From: Heterodontus francisci
Lineage: Eukaryota
Length of the DNA: 64,000 nt
NCBI RefSeq assembly: GCF_036365525.1
Contig: NC_090399.1
Span: 20,098,529 to 20,162,528, forward strand
Direction of reading: 5' to 3'
In this document: piece by piece, positions 1-64,000 of the stretch
How the letters are laid out: each line of letters begins with the position of its first letter
How positions within the stretch are numbered: the stretch's first letter is position 1
The notes under the pieces: generated by a model
Seen by the model: the letters and a program-made list of their open reading frames with translations, nothing else
Told to the model about the DNA's origin: nothing
Databases searched by the model: none
Made by a program: the position numbers and the translations under genes

Positions 1-650
1 CCCTGAATTTCTGTCTTAAATCCCCATCTCTCTTCCTACCTATGTCGTTGGTGCCTATGTGGACCACGACTTGGGGCTGCTCCCCCTCCCCCTTAAGGAT
101 CCCAAAAACACGATCCGTGACATCACGAACCCTGGCACCTGGGAGGCAACATACCAACCGTGAGTCTCTCTCGTTCCCACAGAACCTCCTATCTGTTCCC
201 CGAACTATGGAGTCCCCAATGACTAATGCTCTGCTCCTCTTCCCCTTTCCCTTCTGAGCAACAGGGACAGACTCTGTGCCAGATACCTGTACCCCATTGC
301 TTACCCCTGGTAAGTCGTCCCCTGCAACATTATCCAAAACGGTATACCTGTTGTTGAGGGAAACGGCCACAGGGGATCCCTGCACTGCCTGCTGGTTCCC
401 TCTCCTTCCCCTGACGGTAACCCATCTACCTACTTCTTTTACCTGAGGTGTGACTACCTCCCCATAACTCCTCTCAATAACCCCCTCCGCCTCCCGAATG
501 ATCCGAAGTTCATCCAGCTCCAGCTCCAGTTCCCTAACGCGGTTCTCGAGGAGCTGGAGTTGCGTGCACTTCCCGCAGATGCAGTCAGCAGGGACACTCT
601 TGGCGACCCTTACCTCCCACATTCTGCATGAGGAACATACAACTGCCTTA
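1..650 (-). mobile_element. CR1-type LINE, 5' part (ORF1 region); continues past the left edge of the window
   Basis: Near-identical to 23104-23746. The minus strand encodes the CxxC motif, coiled coil and GDSIVRG (SGNH esterase) of ORF1. The junction gccttaacag|actggtgtac is the same as at 23750 and 62388. Confidence 0.9.
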
Positions 651-789
651 ACAGACTGGTGTACGTCAAGAATATCAATGTGATACCAAGAAACAACTGA
701 AGACACTGGATGCTGCAAAGGCAATGGACCTTGACAACGTTCCGGCAATAGTACTGAAGACCAGTACCTGATATGAAATGTGACCCGTG

Positions 790-1370
790 GTAAGATGGAA
801 TTTCTTCTGGAAATCGGTTTTGCAGGATGCATTTCCTGGAATATTTCCAGAATGTGTTGTGACAAGGTCCCAGGATCATAAGGTTAAACAAGATGAGATG
901 GATTCAGATGTTTTCGAGGACAATTCTGATGTTTTGTTGGCTGAAATATTTTTCAGGGATTTGGATGAGGACATTGGTGTCAAAGGCTCCAAGGTTAACA
1001 ATGGGGAATTGTTTAGCAGATCTCCCGTGATTTTGGGACACAACAGGCAGATCCTGATTTTAGGAACTTGTCTCTGGCGACCTGTTTTGAGCCACAGACT
1101 GAAAAGTTTTATTAGTGTTCTAACGTCAAGAAAGATGAGGAAGTGGAGACCTCTCCGCTGATGAGGATTGGACTGTAATCCATCAAATGGTTGTCCCTCC
1201 TTGCTATCATAGTGTAATTTAGAGAATTGCCAATGAAATCCCAGTCACAGGTCATTTGTGTTTTCCAAAAACTCAGGTTAGGGTAATGACATATTGTTAC
1301 TAGCAAAGCTGCATCAGGATGTGGTTCACTATTGTAAGACATGTCACACATGTCAAATGGTTGGGATCCA
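790..1370 (+). mobile_element. Decayed Gypsy (Gmr1-like) LTR retrotransposon fragment, integrase zinc-binding region; copies at ~23886-24466, ~40370-40950, ~62524-63098
   Basis: Translation across stops and frameshifts gives FPECVVTRSQ...MRKWRP..ADEDWTVIHQMVVPPCY...EIPVTGHL...LHQDVVHYCKTCHTCQMVG, an HHCC-type integrase N-terminus. Confidence 0.75.
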
Positions 1371-2790
1371 CAACCTATATCTTTACCTTTGCCACCTATC
1401 TCAATAAAAGCAGATTTCCTTTCATTATCAAAAGTCTTTTCTTTCCAATTTCTCTGAAAGTTTCCAAATTGAGGCCTGTGACAACTGCTTTGTGAATCAA
1501 TTCATAATCATGTGCTACTACTGCGGCTTCCTTTATTTTACAAACTTCATTTTTTAAAATTTGTTTGTGGGGTGTGGACGTTGCTGGCTCGGCCAACATT
1601 TATTGCCCATCCCGGAATGCCTTTGAACTGAGTGGCTTGCGAGGCCATTTCAAAATGCTTTTTTGGGTCTGGAGTCACACAATGACAGAGAGCATGGAAA
1701 AATCCAGCTCCAGCTGTTGGAGAGGGGCTGAGGGGGTGGGTGGGGGGGGGGGGTGCGTGTGTGTTTGTGAGGGGTGGGGTGGGCGTGTGTATGGATCATT
1801 CAGAACGGTTTTAACACCTTCATGTCGAGAATGGAGTGAGACAATTGAAGTCAACGGAACTGAGTATTGGAAGGGGCGCATAAAGGGCAGTCGATTCCAT
1901 GCCACCCACATTGCTTTCATGCCGAAGGTGAACTATTATCCTGTCGATAAAGAGACTGCTTTAGGGAAATAGCAGATCCACCTTGTATTCCTGCTGATTT
2001 ATATTATTCCTTTTTAGTAATGCATCAAAGACAGCCTGCGCGACAATTAAACTGCTTCAGACAGTACAGACATCAACAACGACCTGCGAGGACACAAACC
2101 AGGCAGAACCACTTTTGCTGCCTTTTCTTCCAGATGCTGATATTCAGTGCTATTGAAGTCAAGTAGATTGAATATCGGCAGGGGCGTGTAACGAGCCACC
2201 AATGCAATGTCACCTGCTTTGTCAATATCCACCCCCGTGTACTTGTATGGCATGTTTAATGCAGAAAACCATCCCAAAGCACTTCAGAGAGGCCGAATCA
2301 AATAATAATAGATATTGAACCAAGAGTAATTCTGAGAATAGGATTGGTCAAAAAGGTGGGTGTTAGGGACTGTCTTAAAGCAGTTGAGGGATAGTAAGGT
2401 GGAGCGGTTTAGAGCAGCAATTCCACAGAGCGGGAGTCTGTGGCTCCAGGTTTGACAGCAAGAGGGGATCGAATGGGGAGTCTTTGCTGAAGAGGTCGTA
2501 ATTGAAGAGGGAGGACAGTTGGGATGTTAGGCATGGAGCAGGTCACAGGGATAGAAAGAGAGAATAGGCTGAATTTCAGGGAGGGTGGCTAATCGGAACC
2601 TGGACAGTAATAATCGGCGTAGCTTTGACGTTAGACCATTGTGTAAAACCTGTGGTATGGAGTGCACCAGTCGGGAAGAAGCTCTCCTGATTTTTTTTTC
2701 CAACAAAGTCGAAATTACCCCACTTAGCTCTGCTGGTGTCAAAGGCATGAACGAGGGTTTGAACGTCTGATGCCTGGACGAAAAGCTGGA

Positions 2791-5700
2791 GAAGAGATGG
2801 GGATTTAAGGCAGAAATTCAGGGAGCTAGGGTGGAAGCTTAGAGCGAGAACAACCAGAGTTGTTATCTCTGGGTTGTTGCCTGTGCCACGTGCTAGCGAA
2901 GAGAGGAATAGGGAGAGAGAGGAGTTGAACACGTGGCTGCAGGGATGGTGTAGGAGGGAGGGTTTTGGTTTCCTGGATAATTGGGGCTCTTTCTGGGGTA
3001 GGTGGGACCTCTACAAACAGGATGGTCTTCACCTGAACCAGAGGGGTACCAATATCCTGGGGGGGAGATTTGTTAGTGCTCTTCGGGCGGGTTTAAACTA
3101 AATCCGCAGGGGAATGGGAACCTAAATTGCAGTGCCAGTGTACAGGCTGTTGAGAGTAGTGAGGTAGGGGATAAGGTTACAGGGACGCAAGAGGGCACTG
3201 GCAAGCAAGAACTTGGTTTAAAGTGTGTCTACTTCAACGCCAGGAGCATCCGGAATAAGGTGGGTGAGCTTGCAGCATGGGTTGGTACCTGGGATCCTGA
3301 TGTTGTGGCCATTTCGGAGACATGGGTAGAGCAGGGGCAGGAATGGATGTTGCAGGTTCCGGGATTTAGATGTTTCAGAAAGAACAGAGAAGAGGGTAAA
3401 AGAGGGGGGGGGGGGTGTGGCATTGTTAATCAAGGAAAGTATTACAGCGGCAGAAAGGACGTTTGAGGACTCGTCTACTGAGGTAGTATGGGCCGAGGTT
3501 AGAAACAGGAGAGGAGAGGTCACCCTGTTGGGAGTTTTCTATAGACCTCCGAATAGTTCCAGAGATGTAGAGGAAAGGATAGCGAAGATGATTCTCGACA
3601 GGAGCGAGAGTAACAGGGTAGTGGTTATGGGGGACTTTAACTTTCCAAATATTGACTGGAAATACTATAGTTCGAGTACTTTAGATGGGTCTGTTTTTGT
3701 CCAGTGTGTGCAGGAGGGTTTTCTGACACAGTATGTGGACAGGCCAACCAGGGGCGATGCCACATTGGATTTGGTACTGGGTAATGAACCCGGCCAGGTG
3801 TTCGATTTAGATGTAGGTGAGCACTTTGGCGATAGTGATCACAATTCGGTTAGGTTTACCTTAGCGATGGGCAGGGACAGGTATATACCGCAGGGCAAGA
3901 ATTATAGCTGGGGGAAAGGAAATTATGACGCGATTAGGCAAGATTTAGGATGTGTAGGATGGGGAAGGAAACTGCAGGGGATGGGCACAAACGAAATGTG
4001 GAGCTTATTCAAGGAGCAGCTAATGCGTGTCCTTGATAAGTATGTACCTGTCAGGCAGGGAGGAAGTTGTCGAGCAAGGGAGCCGTGGTTTACTCAAGAA
4101 GTTGAAGCGCTTGTCAAGAGGAAGAGGGCGGCTTATGTTAGGATGAGACGTGAAGGCTCAGTTAGGGCGCTTGAGAGTTACAAGCTAGCCAGGAAGGATC
4201 TAAAGGGAGGGCTAAGAAGAGCAAGGAGAGGACACGAGAAGTCATTGGCGGATAGGATCAAAGAAAACCCTAAGGCTTTCTATAGGTATATCAGGAATAA
4301 ACGAATGATAAGAGTTAGAACAGGGCCAATCAAGGATAGTAGTGGGAAGTTGTGTGCGGAATCAGAGGAGATAGGGGAAGCGTTAAATGAATATTTTTCG
4401 TCAGTATTTACAGTAGAGAAAGAAAATGTTGCCGAGGAGATTACTGAGATACAGCCTGCTAGGCTCGATGGGATTGAGATTCACAAGGAGGAGGTGTTAG
4501 CAATTTTGGAAAGAGTGAAAATAGATAAGTCCCCTGGGCCAGATGGGATTTATCCTAGGATTCTCTGGGAAGCCAGGGAGGAGATTGCAGAGCCGTTGTT
4601 GTTGATCTTTAAGTCGTCATTGTCGACAGGAGTAGTGCCGGAGGACTGGAGGATAGCAAATGTTGTCCCCTTGTTCAAGAAGGGGAGTAGAGACAGCCCT
4701 GGTAATTATAGACCTGTGAGCCTTACTTCGGTTGTGGGTAAAATGTTGGAAAAGGTTATAAGAGACAGGATTTATAATCATCTTGAAAAGAATAAGTTCA
4801 TTTGCGATAGTCAGCACGGTTTTGTGAAAGGTAGGTCGTGCCTCACAAACCTTATTGAGTTTTTCGAGAAGGTGACCAAACAGGTGGATGAGGGTAAAGC
4901 CGTGGATGTGGTGTATATGGATTTCAGTAAGGCGTTTGATAAGGTTCCCCACGGTAGGCTATTGCAGAAAATACGCAAGTATGGGGTTGAAGGTGATTTA
5001 GAGCTTTGGATCAGAAATTGGCTAGCTGAAAGAAGACAGAGGGTGGTGGTTGATGGCAAATGTTCATCCTGGAGTTTAGTTACTAGTGGTGTACCGCAAG
5101 GTTCTGTTTTGGGGCCACTGCTGTTTGTCATTTTTATAAACGACCTGGATGAGGGTGTAGAAGGGTGGGTTAGTAAATTTGCGGATGACACGAAGGTCGG
5201 TGGAGTTGTGGATAGTGTCGAAGGGTGTTGTAGGGTACAGAGGGACATAGATAGGCTGCAGAGCTGGGCTGAGAGATGGCAAATGGAGTTTAATGCGGAG
5301 AAGTGTGAGGTGATTCACTTTGGAAGGAGTAACAGCAATGCAGAGTACTGGGCTAATGGGAAGATTCTTGGTAGTGTAGATGAGCAGAGAGATCTTGGTA
5401 TCCAGGTACATAAATCCCTGAAAGTTGCTACCCAGGTTAATAGGGCTGTTAAGAAGGCATATGGTGTGTTAGCCTTTATTAGTAGGGGGATCGAGTTTCA
5501 GAGCCACGGGGTCATGATGCAGCTGTACAAAACTCTGGTGAGGCCGCACCTGGAGTATTGCGTGCAGTTCTGGTCACCGCATTATTGGAAGGATGTCGAA
5601 GCTTTGGAAAGGGTGCAGAGGAGATTTACTAGGATGTTGCCTGGTATGGAAGGAAGGTCTTACGAGGAAAGGCTGAGGGACTTGGGGTTGTTTTCGTTAG

Positions 5701-6064
5701 AGAGAAGGAGGAGGAGAGGTGACTTAATAGAGACATACAAGATAATCAGAGGGTTAGATAGGGTGGATAGTGAGAGTCTTTTTCCTCGGATGAGGATGGC
5801 AAACACGAGGGGACATAGCTTTAAGTTGAGGGGTGAAAGATATAGGACAGATGTCAGAGGTAGTTTCTTTACGCAGAGAGTAGTAGGGGCGTGGAACGCC
5901 CTGCCTGCAACAGTAGTAGACTCGCCAACTTTAAGGGCATTTAAGTGGTCATTGGATAGACATATGGATGTAAATGGAATAGTGTAGGTCAGATGATCGG
6001 CGCAACATCGAGGGCCGAAGGGCCTGTACTGCGCTGTAATATTCTAATTCTAATTCTAATTCTA
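2791..6064 (+). mobile_element. Young 5'-truncated CR1 LINE (end of ORF1, ORF2, 3' UTR, (ATTCTA)4 tail), present only in unit 1
   Basis: ORF1 C-terminus with DGLHLN, APE+RT ORF2, and tail at 6041-6064. The empty site is visible at 26991-27020 and 43480-43510. Confidence 0.95.
3417..5987 (+). CDS. CR1 LINE ORF2: apurinic-type endonuclease plus reverse transcriptase. The true N-terminus (~3215-3403) is separated by a frameshift in a G run.
   Basis: 856-aa ORF with MGDFN, LDLV and SDH (APE) and QHGF, DFSKAFD, GVPQGSVLGP and FADD (RT). The upstream frame reads LKCVYFNARSIRNK...ISETW. Confidence 0.92.
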   Translation: MALLIKESITAAERTFEDSSTEVVWAEVRNRRGEVTLLGVFYRPPNSSRDVEERIAKMILDRSESNRVVVMGDFNFPNIDWKYYSSSTLDGSVFVQCVQEGFLTQYVDRPTRGDATLDLVLGNEPGQVFDLDVGEHFGDSDHNSVRFTLAMGRDRYIPQGKNYSWGKGNYDAIRQDLGCVGWGRKLQGMGTNEMWSLFKEQLMRVLDKYVPVRQGGSCRAREPWFTQEVEALVKRKRAAYVRMRREGSVRALESYKLARKDLKGGLRRARRGHEKSLADRIKENPKAFYRYIRNKRMIRVRTGPIKDSSGKLCAESEEIGEALNEYFSSVFTVEKENVAEEITEIQPARLDGIEIHKEEVLAILERVKIDKSPGPDGIYPRILWEAREEIAEPLLLIFKSSLSTGVVPEDWRIANVVPLFKKGSRDSPGNYRPVSLTSVVGKMLEKVIRDRIYNHLEKNKFICDSQHGFVKGRSCLTNLIEFFEKVTKQVDEGKAVDVVYMDFSKAFDKVPHGRLLQKIRKYGVEGDLELWIRNWLAERRQRVVVDGKCSSWSLVTSGVPQGSVLGPLLFVIFINDLDEGVEGWVSKFADDTKVGGVVDSVEGCCRVQRDIDRLQSWAERWQMEFNAEKCEVIHFGRSNSNAEYWANGKILGSVDEQRDLGIQVHKSLKVATQVNRAVKKAYGVLAFISRGIEFQSHGVMMQLYKTLVRPHLEYCVQFWSPHYWKDVEALERVQRRFTRMLPGMEGRSYEERLRDLGLFSLERRRRRGDLIETYKIIRGLDRVDSESLFPRMRMANTRGHSFKLRGERYRTDVRGSFFTQRVVGAWNALPATVVDSPTLRAFKWSLDRHMDVNGIV

Positions 6065-6222
6065 ATTAAGACGGTGAAACTTGTCGGTCTATATCCACTT
6101 CTCGGTTCAACCTAAACCCAATGTCCCATTAACGCTGAGCTGCTGCGATCAAAATGCAGCAACGGAGCAAGAGTCTCAGAGGCGAGGATTTCTTCAGTCT
6201 GAGATTGCACACTGTTTTTAAC

Positions 6223-6384
6223 TCTCTGGGGATGGGGGAGTTCACGTTAATTGCTGGTTTATGAAGAGATGTAGTAACTTGTTTGTTTGAAAGCATCTAG
6301 CTAATGACACCGGTTCTGTGACCTCACTCTCTCACTGGACGATTGGCTCGTGTATAAATGAGGTTGTTTCAGTGCATTGCCTCG
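6223..6384 (+). promoter_or_regulatory. Core promoter of GPCR copy 1
   Basis: TATAAA at 6353-6358, 60 nt upstream of the ATG. Inverted CCAAT (ATTGG) at 6342-6346, TGACCT at 6319-6324, TAATGA at 6302-6307, TAATTG at 6248-6253 and EBF-like TCTCTGGGGA at 6223-6232. The stretch 6235-6384 is identical in all three units. Confidence 0.7.
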
Positions 6385-6412
6385 CATCTACCGCTCCTGG
6401 TTTTCGGAGAAA

Positions 6413-6476
6413 ATGGGACGACAGGCACTTCCGATAGAAATGTTGTATCCGATTCTCGCAGTTATTGGCATTCCTG
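6413..6476 (+). CDS. GPR139-like class A GPCR copy 1, coding exon 1 (MGRQALPIEMLYPILAVIGIP)
   Basis: ATG in good Kozak context (AAAATGG), 21 codons plus 1 nt, then donor G|GTAAGT. The phase-1 join to 8555 restores TM1 (..YPILAVIGIPANL..). Confidence 0.88.
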
Positions 6477-6894
6477 GTAAGTAATTCGAAACTATCCTGA
6501 AAAATTTAGTGCACAATTGCGAAACTGCATTATTATTTTCCCTGTGTGTTTTTGTTATAGTCGTTGTTGCCTTTGTGACGGTAATTTGCATTAGCCAGGT
6601 GGTAACGTCGAGCAATCGATCGCTCACCCATTGATGAGTTCGTCCGATTTTCGTTCCCTTTGATGTTTATGTTAATGGCTCAGTCCTGTTCTATATCACT
6701 GGGCGGGCAGTCAATCCCTCCGCATTACAAAGTGAAAATGGACCCTGTGTCATTTGTACTGAGCTGTGGCTCTGTCGGTCGAAATCTCTGCTTTGAGTCG
6801 GATAATCTTGTGTTTCCCTCCCATTTCAGTGAGTTGAATTCATACTGTAAGCTGCCATTTCGGTGCAATATTGGTGAAGTGATGCAATATTGTC

Positions 6895-7630
6895 GAATTA
6901 TAGAATGGTTACAGCACAGAAGGAAACCGGTTCTGTCGTGTCCATGCCAGTTCTCAGCGAGTGCAGCACAGCTCGTCCCATTCCCCTGTCTTTCCCCCTG
7001 AGCCCAGCATTTTTCTCTTCAGATAAATATTCAATTCCCTTTTGAAAGCCACAATTCAATCTGCCTTCACCACACTCTCAGGCAGTGGATTCCAGATCCG
7101 AACCATTCACTGCGGAAGAAAGCTTTTCCTCCCCTTTGATTCTTTCACCAAACGCCTTAAATCGGTGTCCTCTGATTCTCGACCCTCCCGCCAATGGGAA
7201 CAGTTTCTCTCTATCTATTCTATCCAGTCCCCTCATGATTTTGAATACCTCTCAATATTGCACCTCTCAAATCTCCTCTCAATTATCTCTTCTTTAAGCA
7301 GAATAGTCCCAACAGAGCAGTAAATGAAGTCCCTCATCCCCAGACCATTTTGTAAATATTTTCTGCACTCTCTTCAATGCTTTCACGTCCTTCCTAAAGC
7401 GTGGTGCCCAGAATTGTATAGAATACTCCAGCTGAGGCCGAGCCAGTGTTTTATAATGGCCCAACATTAACTTCCTTGCTTTTCTACTCTTTGCCACGAT
7501 CTATAAAGCCCAGGATCCGTATTCCTTATTAACCACTTTCTCAACCTGCCCTGTCACCTTCAACGATTTGTGCTCATACACCCGTCCCCCACATCCCCGC
7601 CAGAACCCTCTGCTCCTGAACCTTCTTTAG
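6895..7630 (-). mobile_element. Old CR1 LINE 3' fragment inside the GPCR intron; copies at ~27835-28572 and ~44325-45020
   Basis: The minus-strand peptide YKTLARPQLEYSIQFWAPRFRKDVKALKRVQKIFTK matches the C-terminal part of the CR1 ORF2 in this window. Confidence 0.8.
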
Positions 7631-7798
7631 AATTGTTTATCCATTATTTTATATTTCCTTTCCTCATTCTTGAAATCATCTTTTTATGAGACGTTAAAAA
7701 ATAACTGATTTAATTTTAATAAAAATGCAGTACTGGTTCAGCTGGATACAATCATCATACTGCTAAATGTTGAAGTAAATCTAGTACTATTCACGTAT

Positions 7799-8433
7799 GG
7801 GGTAATTTTCACTTTGTATTAACATCAATGCGCAAAAAAGACGGAAGGGCTGTAAAATACGGGGCCCATTTGATATCAATTGCTTTTGTTTCTTTTGGCA
7901 CGGCAAAAAAAGTTAAAAATGTTCCCAATGTTTCTATTTGCATTGAAAGGGAGATAAAACAGCATTAATCAGTAATAGGCAAGGAATGTTTATATGTTTT
8001 AACCGAATCGAACCGTAAAAAACTGATGGCAGTGGATGCAACTCTGATTTTACCTGTCGCCCGATTTTCTTCTCTATTGAAGTCACTGTGAACAACATTG
8101 GACGGAACGAGCATCCCATAGAATCCGTCAGCATCCGGCCCAGCAAGTTACTTCCAAATGGCTCCCATTAATGGTTTCATATTAGAATATCTTGAAGTTA
8201 CCGCAGGGAAAAAATGTCTGGCAAGAAGATGGGGAAGTTTGCAGCAGCTGCTATGTGACAATTTATTCCAATCCAGGTTAACTATTAGCTATATTGTGCA
8301 ATGGGTAATATTGAATTCACCGCCCCTTGTACATTCAGCCTGTTACTCTCTTCCAATGACTTCCATGGAAAAAAAATGGATGGCCAATTAGATACCGCTA
8401 TTTGACCCGGTCACACAGGGCTAAAATTACCCC
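7799..8433. mobile_element. Possible non-autonomous TIR element or cluster of small MITE-like hairpins in the intron
   Basis: Exact 11-bp inverted termini GGGGTAATTTT (7799-7809) and AAAATTACCCC (8423-8433), with weaker internal inverted repeats. No clear target-site duplication (TSD). Confidence 0.35.
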
Positions 8434-8554
8434 CGGTTCCTCCACCCCACAACTCCCAGCCTGATGATGCTTAACACCAGATTTCCAACTTGCTGTCAGT
8501 GTACATCTCTGTTGAATTTTTCTGTTAAATTTCCTGTTTTTGCATTTCTCCTAG

Positions 8555-9453
8555 CAAACCTGCTGTCATTTCTGGTTCTTTTCCAAAGGAAATGCGGTCT
8601 TTCCAAAGGAATCACTCATTATATGATGGCCATGGCCGTGGGAGACCTCATGGTCCTTATCTTTAATGTTATTGTGAGCCAAATCATCAAGTATCATTTT
8701 CCAGATTCATTGCTGAACTACACTTCCACGTGTCGTTTTACTGTCTTCATGCAAGGGTTTAGCATTCAGCTCTCTATCTGGTTCACAATGTCGTTCACCT
8801 TTGACCGTTTTGTTGCAATTTGTTGCCAGAAATTGAAATCAAGATATTGCACCGAAAGGACAGCCACCATGGTTGTAACGGCCATGTGTGTGCTCAACAT
8901 TTTGATCAATATTCCCATGCCTTTCCGCTATGAGCCCGATTATATTCTCAACAATATACAGTGGGGCTGCCGCACCATCACAGGATATTTTACTTCACCC
9001 GCATGGAAGGTTCACCAATGGATTACCAATCTCTCAAGTACATTACTTCCAATTCCTTTGCTGCTGCTGTTGAACTCTCTCACCGTCAGGCACATCTTAT
9101 TAGCCAGTAGAGCTCGCAAAGCCCTGAAGAGCAACAACAATGGAAAAACCGGCAGTGATCCCGAGATGAAGAACAGAAGAACATCCATCATTCTACTCTT
9201 TGCTATCTCGGGCACTTTTATTGTGTTGTCGGCCCCTATTACCGTAATACACATCTGTGTCGGTGTCACACAGACACTCGATTTCCAAGGTTCAAACTCA
9301 CTTTATTTGGCAATTAGAATCACATTTCTGTTGATGTGCACCAGCTCCTGTACAAACACTTGTATTTATGCACTGACACAGAGGAGATTCAGAGCGGAGA
9401 TCAAAAATATGGTGAAATATCCGTATTATCTCATTGTTAAATTATTTAAATAA
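8555..9453 (+). CDS. GPR139-like class A GPCR copy 1, coding exon 2 (probable G-protein coupled receptor 139-like; 320 aa spliced)
   Basis: Acceptor tttttgcatttctcctag|CA. Rhodopsin-like 7TM pattern: MAVGDL (TM2), Cys at the top of TM3, FTFDRFVAIC, ECL2 Cys, TM5 Pro, NTCIY and helix 8 FRAEI. AATAAA at 9460-9465. Confidence 0.93.
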
Positions 9454-12400
9454 TTGTTGAATAAAGTAAGTGATATCAAACTTCAATTAATTGCCTGGCA
9501 TTTACTTTGCAACTTTGCACAATGTCTTTTAAAGTTCTAAGGGCAACACAACCCACAGTTTGGAAGAGTCCACTTGATTTATAAATTCCACTAAGAATTT
9601 GAATAAGTTGAGGAGGCAGAATCATCCCCTTCAAAATTTCCGGTTATGGTTGTTTATCCGGTTATTAATGTCCACGCACTTGGAATGACGAATTGGAGGA
9701 TGATGTGACATAGCAGAGCGCCTTGACAGGTTCAAATAATAAAGATCTTTCAACACACTGACATCCGAATTTGGAGCAGGAGTAGGCCTGTCATTCCTTC
9801 AAGCCTGCTCCGCCATTTGATAAGATCATGGCAGATCTGGTTATGGCCTCAAATTTCCTGTCTACCTGATGTAATTTTGACTCCCTTATCAATCAGGATT
9901 CTATCTAAAACAGCACCTCAAGAGTCAGATCACCATGAAATACAATGGGATATTGTGTTTGATGGCAGATGTTATGGAATATAAATATCGAGATTTATTG
10001 GTGAATCTCTCCCAGACTTTTGTGAGACCAAACCCGCAGTATTTTGTGCTGTTTTGGACTCAACACTGTTGGCCAATTTGGATGTAATAGTGAGGACACA
10101 GCGTAGTAAACTCACTAGCATGATGTCGGACATGAATAAATCCAAATATGAAAAATGAGTTCGTTCTCAATCAGAAGAGAAGAGATTTCAGGCTGAATTA
10201 ATAGAGATGGTTGCAGTAATGAAAGCCTGGAGCAGAATAGATAGATGCAACGATTGATGGGTCTATCAGCAGTGAACATAGATCTTGAGAGTAAATGAAA
10301 GAGATTTAGGACAGAGAACAGAAGAAACTTTGTGACACCTAGAATTGTGAAGCTGTGACTTGGATTTTTGGAGTTATTGATTGAAGCAGAGACTGTGACA
10401 ACTTTAACGGGTTTGATATGATGTTTCAAGATCAATGAATAAAGTAATATTGGAGCAGTGCGACCAGATATGATTAAAACTATTGCTTATGTAGATGACA
10501 AATACAGATGTGGGTTGATCTGCCCCAACGACCTGCTTTCGTGTTGCAATTTCTATGAAATTCATTTTTTCATGTGGTAATTGATTTGTTTTCTTGTGCT
10601 GGCAAGACTTCATGTTTGGCCAATTCCTTGCAGCCCTGAGGATGTGATGGCCAGCCTTCAATTTTACCTGCTGCTCTCCTTCTGATGGTGCAGCAGCGAT
10701 GATGCCAGGAAGGGAATCCCAGGATACAGATACAGCGACCATGAACAAATTGTGACATATGTCTAAGCTAGAATGGTATGTGACTTACAAATGATGATGT
10801 TCCAATGACATTTTGTTCCTGTGCTTCTCGGTGGGAGAGGTTGCAGATGAGGAAGTTGCTGTCGAATTAAACTTGATGGTTTGCTGCAGTGCATCCGATA
10901 AACTGTATTTTCAGGAACCATTGTGTGTCAGCTGCAGAGGGAAGGACACTGAGCTCAGGGACATGGGCACTGATGAAGGGAACTGCTCTGTCCCATATGA
11001 GATTGAGCTTCTGGAGTTGTATAGTTCCTGCACCCATCCTGTCGATTGGTCTATATTCCCTCACACACCTGACTTGTGGCCTTTCCTTGATGTTGAGGAT
11101 TTGGAACGGGATCGGGGTGAAGGGAGAGGTGCGAGCGGATGTGTGCCACTCGGAGACGCCGTGGTACTGATAGTTAGCAGGTAAAACAATATCAAATTGA
11201 TGCAGTATGTATTGCTCTTCTGAGATTTCAACTGAAGAAATGGGATGCAGCAGAGCAGAGGAAGTTTTTTCTGTCTCCATTTAAGCTGTGCTCCAGCTGA
11301 CCTCAGCGTGTCTCCACGCAAAACTATGAAAGTTCTTGGCAATGCTTTCAAGCTCAATCAGGCTGATCGTATAAAGCATTCTGTTCTCTCATTAATAGTG
11401 AATCTTTTACAAAGGCAATGAATAAACCGTGTCTGGTGTCTACCTCAACATGGTGCGGGGTTGGCACCCCAACGTTCTCCCGACGTCGGGTTCCCGACCC
11501 CCAGAAGGAAAATCCTTTTCACCAAAAGGAGGCACGGTTGACTTGGCAACAAGTCCACTGTCACACTGAGGCCCTGTCACTAACTGAAAAACGACAGGTG
11601 GGAAAACTTCCAGCGCTCTCGACAAGTCTTTTCTTTTCCCCTTGCAGAACCTGTGTTTCCAGTTTTTATTAAACTTTCTGTCGTTTGGAAGTCCCACAGA
11701 CGATGTTCTAATCTTCATTCTCAATATGGATGGGATAACCAGCGGGATTCCTGCAGAAATAATTTCCCTATCCCTCTCCACGTTATGGCAGGAGATGGGG
11801 AAACCCACCCACAACCACATCCTCTCCCACCCATTGGAAATTCCATCCCTCAAAAATGTTTCCTCTGGCAGAATATTTCGGAGCTGTGTCATATTGTTCT
11901 TGTATTTGACAGAGAGTTGGACCTTGTGATTGAGAAACTGCAGGTCTGTTTCAGGCCGTTGACCCAATATAAATGGCCTCCTTCATTTTGCAGCACATCT
12001 CATGACCTTGGGTTTCTACTTGCTTTTGGCTTGACCAACTGTTCTCGTTTCGCCCTCGTTCCTGCTCTCGAGCAGTGGCTTTTACTGAATTTTCTTTTCT
12101 TCACATAACACAGATATGACATGATCACCCATTTTGCAGCATTATCCAAAGTTAAAATTGCACCGCCACCACCGCACAAATCCCCTCATCCCTCGCTCAG
12201 TTCCAATCCTAGAAGAAACCATTCTGTCCTTTTTCAGCGTGGTAGCATTCTTGCCTCCTCGTCAGAACGTCACCAGAGACATAAACGCACAATCTAGGCT
12301 GCCGCTCCAGTGAGGGAGTGCTGCACTGTCGTAGGTGCTATCTTGTGGATGAGACATTAAACCAAGGCCCTGCCTGCCCTCTCAGGTGGACGGAAAAGAC

Positions 12401-12749
12401 GCTGTGTCACTATTTTAAGGACTTCACCCCTTCCTCGGCTCTTCGGCTGCTGAACCCCTCATCCAGGACTTTGTTACCTCTAGACTTGACTATTCCAATG
12501 TTCTTCCGACCAGTCTCCCACATTCTTCCCTCATAAATTTGAGGGCATCCGAAACCTTGCTCCCCACGTCTGAACTCACACCAAGTCCTGTTCACCAACA
12601 CCCCTGTGTTTGCTTACTTATTTTGGCTATCAGTTTAGTAATAACTTGATTTTAAAATTCCCATCCTTGTTTTCAAAGGCCACCATGGTCTCACCCCTCC
12701 CTATCTCTGTAATCTCCTACAGCCCCACAACCCTCTGGGATATCTACAC

Positions 12750-13492
12750 TGCCCGACCTGAACTCGATGGGACCTGACATGTGTCTGGTGCGGGTTGGGT
12801 CACTCTTCTGGGCCCGGTTTTCGGGCTCATGTCGGGTCTGAGTCAGACACACACAGTATTAATTGGACTTGAAAGGTTGTTTAAAAGGATTAAGATTGGA
12901 GCCATGAAGTCAGTGATTGTTTGGTCACAAGTTAAACAGAAACCCATGGAGTTGTGCCCATTCAGGTTGTGCCACGCTGTACCAGTATCCGCATTGCTTA
13001 AAATAAAGACCTCAATTGCCCGAAGGCTCAGAAAATATCATTATACATTAACTAGACACCTGCTTTACAGGTCGAAATACTTGCTGTAAGTTTATCCAGT
13101 GAGCAGCTGAGATGCCGAGGCCAGGAAAGTCCTGAGTGATTAATTATTATTACAGTACTGTATTGTATATGTGGTAGAATGGAGTCCTGACAGTGATCAT
13201 TTTATATTTTTTTATATAAATACTGTATATTTTATAATAATTAATCTCTCAGGACCTTCCTGGTCTCTGCATCTCAGCTGCTCACTGGATAAACTTGTAG
13301 CAAGTATTTCAACTGAAAAAGTGAAAAACAGATTCGGAGTTGGAAGGTAGGTAAAGTGAACATTCCGTTGGTCGGGTTGGGTCGGACTCGGGTCGGGTTG
13401 GGCATGGGAAAAAATGGAAGGACTCAGACCAGGTTGGGCTCGGGTACGATGTGGTTCTGTTGTTTTTTTTTTCAGACCCGAGCAGGCCTTTC
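12750..13492. mobile_element. hAT-like non-autonomous DNA transposon (MITE) with an internal 77-bp-arm inverted repeat; copies at ~33694-34425 and ~50140-50870
   Basis: Subterminal CCCGA/TCGGG motif clusters at both ends. Candidate 8-bp TSD ATCTACAC / ATCT(C/A)CGC. It interrupts an L2 fragment. Confidence 0.55.
13074..13310. repeat. Long inverted repeat (arms 13074-13150 and 13234-13310); copies at 34007-34243 and 50452-50688
   Basis: The arms are reverse complements with 6 mismatches in 77 bp in unit 1 (4 in unit 2), around an AT-rich 83-bp loop. Confidence 0.92.
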
Positions 13493-14280
13493 ATCTCCGC
13501 TTCTCTGATTCTGGCCTCGTGAGCTCCAACATTGGTGGCTGTGACTTCAGGTGCCTAGCCCCAAGCTCTGGAATTCCCTCACTCAACCTCTCCACTTCTC
13601 TCTCCTCCTTAAAGAAATTCATTAAAAACCTACCACTCTGACCAAGCCTTTGGTCATCAGCTATAATATCATCTTTTGTCACTTGGTCAAAGTTTGCTTA
13701 TAATGCTCTTGTGAAGTGCCTTGTGATGTTATATTACATTAAAGGTGCAATATAAATGCAAGTTGTTTTTGTTGTTGTTGAAGAAGACTGGGGGTGTTCT
13801 CCCCAACTTCACTAAAACAGATGATCTAGTCAATTATCTCATTGCTGTTTGTGGGAGTTTGCTGCTGTGTGTAAACTGGATGCTGCATTGTCTACATTTC
13901 AAGAGTGACTGCATTTCAAAAAGGAGTCGAATTGGCTGTGATGCACTTTTGGATGTCCTGGGGTGGTGAAAGGTGATTTATAAATGGAAATCTTTCAGGT
14001 CTTGCTTGACTGAAGACCAGCGTGGTCTGAAATGCTCAGGAAGATGACTGTGCATACAAACGAACAATTCAAAGGTCAGGTGCATCAGAAGGGAAAAACT
14101 CAGGTAGCAGAGACACTGAGAGATATATGAAGCAGGAAAGCAAATTTCAATCAAAACAGTTGTTACAAGGGAAAGTGTATTAGCACACTTCCAAATAGAA
14201 ATAATCAGAATAAGTATAGACAATCAAAACTGTTAGGAATCAATTCACAGAAGTCATCCAAATACTTGGTTCAATTACAG

Positions 14281-14545
14281 GCATCACACATGCACACTCA
14301 CACACACTCACACAGAGAGTAACACACACAGGTTGGAGTGTGTCACAAAGAGTAACACACGGGGTGGAGTGAGTCTCTCACACACACAGAGTAACACAAA
14401 GGCTGGAGTGTGTCAAACACACACAGAGTAACACAAAGGCTGGAGTGTGTCACACAACATGACACGCAGGTTGGAATTTTCAAACACACTTAGTAACATA
14501 CAGGCAGGGTCAGGCACACAAACAGAGTAACACATAGGCTGGGGT
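14281..14545 (+). repeat. CA-rich ~35-bp minisatellite, tract left of the Gypsy element; copies at ~35206-35469 and ~51651-51914
   Basis: Repeats of cacagagtaacacaaaggctggagtgtgtca. Confidence 0.85.
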
Positions 14546-17500
14546 CAGTCTTTAAACATTAATCTTTATTGCATAATAACTATATACACTCCACACTAGC
14601 CTGTGTGTCTCCTTCAAAAGCCTTGCTGTAACTGTTCTTGAGTCTCTCCCACATGATTTCTTAACTCATCCTGGTGGGCAGTAATCTTTACGTTCTCTCA
14701 AGATTAACCCTTTGATACCCTTATACTACATTTTCCCCACGTTTTTAGCCTAAGATATATTTAGACACATTCATTTTTTCATTTACACGCTATCCTATCT
14801 CCTCCCAAGTCTCTGACTTCATAGATTCAACCTATCAGGAGGCTTCACAACTCTTCCTAATCTTGGTGGTCGTCAGATGTGAAAGATTGATAATCTTTCT
14901 CTGATCCCTTGTTTCTTGACTTGGACGGTCTTCGTTGAGTTTTGTAGCATTTGGCACTTTTTGATTTTTCGGTTCATCATCTGAGTCATCTAACTGTGTA
15001 ACTAACGTCTTTGATGTAAAGGAATAAGATTCCTTCTATTTCTCCATTTAGGATCTTCTTGAGTCCATAGTAGAGAAGATCGCTGTTGATTCTCATCTTT
15101 CTGGAGAATTACCCTGTCTCTCTTTTGGTTTCGTACCCATACTTTTTGCCCTTCTGACAACTTTGGTAGGTTTCAGGTACGGAACCTTCTGTAATGATAA
15201 TGGGTCTGCTTGTTTCAATATATCTTTTCTATGTCCAGTATTTTCTGATAATCCTTGCCTTGCAATCCTGGAAGTAACTTCTTGCATAGAATTGGAAATT
15301 GCTTTTGAAGTTTTCATTAAGAGTTGTGATGGCGTTAATCTGCACAATAATGGAGTAGTTCTGTATGTCAGTCGTGCTAAATGGAAATCTCTTTTTTTTC
15401 AATCAACATAATTTTAATGGTTCTGACTGCTCGCTCAGCTTCTCCATTTGATTGTGGATACTTAGGAGAGCTTATTAGGTGAACAAATCCACATTATTCT
15501 GCAAAGTGCGTGAAGTAATCGTTTGCAAATTACAGTCCATTATCAGATAATATCTGATCAGGTATACCAGGTGTTGTGAAACTTCTTGTAAAACTCTGAT
15601 GACTGCTTCAGTTGTTGTTGTGTTGTCCATCTTAACTTCGATCCATCCTGAGAAGTAATCAACTATAATTAGCTAGGCTCTTCCTTCAAAGAAGAACAAA
15701 TCCACGGTCCAGTTGAGAATTGGGTCGAAATTAGAGTTTCTCTTTGATCTTGTCTTCCCCAGTTCTCTGTCAGTGTAGCACTCCTGTGAAACTCACTGCA
15801 TTTCTGTTTCTCTCTCTGCTAATCTTTGAGCAGCACGGCGGGCTGTGAAATATTGCATTGTGTGGGCTCTGTAGCGAAATCTGGACTCTCTGCAAAACTC
15901 AGGTCAGGGTAGGGGGCTCTTCCTCTGTCCTCACTCCTGGATTATTCTCGTTAATCTACTTCAACTTTCTCAATAATATGAAGATCAATAAAAGTTCTTC
16001 TACTTAAGACTGTGAACTCCTGATTTCTTAGGACGTACAGTGTTTCTAATATTTACTTTCCATTATATTGAAGCGTTGCTTGTAACTTCCCCTTTACTTC
16101 AAGTACAAGACCTCCTGGGCCATGCAACTGAGTTTCTATTGCTTGCTCCGGTGTCAAGTTTGAAATGTGTCTGCTGACCAAAATGCTCGTTTCGGATCAT
16201 TGATCTCACCCAGAAAATATTTCGATTGGTCTGCTGCAGGAGCTTCTGTAACTTCATTTATCTCTCTATTCTTAACTACTTTTCCTTTAGAGGTTGATGT
16301 GGTCACGATTTTATTTCAGCATAATCTTACTGAGATGCCCTATTTTTCTGTAATAAAGGCATTCTGCTCTATTGGCGGGACACTGTCCATGCCTGTGGGA
16401 CGTTTTTGCACCACAATGTTTAAGGACATCTTTTGCTCTGCCCCCTGGTGTTCCTGTTTTCCTGGTACCTCTTGTTCAGCCGTCTGGTGAAGGAACGGAA
16501 CTGTTACAGGAGGATTCCTGTACCGGGGTCTTTCCTCACCTCGTATGATTGGTCTGTTATTGCTGCAATAATTGATGTCGGCAACAAAAGCTTTCAAGAC
16601 CTGTTCAAATGTTGTTGATTTTCTCAATACGCTGCTATTATATCATCAGCTACAGCACCAATTAAATACAATTATGTATTCATTATGGATCCCTTGTGAC
16701 TTTTGAAACTCTCTGGAACTCCCAATTTTTGATCCATTTTAAAAAAATTTATAGACTTTTTAGCGTGTTCCCCTTTCAGAAAATCTTTTTCTCACACTAG
16801 CTTGCTTTGATGGAGTGTAGCAGGTCTTTGAGAGAGTTCCTGATGTTTTAAATAGGCTTTCTAGGGGTTTTCCCTTTGCTTAAGCAGCTCACTTATATCT
16901 TTATTTATTTAGAGATACAGCACTGAAACAGGCCCTTTGGCCCACCGAGTCTGTTCCAATCAACAACCACCCATTGATACTAACCCTACACTACCCCCAT
17001 ATTTTCTACCACATCCCCACCATTCTCCTACCACCTGCCTACACTAGGGGCAATTTACAATGGCCAATTTACCTATCAACCTGCAAGTCTTTTGGAGGTG
17101 GGAGGAAACCGGAACACCCGGCGGAAACCCACGCAGACACAGGGAGAACTTGCAAACTCTGCACAGGCAGTACTCAGAATCGAACCCGGGTCGCTGGAGC
17201 TGTGAGGCTGCAGTGCTAACCACTGCGCCACTGTGCCATTGACAGCTGACGCAGCTATCTATTGGAATTAACAGCGCTGTTCCATAGACAGTTTCAGGGT
17301 TTTCCCCTTTTCTTTTTAAGATCACGAGATACTTCAAGCTTGACTGCTTTAATGATTTTTTCAGGCTTGGCTGCATTAATGGAGATTCTGCTGTATTCGG
17401 GGTTTCCCTGCCCTATTTTCTCTTCAGTATCGGACTTTTCCCGTACATTTTTTTCAGTTCGTGTACTTTTCAGGGTTTTCTCCACTCTCCACCCTTGCAT

Positions 17501-18053
17501 TCAGCTGAGTGAGGGATGGGTTGACCCCATTGCTTTTTTCTTTCAATCTCACACTGAGCCTTTGGAAAAAATAATTTGGAAAAACTCTTCAAAGTCTTTT
17601 TTTAAAACCAGGATTTCTCAGTCATCAGCACAATGATTTACCCAATTGCCTGTTTGCAGCCATGCTTCCATTCCATGGAGCTTCTCTCAGCCTTCAAAGA
17701 TCTGTTGTTTCTTTTTATCTTTTCAGATACTTATTTTAAATTCTCTCTTCTGGCTGAAGGATGCTAGTTACTTCAAACTTTTTCTTCTGGGTGTAGAATC
17801 CCTCCACTGTTCACCATATTATATGTTTGGTTCTTCATGCTGCCACCGTCAGAGAGGTTCTTAGACTGTCGTGTTTAAACATTAATAATTATTGCATTGT
17901 AAGGATATACACTTCACACCAGCCTGTGTGTCTCCTTCAATAACCACGCTGTAACTGTTCCCAAGTCTCTCCCACATAATCCCTTACATCATCATGGTGG
18001 GCAGTAATCTTTATGTTCTCTCAAGATTAACCCTTTGATACATTTAGATGACA
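14546..18053 (-). mobile_element. Internally deleted, decayed Gypsy LTR retrotransposon (LTRs at ~14546-14730 and ~17867-18053)
   Basis: Two ~185-bp direct repeats ending ..ACA on the plus strand. Polypurine tract (ttttccccac on plus) next to the left LTR and a PBS-like (c)ggtggcagc near the right LTR. Integrase remnant VDYFSGWIE..GIPDQILSDNG..SSPKYPQSNGEAERAVRTIK at ~15330-15710 and a degenerate gag zinc knuckle. No RT domain seen. Confidence 0.85.
16900..17237 (-). mobile_element. tRNA-derived V-SINE (HE1-like) inserted in the Gypsy element
   Basis: Minus-strand A box TGGCGCAGTGG and B box GGTTCGATTC, V-domain-like gtctgcgtgggtttcc..ccggtttcctcccac, and an (AAAT)n tail. Confidence 0.85.
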
Positions 18054-18780
18054 AAGCACACAGGCTGAAGTGTGTCACATACACACAGAGTAACACACAG
18101 GCTGCAGTGAGTCACATTCACACAGATTAGCACACAGGCTGGAGGTATGACATACACGCATAGTAACACACAGGCTGCATTGTGTCACAGCAAAGAGTAA
18201 CAGACAGGCTGCAGTGTGTCACATACACACAGAGTAACACACTGGCTGCAGTGTGTCACATTCACACAGATTAGCACACAGGCTGGAGGTATCACATACA
18301 CACATAGTAACACACAGGCTGCATTGTGTCACAGCAAAGAGTAACACACAGGCTGGAGTGTGTCACATACACAAAGTAACACACAGGCTGCAGTGTGTCA
18401 CACAGAGTAACACGCAGGTTGGAATGAGTCACAAATGCAAAGTAACACACAGGCTGGAGTCAGTCTCACTCGCACACACAGAGTAACACACAGGCTGGAG
18501 TTTGTCACATACACAGAGTAACACACAGGCTGGAGTACGTCACATACACAGAGTAACACACAGGCTGGAGTATGTCACATACACGCAGAGTAACACAAGT
18601 TGGAATGAGTCACAAATGCAAAGTAACACACAGGCTGGAGTCAGTCTCACACACACACACACACACACACACAGAAACACACTGGCTGGAGTTTGTCACA
18701 TACACAGAGTAACACACTGGCTGGAGTGTGTCACACACACACACAGAGTAACACACATGCTATAGTGGGTCACACACACA
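18054..18780 (+). repeat. CA-rich ~35-bp minisatellite (caggctggag variant)
   Basis: Tandem cacagagtaacacacaggctggagtgtgtcacata with (CA)n expansions. Confidence 0.92.
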
Positions 18781-19342
18781 GGGAATGTATCCATCTTGCG
18801 GATTTTCTGACGGTGGAATTGGATTTGGGCGGCACTTCCGCTCCCTCGCTTTTTGCCTGTTGCCACCCGATTACAAGTGGAAATCAAAGTTTCAGCAGCG
18901 GGCATGGGAGATACATGCGATCATAATGTGCGGAATACTTTTCATGGTGGAGCCTGCTGTCATTCAGGGAAGCATTATGCATGGCATTGGTATAAATAAT
19001 CCTTCAGTGCAAACAGGGAGGCTCATCAACGAGGCCAGTCTTTTTCAGAGACTTCTAGGCTTTTCCCCTGAAATCTTACCCACCATCACCCATCTTTACA
19101 CCTGTCGCAAACAAAGGCTATGGACCCTGGCAACATTACGGCAATAGCACTGAGGACCTGTGCTCCAGAACTTGCCGCGCCCCCAGACAAGCAGATTTGA
19201 GATGGTGCGGGAGGGGCGGGGCGGCGGGTGCGGGCGGGGGGCGGAATAGTAACTGCAGTGAGACTGGGACACCAGTAGATGGAGATGCTGAGCCATTGCT
19301 GATGGGAAGGTTTGGTGCTGCTGAGAGTTTGAAAGTTTCCAA

Positions 19343-19856
19343 ACACAGAGTAACACGCTGGCTGGAGTGTGTCACAGGCACAGAGTAACACACTGGCTGG
19401 AGTGTGTCACATACACAGAGTAACACGCTGGCTGGAGTGTGTCATATCCACAGAGTAACACACTGGCTGGAGTGTGTCACATACACAGAGTAACACGCTG
19501 GCTGCAGTGTGTCATATCCACAGAGTAACACACTGGCTGGAGTATGTCACATACACAGAGTAACACGCTGGCTGGTGTGTGTCACAGGCACAGAGTAACA
19601 CACTGGTTGGAGTGTGTCACACGCACACACAGAATAACACACTGGCTGGAGGGTGTCACACACACACAGAATAACACACTGGCTGGAATGTATCACACAC
19701 ACACGCACACTACACACACACACACACACAGAATAAAACACTGGCTGGAGTATGTCACACACACAGAGTAATACACTGGCTGGAGTGTGTCACACACAAA
19801 CACACACACAGAATAACACACTGGCTGGAGTGTGTACACACACAGAGTAACACACA
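19343..19856 (+). repeat. CA-rich 35-bp minisatellite (ctggctggag variant)
   Basis: Tandem cacagagtaacacactggctggagtgtgtcacata. Confidence 0.92.
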
Positions 19857-19865
19857 GAATTAGAA

Positions 19866-22496
19866 TTAGAACATTACAGCGCAGTACAGGCCCTTTGGCC
19901 CTCGATGTTGCGCCGACCTGTGAAACCATCTGACCGACACTATTCCATTTTCATCCATATGTCTATCCAATGACCACTTAAATGCCCTTAAAGTTGGCGA
20001 GTCTACTACTGTTGCAGGCAGGGCGTTCCACGCCCCTACTACTCTCTGAGTAAAGAAACTACCTCTGACATCTGTCCTATATCTATCACCCCTCAACTTA
20101 AAGCTATGTCCCCTCGTGTTTGCCATCACCATCCGAAGAAAAAGACTCTCACTATCCACCCTATATAACCCTCTGATTATCTTATATGTCTCTATTAAGT
20201 CACCTCTCCTCCTCCTTCTCTCCAATGAAAACAACCTCAAGTCCCTCAGCCTTTCCTTGTAAGACCTTCCCTCCATACCAGGCAACATCCTAGTAAATCT
20301 CCTCTGCACCCTTTCCATAGCTTCCACATCCTTCCTATAATGCGGTGACCAGAACTGCACGCAATACTCCAGGTGCGGCCTCACCAGAGTTTTGTACAGC
20401 TGCAGCATGACATCGTGGCTCCGAAACTCGATCCCCCTACTAATAAAAGCTAACACACCATATGCCTTCTTAACAGCCCTATTAACCTGGGTAGCAACCT
20501 TCAGGGATTTATGCACCTGGACACCAAGATCTCTCTGTTCATCTACACTACCAAGAATCTTCCCATTAGCCCAGTACTCTGCATTCCTGTTACTCCTTCC
20601 AAAGTGAATCACCACGCACTTTTCCGCATTAAACTCCATTTGCCATCTCTCAGCCCAGCTCTGCAGCCTATCTATGTCCCTCTGTACCCTACAACATCCT
20701 TCGGCACTATCCACAACTCCACCGACCTTAGTGTCATCCGCAAATTTACTAACCCACCCTTCTACACCCTCTTCCAGGTCATTTATAAAAATGACAAACA
20801 GCAGTGGCCCCAAAACAGATCCTTGCGGTACACCACTAGTAACTAAACTCCAGGATGAACATTTGCCATCAACCACCACCCTCTGTCTTCTTTCAGCTAG
20901 CCAATTTCTGATCCAAAGCTCTAAATCACCTTCAACCCCATACTTCTGTATTTTCTGCAATAGCCTACCGTGGGGAACCTTATCAAACGCCTTACTGAAA
21001 TCCATATACACCACATCCACTGCTTTACCCTCATCCACCTGCTTGGTCACCTTCTCGAAAAACTCAATAAGGTTTGTGAGGCACGACCTACCCATCACAA
21101 AACCGTGCTGACTATCGCTAATGAACTTATTCTTTTCAAGATGATTAAACATCCTGTCTCTTATAACCTTTTCCAACATTTTACCCACAACCGAAGTAAG
21201 GCTCACAGGTCTATAATTACCAGGGCTGTCTCTGCTCCCCTTCTTGAACAAGGGGACAACATTTGCTATCCTCCAGTCTTCCGGCACTATTCCTGTCGAC
21301 AATGACGACATAAAGATCAAGGACAAAGGCTCTGCAATCTCCTCCCTAGCTTCCCAGAGAATCCTAGGATAAATCCCATCTGGCCCAGGGGACCTATCTA
21401 TTTTCACACTTTCCAAAATTGATAACACCTCCTCCTTGTGAACCTCAATCCCATCTAGCCTAGTAGCCTGAATCTCAGTATTCTCCTCGACAACATTTTC
21501 TTTCTCTACTGTAAATACTGACGCAAAATATTCATTTAACACTTCCCCTAGCTCCTCTGATTCCACACACAACTTCCCACTACTATCCTTGATTGGCCCG
21601 AATCTAACTCTAGTCATTCTTTTATTCCTGATATACCTATAGAAAGCCTTAGGGTTTTCCCTGATCCTATCCGCCAATGACTTCTCGTGTCCTCTCCTTG
21701 CTCTTCTTAGCTCTCCCTTTAGATCCTTCCTGGCTAGCTTGTAACTCTCAAGCGCCCTAACTGAGCCTTCACGTCTCATCCTAACATAAGCCTTCTTCTT
21801 CCTCTTGACAAGCTCTTCAACTTCTTTAGTAAACCACGGCTCCCTCGCTCGACAACTTCCTCCCTGCCTCACAGGTATATACTTATCAAGGACACGCAGT
21901 AGCTGCTCTTTGAATAAGCTCCACATTTCGATTGTTCCCATCCCCTGCAGTTTCCTTCCCCATCCTACGCATCCTAAATCTTGCCTAATCGCATCATAAT
22001 TTCCTTTCCCCCAGCTATAATTTTTGCCCTGCGGAATATACCTATCCCTGCCCATCGCTAAGGTAAACCTAACCGAATTGTGATCACTATCACCAAAGTG
22101 CTCACCTACATCTAAATCTAACACCTGGCCGGGTTCATTACCCAGTACCAAATCCAATGTGGCATCGCCCCTGGTTGGCCTGTCTACATACTGTGTCAGA
22201 AAACCCTCCTGCACACACTGGACAAAAACTGACCCATCTAAAGTACTCGAACTATAGTATTTCCAGTCGATATTTGGAAAGTTAAAGTCCCCCATAACAA
22301 CTACCCTGTTACTCTCGCCCCTGTCGAGAATCATCTTCGCTATCCTTTCCTCTACATCTCTGGAAGTATTTGGAGGTCTATAAAAGACTCCCAACAGGGT
22401 GACCTCACCTCTCCTGTTTCTAACCTCGGCCCATACTACCTCAGACGAGTCCTCAAACGTCCTTTCTGTCGCTGTAATACTCTCCTTGATTAACAA
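19866..22496 (-). CDS. CR1 LINE ORF2 (APE endonuclease plus reverse transcriptase); N-terminus frameshifted at the G tract and native stop lost
   Basis: 876-aa ORF with the same APE and RT motifs as 3417-5987. A TAG>TCG change extends the ORF into the 3' UTR. Confidence 0.92.
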   Translation of the reverse strand: MLIKESITATERTFEDSSEVVWAEVRNRRGEVTLLGVFYRPPNTSRDVEERIAKMILDRGESNRVVVMGDFNFPNIDWKYYSSSTLDGSVFVQCVQEGFLTQYVDRPTRGDATLDLVLGNEPGQVLDLDVGEHFGDSDHNSVRFTLAMGRDRYIPQGKNYSWGKGNYDAIRQDLGCVGWGRKLQGMGTIEMWSLFKEQLLRVLDKYIPVRQGGSCRAREPWFTKEVEELVKRKKKAYVRMRREGSVRALESYKLARKDLKGELRRARRGHEKSLADRIRENPKAFYRYIRNKRMTRVRFGPIKDSSGKLCVESEELGEVLNEYFASVFTVEKENVVEENTEIQATRLDGIEVHKEEVLSILESVKIDRSPGPDGIYPRILWEAREEIAEPLSLIFMSSLSTGIVPEDWRIANVVPLFKKGSRDSPGNYRPVSLTSVVGKMLEKVIRDRMFNHLEKNKFISDSQHGFVMGRSCLTNLIEFFEKVTKQVDEGKAVDVVYMDFSKAFDKVPHGRLLQKIQKYGVEGDLELWIRNWLAERRQRVVVDGKCSSWSLVTSGVPQGSVLGPLLFVIFINDLEEGVEGWVSKFADDTKVGGVVDSAEGCCRVQRDIDRLQSWAERWQMEFNAEKCVVIHFGRSNRNAEYWANGKILGSVDEQRDLGVQVHKSLKVATQVNRAVKKAYGVLAFISRGIEFRSHDVMLQLYKTLVRPHLEYCVQFWSPHYRKDVEAMERVQRRFTRMLPGMEGRSYKERLRDLRLFSLERRRRRGDLIETYKIIRGLYRVDSESLFLRMVMANTRGHSFKLRGDRYRTDVRGSFFTQRVVGAWNALPATVVDSPTLRAFKWSLDRHMDENGIVSVRWFHRSAQHRGPKGLYCAVMF

Positions 22497-22824
22497 TGCA
22501 ACACCATCCCCCCCCCTCCCCCTCTTTTACCATCTTCTCTGTTGTTACTGAAACATCTAAATCCCGGAACCTGCAACATCCATTCCTGCCCCTGCTCTAC
22601 CCATGTCTCCGAAATGGCCACTACATCGAGATCCCAGGTACCAACCCATGCTGCAAGCTCACCCACCTTATTCCGGATGCTCCTGGCGTTGAAGTAGACA
22701 CACTTTAAACCAGGTTCTTGCTTGCCAGTGCCCTCTTGCGTCCTTGTAACCTTATCCCTGACCTCACTACTCTCAACATCCTGTACACTGGAACTACAAT
22801 TTAGGTTCCCATCCCCCTGCTGAA

Positions 22825-23746
22825 TTAGTTTAAACCCCCCCGAAGAGCACTAGCAAATCTCCTCCCCAGGATATTGGTACCCCTCTGGTTCAGGTGAAGA
22901 CCATCCTGTTTGTAGAGGTCCCACCTACCCCAGAAAGAGCCCCAGTTATCCAGGAAATCAAAACCCTCCCTCCTGCACCATCCCTGCAGCCACGTGTTCA
23001 ACTCCTCTCTCTCCCTATTCCTCGCTTCGCTATCACGTGGCACGGGCAACAACCCAGAGATAACAACTCTGTTTGTTCTTGCTCTAAGCTTCCACCCTAG
23101 CACCCTGAATTTCTGTCTTAAATCCCCATCTCTCTTCCTACCTATGTCGTTGGTGCCTATGTGGACCACGACTTGGGGCTGGTCCCCCTCCCCCTTAAGG
23201 ATCCCAAAAACACGATCCGAGACATCACGAACCCTGGCACCTGGGAGGCAACATACCAACCGTGAGTCTCTCTCGTTCCCACAGAACCTCCTATCTGTTC
23301 CCCGAACTATGGAGTCCCCAATGACTAATGCTCTGCTCCTCTTCCCCTTTCCCTTCTGAGCAACAGGGACAGACTCTGTGCCAGATACCTGTACCCCATT
23401 GCTTACCCCTGGTAAGTCGTCCCCCGAAACAGTATCCAAAACGGTATACCTGTTGTTGAGGGAAACAGCCACAGGGGATCCCTGCACTGCCTGCTGGTTC
23501 CCTCTCCTTCCCCTGACGGTAACCCATCTACCTACTTCTTTTACCTGAGGTGTGACTACCTCCCCATAACTCCTCTCAATAACCCCCTCCGCCTCCCGAA
23601 TGATCCGAAGTTGCTCCAGCTCCAGTTCCCTAACGCGGTTCTCGAGGAGCTGGAGTTGGGTGCACTTCCCGCAGATGCAGTCAGCAGGGACACTCTTGGC
23701 GACCCTTACCTCCCACATTCTGCAGGAGGAACATACAACTGCCTTA
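22825..23746 (-). CDS. CR1 LINE ORF1 (zinc finger, coiled coil, SGNH/GDSL esterase domain)
   Basis: CSSC..CGKC, LLENRVRELEL, GDSIVRG, PGA, HIGTND and DGLHLN motifs. Confidence 0.88.
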
Positions 23747-24659
23747 ACAGACTGGTGTACGTCAAGAATATCAATGTGATACCAAGAAACAACTGAAGAC
23801 ACTGGATGCTGCAAAGGCAATGGACCTTGACAACGTTCCGGCAATAGTACTGAAGACCAGTACCTGATATGAAATGTGACCCGTGGTAAGATGGAATTTC
23901 TTCTGGAAATCGGTTTTGCAGGATGAATTTCCTGGAATATTTCCAGAATGTGTTGTGACAAGGTCCCAGGCTCATAAGGTTAAACAAGATGAGATGGATT
24001 CAGATGTTTTCGAGGACAATTCTGATGTTTGGTTGGCTGAAATATTTTTCAGGGATTTGGATGAGGACATTGGTGTTAAAGGCTCCAAGGTTAACAATGG
24101 GGAATTGTTTAGCAGATCTCCCGTGATTTTGGGATACAACAGGCAGATCCTGATTTTAGGAGCTTGTCTCAGGCGACCTGTTTTGAGCCACAGACTGAAA
24201 AGTTTTATTAGTGTTATTACGTCAAGAAAGAAGAGGAAGTGGAGACCTCTCCGCTGATGAGGATTGGACTGTAATCCATCAAATGGTTGTCCCTCCTTGC
24301 TATCATAGTGTAATTTAGAGAATTGCGAATGAAATCCCATTCACAGGTCATTTGTGTTTTCCAAAAACTCAGGTTTGGGTAATGACATATTATTACTAGC
24401 AAAGCTGCATCAGGATGTGGTTCACTATTGTAAGACATGCCACACATGTCAAATGGTTGGGATCCACAGCCTATATCTTTTCCTTTGCCACCTATCTCAA
24501 TAAAAGCAGATTTCCTTTCATTATCAAAAGTCTTTTCTTTCCAATTTCTCTGAAAGTTTCCAAATTGAGGCCTGTGACAACTGCTTTGTGAATCAATTCA
24601 TAATCATGTGCTACTACTGCGGCTTCCTTTATTTTACAAACTTCATTTTTTAAAATTTG

Positions 24660-25024
24660 TTTGTGGGGTGTGGGCGTTGCTGGCTAGGCCAGCATTTATT
24701 GCCCATCCCTAAATGCCTTTGAACTGAGTGGCTTGCGAGGCCATTTCAAAATGCTTTTTTGTGTCTGGAGTCACATGGAGGTCAGACCACGTAAGGATGG
24801 CAGATTTCCTTCCGAAAAGGACATTAGTTAAACAGATGGGTTTTTATAACAACTGACAAAGATTTCATGGTCACCATTAAACTAGCTTTTTAATTCCAGA
24901 ATTGTGAAGAAAATTCAAACTTCACCTTCACCTATGGTGGGATTCGATACCATGTCCCCAGATTTTTAGTTTGTGCTCTGGAATACTAGTTTAATGACAT
25001 TAACACTCTGCCGCGAACTCCCCC
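24660..25024 (-). mobile_element. Degenerate tRNA-derived SINE; copies at ~41147-41508 and ~63295-63656, truncated at 1565-1679
   Basis: B-box-like ggtatcgaatccc on the minus strand near the 5' end. The body resembles a common shark SINE (from memory). Confidence 0.55.
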
Positions 25025-27164
25025 ATGTTGTTTCATTTGGAAACTTATTCCTGAACGAATAATATGTTTCAAATCTTCCATCAGAATTACTTCCCTCAGG
25101 CTCTCAAAGTCTTGTGCAATCTTTATTGACCTATACCACCTATCAAATTCAATCGTGTCTTTCAAAAAGAAATAGGATAAATACTTGAAGGGAAAAGAAA
25201 TGCGAGTAGACGGGGAAAGGACCGGATGTGGGACTGGATAAATTGCTCTTGCAGAGAGTAGGCACGGGCTTGATGGGCCGAATCACCTCCTTCACGAGGA
25301 GTGAGAGCGCCCATTAAGGCCCGATCACTCACTAATCGAGGAAGAGGTCTTGCAAATAAAGATGAGTGTTGAGGCTGGAGGACACATCCTGCAGGTTTCT
25401 TGTCTAATTAACAGTGTGCCTGTTCTGAACGAAATCTCACACTGACACACAATGCATCGCAAAATTCAGCTGCTTTCAGCTGACGCTCATCAGTCTTTGC
25501 TTGACCTCAGTCCTAAATACTAATTCTTGACCTTCTGTTCTATTTCAGGGCAATGGAATGTGCCCAGAACCTGAGGTGTGGGAAATGGGTTGCACTTGTG
25601 ATCATGCGGAAGCACCCACGCTTACTTCCGCAAGCATCAGCTCAGAGACTTGCATTGCCAGTACTTTAGTTGGTATGCAAGATGGTTATGGACTGTTCGA
25701 CTCAAGGAGCACCAGAGAATGGAAAATGGGTTGCGGGATAGGATGGTTAGTAAGGGGCTTTCTGCAGGAAGAGCTAACATCTTAAAGAGCACAACTGAAG
25801 ATTTCGAGGACACAGTCAACATTCAAAAACTGATTCCTATTTACCAGGGATTTTTCAGTGCATTGGGCAGCCTGCCTGCGATTCGACACACAATGACAGA
25901 GAGCATGGAAAAATCCAGCTCCAGCTGTTGGAGAGGCGGTGAGGGGGTGGGGGTGTTGGGGGTGTGTGTGTTTGTGAGGGGTGGGGTGGGCGTGTGTATG
26001 GATCATTCAGAACGGTTTTAACACCTTAATGTCGAGAATGGAGTGAGACAATTGAAGTCAACGGAACTGAGTATTGGAAGGGGCGCATAAAGGGCAGTCG
26101 ATTCCATGCCACCCACATTGCTTTCATGCCGAATGCAAACTATTATCCTGTAGATTTTTAGACTGCTTTAGGGAAATAGCAGATCCACCTTGTATTCCTG
26201 CTGATTTATATTATTCCTTTTTAGTAATGCATCAAAGACAGCCTGCGCCACAAATAAACTGCTTCAGACAGTACAGACATCAACAACGACCTGCGAGGCA
26301 GAAACCAGGCAGAACCACTTTTGCTGCCTTTTCTTCCAGATGCCGATATTCAGTGCTATTGAAGTCAAGTAGATTGAATATCAGCAGGGGCGTGTAACGA
26401 GCCACCAATGCAATGTCACCTGCTTTGTCAATATCCACTCCCGTGTACTTGTATGGCATGTTTAATGCAGAAAACCATCACAAAGCACTTCAGAGAGGCC
26501 GAATCAAATAATAATAGATATTGAACCAAGAGTAATTCTGAGAATAGGATTGGTCAAAAAGGTGGGTGTTAGGGACTGTCTTAAAGCAGTTGAGGGAGAG
26601 TAAGGTGGAGCGGTTTAGAGCAGCAATTCCACAGAGCGGGAGTCTGTGGCTCCAGGTTTGAGAGCAAGAGGGGATCGAATGGGGAGTCTTTGCTGTAGAG
26701 GTCGTAATTGAAGAGGGAGGAAAGTTGGGAAGTTAGGCATGGAGCAGGTCACAGGGATAGAAAGAGAGAATAGGCGGAAGTTCAGGGAGGGTGGCTAATT
26801 CGAACCTGGACAGGAATAATCGGCGTAGCTTTGACGTTCGACCATTGTGTAAAACCTGTGGTATGGAGTGCACCACTCGGGAAGAAGCTCTCCTGATGTT
26901 TTTTTCCAACAAAGTCGAAATTACCCCACTTAGCTCTGCTGGTGTCAAAGGCATGAACCAGGGTTTGAACGTCTGATGCATTGACGAAAAGCTGGAGTTC
27001 GACAACATTAAGACGGTGAAACTTGTCGGTCTATATCCACTTCTCGGTTCAACCTAAACCCAATGTCCCATTAATGCTGAGCTGCTGGGATCAAAATGCA
27101 GCAACGGAGCAAGAGTCTCAGAGGCGAGGATTTTTTCAGTCTGAGATTGCACACTGTTTTTAAT

Positions 27165-27326
27165 TCTCTGGGGATCGGGGAGTTCACGTTAATTGCTGGT
27201 TTATGAAGAGATGTAGTAACTTGTTTGTTTGAAAGCATCTAGCTAATGACACCGGTTCTGTGACCTCACTCTCTCACTGGACGATTGGCTCGTGTATAAA
27301 TGAGGTTGTTTCAGTGCATTGCCTCG
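27165..27326 (+). promoter_or_regulatory. Core promoter of GPCR copy 2
   Basis: TATAAA at 27295-27300, ATTGG at 27284-27288, EBF-like site at 27165-27174. Identical to the copy 1 core. Confidence 0.7.
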
Positions 27327-27354
27327 TATCAACCGCTCCTGGTTTTCGGAGAAA

Positions 27355-27418
27355 ATGGGACGACAGGCACTTCCGATAGAAATGTTGTATCCGATTCTCG
27401 CAGTTATTGGCATTCCTG
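27355..27418 (+). CDS. GPR139-like GPCR copy 2, coding exon 1
   Basis: ATG...CCT G|GTAAGT, identical to copy 1 exon 1. Confidence 0.88.
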
Positions 27419-29496
27419 GTAAGTAATTCGAAACTATCCTGAAAAATTTAGTGCACCATTGCTAAACTGCATTATTATTTTCCCTGCGTGTTTTTGTTAT
27501 TGTCGTTGTTGCCTTTGTGGCGGTAATTTGCATTGGCCAGGTGGTAAGGACGATCAATAGAATGCTCGCCCATTGATGAGCTCGTCCGATTTTCGTTCCC
27601 TTTGATGTTTATGTTAATGGCTCAGTCCTGTTCTATATCACTGGGCGGGCAGTCAATCCCTCCGCATTACAAAGTGAAAATGGACCCTGTGTCATTTGTA
27701 CTGAGCTGTGGCTCTGTCGGTCGAAATCTCTGTTTAGAGTCGGATAATCTTGCGTTTCCCTCCCATTTCAGTGAGTTGAGTTCATACTGTAAGCCGACAT
27801 TTCGATGCAATATTGATGAAGTGATACGATATTGTCGAATTATAGAATTGTTACTGCACAGAAGGAAACCATTCATCACGTCGTGTCCATGCCAGTTCTC
27901 AGCGAGTGCAGCACAGCTCATCCCTTTCCCCTGTCTTTCCCCCCGAGCCCAGCATTTTTCTCTTCAGATAAATATTCAATTCCCTTTTGAAAGCCACAAT
28001 TCAATCTGCCTTCACCACACTCTCAGGCAGTGGATTCCAGATCCGAACCATTCACTGCGGAAGATAACTTTTCCTCCCCTTTGATTCTTTCACCAAACGC
28101 CTTAAATCGGTGTTCTCTGAAATTCGACCCTCCCGCCAATGGGAACAGTTTCTCTCTATCTATTCTATCCAGTCCCCTCATGATTTTGAATACCTCTCAA
28201 TATTGCACCTCTCAAATCTCCTCTCAATTATCTCTTCTTTGAGCAGAATAGTCCCAACAGAGCAGTAAATGAAGTCCCTCATCCCCAGACCATTTTGTAA
28301 ATATTTTCTGCACTCTCTTCAATGCTTTCACGTCCTTCCTAAAGTGTGGTGCCCAGAATTGTATAGAATACTCCAGCTGAGGCCGAGTCAGTGTTTTATA
28401 ATGGCCCGATATAACTTCCTTGCTTTTCTACTCTCTGCCACGATCGATAAAGCCAGGATCCGTATTCCAAATTAACCAATTTCTCAACCTGCCCGATCAC
28501 CTTCAACGATTTGTGCTCATACATCCGTCCCCCACATCCCCGCCAGAACCCTCTGCTCCTGAACCTTCTTCAGAATTGTTTATCCATTATTTTATATTTC
28601 CTTTCCTCCTTCTTGAAATCATCTTTTTATGAGACGTTAAAAAATAACTGATTTAATTTTAATAAAAATGCAGTACTGGTTCAGCTGGATAAAATCGTCA
28701 TACTGCTAAATGTTGAATTAAATCTCGAACTATTCACGTATGGGGTAATTTTCACTTTGTATTAACATCAATGCGCAAGAAAGACGGAAGGGCTGTAAAA
28801 TACGGGGCCCATTTGATATCAATTGCTTTTGTTTTTTTTTGCATGGCAATGAAAGTTAAAAATGTTCCCAATGTTTCTATTTGCATTGAAAGGGAGATAA
28901 AGCAGCATTAATCAGTAATAGGCAAGGAATGTTTATACGTTTTAACCTAATCGAACCGTAAAAAACTGATGGCATTGGATGCAACTCTGATTTTACCTGT
29001 CGCCCGATTTTCTTCTCTATTGAAGTCACTGTGAACAACATTGGGCGGAACGAGCATCCCATAGAATCCGTCAGCATCCGACCCAGCAAGTTACTTCCAA
29101 ATGGCTCCCATTAATGGTTTCATATTAGAATATCATGAAGTTACCGCAGGGAAAAAATGTCTGGCAAGAAGATGGGGAAGTTTGCAGCAGCTGCAATGTG
29201 ACAATTTATTCCAATCCAGGTTAACTATTAGCTATATTGTGCAATGGGTAATATTGAATTCTCCGCCCCTTGTACATTCAGCCTGTTACTCTCTTCCAAT
29301 GACTTCCATGGAAAAAAACTGGATGGCCAATTAGATACCGCTATTTGACCCGGTCACACACGGCTAAAATTACCCCCGGTTCCTCCAGGCCACAATTCCC
29401 AGCCTTATGATGCTTAACACCAGATTTCCAACTTGCAGTCAGTGTACATCTCTGTTCAATGTTTTGTTAAATTTCCTGTTTTTGCATTTCTCCCAG

Positions 29497-30395
29497 CAAA
29501 CCTGCTGTCATTTCTGGTTCTTTTCCAGAGGAAATGCGGTCTTTCCAAAGGAATCACTCGTTATATGATGGCCATGGCCGTGGGAGACCTCATGGTCCTC
29601 ATCTTTAATGTTATTGTGAACGAAATCATCAAGTATCATTTTCCAGATTCAGTGCTGAACTCCACTTCCGCGTGTCGTTTTACTGTCTTCATGCAAGGGT
29701 TTAGCATTCAGCTCTCTATCTGGTTCACAATGTCGTTCACCTTTGACCGTTTTGTCGCAATTTGTTGCCAGAAATTGAAATCAAGATATTGCACCGAAAG
29801 GACAGCCACCAAGGTTGTAACGGCCATGTGTGTGCTCAATATTTTGATCAATATTCCCATGCCTTTCCGCTATGAACCCGATCATACTCTCAACAATATA
29901 CAGTGGGGCTGCCGCACCATCACAGGATATTTTACTTCACCCGCATGGAAGGTTCACCAATGGATTACCAATCTCTCAAGTGCATTACTTCCAATTCCTT
30001 TTCTGCTGCTGTTGAACTCTCTCACCGTCAGGCACATTTTATTAGCCAGTAGAGCTCGCAAAGCCCTGAAGAGCAACATCAATGGAAAAACCGGCAGTGA
30101 TCCCGAGATGAAGTACAGAAGAACATCCATCATTCTACTCTTTGCTATCTCGGGCACTTTTATTGTGTTGTCGGCCCCTATTACCGTAATACACATCTGT
30201 GTCGGTGTCACACAGACAGTCTATTTCCATGGTTCAAACTCACTTTATTTGGCAATTAGAATCACATTTCTGTTGATGTGCACCAGCTCCTGTACAAACA
30301 CTTGTATTTATGCACTGACACAGAGGAGATTCAGAGCGGAGATCAAAAATATGGTGAAATATCCGTATTATCTCATTGTTAAATTATTTAAATAA
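29497..30395 (+). CDS. GPR139-like class A GPCR copy 2, coding exon 2 (320 aa spliced)
   Basis: Acceptor tttctcccag|CA. Intact 899-nt exon with the same 7TM motifs. Confidence 0.93.
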
Positions 30396-33300
30396 TTGTT
30401 GAATAAAGTAAGTGAAATCAAACTTCAATTAATTGCCTGGCATTTTCTTTGCAACTTTCACAATGTCTTTTAAAGTTCTAAGGGCAACACATCCCACAGT
30501 TTGGAAGAGTCCATTTGATTTATAAATTCCAACAAGTATTTGAACAAGTTGAGGAGGCAGAATCATCCCCTTCAGAATCTCTGGTTACGGTTGTTTATCC
30601 GGTTATTAATGTCCACGCACTTTGTAAGCCGAATTGGAGGATGATGTGACATAGCAGAGCGCCTTGACAGGTTCAAATAATAAAGATCTTTCAACACACT
30701 GACATCCGAATTTGGAGCAGGAGTAGGCCTGTCATTCCTTCAAGCCTGCTCCGCCATTTGATAAGATCATGGCAGATCTGGTTATGGCCTCAAATTTCCT
30801 GTCTACCTGATGTAACGCTGACTCCCTTATCAATCAGGATTCTATCTAAAACAGCACCTCAAGAGTCAGATCACCATGAAATACAATGGGATATTGTGTT
30901 TGATGGCAGGTGTTATGGAATATAAATATAGAGATTTAGTGGAGAATCTCTCCCAGACTTTTGTGAGACCAAACCCGCAGTACTTTGTGCTGTTTTGGAC
31001 TCAACACTGTTGGCCAATTTGGATGTAATAGTGAGGACACAGCGTAGTAAACTCACTAGCAAGATGTCGGACATGAATAAATCCAAATATGAAAAATGAG
31101 TTCGTTCTCAATCAGAAGAGAAGAGATTTCAGGCTGAATTAATAGAGATGGTTGCAGTAATGAAAGCCTGGAGCAGAATAGATAGATGCAACGATTGATG
31201 GGTCTATCAGCAGTGAACATAGATCTTGAGAGTAAATGAAAGAGATTTAGGACAGAGAACAGAAGAAACTTTGTGACACCTAGAATTGTGAAGCTTTGAC
31301 TTGGATTTTTGGTGTTATTGATTGAAGCAGAGACTGTGACAACGTTAACGGGTTTGATATGATGTTTAAAGACCAATAAATAAAGTAATATTGGAGCAGT
31401 GCGACCAGATATGATTAAAACTATTGCTTATGTAGATGACAAATACAGACGTGGGTTGATCTGCCCCAACGACCTGCTTTCGTGTTGCAATTTCTATGAA
31501 ATTCATTTTTTCGTGCGGTAATTGATTTGTTTTCTTCTGCTGGCAAGACTTCATGTTTGGCCAATTCCTTGCAGCCCTGAGGATGTGATGGCCAGCCTTC
31601 AATTTTGCCTGCTGCTCTCCTTCTGATGGTGCAGCAGCGATGATGCCAGGAAGGGAATCCCAGGATACAGATACAGCGACCATGAACAAATTGTGACATA
31701 TGTCTAAGCTAGAATGGTATGTGACTTACAAATGATGATGTTCCAATGACATTTTGTCCCTGTGTTTCTCGGTGGGAGAGGTTACAGGTGAGGAAGGTGC
31801 TGTCTAATTAAACTTGATGGTTTGCTGCAGTGCATCCGATAAACTGTATTTTCAGGAACCATTGTGTGTCAGCTGCAGAGGGAAGGACACTGAGCTCAGG
31901 GACATGGGCACTGATGAAGGGAACTGCTCTGTCCCGTATGAGATCGAGCTTCTTGAGTTGTATAGTTCCTGCACCCATCCTGTCGATTGGTCTATATTCC
32001 CTCACACACCTGACATGTGGCCTTTACTTGATGTTGAGGATTTGGAACGGGATCGGGGTGAAGGGAGAGGTGCGAGCGGATGTGTGCCACTCTGAGACGC
32101 TGTGGTACTGATAGTTAGCGGGTAAAACAATATCAAATTGATGCAGTACGTATTGCTCTTCTGAGATTTCAACTGAAGAAATGGGTTGCAGCAAAGTAGA
32201 GGAAGTTTCTTCAGTCTCCATTTAAGCTGTGCTCCAGCTGACCTCAGCGTGTCTCCACGCAAAACTGTGAAAATTCTTGGCAATGCTTACAAGCTCAATC
32301 AGGCTGATCATGTAAGACATTCTATTCTCTCACTAATAGTGAATCTTTTACAAAGGCAATGAATAAAACGGATCTGGTGGCTACCTTAACACGGTGCAGG
32401 GTTGGCACCCCAACGTTCTCCCGACGTCGGGTTCCCGACCCCCAGAAGGAAAATCCTTTTCACCAAAAGGAGGCACGGTTGACTTGGCAACAAGTCCACT
32501 GTCACACTGAGGCCCTGTCACTAACTGAAAAACGACAGGTGGGAAACCTTCCAGCGCTCTCGACAAGTCTTTTCTTTTCCCCTTGCAGAACCTGCGTTTC
32601 CAGTTTTTTTTTTTAACTTTCTGTCGTTTGGAAATCCCACAGACGATGTTCCAATCTTCATTCTCAATATGGATGGGATAACCAGCGGGATTCCTGCAGA
32701 AATAATTTGCCTATCCCTCTCCACGTTATGGCAGGAGATGGGGAGAACCCACCCACAACCACATCCTCTCCCACCCATTGGAAATTCCATCCCTCAAAAA
32801 TATTTCTTCTGGCAGAATATTTCGCAGCTGTGTCATATTGTTCTTGTATTTGACAGAGAGTTGGACCTTGTGATTGAGAGACTGCAGATATGTTTCAGGC
32901 CGTTGACCCAATATAAATGGCCTCCTTCATTTTGCAGCACATCTCATGACCTTGGGTTTCTACTTGCTTTTGGCTTGACCAAATGTTCTCGTTTCGCCCT
33001 CGTTCCTGCTCTCGAGCAGTGGCTTTTACTGAATTTTCTTTTCTTCACATAACTCAGATATGACATGATCACCCATTTTGCAGCATTATCCAAATTTAAA
33101 ATTGCACCGCCACCACCGCACAACTCCCCTCATCCCTCGCTCAGTTCCAATCCTAGCAGAAACCATTCTGTCCTTTTTCAGCGTGGTAGCATTCTTGCCT
33201 CCTCGTCAGAACGTCACCAGAGACTTAAATGCACAATCTAGGCTGCCGCTCCAGTGAGGGAGTGCTGCACTGTCGTAGGTGCTATCTTGTGGATGAGACA

Positions 33301-35469
33301 TTAAACCAAGGCCCTGCCTGCCCTCTCAGGTGGACGGAAAAGACGCTGTGTCACTATTTTAAGGACTTCACCCCTTCCTCGGCTCTTCGGCTGCTGAAAC
33401 CCTCATCCAGGACTTTGTTACCTCTAGACTTGACTATTCCAATGTTCTTACGACCAGTCTTCCACATTCTTCCCTCATAAATTTGAGGGCATCCGAAACC
33501 TTGCTCCCCACGTCTGAACTCACACCAAGTCCTGTTCACCAACACCCCTGTGTTTGCTTACTCATTTTGGCTATCAATTTAGTAATAAATTGATTTTAAA
33601 ATTCCCATCCTTGTTTTCAAATGCCACCATGGTCTCACCCCTCCCTATCTCTGTAATCTCCTACAGCCCCACAACCCTCTGGGATATCTACACTGCCCGA
33701 CCTGAACCCGATGGGACCTGACATGTGTCTGGTCACTCTTCTGGGCCCGTTTCTCGGGATTATGTCGGGTCTGAGTCAGACACACACAGTATTAATTGGA
33801 CTTGAAAGGTTGTTTAAAAGGATTAAGATTGGAGCCATGAAGTCAGTGATTGTTTGGTCACAAGGTAAACAGAAACCCATGGAGTTGTGCCCATTCAGGT
33901 TGTGCCACGCTGTACCAGTATCCGCATTGCTTAAAATAAAGACCTCAATTGCCCGAAGGCTCAGAAAATATCATTATACATTAACTAGACTCCTGCTTTA
34001 CAGGTCGAAATACTTTCTGTAAGTTTATCCAGTGAGCAGCTGAGATGCCGAGACCAGGAAGGTCCTGAGTGATTAATTATTATTACAGTACTGTACTGTA
34101 TGTGTGGTAGAATGGAGTCCTGACAGTGATCATTTTATATTTTTTTATATAAATACTGTATATTTTATAATAATTAATCTCTCAGGACCTTCCTGGTCTC
34201 TGCATCTCAGCTGCTCACTGGATAAACTTGCAGCAAGTATTTCAACTGAAAAAGTGAAAAACAGATTCGGAGTTGGAAGGTAGGTAAAGTGAACATTCCG
34301 TTGGTCGGGTTGGGTCGGACTCGGGTCGGGTTGGGCATGGGAAAAAATGGAAGGACTCAGACCAGGTTGGGCTCGGGTATGATGTGGTTCTGTTGTTTTT
34401 TTTTTCAGACCCGAGCAGGCCTTTCATCTACGCTTCTCTGATTCTGGCCTCGTGAGCTCCAACATTGGTGGCTGTGACTTCAGGTGCCTAGCCCCAAGCT
34501 CTGGAATTCCCTCACTCAACCTCTCCACTTCTCTCTCCTCCTTAAAGAAATTCATTAAAAACCTACCACTCTGACCAAGCTTTAGGTCATCAGCTATAAT
34601 ATCATCTTATGTCACTTGGTCAAAGTTTGCTTATAATGCTCTTGTGAAGTGCCTTGTGATGTTATATTACATTAAAGGTGCAATATAAATGCAAGTTGTT
34701 TTTGTTGTTGTTGAAGAAGACTGGGGGTGTTCTCCCCAACTTCACTAAAACAGATGATCTAGTCATTTATCTCATTGCTGTTTGTGGGAGTTTGCTGCTG
34801 TGTGTAAACTGGATGCTGCATTGTCTACATTTCAAGAGTGACTGCATTTCAAAAAGGAGTCGAATTGGCTGTGATGCACTTTTGGATGTCCTGGGGTGGT
34901 GAAAGCTGATTTATAAATGGAAATCTTTCAGGTCTTGCTTTACTGAAGACCAGCCTGGTCTGAAATGCTCAGGAAGATGACTGTGCACACAAACGAACAA
35001 TTCAAAGGTCAGGTGCATCAGAAGGGAAAAACTCAGGTAGCACAGACACTGAGAGGTATATGAAGCAGGAAAGCAAATTTGAATCAAAACAAGTGAAAGT
35101 GTATTAGCACACTTCCAAATAGAAATAATCAGAATAAGTATAGACAATCAAAACTGTTAGGAATCAATTCACAGAAGTCATCCAAATACTTGGTTCAATT
35201 ACAGGCATCACACATGCACACTCACACACACTCACACATAGAGTAACACACACAGGTTGGAGTGTGTCACAAAGAGTAACACACGGGGCGGAGTGAGTCT
35301 CTCACACACACAGATTAACACAAAGGCTGGAGTGTGTCAAACACACACAGAGTAACACAAAGGCTGGAGTGTGTCACACAACATGACACGCAGGTTGGAA
35401 TTTTCAAACACACTTAGCAACATACAGGAAGGGTCAGGCACACAAACAGAGTAACACATAGGCTGGGGT

Positions 35470-38400
35470 CAGTCTTTAAACATTAATCTTTATTGCATAA
35501 TAACTATATACACTCCACACTAGCCTGTGTGTCTCCTTCAAAAGCCTTGCTGTAACTGTTCTTGAGTCTCTCCCACATGATTTCTTAACTCATCCTGGTG
35601 GGCAGTAATCTTTACGTTCTCTCAGGATTAACCCTTTGATACCCTTATACTACATTTTCCCCACGTTTTTAGCCTAAGATATATTTAGACACATTCATTT
35701 TTTCATTTACACGCTATCCTATCTCCTCCCAAGTCTCTGACTTCATAGATTCAACCTATCAGGAGGCTTCACAACTCTCCCTAATCTTGTTGGTCGTCAG
35801 ATGTGAAAGATTGATAATCTTTCTCTGATCCCTTGTTTCTTGACTTGGACGGTCTTCGTTGAGTTTTGTAGCATTTGGCACTTTTTGATTTTTCGGTTCA
35901 TCATCTGAGTCGTCTAACTGTGTAACTAACGTCTTTGATGTAAAGGAATAAGATTCCTTCTATTTCTCCATATAGGATCTTCTTGAGTCCATAGTAGAGA
36001 AGATCGCTGTTGATTCTCATCTTTCTGGAGAATTACCCTGTCTCTCTTTTGGTCTCGTACCCATACTTTTTGCCCTTCTGACAACTTTGGTAGGTTTCAG
36101 GTACGGAACCTTCTGTTATGATAATGGGTCTGCTTGTTTCAATATGACTTTTCTATGTCCAGTATTTTCTGATAATCCTTGCCTTGCAATCCTGGAAGTA
36201 ACTTCTTGCATAGAATTGAAAATTGCTTTTGAAGTTTTCATTAAGAGTTGTGATGGCGCTAATCTGCACAATAATGGAATAGTTCTGTATGTCAGTCGTG
36301 CTAATTGGAAATCTCTTTTTTTACCATCAACATAATTTTAATGGTTCTGACTGCTCGCTCTGCTTCTCCATTTGATTCTGGATACTTAGGAGAGCTTGTT
36401 AGGTGAACAAATCCACATTATTCTGCAAAGTGCGTGAAGTAATCGTTTGCAAATTGCAGTCCATTATCAGATAATATGTGATCAGGTATACCAGGTGTTG
36501 TGAAACTTCTTGTAAAACTCTGATGACTGCTTCAGTTGTTGTTGTGTTGTCCATCTTAACTTCGATCCATCCTGAGAAGTAATCAACTATAATTAGCTAG
36601 GCTCTTCCTTCAAAGAAGAACAAATCCACGGTCTAGTTGAGAATTGGGTCGAAATTACAGGTTCTCTTTGATCTTGTCTTCCCCAGCTTCTTCCCCAGTT
36701 CTCTGTCCGTGTAGCACTCCTGTGAAACTTACTGCATTTCTGTTTATCTCTCTGCTAATCTTTGAGCAGCACGGCGGGCTGTGAAATATTGCATTGTGTG
36801 GGCTCTGTAACGAAATCTAGACTCTCTGCAAAACTCAGGTCAGGGTATGGGGCTCTCCCTCTGTCCTCGCTCCTGGATTATTCTCGTTTATCTACTTCAA
36901 CTTTCTCAATAATATGAAGATCAATAAAAGTTCTTCTACTTAAGTCTGCGAACTCCTGATTTCTTAGGACATACAGTGTTTCTAATATTTACTTTCCATT
37001 ATATTGAAGCGTTGCTTGTAACTTCCCCTTTACTTCAAGTACAAGACCTCCTGGGCCATGCAACTGAGTTTCTATTGCTTGCTCCGGTGTCAAGTTTGAA
37101 ATGTGTCTGCTGACCAAAATGCTCGTTTCAGATCATTGATCTCACCCAGAAAATATTTCGATTGGTCTGCTGCAGGAGGTTCTTTAACTTCATTTATCTC
37201 TCTATTCTTAACTACTTTTCCTTTAGAGGTTGATGTGGTCACGATTTTATTTCAGCATAATCTTACTGAGATGCCCTATTTTTCTGTAATAAAGGCATTC
37301 TGCTCTATTGGCGGGACACTGTCCATGCCTGTGGGACGTTTTTGCAACACAATGTTTAAGGACATCTTTTGCTCTGCCCCCTAGTGTACCTGTTTTCCTG
37401 GTGCCTCTTGTTCAGCCGTCTGGTGAAGGAACGGAACTGTTACAGGAGGATTCCTGTACCGGGGTCTTTCCTCACCTCGTATGATTGGTCTGTTATTGCT
37501 GCACTAATTGAAGTCGGGAACAAAAGCTTTCACAACGTGTTCAAATTTTGTTGATTTTATCAATACGCTGCTATTATATCATCAGCTACAGCACCAATTA
37601 AATACAATTATTTATTAATTTGCTCTGCTTCAGACCTGCTGTCCAATTTCAATACAATTCTATATCTGAGAAATATTTTCCTCTATAGTACCCAGTTTTG
37701 AGTCTGATTGGATCCCTTGTGACTTTTGAAACTCTCTGGAAGTCCCAATTTTTGATCCATTTTTAAAAATTTACAGACTTTTTAGCGTGTTTGCCTTTAA
37801 TAAACTCTTTTTCTCACACTAGCTTGCTTTGATGGAGTGTATCAGGTGCTTGAGAGAGTTCCTGATGTTTTAAATAGGCTTTCTAGGGGTTTACCCTTTG
37901 CTTCAGCAGCTCACTTATATCTTTATTTATTCTGAGATACAGCACTGAAACAGGCCCTTTGGCCCACCGAGTCTGTTCCAATCAACAACCACCCATTGAT
38001 ACTAACTCTACACTGCCCCCAGGTTTTCTACCACATCCCCACCATTCTCCTACCACCTACCTACACTCGGGGCAATTTACAATGGCCAATTTACCTATCA
38101 ACCTGCAAGTCTTTTGGAGGTGGGAGGAAATCGGAACACCCGGCGGAAACCCACGCAGACACAGGGAGAACTTGTAAACTCTGCACAGGCAGTACTCAGA
38201 ATCGAACCCGGGTCGCTGGAGCTGTGAGGCTGCAGTGCTAACCACGGCGCCACTGTGCCACTGACAGCTGACACTGCTGTCTATTGGAATTAACAGAGCT
38301 GTTCCGTGGACAGTTTCAGGGTTTTCCCCTTTTCTTTTTAAGACCACGAGATACTTCAAGCTTGACAGCTTTAATTATTTTTTCAGGCTTGGCTGCATTA

Positions 38401-39077
38401 ATGGAGATTCTGCTGTATTCGGGGTTTCCCTGCCCTTTTTTTCTCTTCAGTATGGGACTTTTCCCGTACATTTTTTTCAGTTCGTGCACTTTTCAGGGTT
38501 CTCTCCACTCTCCACCCTTGCATTCAGCCTGAGTGAGGGATGGGTTGACCCCATTGCTTTTTTCTTTCAATCTCACACTGAGACTTTGGAAAAAATAATT
38601 TTTTAAAACTCTTCAAAGGCTTTTTTTTAAACCAGGATTTCTTAGGCGTCAGCACAATAATTCAGCCGATTGCTTGTTTGCAGCCATGCTTCCATTCTAT
38701 GGAGCTTCTCTCAGCCTTCAAAGATCTGTTGTTTCTTTTTATCTTTTCAGATACTTATTTTAAATTCTCTCTTCTGGCTGAAGGATGCTAGTTACTTCAA
38801 ACTTTTTCTTCTGAGTGTAGAATCCCTCCACTGTTCACCATATTATATGTTTGGTTCTTCATGCTGCCACCGTCAGAGAGGTTCTTAGACTGTAGTGTTT
38901 AAACATTAATCTTTATTGCATTGTAAGGATATACACTTCACACCAGCCTGTGTGTCTCCTTCAATAACCACGCTGTAACTGTTCCCAAACCTCTCCCACA
39001 TAATCCCTTACATCATCATGATGGGCCGCAATCTTTACGTTCTCTCAAGATTAACCCTTTGATACATTTAGATGACA
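35470..39077 (-). mobile_element. Decayed Gypsy LTR element, unit 2 copy (about 87 bp longer near 37620-37707)
   Basis: Colinear with 14546-18053, with LTR ends at 35654 and 39077. Confidence 0.85.
37921..38259 (-). mobile_element. HE1-like V-SINE, unit 2 copy
   Basis: Matches 16900-17237. Confidence 0.85.
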
Positions 39078-39437
39078 AAGCACACAGGCTGAAGTGTGTC
39101 ACATACACACAGAGTAACACACAGGCTGGAATGAGTCACAAATGCAAAGTAACACCACAGGCTGGAGTCAGTCTCTCTCTCACTCACAGAGTAACACACA
39201 GGCTGGGGTTTGTCACATACACAGAGTAACACACAGGCTGGAGTTTGTCACATACACAGAGTAACACACAGGCTGGAGTATGTCACATACACAGAGTAAC
39301 ACACAGGCTGGGGTATGTCACATACACAGAGGAACACACAGGCTGGAATGAGTCACAAATGCAAAGTAACACACAGGCTGGAGTCAGTCTCACTCACACA
39401 CACACACAGAGAAACACACAGGCTGGAGTCAGTCTCC

Positions 39438-39477
<40 letters not shown>

Positions 39478-39507
39478 CACACATGCTAGAGTGGGTCACA
39501 CACACAG
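39078..39507 (+). repeat. CA-rich minisatellite, shorter unit 2 tract (second short tract at ~40073-40240)
   Basis: Same ~35-bp unit with fewer copies. Confidence 0.9.
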
Positions 39508-42500
39508 GGAATGTATCCATCTTGTGGATTTTCTGACGGTAGAATTGGATTTGGGCGGCACTTCCGCTCCCTCGTTTTTTGCCTGTTGCCACCCGATTAC
39601 AAGTGGAAATCAAAGTTTCAGCAGCGGGCATGGGAGATACATGCGATCATGTGGTGTGGAATACTTTTCATGGTGGAGCCTGCTGTCATTCAGGGAAGCA
39701 TTATGCATGGCATTGTTATAAATAATCCTTCAGTGCAATCAGGGAGGTTCATCAACGAGGCCAGTCTTTTTCAGAGACTTCTGGGCTTTTCCCCTTAAAT
39801 CTTACCCACCCTCACCCATCTTTACACCTGTCGCAAACAAAGGCTATGGACCCTGGCAACATTACGGCAAGAGCACTGAGGACCTGTGCTCCAGAACTTG
39901 CCGCGCCCCCAGACAAGCAGATTTGTGATGGTGCGGGGGTGCGTGGAGGGGTGGGGTGGGTGTGGGTGGGGGGGGAATAGTAACCGCAGTGAGACAGGGA
40001 CACCTGCAGATGGAGATGCTGAGCCATTGCTGATGGGAAGGTTTGGTGTTACTGAGAGTTTGACAGTTTCCAAACACAGAGTAACACGCTGGCTGGAGTG
40101 TGTCACAGGCACAGAGTAACACACTGGTTGGAGTGTGTCACACGCACACACAGAATAACACACTGGCTGAAGTGTGTCACACACACAGAATAACACACTG
40201 GCTGGAGTGTGTACACACACAGAGTAACACACAGGCTGGTGTACGTCAAGAATATCAATGTGCTACCAAGAAACAACTGAAGACACTGGATGCTGCAAAG
40301 GCAATGGGCCGTGACAATGTTCCGGCAATAGTACTGAAGACCAGTACCTGATATGAAATGTGACCCGTGGTAAGATGGAATTTCTTCTGGAAATCGGTTT
40401 TGCAGCATGCATTTCCTGGAATATTTCCAGAATGTGTTGTGACAAGGTCCCAGGCTCATAAGGTTAAACAAGATGAGATGGATTCAGATGTTTTCGAGGA
40501 CAATTCCGATGTTTGGTTGGCTGAAATATTTTTCAGGGATTTGGATGAGGACATTGGTGTTAAAGGCTCCAAGGTTAACAATGGGGAATTGTTTAGCAGA
40601 TCTCCCGTGATTTTGGGACACAACAGGCAGATCCTGATTTTAGGAGCTTGTCTCAGGCGACCTGTTTTGAGCCACAGACTGAAAAGTTTTATTAGTGTTA
40701 TTACGTCAAGAAAGATGAGGAAGTGGAGACCTCTCCGCTGATGAGGATTGGGCTGTAATCCATCAAATGGTTGTCCCTCCTTGCTATCATAGTGCAATTT
40801 AGAGAATTGCCAATGAAATCCCAGTCACAGGTCATTTGTGTTTTTCAAAAACTCAGGTTAGGGTAATGACATATTGTTACTAGCAAAGCTGCATCAGGAT
40901 GTGGTTCACTATTGTAAGACATGCCACACATGTCAAATGGTTGGGATCCACAGCCTATATCTTTACCTTTGCCACCTATCTCAATAAAAGCAGATTTCCT
41001 TTCATTATCAAAAGTCTTTTCTTTCCAATTTCTCTGAAAGTTTCCAAATTGAGGCCTGTGACAACTGCTTTGTGAATCAATTCATAATCATGTGCTACTA
41101 CTGCGGCTTCCTTTATTTTACAAACTTCATTTTTTAAAATTTGTTTGTGGGATGTGGGCGTTGCTGGCTAGGCCAACATTTATTGCCCATCCCGAAATGC
41201 CTTTGAACTGAGTGGCTTGCGAGGCCATTTCAAAATGCTTTTTTGTGTCTGGAGTCAGATGGAGGTCAGACCACGTAAGGATGGCAGATTTCCTTCCGAA
41301 AAGGACATTAGTTAAACAGATGGGTTTTTATAACAATCGACAATGGTTTCATGGTCACAATTAGACTAGCTTTTTAATTCCAGAATTGTGAAGAAAATTC
41401 AAACTTCACCTTCTCCTATGGTGGGATTCGATCCCATCTCACCAGATTTTTAGTTTGTGCTCTGGAATACTAGTTTAATAACATTAACACTCTGCCGCGA
41501 ACTCCCCCATGTTGTTTCATTTGGAAACTTATTCCTGAACGAATACTGTGTTTCAAATCTTCCATCAGAATTACTTCCCTCAGGCTCTCAAAGTCTTGTG
41601 CAATCTTTATTGACCTACACCACCGATCAAATTCAATCGTGTCTTTCAAAAGGAAATAGGATAAATACTTGAAGGGAAATGAAATGGGAGTAGAGGGGGA
41701 AAGGACCGGATGTGGGACTAGATAAATTGCTCTTGCAGAGAGTAGGCACGGGCATGATGGGCCGAATCACCTCCTTCACGAGGAGTGAGAGCGCCCATTA
41801 AGGCCCTATCACTCACTAATCGAGGAAGAGGTCTTGCAAATAAAGATGAGTGTTGAGGCTGGAGGACACATCCTGCAGGTTTCTTCTCTAATTTACAGTG
41901 TGCCCGTTCTGAACGAAATCTCACACTGACACACAATGCATAGGAAAATTCAGCTGCTTTCAGCTGACGCTCATCAGTCTTTGCTTGACCTCAACCCTAA
42001 ATACTAATTCTTGACCTTCTGTTCTATTTCAGGGCAATGGAATGTGCCCAGAACCTGAGGTGACGGGAAATGGGTTGCACTTGTGATCATGCGGAAGCAC
42101 CCACGGTTACTTCCGCAAGCATCAGCTCAGAGACTTGCATTGCCAGTACTTTAGTTGGTATGCAAGATGGTTATGGACTGTTCGACTCAAGGAGCAGCAG
42201 AGAATGGAAAATGGGTAGCGGGATAGGATGGTTAGTAAGGGGCTTTCTGCAGGAAGAGCTAACATCTTAAAGAGCACAGCTGAAGATTTCGAGGACACAG
42301 TCAACATTCAAAAACTGCTTCCTATTTACCAGGGCTTTTCCAGTGCTTTGGGCAGCCTGCCTGCGATTCGACACACAATGACAGAGAGCATGGAAAAATC
42401 CAGCTCCAGATGTTGGAGAGGGGGTGAGGGGGTGGGGGGGGGGGTGGGGGGTGTGTGTGTTTGTGAGGGGTGGGGTGGGCGTGTGTATGGATCATTCAGA

Positions 42501-43652
42501 ACGGTTTTAACACCTTAATGTCGAGAATGGAGTGAGACAATTGAAGTCAACGGAACTGAGTATTGGAAGGGGCGCATAAAGGGCAGTCGATTCCATGCCA
42601 CCCACATTGCTTTCATGCCAAAGGCAAACTATTATCCTGTCGATATATAGACTGCTTTAGGGAAATAGCAGATCCACCTAGTATTCCTGCTGATTTATAT
42701 TATTGCTTTTTCGTAATGCATCAAAGACAGCCTGCGCTACAGTTAAACTGCTTCTTACAATACAGACATCAACAACGACCTGCGGGGCACAAACCAGGCA
42801 GAACCACTTTTGCTGCCTTTTCTTCCAGATGCCGATATTCAGTGCTATTGAAGTCAAGTAGATTGAATATCGGCAGGGGCGTGTAACGAGCCACCAATGC
42901 AATGCCACCTGCTTTGTCAATATCCACTCCCGTGTACTTGTATGGCATGTTTAATGCAGAAAACCATCACAAAGCACTTCAGAGAGGCCGAATCAAATAA
43001 TAATAGATATTGAACCAAGAGTAATTCTGAGAATAGGATTGGTCAAAAAGGTGGGTGTTAGGGACTGATTGAAGCAGTTGAGGGATAGTAAGGTGGAGCG
43101 GTTTAGAGCAGCAATTCCACAGAGCGGGTGTCTGTGGCTCCAGGTTTGACAGCAAGAGGGGATCGAATGGGGAGTCTTTGCTGAAGAGGTCGTAATTGAA
43201 GAGGGAGGACAGTTGGGATGTTAGGCATGGAGCAGGTCACAGGGATAGAAAGAGAGAATAGGCTGAAGTTCAGGGAGGGTGGCTAATCGGAACCTGGACA
43301 GCAATAATCGGCGTAGCTTTGACGTTAGACCATTGTGTAAAACCTGTGGTACGGACTGCACCACTCGGGAAGAAGATCTCCTGATTTTATGTTCCAACAA
43401 AGTCGAAATTACCCCACTTAGCTCTGCTGGTGTCAAAGGCATGAACCAGGGTTTGAACGTCTGATGCATTGACGAAAAGCTGGAGTTCGACAACATTAAG
43501 ACGGTGAAACTTGTCGGTCTATATCCACTTCTCGGTTCAACCGAAACCCAATGTCCCATGAACGCTGAGCTGCTGCAATCAAAAAGCAGCAACGGAGCAA
43601 GAGTCTCAGAGGCGAGGATTTTTTCAGTCTGAGATTGCACACTGTATTTAAT

Positions 43653-43814
43653 TCTCTGGGGATTGGGGAGTTCACGTTAATTGCTGGTTTATGAAGAGAT
43701 GTAGTAACTTGTTTGTTTGAAAGCATCTAGCTAATGACACCGGTTCTGTGACCTCACTCTCTCACTGGACGATTGGCTCGTGTATAAATGAGGTTGTTTC
43801 AGTGCATTGCCTCG
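43653..43814 (+). promoter_or_regulatory. Core promoter of GPCR copy 3
   Basis: TATAAA at 43783-43788, ATTGG at 43772-43776, EBF-like site at 43653-43662. Confidence 0.7.
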
Positions 43815-43842
43815 GATCAACCGCTCCTAGTTTTTGGAGAAA

Positions 43843-43906
43843 ATGGGACGACAGGCACTTCCAATAGAAATGTTGTATCCGATTCTCGCAGTTATTGGCA
43901 TTCCTG
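43843..43906 (+). CDS. GPR139-like GPCR copy 3, coding exon 1
   Basis: ATG...CCT G|GTAAGT, with one synonymous change (CCG>CCA). Confidence 0.88.
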
Positions 43907-45942
43907 GTAAGTAATTCCAAACTATCCTGAAAGATTTAGTGCACCATTGCTAAACTGCATTATTATTTTCCCTGCGTGTTTTTGTTATTGTCGTTGTTGC
44001 CTTTGTGACGGTAATTTGCATTAGCCAGGTGGTAAAGTCGAGCATTCGATCGCTCGCCCATTGATGAGTTCGTCCGATTTTCGTTCCCTTTGATGTTTAT
44101 GTTAATGGCTCAGTCCTGTTCTATATCACTGGGCAGGCAGTCAATCCCTCCGCATTACAAAGTGAAAATGGACCCTGTGTCATTTGTACTGAGCTGTGGC
44201 TCTGTCGGTCGAAATCTCTGCTTTGAGTCGGATAATCTTACGTTTCCCTCCCATTTCAGTGAGTTGAGTTCAGACTGTAAGCTGCCATTTCGGTGCAATA
44301 TTGATGAAGTGATGCGATATTGTCGAATTATAGAATTGTTACTGCACAGAAGGAAACCATTCATCACGTCGTGTCCATGCCAGTTCTCAGCGAGTGCAGC
44401 ACAGCTCATCCCATTCCCCTGTCTTTCCCCCCGAGCCCAGCATTTTTCTCTTCAGATAAATATTCAATTCCCTTTTGAAAGCCACAGTGGATTCCAGATC
44501 CGAACCATTCACTGCGTAAGATAACTTTTCCTCCCCTTTGATTCTTTCACCAAACGCCTTAAATCTGTGTCCTCTGATTCTCGACCCTCCCGCCAATGGG
44601 AACAGTTTCTCTCTATCTATTCTGTCCTGTCCCCCTCATGATTTTGAATACCTCTATCAAATCTCCTCTCAATTATCTCTTCTTTAAGCAGAATAGTCCC
44701 AACAGAGCAGTAAATGAAGTCCCTCATCCCCAGACCATTTTGTAAATATTTTCTGCACTCTCTTCAATGCTTTCACGTCCTTCCTAAAGTGTGGTGCCCA
44801 GAATTGTATAGAATACTCCAGCTGAGGCCGAGCCAGTGTTTTATAATGGCCCGACATAACTTCCTTGCTTTTCTACTCTCTGCCACGATCTATAAAGCCC
44901 AGGATCCGTATTCCTTATTAACCAATTTCTCAACCTGCCCGATCACCTTCAACGATTTGTGCTCATACACCCGTCCCCCACATCCCCGCCAGAACCTTCT
45001 GCTCCTGAACCTTCTTTAGAATTGTTTATCCATTATTTTATATTGCCTTTCCTCATTCTTAAAATCATCTTTTTATGAGACGTTAAAAAATAACTGATTT
45101 AATTTTAATAAAAATGCAGAACTGGTTCAGCTGGATACAATCATCATACTGCTAAATGTTGAATTAAATCTCGAACTATTCACGTATGGGGTAATTTTCA
45201 CTTTGTATTAACATCAATGCGCAAAAAAGACGGAAGGGCTGTAAAACACGGGGCCCATTTGATATCAATTGCTTTTGTTTTACTTTGCACGGCAATGAAA
45301 GTTAAAAATGTTCCCAATGTTTCTATTTGCATTGAAAGGGAGATAAAACAGCATTAATCAGTAATAGGCAAGGAATGTTTATATGTTTTAACCTAATCGA
45401 ACCGGAAAAAAATGATGGCATTGGATACAACTCTGATTTTACCTGTCGCCCGATTTTCTTCTCTATTGAAGTCACTGTGAGCAACATTGGGCGGAACGAG
45501 CATCCCATAGAATCCGTCAGCATCCGGCCCAGCAAGTTACTTCCAAATGGCTCCCATTAATGGTTTCATATTAGAATATCATGAAGTTACCGCAGGGAAA
45601 AAATGTCTGGCAAGAAGATGGGGAAGTTTGCAGCAGCTGCTACGTGACAATTTATTCCAATCCAGGTTAACTATTAGCTATATTGTGCAATGGGTAATAT
45701 TGAATTCACCGCCCCTTGTACATTCAGCCTGTTACTCTCTTCCAATGACTTCCATGGGAAAAAAATGGATGGCCAATTAGATACCGCTATTTGACCCGGT
45801 CACACATGGTTAAAATTACCCCCGGTTCCTCCACCCCACAACTCTCAGCCTTATGATGCTTAACACCAGATTTCCAACTTGCTGTCAGTGTACATCTCTG
45901 TTCAATGTTTTGTTAAATTTCCTGTTTTTGCAATTCTCCCAG

Positions 45943-46841
45943 CGAACCTGCTGTCAGTTTTGGTTCTTTTCCAAAGGAAATGCGGTCTTTCCAAAGGAAT
46001 CACTCGTTATATGATGGCCATGGCAGTGGGAGACCTCATGGTCCTTATCTTTAATGTTATTGTGAACGAAATCATCAAGTATCATTTTCCAGATTCATTG
46101 CTGAACTACACTTCCGCGTGTCGTTTTAGTGCCCTCATGCAAGGGTTTAGCATTCAGCTCTCTATCTGGTTCACACTGTCGTTCACCTTTGACCGTTTTG
46201 TCGCAATTTGTTGCCAGAAATTGAAATCAAGATATTGCACCGAAAGGACAGCCACCACGGTTATAACGACCATGTGTGTGCTCAACATTTTGAACAATAT
46301 CCCCATGCCTTTCCGCTATGAACCCGATTATACTCTCAACAATATACAGTGGGGCTGCCGCACCGTCACAGGATATTTTACTTCACCCGCATGGAAGATT
46401 CACCAATGGATTACCATCCTCTCAAATGCATTACTTCCAATTCCTTTGCTGCTGCTGTTGAACTCTCTCACCGTCAGGCACATTTTATTAGCCAGTAGAG
46501 CTCGCAAAGCCCTGAAGAGCAACAACAATGGAAAAACCGGCAGTGATCCCGAGATGAAGAACAGAAGAACATCCATCATTCTACTCTTTGCTATCTCGGG
46601 CACTTTTATTGTGTTGTCGGCGCCTATTACCGTAATACACATCTGTGTCGGTGTCACACAGACAGTCGATTTCCAAGGTTCAAACTCACTTTATTTGGCA
46701 ATTAGAATCACATTTCTGTTGATGTGCACCAGCTCCTGTACAAACACTTGTATTTATGCACTGACACAGAGGAGATTCAGAGCAGAGATCAAAAATATGG
46801 TGAAATATCCGTATTATCTCATTGTTAAATTATTTAAATAA
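45943..46841 (+). CDS. GPR139-like class A GPCR copy 3, coding exon 2 (320 aa spliced)
   Basis: Acceptor attctcccag|CG. Intact 899-nt exon with the same 7TM motifs. Confidence 0.93.
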
Positions 46842-49800
46842 TTGTTGAATAAAGTAAGTGAAATCAAACTTCAATTAATTGCCTGGCATTTTCTTTGCAA
46901 CTTTCACAATGTCTTTTAAAGTTCGAAGGGCAACACATCTCACAGTTTGGAAGAGTCCATTTGATGTATAAATTCCACTAAGAATTTGAACAAGTTGAGG
47001 AGGCAGAATCATCCCCTTCAGAATCTCTGGTTGCGGTTGTTTATCCGGTTATTAATGTCCACGCACTTTGAATGCCGAATTGGAGGATGATGTGACATAG
47101 CAGAGCACCTTGACAGGTTCAAATAATAAAGATCTTTCAACACACTGACATCCGAATTTGGAGCAGGAGTAGGCCTGTCATTCCTTCGAGCCTGCTCCGC
47201 CATTTGATAAGATCATGGCAGATCTGGTTATGGCCTCAAATTTCCTGTCTACCTGATGTAATTTTGACTCCCTTATCAATCAGGATTCTATCTAAAACAG
47301 CACTTCAAGAGTCAGATCACCATGAAATACAATGGGATATTGTGTTTGATGGCAGGTGTTATGGAATATAAATATAGAGATTTAGTGGTGAATCTCTCCC
47401 AGACTTTTGTGAGACCAAACCCGCAGTATTTTGTGCTGTTTTGGACTCAACACTGTTGGCCAATTTGGATGTAATAGTGAGGACACAGCGTAGTAAACTC
47501 ACTAGCAAGATGTCGGACATGAATAAATCCAAATATGAAAAATGAGTTCGTTCTCAATCAGAAGAGAAGAGACTTCAGGCTGAATTAATAGAGATGGTTG
47601 CAGTAATGAAAGCCTGGAGCAGAATAGATAGATGCAACGATTGATGGGTCTATCAGCAGTGAACATAGATCTTGAGAGTAAATGAAAGAGATTTAGGACA
47701 GAGAACAGAAGAAACTTTGTGACACCTAGAATTGTGAAGCTGTGACTTGGATTTTTGGAGTTATTGATTGAAGCAGAGACTGAGACCACTTTAACGGGTT
47801 TGATATGATGTTTCAAGACCAATGAATAAAGTAATATTGGAGCAGTGCGACCAGATATGATTAAAACTATTGCTTATGTAGATGACAAATACAGATGTGG
47901 GTTGATCTGCCCCAACGACCTGCTTTCGTGTTGCAATTTCTATGAAAATCATTTTTTCGTGTGGTAATTGATTTGTTTTCTTCTGCTGGCAAGACTTCAT
48001 GTTTGGCCAATTCCTTGCAGCCCTGAGGATGTGATGGCCAGCCTTCAATTTTACCTGCTGCTCCCCTTCTGATGGTGCAGCAGCGATGATGCCAGGAAGG
48101 GAATCCCAGGATACAGATACAGCGACCATGAACAAATTGTGACATATGTCTAAGCTAGAATGGTATGTGACTTACAAATGATGATGTTCCAATGATATTT
48201 TGTCCCTGTGCTTCTCGGTGGGAGAGGTTACAGGTGAGGAAGGTGCTGTCGAATTAAACTTGATGGTTTGCTGCATTGCATCCGATAAACTGTATTTTCA
48301 GGAACCATTGTGTGTCAGCTGCAGAGGGAAGGACACTGAGCTCAGGGACATGGGCACTGATGAAGGGAACTGCTCTGTCCCGTATGAGATCGAGCTTCTT
48401 GAGTTGTATAGTTCCTGCACCCATCCTGTCGATTGGTCTATATTCCCTCACACACCTGACTTGTGGCCTTTACTTGATGTTGAGGATTTGGAACGGGATC
48501 GGGGTGAAGGGAGAGGTGCGAGCGGATGTGTGCCACTCTGAGACGCTGTGGTACTGATAGTTAGCGGGTAAAACAATATCAAATTGATGCAGTATGTATT
48601 GCTCTTCTGAGATTTCAACTGATGAAATGTGTTGCAGCAAAGTAGTGGAAGTTTCTTCAGTCTCCATTTAAGCTGTGCTCCAGCTGACCTTAGCGTGTCT
48701 CCACGCAAAACTGTGAAAATTCTTGGCAATGCTTACAAGCTCAATCAGGCTGATCATGTAAGATATTCTATTCTCTCATTAATAGTGAATCTTTTACAAA
48801 GGCAATGAATAAACCGGATCTGGTGGCTACCTCAACACGGTGCAGGGTTGGTACCCCAACGTTCTCCCGACGTCTGGTTCCCGACCCCCAGAAGGAAAAT
48901 CCTTTTCACCAAAAGGAGGCACGGTTGTCTTGGCAACAAGTCCACTGTCACACTGAGGCCCTGTCACTAACTGAAAAACGACAGGTGGGAACCCTTCCAG
49001 CGCTCTCGACAAGTCTTTTCTTTTCCCCTTGCAGAACCTGCGTTTCCAGTTTTTTTTTTTAACTTTCTGTCGTTTGGAAATCCCACAGACGATGTTCTAA
49101 TCTTCATTCTCAATATGGATGGGATAACCAGCGGGATTCCTGCAGAAATAATTTCCCTATCCCTCTCCACGTTATGGCAGGAGATGGGGAGAACCCACCC
49201 ACAACCACATCCTCTCCCACCCATTGGAAATTCCATCCCTCAAAAATATTTCTTCTGGCAGAATATTTCGCAGCTGTGTCATATTGTTCTTGTATTTGAC
49301 AGAGAGTTGGACCTTGTGATTGAGAAACTGCAGGTATGTTTCAGGCCGTTGACCCAATATAAATGGCCTCCTTCATTTTGCAGCACATCTCATGACTTTG
49401 GGTTTCTACTTGCTTTTGGCTTGACCAAATGTTCTCGTTTCGCCCTCGTTCCTGCTCTCGAGCAGTGGCTTTTACTGAATTTTCTTTTCTTCACACAACT
49501 CAGATTTGTCGTGATCACCCATTTTGCAGCATTATCCAAATTTAAAATTGCACCGCCACCGCCGCACAACTCCCCTCATCCCTCGCTCAGTTCCAATCCT
49601 AGAAGAAACCATTCTGTCCTTTTTCAGCGTGGTAGCATTCTTGCCTCCTCGTCAGAACGTCACCAGAGACTTAAACGCACAATCTAGGCTGCCGCTCCAG
49701 TGAGGGAGTGCTGCACTGTCGTAGGTGCTATCTTGTGGATGAGACATTAAACCAAGGCCCTGCCTGCCCTCTCAGGTGGACGGAAAAGACGCTGTGTCAC

Positions 49801-51914
49801 TATTTTAAGGACTTCACCCCTTCCTCGGCTCTTCGGCTGCTGAAACCCTCATCCAGGACTTTGTTACCTCTAGACTTGACTATTCCAATGTTCTTACGAC
49901 CAGTCTTCCACATTCTTCCCTCATAAATTTGAGGGCATCCGAAACCTTGCTCCCCACGTCTGAACACACACCAAGTCCTGTTCACCAACACCCCTGTGTT
50001 TGCTTACTCATTTTGGCTATCAGTTTAGTAATAAATTGATTTTAAAATTCCCATCCTTGTTTTCAAATGCCACCATGGTCTCACCCCTCCCTATCTCTGT
50101 AATCTCCTACAGCCCCACAACCCTCTGGGATATCTACACTGCCCGACCTGAACCCGATGGGACCTGACATGTGTCTGGTCACTCTTCTGGGCCCGTTTTT
50201 CGGGCTTATGTCGCGTCTGAGTCAGACACACACAGTATTAATTGGACTTGAAAGGTTGTTTAAAAGGATTAAGATTGGAGCCATGAAGTCAGTGATTGTT
50301 TGGTCACAAGTTAAACAGAAACCCATGGAGTTGTGCCATTCAGGTTGTGCCACGCTGTACCAGTATCCGCATTGCTTAAAATAAAAACCTCAATTGCCCG
50401 AAGGCTCAGAAAATATCATTATACATTAACTAGACTCCTGCTTTACAGGTCGAAATACTTGCTGTAAGTTTATCCAGTGAGCAGCTGAGATGCCGAGACC
50501 AGGAAGGTCCTGAGTGATTAATTATTATTACAGTACTGTACTGTATGTGTGGTAGAATGGAGTCCTGACAGTGATCATTTTATATTTTTTTATATAAATA
50601 CTGTATATTTTATAATAATTAATCTCTCAGGACTTTCCTGGTCTCTGCATCTCAGCTGCTCACTGGATAAACTTGCAGCAAGTATTTCAACTGAAAAAGT
50701 GAAAAACAGATTCGGAGTTGGAAGGTAGGTAAAGTGAACATTCCGTTGGTCGGGTTGGGTCGGACTCGGGTCGGGTTGGGCATGGGAAAAAATGGAAGGA
50801 CTCAGACCAGGTTGGGCTCGGGTATGATGTGGTTCTGTTGTTTTTTTTTTCAGACCCGAGCAGGCCTTTCATCTACGCTTCTCTGATTCTGGCCTCGTGA
50901 GCTCCAACATTGGTGGCTGTGACTTCAGGTGCCTAGCCCCAAGCTCTGGAATTCCCTCACTCAACCTCTCCACTTCTCTCTCCTCCTTAAAGAAATTCAT
51001 TAAAAACCTACCACTCTGACCAAGCTTTTGGTCATCAGCTATAATATCATCTTATGTCACTTGGTCAAAGTTTGCTTATAATGCTCTTGTGAAGTGCCTT
51101 GTGATGTTATATTACATTAAAGGTGCAATATAAATGCAAGTTGTTTTTGTTGTTGTTGAAGAAGACTGGGGGTGTTCTCCCCAACTTCACTAAAACAAAT
51201 GATCTAGTCATTTATCTCATTGCTGTTTGTGGGAGTTTGCTGCTGTGTGTAAACTGGATGCTGCATTGTCTACATTTCAAGAGTGACTGCATTTCAAAAA
51301 GGAGTCGAATTGGCTGTGATGCACTTTTGGATGTCCTGGGGTGGTGAAAGCTGATTTATAAATGGAAATCTTTCAGGTCTTGCTTTACTGAAGACCAGCG
51401 TGGTCTGAAATGCTCAGGAAGATGACTGTGCATACAAACGAACAATTCAAAGGTCAGGTGCATCAGAAGGGAAAAACTCAGGTAGCACAGACACTGAGAG
51501 ATATATGAAGCAGGAAAGCAAATTTGAATCAAAACAAGGGAAAGTGTATTAGCACACTTCCAAATAGAAATAATCAGAATAAGTATAGACAATCAAAACT
51601 GTTAGGAATCAATTCACAGAAGTCATCCAAATACTTGGTTCAATTACAGGCATCACACAGGCACACTCACACACACTCACACATAGAGTAACACACACAG
51701 GTTGGAGTGTGTCACAAAGAGTAACACACGGGGCGGAGTGAGTCTCTCACACACACAGAGTAACACAAAGGCTGGAGTGTGTCAAACACACACAGAGTAA
51801 CACAAAGGCTGGAGTGTGTCACACAACATGACACGCAGGTTGGAATTTTCAAACACACTAAGCAACATACAGGCAGGGTCAGGCACACAAACAGAGTAAC
51901 ACATAGGCTGGGGT

Positions 51915-54900
51915 CAGTCTTTAAACATTAATCTTTATTGCATAATAACTATATACACTCCACACTAGCCTGTGTGTCTCCTTCAAAAGCCTTGCTGTAA
52001 CTGTTCTTGAGTCTCTCCCACATGATTTCTTAACTCATCCTGGTGGGCAGTAATCTTTACGTTCTCTCAAGATTAACCCTTTGATACCCTTATACTACAT
52101 TTTCCCCACGTTTTTAGCCTAAGATATATTTAGACACATTCATTTTTTCATTTACACGCTATCCTATCTCCTCCCAAGTCTCTGACTTCATAGATTCAAC
52201 CTATCAGGAGGCTTCACAACTCTCCCTAATCTTGGTGGTCGTCAGATGTGAAAGATTGATAATCTTTCTCTGATCCCTTGTTTCTTGACTTGGACGGTCT
52301 TCGTTGAGTTTTGTAGCATTTGGCACTTTTTGATTTTTCGGTTCATCATCTGAGTCGTCTAACTGTGTAACTAACGTCTTTGATGTAAAGGAATAAGATT
52401 CCTTCTATTTCTCCATATAGGACCTTCTTGAGTCCATAGTAGAGAAGATCGCTGTTGATTCTCATCTTTCTGGAGAATTACCCTGTCTCTCTTTTGGTCT
52501 CGTACCCATACTTTTTGCCCTTCTGACAACTTTGGTAGGTTTCAGGTACGGAACCTTCTGTTATGATAATGGGTCTGCTTGTTTCAATATGACTTTTCTA
52601 TGTCCAGTATTTTCTGATAATCCTTGCCTTGCAATCCTGGAAGTAACTTCTTGCATAGAATTGGAAATTGCTTTTGAAGTTTTCATTAAGAGTTGTGATG
52701 GCGTTAATCTGCACAATAATGGAGTAGTTCTGTATGTCAGTCGTGCTAAATGGAAGTCTCTTTTTTTTCAATCAACAGAATTTTAATGGTTCTGACTGCT
52801 CGCTCAGCTTCTCCATTTGATTGTGGATACTTAGGAGAGCTTGTTAGGTGAACAAATCCACATTATTCTGCAAAGTGCGTGAAGTAATCGTTTGCAAATT
52901 ACAGTCCATTATCAGATAATATGTGATCAGGTATACCAGGTGTTGTGAAACTTCTTGTAAAACTCTGATGACTGCTTCAGTTGTTGTTGTGTTGTCCATC
53001 TTAACTTCGATCCATCCTGAGAAGTAATCAACTATAATTAGCTAGGCTCTTCCTTCAAAGAAGAACAAATCCACGGTCTAGTTGAGAATTGGGTCGAAAT
53101 TAGAGGTTCTCTTTGATCTTGTCTTCCCCAGCTTCTTCCCCAGTTCTCTGTCCGTGTAGCACTCCTGTGAAACTTACTGCATTTCTGTTTCTCTCTCTGC
53201 TAATCTTTGAGCAGCACGGCGGGCTGTGAAATATTGCATTGTGTGGGCTCTGTAGCGAAATCTGGACTCTCTGCAAAACTCAGGTCAGGGTCGGGGGCTC
53301 TTCCTCTGTCCTCACTCCTGGATTATTCTCGTTAATCTACTTCAACTTTCTCAATAATATGAAGATCAATAAAAGTTCTTCTACTTAAGACTGTGAACTC
53401 CTGATTTCATAGGACGTACAGTGTTTCTAATATTTACTTTCCATTATATTGAAGCGTTGCTTGTAACTTCCCCTTTACTTCAAGTACAAGACCTCCTGGG
53501 CCATGCAACTGAGTTTCTATTGCTTGCTCCGGTGTCAAGTTTGAAATGTGTCTGCTGACCAAAATGCTCGTTTCGGATCATTGATCTCACCCAGAAAATA
53601 TTTCGATTGGTCTGCTGCAGGAGCTTCTGTAACTTCATTTATCTCTCTATTCTTAACTACTTTTCCTTTAGAGGTTGATGTGGTCACGATTTTATTTCAG
53701 CATAATCTTACTGAGATGCCCTATTTTTCTGTAATAAAGGCATTCTGCTCTATTGGCGGGACACTGTCCATGCCTGTGGGATGTTTTTGCACCACAATGT
53801 TTAAGGACATCTTTTGCTCTGCCCCCTGGTGTTCCTGTTTTCCTGGTACCTCTTGTTCAGCCGTCTGGTGAAGGAACGGAACTGTTACAGGAGGATTCCT
53901 GTACCGGGGTCTTTCCTCACCTCGTATGATTGGTCTGTTATTGCTGCAATAATTGACGTCGGCAACAAAAGCTTTCAAGACTTGTTCAAATTTTGTTGAT
54001 TTTCTCAATACGCTGCTATTATATCATCAGCTACAGCACCAATTAAATACAATTATGTATTCATTATGGATCCCTTGTGACTTTTGAAACTCTCTGGAAC
54101 TCCCAATTTTTGATCCATTTTTAAAAAATTTATAGACTTTTTAGCGTGTTCCCCTTTCAGAAACTCTTTTTCTCACACTAGCTTGCTTTGATGGAGTGTA
54201 GCAGGTGCTTGAGAGAGTTCCTGATGTTTTAAATAGGCTTTCTCGGGGTTTTCCCTTTGCTTAAGCAGCTCACTTATATCTTTATTTATTTAGAGATACA
54301 GCACTGAAACAGGCCCTTTGGCCCACCGAGTCTGTTCCAATCAACAACCACCCATTGATACTAACCCTACACTACCCCCATATTTTCTACCACATCCCCA
54401 CCATTCTCCTACCACCTGCCTACACTAGGGGCAATTTACAATGGCCAATTTACCTATCAACCTGCAAGTCTTTTGGAGGTGGGAGGAAACTGGAACACCC
54501 GGCGGAAACCCACGCAGACACAGGGAGAACTTGCAAACTCTGCACAGGCAGTACTCAGAATCGAACCCGGGTCGCTGGAGCTGTGAGGCTGCAGTGCTAA
54601 CCACTGTGCCACTGTGCCATTGACAGCTGACGCAGCTATCTATTGGAATTAACAGCGCTGTTCCATAGACAGTTTCAGGGTTTTCCCCTTTTCTTTTTAA
54701 GATCACGAGATACTTCAAGCTTGACTGCTTTAATGATTTTTTCAGGCTTGGCTGCATTAATGGAGATTCTGCTGTATTCGGGGTTTCCCTGCCCTATTTT
54801 CTCTTCAGTATCGGACTTTTCCCGTACATTTTTTTCAGTTCGTGTACTTTTCAGGGTTTTCTCCACTCTCCACCCTTGCATTCAGCTGAGTGAGGGATGG

Positions 54901-55434
54901 GTTGACCCCATTGCTTTTTTCTTTCAATCTCACACTGAGCCTTTGGAAAAAATAATTTGGAAAAACTCTTCAAAGTCTTTTTTTAAAACCAGGATTTCTC
55001 AGTCATCAGCACTATGATTCACCCAATTGCCTGTTTGCAGCCATGCTTCCATTCCATGGAGCTTCTCTCAGCCTTCAAAGATCTGTTGTTTCTTTTTATC
55101 TTTTCAGATACTTATTTTAAATTCTCTCTTCTGGCTGAAGGATGCTAGTTACTTCAAACTTTTTCTTCTGGGTGTAGAATCCCTCCACTGTTCACCATAT
55201 TAGATGTTTGGTTCTTCATGCTGCCACCGTCAGAGAGGTTCTTAGACTGTCGTGTTTAAACATTAATAATTATTGCATTGTAAGGATATACACTTCACAC
55301 CAGCCTGTGTGTCTCCTTCAATAACCACGCTGTAACTGTTCCCAAGTCTCTCCCACATAATCCCTTACATCATCATGGTGGGCAGTAATCTTTATGTTCT
55401 CTCAAGATTAACCCTTTGATACATTTAGATGACA
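51915..55434 (-). mobile_element. Decayed Gypsy LTR element, unit 3 copy
   Basis: Colinear with 14546-18053, with LTR ends at 52099 and 55434. Confidence 0.85.
54281..54618 (-). mobile_element. HE1-like V-SINE, unit 3 copy
   Basis: Matches 16900-17237. Confidence 0.85.
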
Positions 55435-57277
55435 AAGCACACAGGCTGAAGTGTGTCACATACACACAGAGTAACACACAGGCTGCAGTGTGTCACATTC
55501 ACACAGATTAGCACACAGGCTAGAGGTATGACATACACGCATAGTAACACACAGGCTGCATTGTGTCACAGCAAAGAGTAACACACAGGCTGCAGTGTGT
55601 CACAGACACACAGAGGAACACACTGGCTGCAGTGTGTCACATTCACACAGATTAGCACACAGGCTGGAGGTATCACATACACACATAGTAACACACAGGC
55701 TGCATTGTGTCACAGCAAAGAGTAACACACAGGCTGGAGTGTGTCACACTCACACAGAGGAACACACAGGCTGGAATGAGTCACAAATGCAAAGTAACAC
55801 CACAGACTGGAGCCAGTCTCTCTCTCTCACAGAGTGGCACAGAGGCTGGAGTGTGTCACATACACAAAGTAACACACAGGCTGCAGTGTGTCACACAGAG
55901 TAACACGCAGGTTGGAATGAGTCACAAATGCAAAGTAACACACAGGCTGGAGTCAGTCTCACTCGCACACACAGAGTAACACACAGGCTGGAGTTTGTCA
56001 CATACACAGAGTAACACACAGGCTGGAGTATGTCACATACACAGAGTAACACACAGGCTGGAGTATGTCACATACACGCAGAGTAACACAAGTTGGAATG
56101 AGTCACAAATGCAAAGTAACACACAGGCTGGAGTCAGTCTCACACACACACACACACAGAGTAACACACTGGCTGGAGTGTTTCACACACACACACAGAG
56201 TAACACACCGGCTAGAGTGGGTCACACACACAGGGAATGTATCCATCTTGCGGATTTTCTGACGGTGGAATTGGATTTGGGCGGCACTTCCGCTCCCTCT
56301 CTTTTTGCCTGTTGCCACCCGATTACAAGTGGAAATCAAAGTTTCAGCTGCGGGCATGGGAGATACATGCGATCATGTGGTGCGGAATACTTTTCATGGT
56401 GGAGCCTGCTGTCATTCAGGGAAGCATTATGCATGGCATTGGTATAAATAATCCTTCAGTGCAATCAGGGAGGTTCATCAACGAGGCCAGTCTTTTTCAG
56501 AGACTTCTAGGCTTTTCCCCTTAAATCTTACCCACCCTCACCCATCTTTACACCTGTCGCAAACAAAGGCTATGGACCCTGGCAACATTACGGCAATAGC
56601 ACTGAGGACCTGTGCTCCAGAACTTGCCGCGCCCCCAGACAAGCAGATTTGAGATGGTGCGGGAGGGGCGGGGCGGCGGGTGCGGGCGGGGGGCGGAATA
56701 GTAACTGCAGTGAGACTGGGACACCAGCAGATGGAGATGCTGAGCCATTGCTGATGGGAAGGTTTGGTGCTGCTGAGAGTTTGAAAGTTTCCAAACACAG
56801 AGTAACACGCTGGCTGGAGTGTGTCACAGGCACAGAGTAACACACTGGCTGGAGTGTGTCACATACACAGAGTAACACGCTGGCTGCAGTGTGTCATATC
56901 CACAGAGTAACACACTGGCTGGAGTGTGTCACATACACAGAGTAACACGCTGGCTGGTGTGTGTCACAGGCACAGAGTAACACACTGGTTGGAGTGTGTC
57001 ACACGCACACACAGAATAACACACTGGCTGGAGGGTGTCACACACACACAGAATAACACACTGGCTGGAGTGTATCACACACACACGCACACTACACACA
57101 CACACACACAGAATAAAACACTGGCTGGAGTATGTCACGCACACAGAGTAACACACAGGCTGGAGTATGTCACATACACAGAGTAACACACAGGCTGGAG
57201 TATGTCACATACACGCAGAGTAACACAAGTTGGAATGAGTCACAAATGCAAAGTAACACACAGGCTGGAGTCAGTCT

Positions 57278-57309
<32 letters not shown>

Positions 57310-58488
57310 CACACTGGCTGGAGTTTGTCACATACACAGAGTAACACACTGGCTGGAGTGTTTCACACACACACACAGAGTAACACACCGGCTAGAGTGG
57401 GTCACACACACAGGGAATGTATCCATCTTGCGGATTTTCTGACGGTGGAATTGGATTTGGGCGGCACTTCCGCTCCCTCGCTTTTTGCCTGTTGCCACCC
57501 GATTACAAGTGGAAATCAAAGTTTCAGCTGCGGGCATGGGAGATACATGCGATCATGTGGTGCGGAATACTTTTCATGGTGGAGCCTGCTGTCATTCAGG
57601 GAAGCATTATGCATGGCATTGGTATAAATAATCCTTCAGTGCAATCAGGGAGGTTCATCAACGAGGCCAGTCTTTTTCAGAGACTTCTAGGCTTTTCCCC
57701 TTAAATCTTACCCACCCTCACCCATCTTTACACCTGTCGCAAACAAAGGCTATGGACCCTGGCAACATTACGGCAATAGCACTGAGGACCTGTGCTCCAG
57801 AACTTGCCGCGCCCCCAGACAAGCAGATTTGAGATGGTGCGGGAGGGGCGGGGCGGCGGGTGCGGGCGGGGGGCGGAATAGTAACTGCAGTGAGACTGGG
57901 ACACCAGTAGATGGAGATGCTGAGCCATTGCTGATGGGAAGATTTGGTGCTGCTGAGAGTTTGAAAGTTTCCAAACACAGAGTAACACGCTGGCTGGAGT
58001 GTGTCACAGGCACAGAGTAACACACTGGCTGGAGTGTGTCACATACACAGAGTAACACGCTGGCTGGAGTGTGTCATATCCACAGAGTAACACACTGGCT
58101 GGAGTGTGTCACATACACAGAGTAACACGCTGGCTGCAGTGTGTCATATCCACAGAGTAACACACTGGCTGGAGTATGTCACATACACAGAGTAACACGC
58201 TGGCTGGTGTGTGTCACAGGCACAGAGTAACACACTGGTTGGAGTGTGTCACACGCACACACAGAATAACACACTGGCTGGAGGGTGTCACACACACACA
58301 GAATAACACACTGGCTGGAGTGTATCACACACACACGCACACTGCACACACACACACACACAGAATAAAACACTGGCTGGAGTATGTCACGCACACAGAG
58401 TAATACACTGGCTGGAGTGTGTCACACACAAACACACACACAGAATAACACACTGGCTGGAGTGTGTACACACACAGAGTAACACACA
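55435..58488 (+). repeat. Minisatellite tracts (~55435-56233, 56794-57413, 57975-58488) with a tandemly duplicated non-repetitive island
   Basis: The island 56234-56793 is repeated at 57414-57974 (offset 1180). Confidence 0.92.
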
Positions 58489-58497
58489 GAATTAGAA

Positions 58498-61149
58498 TTA
58501 GAACATTACAGCGCAGTACAGGCCCTTTGGCCCTCGATGTTGCGCCGACCTGTGAAACCATCTGACCGACACTATTCCATTTTCATCCATATGTCTATCC
58601 AATGACCACTTAAATGCCCTTAAAGTTGGCGAGTCTACTACTGTTGCAGGCAGGGCGTTCCACGCCCCTACTACTCTCTGAGTAAAGAAACTACCTCTGA
58701 CATCTGTCCTATATCTATCACCCCTCAACTTAAAGCTATGTCCCCTCGTGTTTGCCATCACCATCCGAAGAAAAAGACTCTCACTATCCACCCTATATAA
58801 CCCTCTGATTATCTTATATGTCTCTATTAAGTCACCTCTCCTCCTCCTTCTCTCCAATGAAAACAACCTCAAGTCCCTCAGCCTTTCCTTGTAAGACCTT
58901 CCCTCCATACCAGGCAACATCCTAGTAAATCTCCTCTGCACCCTTTCCATAGCTTCCACATCCTTCCTATAATGCGGTGACCAGAACTGCACGCAATACT
59001 CCAGGTGCGGCCTCACCAGAGTTTTGTACAGCTGCAGCATGACATCGTGGCTCCGAAACTCGATCCCCCTACTAATAAAAGCTAACACACCATATGCCTT
59101 CTTAACAGCCCTATTAACCTGGGTAGCAACCTTCAGGGATTTATGCACCTGGACACCAAGATCTCTCTGTTCATCTACACTACCAAGAATCTTCCCATTA
59201 GCCCAGTACTCTGCATTCCTGTTACTCCTTCCAAAGTGAATCACCACGCACTTTTCCACATTAAACTCCATTTGCCATCTCTCAGCCCAGCTCTGCAGCC
59301 TATCTATGTCCCTCTGTACCCTACAACATCCTTCGGCACTATCCACAACTCCACCGACCTTAGTGTCATCCGCAAATTTATTAACCCACCCTTCTACACC
59401 CTCTTCCAGGTCATTTATAAAAATGACAAACAGCAGTGGCCCCAAAACAGATCCTTGCGGTACACCACTAGTAACTAAACTCCAGGATGAACATTTGCCA
59501 TCAACCACCACCCTCTGTCTTCTTTCAGCTAGCCAATTTCTGATCCAAAGCTCTAAATCACCTTCAACCCCATACTTCTGTATTTTCTGCAATAGCCTAC
59601 CATGGGGAACCTTATCAAACGCCTTACTGAAATCCATATACACCACATCCACTGCTTTACACTCATCCACCTGCTTGGTCACCTTCTCGAAAAACTCAAT
59701 AAGGTTTGTGAGGCACGACCTACCCGTCACAAAACCGTGCTGACTATCGCTAATGAACTTATTCTTTTCAAGATGATTATACATCCTGTCTCTTATAACC
59801 TTTTCCAACATTTTACCCACAACCGAAGTAAGGCTCACAGGTCTATAATTACCCGGGCTGTCTCTGCTCCCCTTCTTGAACAAGGGGACAACATTTGCTA
59901 TCCTCCAGTCTTCCGGCACTATTCCTGTCGACAATGACGACATAAAGATCAAGGACAAAGGCTCTGCAATCTCCTCCCTAGCTTCCCAGAGAATCCTAGG
60001 ATAAATCCCATCTGGCCCAGGGGACCTATCTATTTTCACACTTTCCAAAATTGATAACACCTCCTCCTTGTGAACCTCAATCCCATCTAGCCTGGCAGCC
60101 TGAATCTCAGTATTCTCCTCGACAACATTTTCTTTCTCTACTGTAAATACTGACGCAAAATATTCATTTAACACTTCCCCTAGCTCCTCTGATTCCACAC
60201 ACAACTTCCCACTACTATCCTTGATTGGCCCAAATCTAACTCTAGTCATTCTTTTATTCCTGATATACCTATAGAAAGCCTTAGGGTTTTCCCTGATCCT
60301 ATCCGCCAATGACTTCTTGTGTCCTCTCCTTGCTCTTCTTAGCTCTCCCTTTAGATCCTTCCTGGCTAGCTTGTAACTCTCAAGCGCCCTAACTGAGCCT
60401 TCACGTCTCATCCTAACATAAGCCTTCTTCTTCCTCTTGACAAGCTCTTCAACTTCTTTAGTAAACCACGGCTCCCTCGCTCGACAACTTCCTCCCTGCC
60501 TCACAGGTATATACTTATCAAGGACACGCAGTAGCTGCTCTTTGAATAAGCTCCACATTTCGATTGTTCCCATCCCCTGCAGTTTCCTTCCCCATCCTAC
60601 GCATCCTAAATCTTGCCTAATCGCATCATAATTTCCTTTCCCCCAGCTATAATTTTTGCCCTGCGGAATATACCTATCCCTGCCCATCGCTAAGGTAAAC
60701 CTAACCGAATTGTGATCACTATCACCAAAGTGCTCACCTACATCTAAATCTAACACCTGGCCGGGTTCATTACCCAGTACCAAATCCAATGTGGCATCGC
60801 CCCTGGTTGGCCTGTCTACATACTGTGTCAGAAAACCCTCCTGCACACACTGGACAAAAACTGACCCATCTAAAGTACTCGAACTATAGTATTTCCAGTC
60901 GATATTTGGAAAGTTAAAGTCCCCCATAACAACTACCCTGTTACTCTCGCCTCTGTCGAGAATCATCTTCGCTATCCTTTCCTCTACATCTCTGGAAGTA
61001 TTTGGAGGTCTATAAAAGAATCCCAACAGGGTGACCTCACCTCTCCTGTTTCTAACCTCGGCCCATACTACCTCAGTAGACGAGTCCTCAAACGTCATTT
61101 CTGGCGCTGTAATACTCTCCTTGATTAACAATGCCACACCACCCCCCAC
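58498..61149 (-). CDS. CR1 LINE ORF2 (APE endonuclease plus reverse transcriptase); N-terminus frameshifted at the G tract
   Basis: 883-aa ORF with APE and RT motifs (FADD). Confidence 0.92.
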   Translation of the reverse strand: MGGGVALLIKESITAPEMTFEDSSTEVVWAEVRNRRGEVTLLGFFYRPPNTSRDVEERIAKMILDRGESNRVVVMGDFNFPNIDWKYYSSSTLDGSVFVQCVQEGFLTQYVDRPTRGDATLDLVLGNEPGQVLDLDVGEHFGDSDHNSVRFTLAMGRDRYIPQGKNYSWGKGNYDAIRQDLGCVGWGRKLQGMGTIEMWSLFKEQLLRVLDKYIPVRQGGSCRAREPWFTKEVEELVKRKKKAYVRMRREGSVRALESYKLARKDLKGELRRARRGHKKSLADRIRENPKAFYRYIRNKRMTRVRFGPIKDSSGKLCVESEELGEVLNEYFASVFTVEKENVVEENTEIQAARLDGIEVHKEEVLSILESVKIDRSPGPDGIYPRILWEAREEIAEPLSLIFMSSLSTGIVPEDWRIANVVPLFKKGSRDSPGNYRPVSLTSVVGKMLEKVIRDRMYNHLEKNKFISDSQHGFVTGRSCLTNLIEFFEKVTKQVDECKAVDVVYMDFSKAFDKVPHGRLLQKIQKYGVEGDLELWIRNWLAERRQRVVVDGKCSSWSLVTSGVPQGSVLGPLLFVIFINDLEEGVEGWVNKFADDTKVGGVVDSAEGCCRVQRDIDRLQSWAERWQMEFNVEKCVVIHFGRSNRNAEYWANGKILGSVDEQRDLGVQVHKSLKVATQVNRAVKKAYGVLAFISRGIEFRSHDVMLQLYKTLVRPHLEYCVQFWSPHYRKDVEAMERVQRRFTRMLPGMEGRSYKERLRDLRLFSLERRRRRGDLIETYKIIRGLYRVDSESLFLRMVMANTRGHSFKLRGDRYRTDVRGSFFTQRVVGAWNALPATVVDSPTLRAFKWSLDRHMDENGIVSVRWFHRSAQHRGPKGLYCAVMF

Positions 61150-61462
61150 CCCCCTCCCCCTCTTTTACCATCTTCTCTGTTCTTACTGAAACATCTAAAT
61201 CCCGGAACCTGCAACATCCATTCCTGCCCCTGCTCTACCCATGTCTCCGAAATGGCCACTACATCGAGATCCCAGGTACCAACCCATGCTGCAAGCTCAC
61301 CCACCTTATTCCGGATGCTCCTGGCGTTGAAGTAGACACACTTTAAACCAGGTTCTTGCTTGCCAGTGCCCTCTTGCGTCCTTGTAACCTTATCCCTGAC
61401 CTCACTACTCTCAACATCCTGTACACTGGAACTACAATTTAGGTTCCCATCCCCCTGCTGAA

Positions 61463-62384
61463 TTAGTTTAAACCCCCCCGAAGAGCACTAGCAAATCTCC
61501 TCCCCAGGATATTGGTACCCCTCTGGTTCAGGTGAAGACCATCCTGTTTGTAGAGGTCCCACCTACCCCAGAAAGAGCCCCAGTTATCCAGGAAATCAAA
61601 ACCCTCCCTCCTGCACCATCCCTGCAGCCACGTGTTCAACTCCTCTCTCTCCCTATTCCTCGCTTCACTATCACGTGGCACGGGCAACAACCCGGAGATA
61701 ACAACTCTGTTTGTTCTCGCTCTAAGCTTCCACCCTAGCACCCTGAATTTCTGTCTTAAATCCCCATCTCTCTTCCTTCCTATGTCGTTGGTGCCTATGT
61801 GGACCACGACTTGGGGCTGGTCCCCCTCCCCCTTAAGGATCCCAAAAACACAATCCGAGACATCACGAACCCTGGCACCTGGGAGGCAACATACCAACCG
61901 TGAGTCTCTCTCGTTCCCACAGAACCTCCTATCTGTTCCCCTAACTATGGAGTCCCCAATGACTAATGCTCTGCTCCTCTTCCCCTTTCCCTTCTGAGCA
62001 ACAGGGACAGACTCTGTGCCAGATACCTGTACCCCATTGCTTACCCCTGGTAAGTCGTCCCCCGAAACAGTATCCAAAACGGTATACCTGTTGTTGAGAG
62101 AAACGGCCACAGGGGATCCCTGCACTGCCTGCTGGTTCCCTCTCCTTCCCCTGACGGTAACCCATCTACCTACTTCTTTTACCTGAGGTGTGACTACCTC
62201 CCCATAACTCCTCTCAATAACCCCCTCCGCCTCCCGAATGATCCGAAGTTGCTCCAGCTCCAGTTCCCTAACGCGGTTCACGAGGAGCTGGAGTTGGGTG
62301 CACTTCCCGCAGATGCAGTCAGCAGGTGCACTCTTGGCGACCCTTACCTCCCACATTCTGCAGGAGGAACATACAACTGCCTTA
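61463..62384 (-). CDS. CR1 LINE ORF1 (zinc finger, coiled coil, SGNH esterase)
   Basis: Same motifs as 22825-23746. Confidence 0.88.
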
Positions 62385-62389
62385 ACAGA

Positions 62390-64000
62390 CTGGTGTACGT
62401 CAAGAATATCAATGTGATACCAAGAAACAACTGAAGACACTGGATGCTGCAAAGGCAATGGACCTTGACAACGTTCCGGCAATAGTACTGAAGACCAGTA
62501 CCTGATATGAAATGTGACCCGTGGTAAGATGGAATTTCTTCTGGAAATCGGTTTTGCAGGATGAATTTCCTGGAATATTTCCAGAATGTGTTGTGACAAG
62601 GTCCCAGGCTCATAAGGTTAAACAAGATGAGATGGATTCAGATGTTTTCGAGGACAATTCCGATGTTTGGTTGGCTGAAATATTTTTCAGGGATTTGGAT
62701 GAGGACATTGGTGTTAAAGGCTCCAAGGTTAACAATGGGGAATTGTTTAGCAGATCTCCCGTGATTTTGGGATACAACAGGCAGATCCTGATTTTAGGAG
62801 CTTGTCTCAGGTGACCTGTTTTGAGCCACAGACTGAAAAGTTTTATTAGTGTTATTACGTCAAGAAAGATGAGGAAGTGGAGACCTCTCCGCTGATGAGG
62901 ATTGGGCTGTAATCCATCAAATGGTTGTCCCTCCTTGCTATCATAGTGTAATTTAGAGAATTGCCAATGAAATCCCAGGTCATTTGTGTTTTCCAAAAAC
63001 TCAGGTTAGGGTAATGACATATTTTTACTAGCAAAGCTGCATCAGGATGTGGTTCACTATTGTAAGACATGCCACACATGTCAAATGGTTGGGATCCACA
63101 GCCTATATCTTTTCCTTTGCCACCTATCTCAATAAAAGCAGATTTCCTTTCATTATCAAAAGTCTTTTCTTTCCAATTTCTCTGAAAGTTTCCAAATTGA
63201 GGCCTGTGACAACTGCTTTGTGAATCAATTCATAATCATGTGCTACTATTGCGGCTTCCTTTATTTTACAAACTTCATTTTTAAAAATTTGTTTGTGGGA
63301 TGTGGGCGTTGCTGGCTAGGCCAGCATTTATTGCCCATCCCTAAATGCCTTTGAACTGAGTGGCTTGCGAGGCCATTTCAAAATGCTTTTTTGGGTCTGG
63401 AGTCACATGGAGGTCAGACCACGTAAGGATGGCAGATTTCCTTCCGAAAAGGACATTAGTTAAACAGATGGGTTTTTATAACAACTGACAAAGATTTCAT
63501 GGTCACCATTAAACTAGCTTTTTAATTCCAGAATTGTGAAGAAAATTCAAACTTCACCTTCACCTATGGTGGGATTCGATCCCATGTCCTCAGATTTTCA
63601 GTTTGTGCTCTGGAATACTAGTTTAATGACATTAACACTCTGCCGCGACCTCCCCCATGTTGCTTCATTTGGAAACTTATTCCTGAACAAATAATATGTT
63701 TCAAATCTTCCATCAGAATTACTTCCCTCAGGCTCTCAAAGTCTTGTGCAATCTTTATTGACCTATACCACCTATCAAATTCAATCGTGTCTTTCAACAG
63801 GAAATAGGAGAAATACTTGAAGGGAAAAGAAATGGGAGTAGAGGGGGAAAGGACCGGATGTGGGACTAGATAAATTGCTCTTGCAGAGAGTAGGCACGGG
63901 CTTGATGGGCCGAATCACCTCCTTCACGAGGAGTGACGGCGCCCATTAAGGCCCGATCACTCACTAATCGAGGAAGAGGTCTTGCAAATAAAGATGAGTG
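62390..64000 (+). repeat. Start of tandem segmental unit 4 (partial)
   Basis: Matches 23752-25370, so the array continues beyond the window. Confidence 0.93.

Follow-up and report, generated by a model that had tools for sequence, protein, structure and literature searches.

Three intact members of a large GPR139-related receptor family in a tandem array of Heterodontus francisci

The window, a 64,000-nucleotide stretch of the Heterodontus francisci genome, carries three closely similar genes for orphan receptors, raising the question of which family these genes belong to, how far that family extends and what it may sense.

The window genes and their array

A preliminary description of the window had claimed three intact class A GPCR genes of 320 amino acids with intact splice sites and polyA signals, and a reading-frame check bore this out. 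All three genes lie on the plus strand, have two coding exons and encode 320 amino acids without a stop, with canonical GT-AG introns of 2078 bp (gene 1), 2078 bp (gene 2) and 2036 bp (gene 3). Every gene has a TATA box approximately 60 bp upstream of its ATG; 7 bp past the stop there is, again in each, a polyA hexamer. The receptors differ pairwise at 16 to 21 amino acids and each matches Pfam 7tm_1 (E value, ~1e-18); they are class A (rhodopsin-like) GPCRs. The promoters, which had also been called intact, are so at the level of a sequence match (TATA box and shared layout) in all three genes, and at that level only.

6280..6360, plus strand: gene 1 promoter, with a forkhead-type site, a TAAT-core site, a short GGA-containing element and a TATA box
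6413..6476, plus strand: gene 1 coding exon 1, encoding a short N-terminus plus the first half of TM1, with a phase-1 donor
8555..9453, plus strand: gene 1 coding exon 2, remainder of TM1 through helix 8, and stop
9460-9465, plus strand: gene 1 polyA hexamer
27222..27302, plus strand: gene 2 promoter
27355..27418, plus strand: gene 2 coding exon 1
29497..30395, plus strand: gene 2 coding exon 2
43710..43790, plus strand: gene 3 promoter
43843..43906, plus strand: gene 3 coding exon 1
45943..46841, plus strand: gene 3 coding exon 2

The genes have kept their intron and promoter, which led us to reject an origin by retrocopying. In the predicted structure of a relative with 92% identity (pLDDT, 78.8), seven long helices are accompanied by a hairpin in ECL2. 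The best Foldseek matches of this structure were peptide class A receptors, with GPR139 at rank 21, and the search gave no separation of GPR139 from other peptide receptors.

As had been proposed, the array passes both edges of the window: C29:19.93-20.28 Mb contains 16 copies that are at least 91% identical, 14 on the plus and 2 on the minus strand. All 16 are open and distinct at the DNA level, and mosaic variants among them make gene conversion evident. The suggested spacing of one gene per ~16.5-kb unit holds for the second interval in the window but not for the first (20.9 kb); along a 13-copy run, spacing varies from 16.4 to 27.3 kb because LINE insertions lengthen some units. The rest of the unit had been described as transposon debris. 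This stood only in part, since three CR1-type LINE ORF2 frames (885 to 888 amino acids) and two ORF1 frames (384 amino acids) are open in the window.

27007..43494, plus strand: basic tandem unit, ~16.5 kb, 95 to 97% identical between units
2790..5987, plus strand: CR1-type LINE insertion with an open 885-aa ORF2, lengthening its unit and lying outside the receptor gene
19866..23979, minus strand: CR1-type LINE whose ORF1 (SGNH esterase) and ORF2 are long open frames
58498-62617: second copy of the CR1-type LINE of 19866..23979

Family size and kinship

Two independent motifs for exon 2 matched 5,180 and 5,524 sites across the whole 6-Gb genome, counts that may contain haplotype duplicates and that we take as a lower bound on the seven-helix exons of the family in this genome. 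An exon 1 motif matched 9,829 sites, while reversed-pattern controls for these counts gave 0, 1 and 1. All 40 sampled motif sites belonged to the receptor family; 31 had an open full exon 2 and 9 were broken, and at least 4,000 open seven-helix exons are estimated for the genome. Among the matches listed, 14 of 132 and 27 of 118 lay on contigs numbered above 51, and near-identical copies are also present on short contigs. The family is thus far from low-copy outside this locus. It clusters tandemly on many chromosomes, pseudogenes included; the tandem birth-and-death expansion claimed from the window is supported, at a scale far above what the window shows. The named species with members number at least 15, among them sharks, rays and a chimaera. 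The expansion of the family is old and common to cartilaginous fish, and "recently expanded" applies to the local array only. We found no description of the expansion in the literature, and catshark and bioRxiv supplementary lists could still contain the family.

Several features tie the family to GPR139. The family profile matched GPR139 best among solved structures (E value, 2.6e-21; next match, 2.5e-14), its phase-1 intron lies at the same TM1 position as in the shark's own GPR139, and both have Asn at 5.58 and lack Pro at 7.50. By its closest named profile kin and this common TM1 intron, the family is best placed in the GPR139/142-related orphan group. In contrast, the TM3-ECL2 cysteine pair is kept in most of the family and missing in GPR139, and the family has thousands of copies against one each of GPR139 and GPR142. 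The shark's true GPR139 and GPR142-like genes are separate single loci at C24:51.02 Mb and C26:62.13 Mb, and the family is only 23% identical to the former over 196 amino acids. Given these true orthologs elsewhere, the low identity and a separate tree position, orthology to GPR139 or GPR142 was rejected; the proposed lineage expansion related to GPR139/142 stands as regards kinship and expansion, but the members are not copies of either gene. Databases label family members "probable GPR139."

The phylogeny against GPR139 and GPR142 proposed in the preliminary description set the family apart, as sister to an orphan receptor of amphibians and sturgeon (support, 100/100; SH-aLRT in a second tree, 100). 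GPR139/142 did not group with the family to the exclusion of invertebrate rows, and the tree with 100/100 support includes an unrelated, much longer frame (row L120; branch, 8.1). The family and the amphibian/sturgeon orphan have ICL2 cysteines and an ICL3 motif in common (29% identity; E value, 4e-37); the family descends with this orphan and not from GPR139 or GPR142. The sister gene forms one 90%-identity cluster per species among the matches listed and appears to be single-copy; in Xenopus, it gives a way to approach the ancestral ligand and cell type. The coelacanth-type and anchovy-type paralogs are each represented in the shark by a single ortholog of their own, on C25 and C3. We also count the GPR210A/B subtypes, reported in coelacanth, gar and fishes by a survey that includes no shark (PMC6504862), among the nearest known systems, their identifiers not being mapped to the proteins compared here.

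The closest invertebrate neighbours of the family in feature space are FMRFamide/Srw-type receptors, a group reported to number ~450 genes in a snail (PMC11589774) and to include the nematode srw chemoreceptors (PMC3963977). The shark family resembles these cases in the clustered growth of the same broad receptor group; unlike the snail case, it is an independent vertebrate expansion and is about ten times larger.

Promoters and first-exon arrays

Among the 24 promoters examined, 20 had a forkhead-type site 64 to 76 bp upstream of the TATA box. This one layout is common to distant subfamilies that are only ~45 to 50% identical in protein. The motifs were defined post hoc, from the sequences themselves, and the factor names (forkhead-type, TAAT-core) are what we take to be resemblances.

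The window has three first exons for three second exons, without surplus, and many other subfamilies likewise pair exon 1 and exon 2 one to one. In one large subclade, the layout is different. A gap-free 770-kb stretch on C21 has 50 same-strand first exons upstream of one seven-helix exon. These first exons encode a variable ectodomain and most have their own promoter; 27 of the 50 are open and 23 are broken or lack a donor. A donor was called in 40 of the 50 matches, and a forkhead-type site was found in 34 of those 40. In a comparison of 49 array first exons that also took in the broken ones, variation was greater at third codon positions (0.20) than at first (0.125) or second (0.121) positions, and donor positions +1 to +5 varied in 9 of 245 instances against 60 of 343 for +6 to +12. 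The surplus of first exons repeats in several clusters, which lie on C21 and C7. A second cluster (L220-L239), judged by motifs only, has a single second exon to seven first exons within 200 kb.

First exons arrayed in tandem on one strand, with promoters and donors of their own and upstream of one constant exon, recall the protocadherin and UGT1 loci; here, however, the constant exon encodes a seven-helix receptor, the layout recurs on C21 and C7, and the window genes do not have it. The ectodomain subclade can be described as protocadherin/UGT1-like in its genomic exon layout. In one predicted RefSeq model, the first exon used lies 89 kb upstream and two nearer first exons are bypassed; no isoform sets that differ in their first exon were seen in the RefSeq clusters consulted. 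An RNA search with gene 2 listed no RNA record containing it. When contigs of three presumed-RNA runs, which may be DNA, were compared with the second exon of the C21 cluster, likeness being set at 80%, paralog-like contigs covered its coding part. The last 430 bases were uncovered, several contigs extended into the intron side of the acceptor, and no first-exon join to this exon was present among the matches listed. An Atlas search with the ectodomain returned TM1-like fragments only. If the first-exon arrays are spliced, GPCRs would acquire a way of generating diversity that has until now been known in protocadherins and UGT1.

Pocket selection and what the family may sense

Site models were run on three subfamilies with a purpose-written codon model, and M2a beat M1a in each (LRT, 26, 50 and 41), a test that gene conversion, seen as mosaic variants, can inflate. 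Pooled over the subfamilies, 12 of 22 positively selected sites fell at predicted pocket positions (binomial P value, 7e-6), the pocket set having been fixed before the test at 14% of codons, which is the expected share. Omega was 0.28 to 0.47 in the inner helices, which were under purifying selection in all three subfamilies (P ≤ 0.009), against 0.94 to 1.30 in the pocket, where it was significantly above 1 in no subfamily set. Two of six selected sites in the window's own array were predicted pocket sites, and a tree-free count found pocket enrichment in one of four subfamilies (Fisher P values, 0.77, 0.36, 0.004 and 0.07). Under these models, diversifying selection is biased to the predicted ligand pocket when pooled, and the bias is weak in the window's array and in tree-free counts. 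Such a bias would be equally expected for immune receptors.

On balance, we favor the view that the three genes, all intact, belong to a GPR139-related family of more than 5,000 exons, tandem-grown and pocket-diversified, that is probably chemosensory for external peptides or amino-acid-derived cues. A chemical-sensing repertoire is likely because the predicted pockets diversify as those of smell receptors do. With its common promoter, the family would be confined to a single cell type, which is likely to be sensory neurons or solitary chemosensory cells, and each cell would select one promoter or a few. Ligand specificity would depend on the pocket residues of TM3, 5, 6 and 7, while invariant intracellular motifs would couple every member to one G protein. 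In the array subclade, promoter choice would splice differing Tyr/Asp-rich, glycosylated ectodomains to one seven-helix exon and so further multiply the repertoire.

In line with the earlier claim that canonical odorant receptors are few, the genome contains two. Odorant receptor identity of the family itself was rejected, Pfam giving 7tm_1 only and not 7tm_4, and the two OR genes lying elsewhere. The family resembles the OR, TAAR, V1R and V2R genes in being compact, in clustering tandemly on many chromosomes, in having pseudogenes, in its pocket-biased diversification and in a common promoter layout, yet it shows no kinship to them. Its estimated open exons, at least 4,000, outnumber the 1,948 elephant ORs cited in PMC11979771. 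More tentatively, this could be a fifth vertebrate chemoreceptor family in cartilaginous fish, unrelated to those four and forming here the largest vertebrate GPCR repertoire: some 4,000 or more intact receptors, plus clusters that each use dozens of promoters to splice variable ectodomains to one seven-helix exon in protocadherin fashion, for more than 10,000 possible receptors chosen per cell.

Sharks have large olfactory organs and only tens of known chemoreceptors, and a paucity of GPCRs has been described for cartilaginous fish (PMC8455134, PMC10116579); the catshark nose likewise combines a large sensory surface with few known receptors (PMC10116579). Thousands of pocket-diversified receptors would overturn this receptor-poor picture, whichever tissue expresses them, and the puzzle of shark chemoreception becomes testable by existing catshark RNA-seq and in situ methods. 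Counting against a chemosensory role, the top 50 specific genes of a catshark brain-plus-olfactory library include no GPCR (PMC11979771). Sparse expression would dilute each gene in such a library.

The main rival, which we think unlikely but take seriously, puts the family on leukocytes or barrier epithelia, for innate immune or host-microbe sensing in the manner of formyl-peptide, chemokine or Mas-related receptors. Pocket-biased positive selection and fast turnover fit it, as do the array-type ectodomains, which are rich in Tyr and Asp, carry N-glycan repeats and could dock a range of peptide or protein ligands; the N-termini of chemokine receptors resemble such ectodomains. CCR1 and CCR5 were among the best solved-structure matches after GPR139, although chemokine-receptor matches were 7 orders of magnitude weaker, and the trees, which contain no chemokine receptors, place the family with neuropeptide-type orphans. 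Furthermore, a strict pattern found no recombination signal sequences in the 770-kb C21 cluster, and we know of no immune GPCR family that reaches thousands of copies. The MAS1 receptor group is reported missing in cartilaginous fish (PMC8455134), which again suits an immune role.

A code for cell identity or for reproductive recognition, serving for instance gametes, mates or neuronal self-recognition, with promoter choice as in clustered protocadherins, is very unlikely. The variable-first-exon/constant-exon layout fits the protocadherin/UGT1 design (PMC1885805) and the sex peptide receptor is among GPR139's invertebrate kin (PMC12208981); however, exons are one-to-one in the window genes and many subfamilies, no ligand family is known, and the strict pattern gave a single CTCF-type match in the 770-kb C21 cluster and no per-promoter CTCF sites of the protocadherin kind.

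A mostly non-adaptive expansion, by segmental duplication in a large, LINE-rich genome and in part by assembly duplication, with surplus first exons as never-spliced orphan duplicates, would suit the 6-Gb genome with its LINE-rich units, the scaling of tandem duplicates with genome size reported in batoids (10.1101/2025.06.08.657570), the near-identical copies on short contigs, the broken or donor-less exons (9 of 40 sampled second exons; 23 of 50 C21 first exons) and same-strand first exons, which local duplication would also yield, but it is very unlikely in view of purifying selection on the inner helices alongside diversifying pocket sites, conserved promoter spacing, third-position variation and constrained +1 to +5 donors in the array first exons, DNA differences among all 16 local copies and the presence of members across sharks, rays and chimaera.

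The window genes, their array and their kin

The window (C29:20,098,529-20,162,528 of a 6.0-Gb genome) contains three plus-strand genes of 320 amino acids, each with two coding exons separated inside TM1 by a phase-1 GT-AG intron of ~2 kb. All three proteins matched Pfam 7tm_1, in agreement with the preliminary description of three intact GPCR genes. Pairs of the proteins differ at 16 to 21 residues, with dN/dS values of 0.52 to 0.77 and intron divergence of 3.4 to 4.1%. The array had been said to run off both window edges, and it extends in both directions, with 16 copies at at least 91% identity in 350 kb; all 16 are distinct and possess an open frame. The earlier observation is real and larger than stated. 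The proposed unit of ~16.5 kb describes the basic tandem repeat, but some units are lengthened by CR1-type LINEs, of which several have long open frames.

Repeats in the window (the LINEs occur in only part of the tandem units)
3330-5987, plus strand: CR1-type LINE, long open frames
19866-23979, minus strand: CR1-type LINE, long open frames
58498-62617, minus strand: CR1-type LINE, long open frames
14285-14551, 18051-19857, 39075-39507 and 55437-58489: CA-rich minisatellite, 35/70/144-bp periodicity

These LINEs are 93 to 99% alike, and their open frames are ORF2 and an SGNH-esterase ORF1. The minisatellite varies in length from unit to unit.

Database searches with two queries returned 1,480 and 2,437 clusters of relatives at 90% identity. 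Among the 120 listed per query, all named proteins were from sharks or rays, mostly auto-named "probable GPR139." The nearest relative of the window genes (92% identity) and exact matches to an exon on contig C21 are labelled Heterodontus francisci. The family expansion is common to sharks and rays, with a member in a chimaera too (P0144); only the local array is recent.

The best solved-structure match of the family profile is GPR139, and the intron position is the same as in the shark's own GPR139. However, GPR139 and a GPR142-like gene are each single loci in H. francisci (C24 and C26, respectively), and the family forms its own clade in two trees (SH-aLRT 87 with 49 rows; 93/92 with 10 rows, in a tree including one wrongly picked row). 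Its sister, with support of 100, is a gene of salamanders, frogs, a caecilian, and sturgeon, seen as one cluster per species. The "GPR139-like" genes are therefore kin of GPR139 rather than copies of it; neither tree groups the family with GPR139/142 apart from the invertebrate rows. Two more GPR139-related paralogs are single loci (L074, C25:37.86 Mb; L075, C3:166.5 Mb), orthologous to coelacanth/silverside and anchovy proteins. One subfamily (L058, L059, L061-L063, L098, L099, and L029; C9:109-110 Mb) lacks both TM3-ECL2 bridge cysteines, a loss that is convergent on the GPR139 state. Locus L017 (C36:53.68 Mb) stands alone as a distant relative (53% identity) of the subclade to which the window genes belong, with a match beginning only at TM2.

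Family size and selection on the pocket

In a protein search, all 132 candidates scored out of 12,639 first-look candidates passed at E <1e-77, on many contigs. A degenerate motif at the TM3 end had 5,180 genome matches (control, 0), and an independent TM7 motif had 5,524 (control, 1). These counts are floors in that motifs miss members (the TM3 motif is present in 72 of 120 database relatives and in 15 of 19 parsed loci from another 20), while haplotype duplicates may inflate them (14/132 and 27/118 listed matches are on contigs numbered above 51). Forty TM3 sites were taken from the first 100 listed, spread over contigs C3-C17; the family profile scored in all 40, and the full second exon was open in 31. 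Extrapolation from this non-random sample gives ~4,000 to 4,300 open second exons (binomial range, ~3,200 to 4,900). OR-family matches numbered 2 among 138 scored candidates, as expected from the suggested scarcity of canonical OR genes. Family matches are scattered across tens of megabases of C21, C28, C29, and C34, suggesting that the family dominates whole chromosome arms there.

Within the full-text literature, where most subscription papers were outside reach, we found no description of this receptor expansion in sharks, elasmobranchs, or cartilaginous fish; one paper describes GPCRs as relatively few in cartilaginous fish (PMC8455134). Automatic annotations already include the genes, and the family is a variant of an expanded receptor repertoire; what is new concerns how many genes there are, what they are, how selection has acted on them, and their first-exon arrays.

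Before codon-model fitting, 39 pocket positions were set by generic helix numbering, with an uncertain assignment in TM4. Models were fitted with our own code on IQ-TREE topologies, with no gene-conversion term, for three subfamilies (n = 16, 24, and 22 sequences). M2a was better than M1a in all three (LRT, 26, 50, and 41). Pocket omega was 1.30, 1.11, and 0.94, none significantly above 1, and inner-helix omega was 0.47, 0.39, and 0.28. With subfamilies pooled, 12 of the 22 sites with a posterior of >0.9 were pocket positions (binomial P value, 7e-6), including 3.29, 3.32, 3.33, 3.36, 5.39, 5.42, 6.51, 7.35, and 7.42. Weighing against this pattern, only two of six selected sites in the window's own array were in the pocket, and a tree-free count found significant pocket enrichment in one of four subfamilies.

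Promoters and proposed function

A first exon was located within 7 kb for 12/40 and 11/20 loci in two samples. Of 24 promoters long enough to score (one more was too short), several of them close relatives, 20 possessed a forkhead-type site 64 to 76 bp upstream of a TATA box, against a background of ~0.006 per 30-bp window. Between these two elements, a TAAT-core site (14/15) and a short GGA-containing element (13/15) were found in promoters picked for diversity, using patterns drawn up after the sequences were viewed. The pair is reminiscent of odorant-receptor promoters, with their homeodomain and O/E sites.

These analyses show that the receptor family is very large, that most of its members are open, that it has diversified at the pocket, and that its promoters share a layout. 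We lean toward a chemosensory role, in which one cell type would express the family and each cell would make its own promoter choice. Ligands would be peptide-like or amino-acid-derived, given the predicted ECL2 hairpin and peptide-receptor fold and the ligands of kin, which are aromatic amino acids and neuropeptides (PMC12208981). An immune sensing repertoire is conceivable but doubtful, while a code for cell-identity or reproductive recognition is improbable, and non-adaptive growth of the family equally so.

Surplus first exons in one subclade

A motif for the exon 1 end and donor had 9,829 genome matches (control, 1), nearly twice the second-exon counts. The ectodomain first-exon type had 5,428 matches versus 1,553 for its second-exon type, each motif missing copies. 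At C21:1,185,001-1,955,000 (L140-L216), 770 kb without N hold 50 first-exon copies, all on the plus strand (blastn), and exactly one second exon, open and at the downstream end (tblastn, eight diverse queries; positive control run). A donor was called in 40 of the 50, with a forkhead-type site in 34 of these, and 27 have an open ATG-to-donor frame of at least 40 amino acids, all different. Their products comprise N-glycan repeats, a stretch that is hypervariable and rich in Tyr and Asp, and half of TM1. For 26 open first exons, omega was 0.44 (P value, 7e-5) in the TM1-side 20 codons and 0.96 in the ectodomain, with a downward bias from choosing open copies. Across 49 of the 50, broken copies included, third positions were more variable than first and second, and the intron past +5 was more variable than the donor.

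Of 35 groups on C21, 30 point toward a same-strand second exon, as local duplication would also yield. In a second cluster, motifs alone mark seven first exons and a single second exon within 200 kb, and C21:40.96-41.33 Mb and C7:138.57-138.76 Mb carry similar runs. Proteins of catshark, sevengill, and sawshark include the ectodomain type as well. This striking arrangement is a candidate variable-exon layout, in which ectodomain swapping would occur in this one subclade.

The RefSeq model P0325 (C21:1,852,107 to 1,941,080) uses a first exon lying 89 kb upstream and skips two nearer ones; no other first exon is modelled for that second exon. In the ectodomain repeat of L140-L216, out-of-frame ATGs precede the in-frame starts and may tune translation. 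One contig at a depth of ~3,300 in X1 and 970 in X3, sets from runs guessed to be RNA, matches the second exon over only 137 bases (88%; L215:6614-6750) and then runs into unrelated sequence; it could be an abundant transcript of a chimeric or non-coding kind.

Follow-up and report, generated by a model that had tools for sequence, protein, structure and literature searches.

Three receptor genes of Heterodontus francisci belong to a 16-copy tandem array within an elasmobranch class A family of over 4,500 loci

The 64,000-nt stretch of the Heterodontus francisci genome analysed here (the window) carries three copies of a receptor gene. They are members of a young 16-copy tandem array in an elasmobranch class A family that counts over 4,500 loci. 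The family is likely to serve as a chemical-sensing repertoire with a predicted pocket rim that is free to change and a signalling side held by purifying selection; we give this reading a probability of about 0.55. Judged from its sequences, the family is very large and mostly intact, and behaves like a chemoreceptor repertoire. Copy number, mosaic structure, family size and a gradient of constraint along the receptor were observed directly and are described below.

The window genes and the 16-copy array

The window is a tandem segmental duplication with 95-98% identity between its units (Table 1). Each gene consists of a 64-nt exon 1, a GT-AG intron of 2.0-2.1 kb and an 899-nt exon 2, and the product is 320 amino acids long. 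The proteins score 70.7 bits against Pfam 7tm_1 (cut-off 30.5) and have the class A (rhodopsin-like) marks N1.50, D2.50 and a helical bundle, with DRF as the DRY-like motif and NTCIY as the NPxxY-like motif. A predicted model of the receptor (pLDDT 81) matches class A folds, the nearest being those of peptide receptors. A protein search returned an identical Heterodontus francisci protein named 'probable G-protein coupled receptor 139'. Contigs of three sequencing runs that fall on copy 1 cover mainly the repeat in its intron and are uninformative on expression either way. The window also holds LINE copies, presumably of CR1 type, in which long frames encode endonuclease/reverse transcriptase and another encodes a GDSL esterase; these were duplicated along with the array units. 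Between the gene units lie short-period tandem repeat tracts of variable length, which are possible sites of unequal exchange.

Table 1. Features of the window (positions counted from its first nucleotide)
Feature	Position	Strand	Remarks
LINE copy	3330-5987	+	
Tandem duplication unit with copy 1	6065..19855	+	95-97% identity to units starting at 27007 and 43495
Copy 1 exon 1	6413..6476	+	ATG to phase-1 GT donor, 64 nt
High-copy interspersed repeat in copy 1 intron	6900-7700		Heavily covered by contigs of the three runs
Copy 1 exon 2	8555..9453	+	899 nt, from the end of TM1 through the stop; the product is a class A GPCR of 320 aa
Tandem repeat tract	18050-19860		
LINE copy	19866-23979	-	
Copy 2 exon 1	27355..27418	+	
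Copy 2 exon 2	29497..30395	+	
Tandem repeat tract	39075-40250		
Copy 3 exon 1	43843..43906	+	
Copy 3 exon 2	45943..46841	+	
Tandem repeat tract	55430-58490		
LINE copy	58498-62617	-	

Across the genome, 16 copies were found at 96% DNA identity or more, all of them on contig C29 (19.93-20.28 Mb); after these, identity drops to 67% for the best remaining match. Exon 2 is open in every one, two copies running a few residues beyond the usual stop, and no broken copy of this subfamily was present among the 16 near-identical DNA matches. Two copies outside the window may be weakened. L034 has Glu in place of Asp at 2.50, and L042, for which exon 2 alone was used in the analyses, carries Gly at an arginine that is otherwise invariant in the family, and no exon 1 turned up for it within 3 kb. 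Four copies (C29, 20.107, 20.167, 20.203 and 20.241 Mb) differ in exon 2 by 2-8 nt and alternate with other types, pointing to a very recent higher-order duplication. Among the 13 tandem copies the intron divergence is 0.034 versus a pN of 0.022-0.023, and there are 10 distinct extracellular haplotypes. The copies are mosaics, with a site incompatibility of 0.29 between nearby sites versus 0.50 between distant ones (PHI-type test, p=0.0005), and at least 12 recombination events are required in exon 2 and at least 31 in the intron. The exchange between copies would be gene conversion or unequal crossing-over.

Size and relatives of the family

Back-translated TM3 and TM6 motifs gave 4,564 and 4,573 matches in the genome (controls, 0 and 9), and a pattern with both motifs at the right spacing gave 4,662 (control, 0); these are minimum counts, because both long motifs are absent from 25 of 130 known members. 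Exon 2, the main exon, on which the count rests, was intact at 75 of 90 and 36 of 55 motif-picked loci, ie 111 of 145 pooled with 34 not intact, the samples being clustered and not random. Rare-codon subsamples placed 66/164, 55/72, 34/51 and 23/33 of the matches on contigs C1-C50, which were taken as the chromosomes; 24-60% of the sampled matches fell on contigs with numbers above 50, some of which may be haplotype duplicates. By simple arithmetic, the open copies would number roughly 3,500 in the whole assembly, with 1,400-2,700 of them on C1-C50. One block of family genes on C4 is repeated about 2.53 Mb apart (204.25-204.55 and 206.79-207.10 Mb), and reflects either genuine segmental duplication or duplication in the assembly. 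In the databases, where most members are called GPR139, 118 of the best 120 of 1,581 matches were named, and all were from sharks, skates or rays. More than 4,500 mostly open loci under one automatic name contradict, for Heterodontus francisci and whatever their function, the paucity of GPCRs in cartilaginous fish described in PMC8455134. A literature search, with most subscription journals outside its scope, returned no description of the family, and it is apparently undescribed; the supplement of 10.1101/2025.06.08.657570 may list it. The text portions of that source name tandem clusters, none of them of this receptor family, and the portions of 10.1101/2022.10.17.512540 contain no GPCR term.

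Orthology to GPR139 was considered and is ruled out by an identity of 21-27%, a separate clade and the presence of the true orthologue on C24, where the shark's own GPR139 was found once by motif and is 88% identical to the human protein. The likeness to GPR139 and GPR142 lies in the best structure match, the TM1 splice acceptor and the database name, whereas GPR139 is conserved, with one copy found, and the family has thousands of copies at the above full-length identity. When the family profile was compared with solved structures GPR139 ranked best (E=1.4e-23; next, 9e-16), reversing the order given by a single-sequence search, in which other peptide receptors stood above GPR139. A phase-1 splice acceptor two bases before N1.50 was present in shark GPR139 and at 75 of 75 family loci checked. 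By profile, tree and common TM1 intron, the family is nearest to a GPR139-like group, taken here as GPR139, GPR142, a third gene and amphioxus genes.

The third gene, which is distinct from GPR139 and GPR142, surfaced in a search with cluster representatives. It was found once in this genome (L290, C25:37863886-37864857), and an example elsewhere is coelacanth XP_005988539, whose GPR139-like label is an automatic name. Its sequences from sharks, ray-finned fish, coelacanth, amphibians and reptiles are 46-66% identical, and the named entries in the best 120 matches include neither mammals nor birds. The family profile scores it at 147-193 bits versus 57-71 bits for GPR139/142. It is placed as sister to the family with 90/89 support, which is below the starred threshold of the tool, in a midpoint-rooted tree with long branches; a reedfish gene and the amphioxus genes come next. 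The third gene has the splice acceptor in common with the family, but it is single-copy and conserved, and next to it the branch of the family is long. Two database models of the third gene carry TMEM183A isoform names, hinting at a neighbouring gene.

Distribution of the differences, and constraint

A sequence-only reading of the window had counted 16 amino-acid-changing and 6 silent codon differences between copies 1 and 2, and 20 versus about 9 between copies 1 and 3. Our recount was identical for the first pair and gave 20 and 10 for the second. The 28 variable residues among the three copies, the lack of stops and indels, and the invariance of the last 54 amino acids (residues 267-320) were all recovered, and the Ballesteros-Weinstein labels matched independent motif anchors. 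Exon 1, described as invariant, is so in its protein but has one silent change in its DNA, and with 16 copies both exon 1 and the C-terminus vary. The ECL1 sequon, noted as kept, is retained in 16 of 16 copies. The extracellular half had been said to hold about 19 of the variable residues, and by our own boundaries, which make 143 of 319 positions extracellular, it holds 19 of 28 (p=0.009).

The conclusions drawn from these counts held less well. That the differences are mostly non-synonymous is what the site counts predict: three copies give a pN/pS of 0.74-0.91, and all 16 give 0.57-0.70. Nor is a location in the ligand pocket confirmed as stated, since just 6 of 28 are on our list of 30 pocket positions (p=0.035), a list drawn from the literature and mapped by motif, not from model contacts. 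The proposed check for enrichment, made with all 16 copies, gave 28 of 61 variable residues in the extracellular half (p=0.48) and 7 of 61 in the pocket (p=0.34), and the extracellular enrichment seen in three copies was dropped once the 13 further copies were added. Apparent selection on three copies is an ordinary finding, and partly an effect of small samples and recombination. Variants common to at least two copies are, however, enriched in the pocket (7 of 37 with 16 copies, p=0.043; 7 of 29 with the 13 tandem copies, p=0.011). The variation of the array sits on the rim formed by TM2, TM3, TM4 and TM5 and on the loops; the deep pocket and the TM6/TM7 wall are constant, with 3.32, 3.33, 3.36, 6.48, 6.51, 6.52, 6.55, 7.35, 7.39 and 7.43 invariant in all 16 copies.

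For the family as a whole, 231 intact exon-2 sequences were gathered from the genome, one stop-bearing locus and ten same-place duplicates being removed before clustering; they encode 218 different proteins, whose median identity is 53%. In the 34 other young clusters (at least 90% identity), dN/dS, taken against the cluster-wide pS by two counting methods, was 0.95-1.06 in the pocket, where the 95% intervals together run from 0.77 to 1.27; it was 0.72-0.79 in the extracellular loops and 0.37-0.40 in the intracellular halves of the TM helices. This is a real gradient of constraint with a near-neutral pocket. In the focal array a tree-free count gave a pocket dN/dS of just 0.51-0.56. The sites with shared variants in the array vary again when the same subfamily is examined in five further lineages of sharks and rays (1.59 vs 0.91, p=1e-5), most strongly in the pocket (2.62 vs 1.16, p=0.0005). 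Sites of the intracellular half are recurrently variable too (1.22 vs 0.73, p=0.002), so that plain tolerance explains part of the pattern. A polar core is kept among the 59 proteins of the subfamily (Q3.32, Q3.37 and N2.57, 56/59 each; N4.57, 51/59; R7.36, 49/59), and the subfamily itself is retained across sharks and rays. Across subfamilies the most variable columns include 3.29, 3.32, 3.33 and 6.51.

An alternative is that positive, diversifying selection actively drives the pocket differences among the copies. Diversifying selection on the pocket is plausible from these data, but as the main cause of the differences we consider it doubtful, and within the 16-copy array it is unproven. Site models (M0, M1a, M2a, M7, M8a and M8, in our own implementation on a FastTree topology) gave M1a/M2a statistics of 24.7 with 16 copies and 27.1 with 13, and M8a/M8 statistics of 24.2 and 27.0, so that the codeml-type test which the earlier reading proposed is indeed significant. 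As evidence of selection it failed. Neutral coalescent simulations that left out positive selection, with the recombination rate matched to the observed array values, gave a statistic of at least 27.1 in 31 of 46 runs and in 25 of 44. Because neutral recombination yields equal statistics, the site-model test carries no information here, its significance is ruled out as evidence for positive selection, and the result is a caution on applying such tests to tandem arrays. Extracellular pN in the array (0.030) is also below the local pS (0.035-0.043). More favourable to selection is the frequency of the variants: the mean minor count is 3.76 for extracellular amino-acid variants, 2.70 for the intron and 2.39 for intracellular variants, and the extracellular excess gave p=0.049 and 0.015 in recombination-aware simulation, with p=0.025 for six pocket sites (65 genealogies, post hoc). 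Across the clusters, the largest per-site excess was at 5.43, 6.51 and position 162, the second residue beyond the ECL2 cysteine, with 22 changes at 5.43 against 9.8 expected (p=0.0005); at p<0.01 there were 4 non-synonymous sites versus 6 synonymous control sites, ie the controls were equally extreme. A pocket mean of about 1 with some pocket sites invariant implies that other sites lie above 1. Of the earlier proposal that ligand specificity is diversifying, the part that survives is that the pocket rim is the fast-changing part of the receptor, as shared variants and other lineages indicate. The interval for the family-wide pocket dN/dS of about 1 includes 1. The caveat of relaxed selection in the earlier reading stands.

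In its full form, relaxed selection would have redundant copies accumulate by drift in a large repeat-rich genome, with most copies weakly expressed and an outer half that tolerates change. We consider this unlikely given the low dN/dS of the intracellular TM halves in young clusters, the open exon 2 of every array copy, and the retention of the subfamily and its polar core across sharks and rays, although it would accommodate the array pN/pS, the non-intact loci in the samples, the D2.50E copy and the copy altered at an otherwise invariant arginine. According to 10.1101/2025.06.08.657570, larger elasmobranch genomes also hold more tandem duplicates.

A putative sensory role

In the preferred reading, that of a chemical-sensing repertoire, duplication would supply the copies and recombination between them would shuffle two-state blocks (2.61-2.62, ECL1, 3.28-3.30, 4.56, ECL2, 5.43-5.47 and ECL3) into new combinations on the pocket rim. 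The polar core N2.57, Q3.32, Q3.37, N4.57 and R7.36 would, with the predicted pocket geometry, anchor a ligand class common to the subfamily, with the rim adjusting affinity for related ligands within that class. From one subfamily to another, even the core is replaced. Like the known vertebrate chemoreceptors (OR, TAAR, V1R, V2R, T1R and T2R), the family has birth-and-death tandem arrays, compact genes, a variable pocket and a conserved intracellular side, but it is of a different lineage and its sensory role is putative. It is tempting, though tentative, to see in it an undescribed seventh vertebrate chemoreceptor family of sharks and rays, derived from a GPR139-like peptide/amino-acid receptor lineage and recombining rim combinations on a fixed subfamily core.

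If so, this shark, with thousands of intact genes, would match or surpass even the richest olfactory repertoires of mammals, and the impression that sharks smell with a few dozen receptors would be explained. PMC10869828 gives 20-62 olfactory-type genes for cartilaginous fish, fewer chemoreceptors than in any other group of vertebrates, and a mammalian maximum of 2,514. The statement of a small repertoire is now directly testable with existing olfactory-organ RNA data. A non-neural repertoire, comparable to the expansions of formyl-peptide and Mrgpr receptors, is the least probable of the alternatives; its members might, eg, sense peptides of microbes or of the host in the skin or the immune system. 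It would leave an identical sequence pattern. It fits the peptide receptors as nearest folds, as well as the relation of the GPR139 group to peptide receptors in PMC12208981.

Among class A receptors outside the vertebrates, the nearest parallels are the FMRFamide-receptor-like or Srw-type expansions of invertebrates, and the protein-atlas neighbours of the family are labelled Srw and FMRFamide-receptor. Lineage-specific class A expansions are described for molluscs in PMC11589774 and PMC11886862. The present family is an independent expansion, in a vertebrate, and its clade does not include the unnamed look-alikes that are not GPR139. For putative invertebrate chemoreceptors, PMC11886862 also reports large expansions of class A receptors whose pockets have high entropy. 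In the present family, a large tandem birth-and-death repertoire with a variable pocket as in chemosensory families, the entropy over 37 cluster representatives was 2.28 bits in the pocket and 0.89 in the intracellular TM segments.
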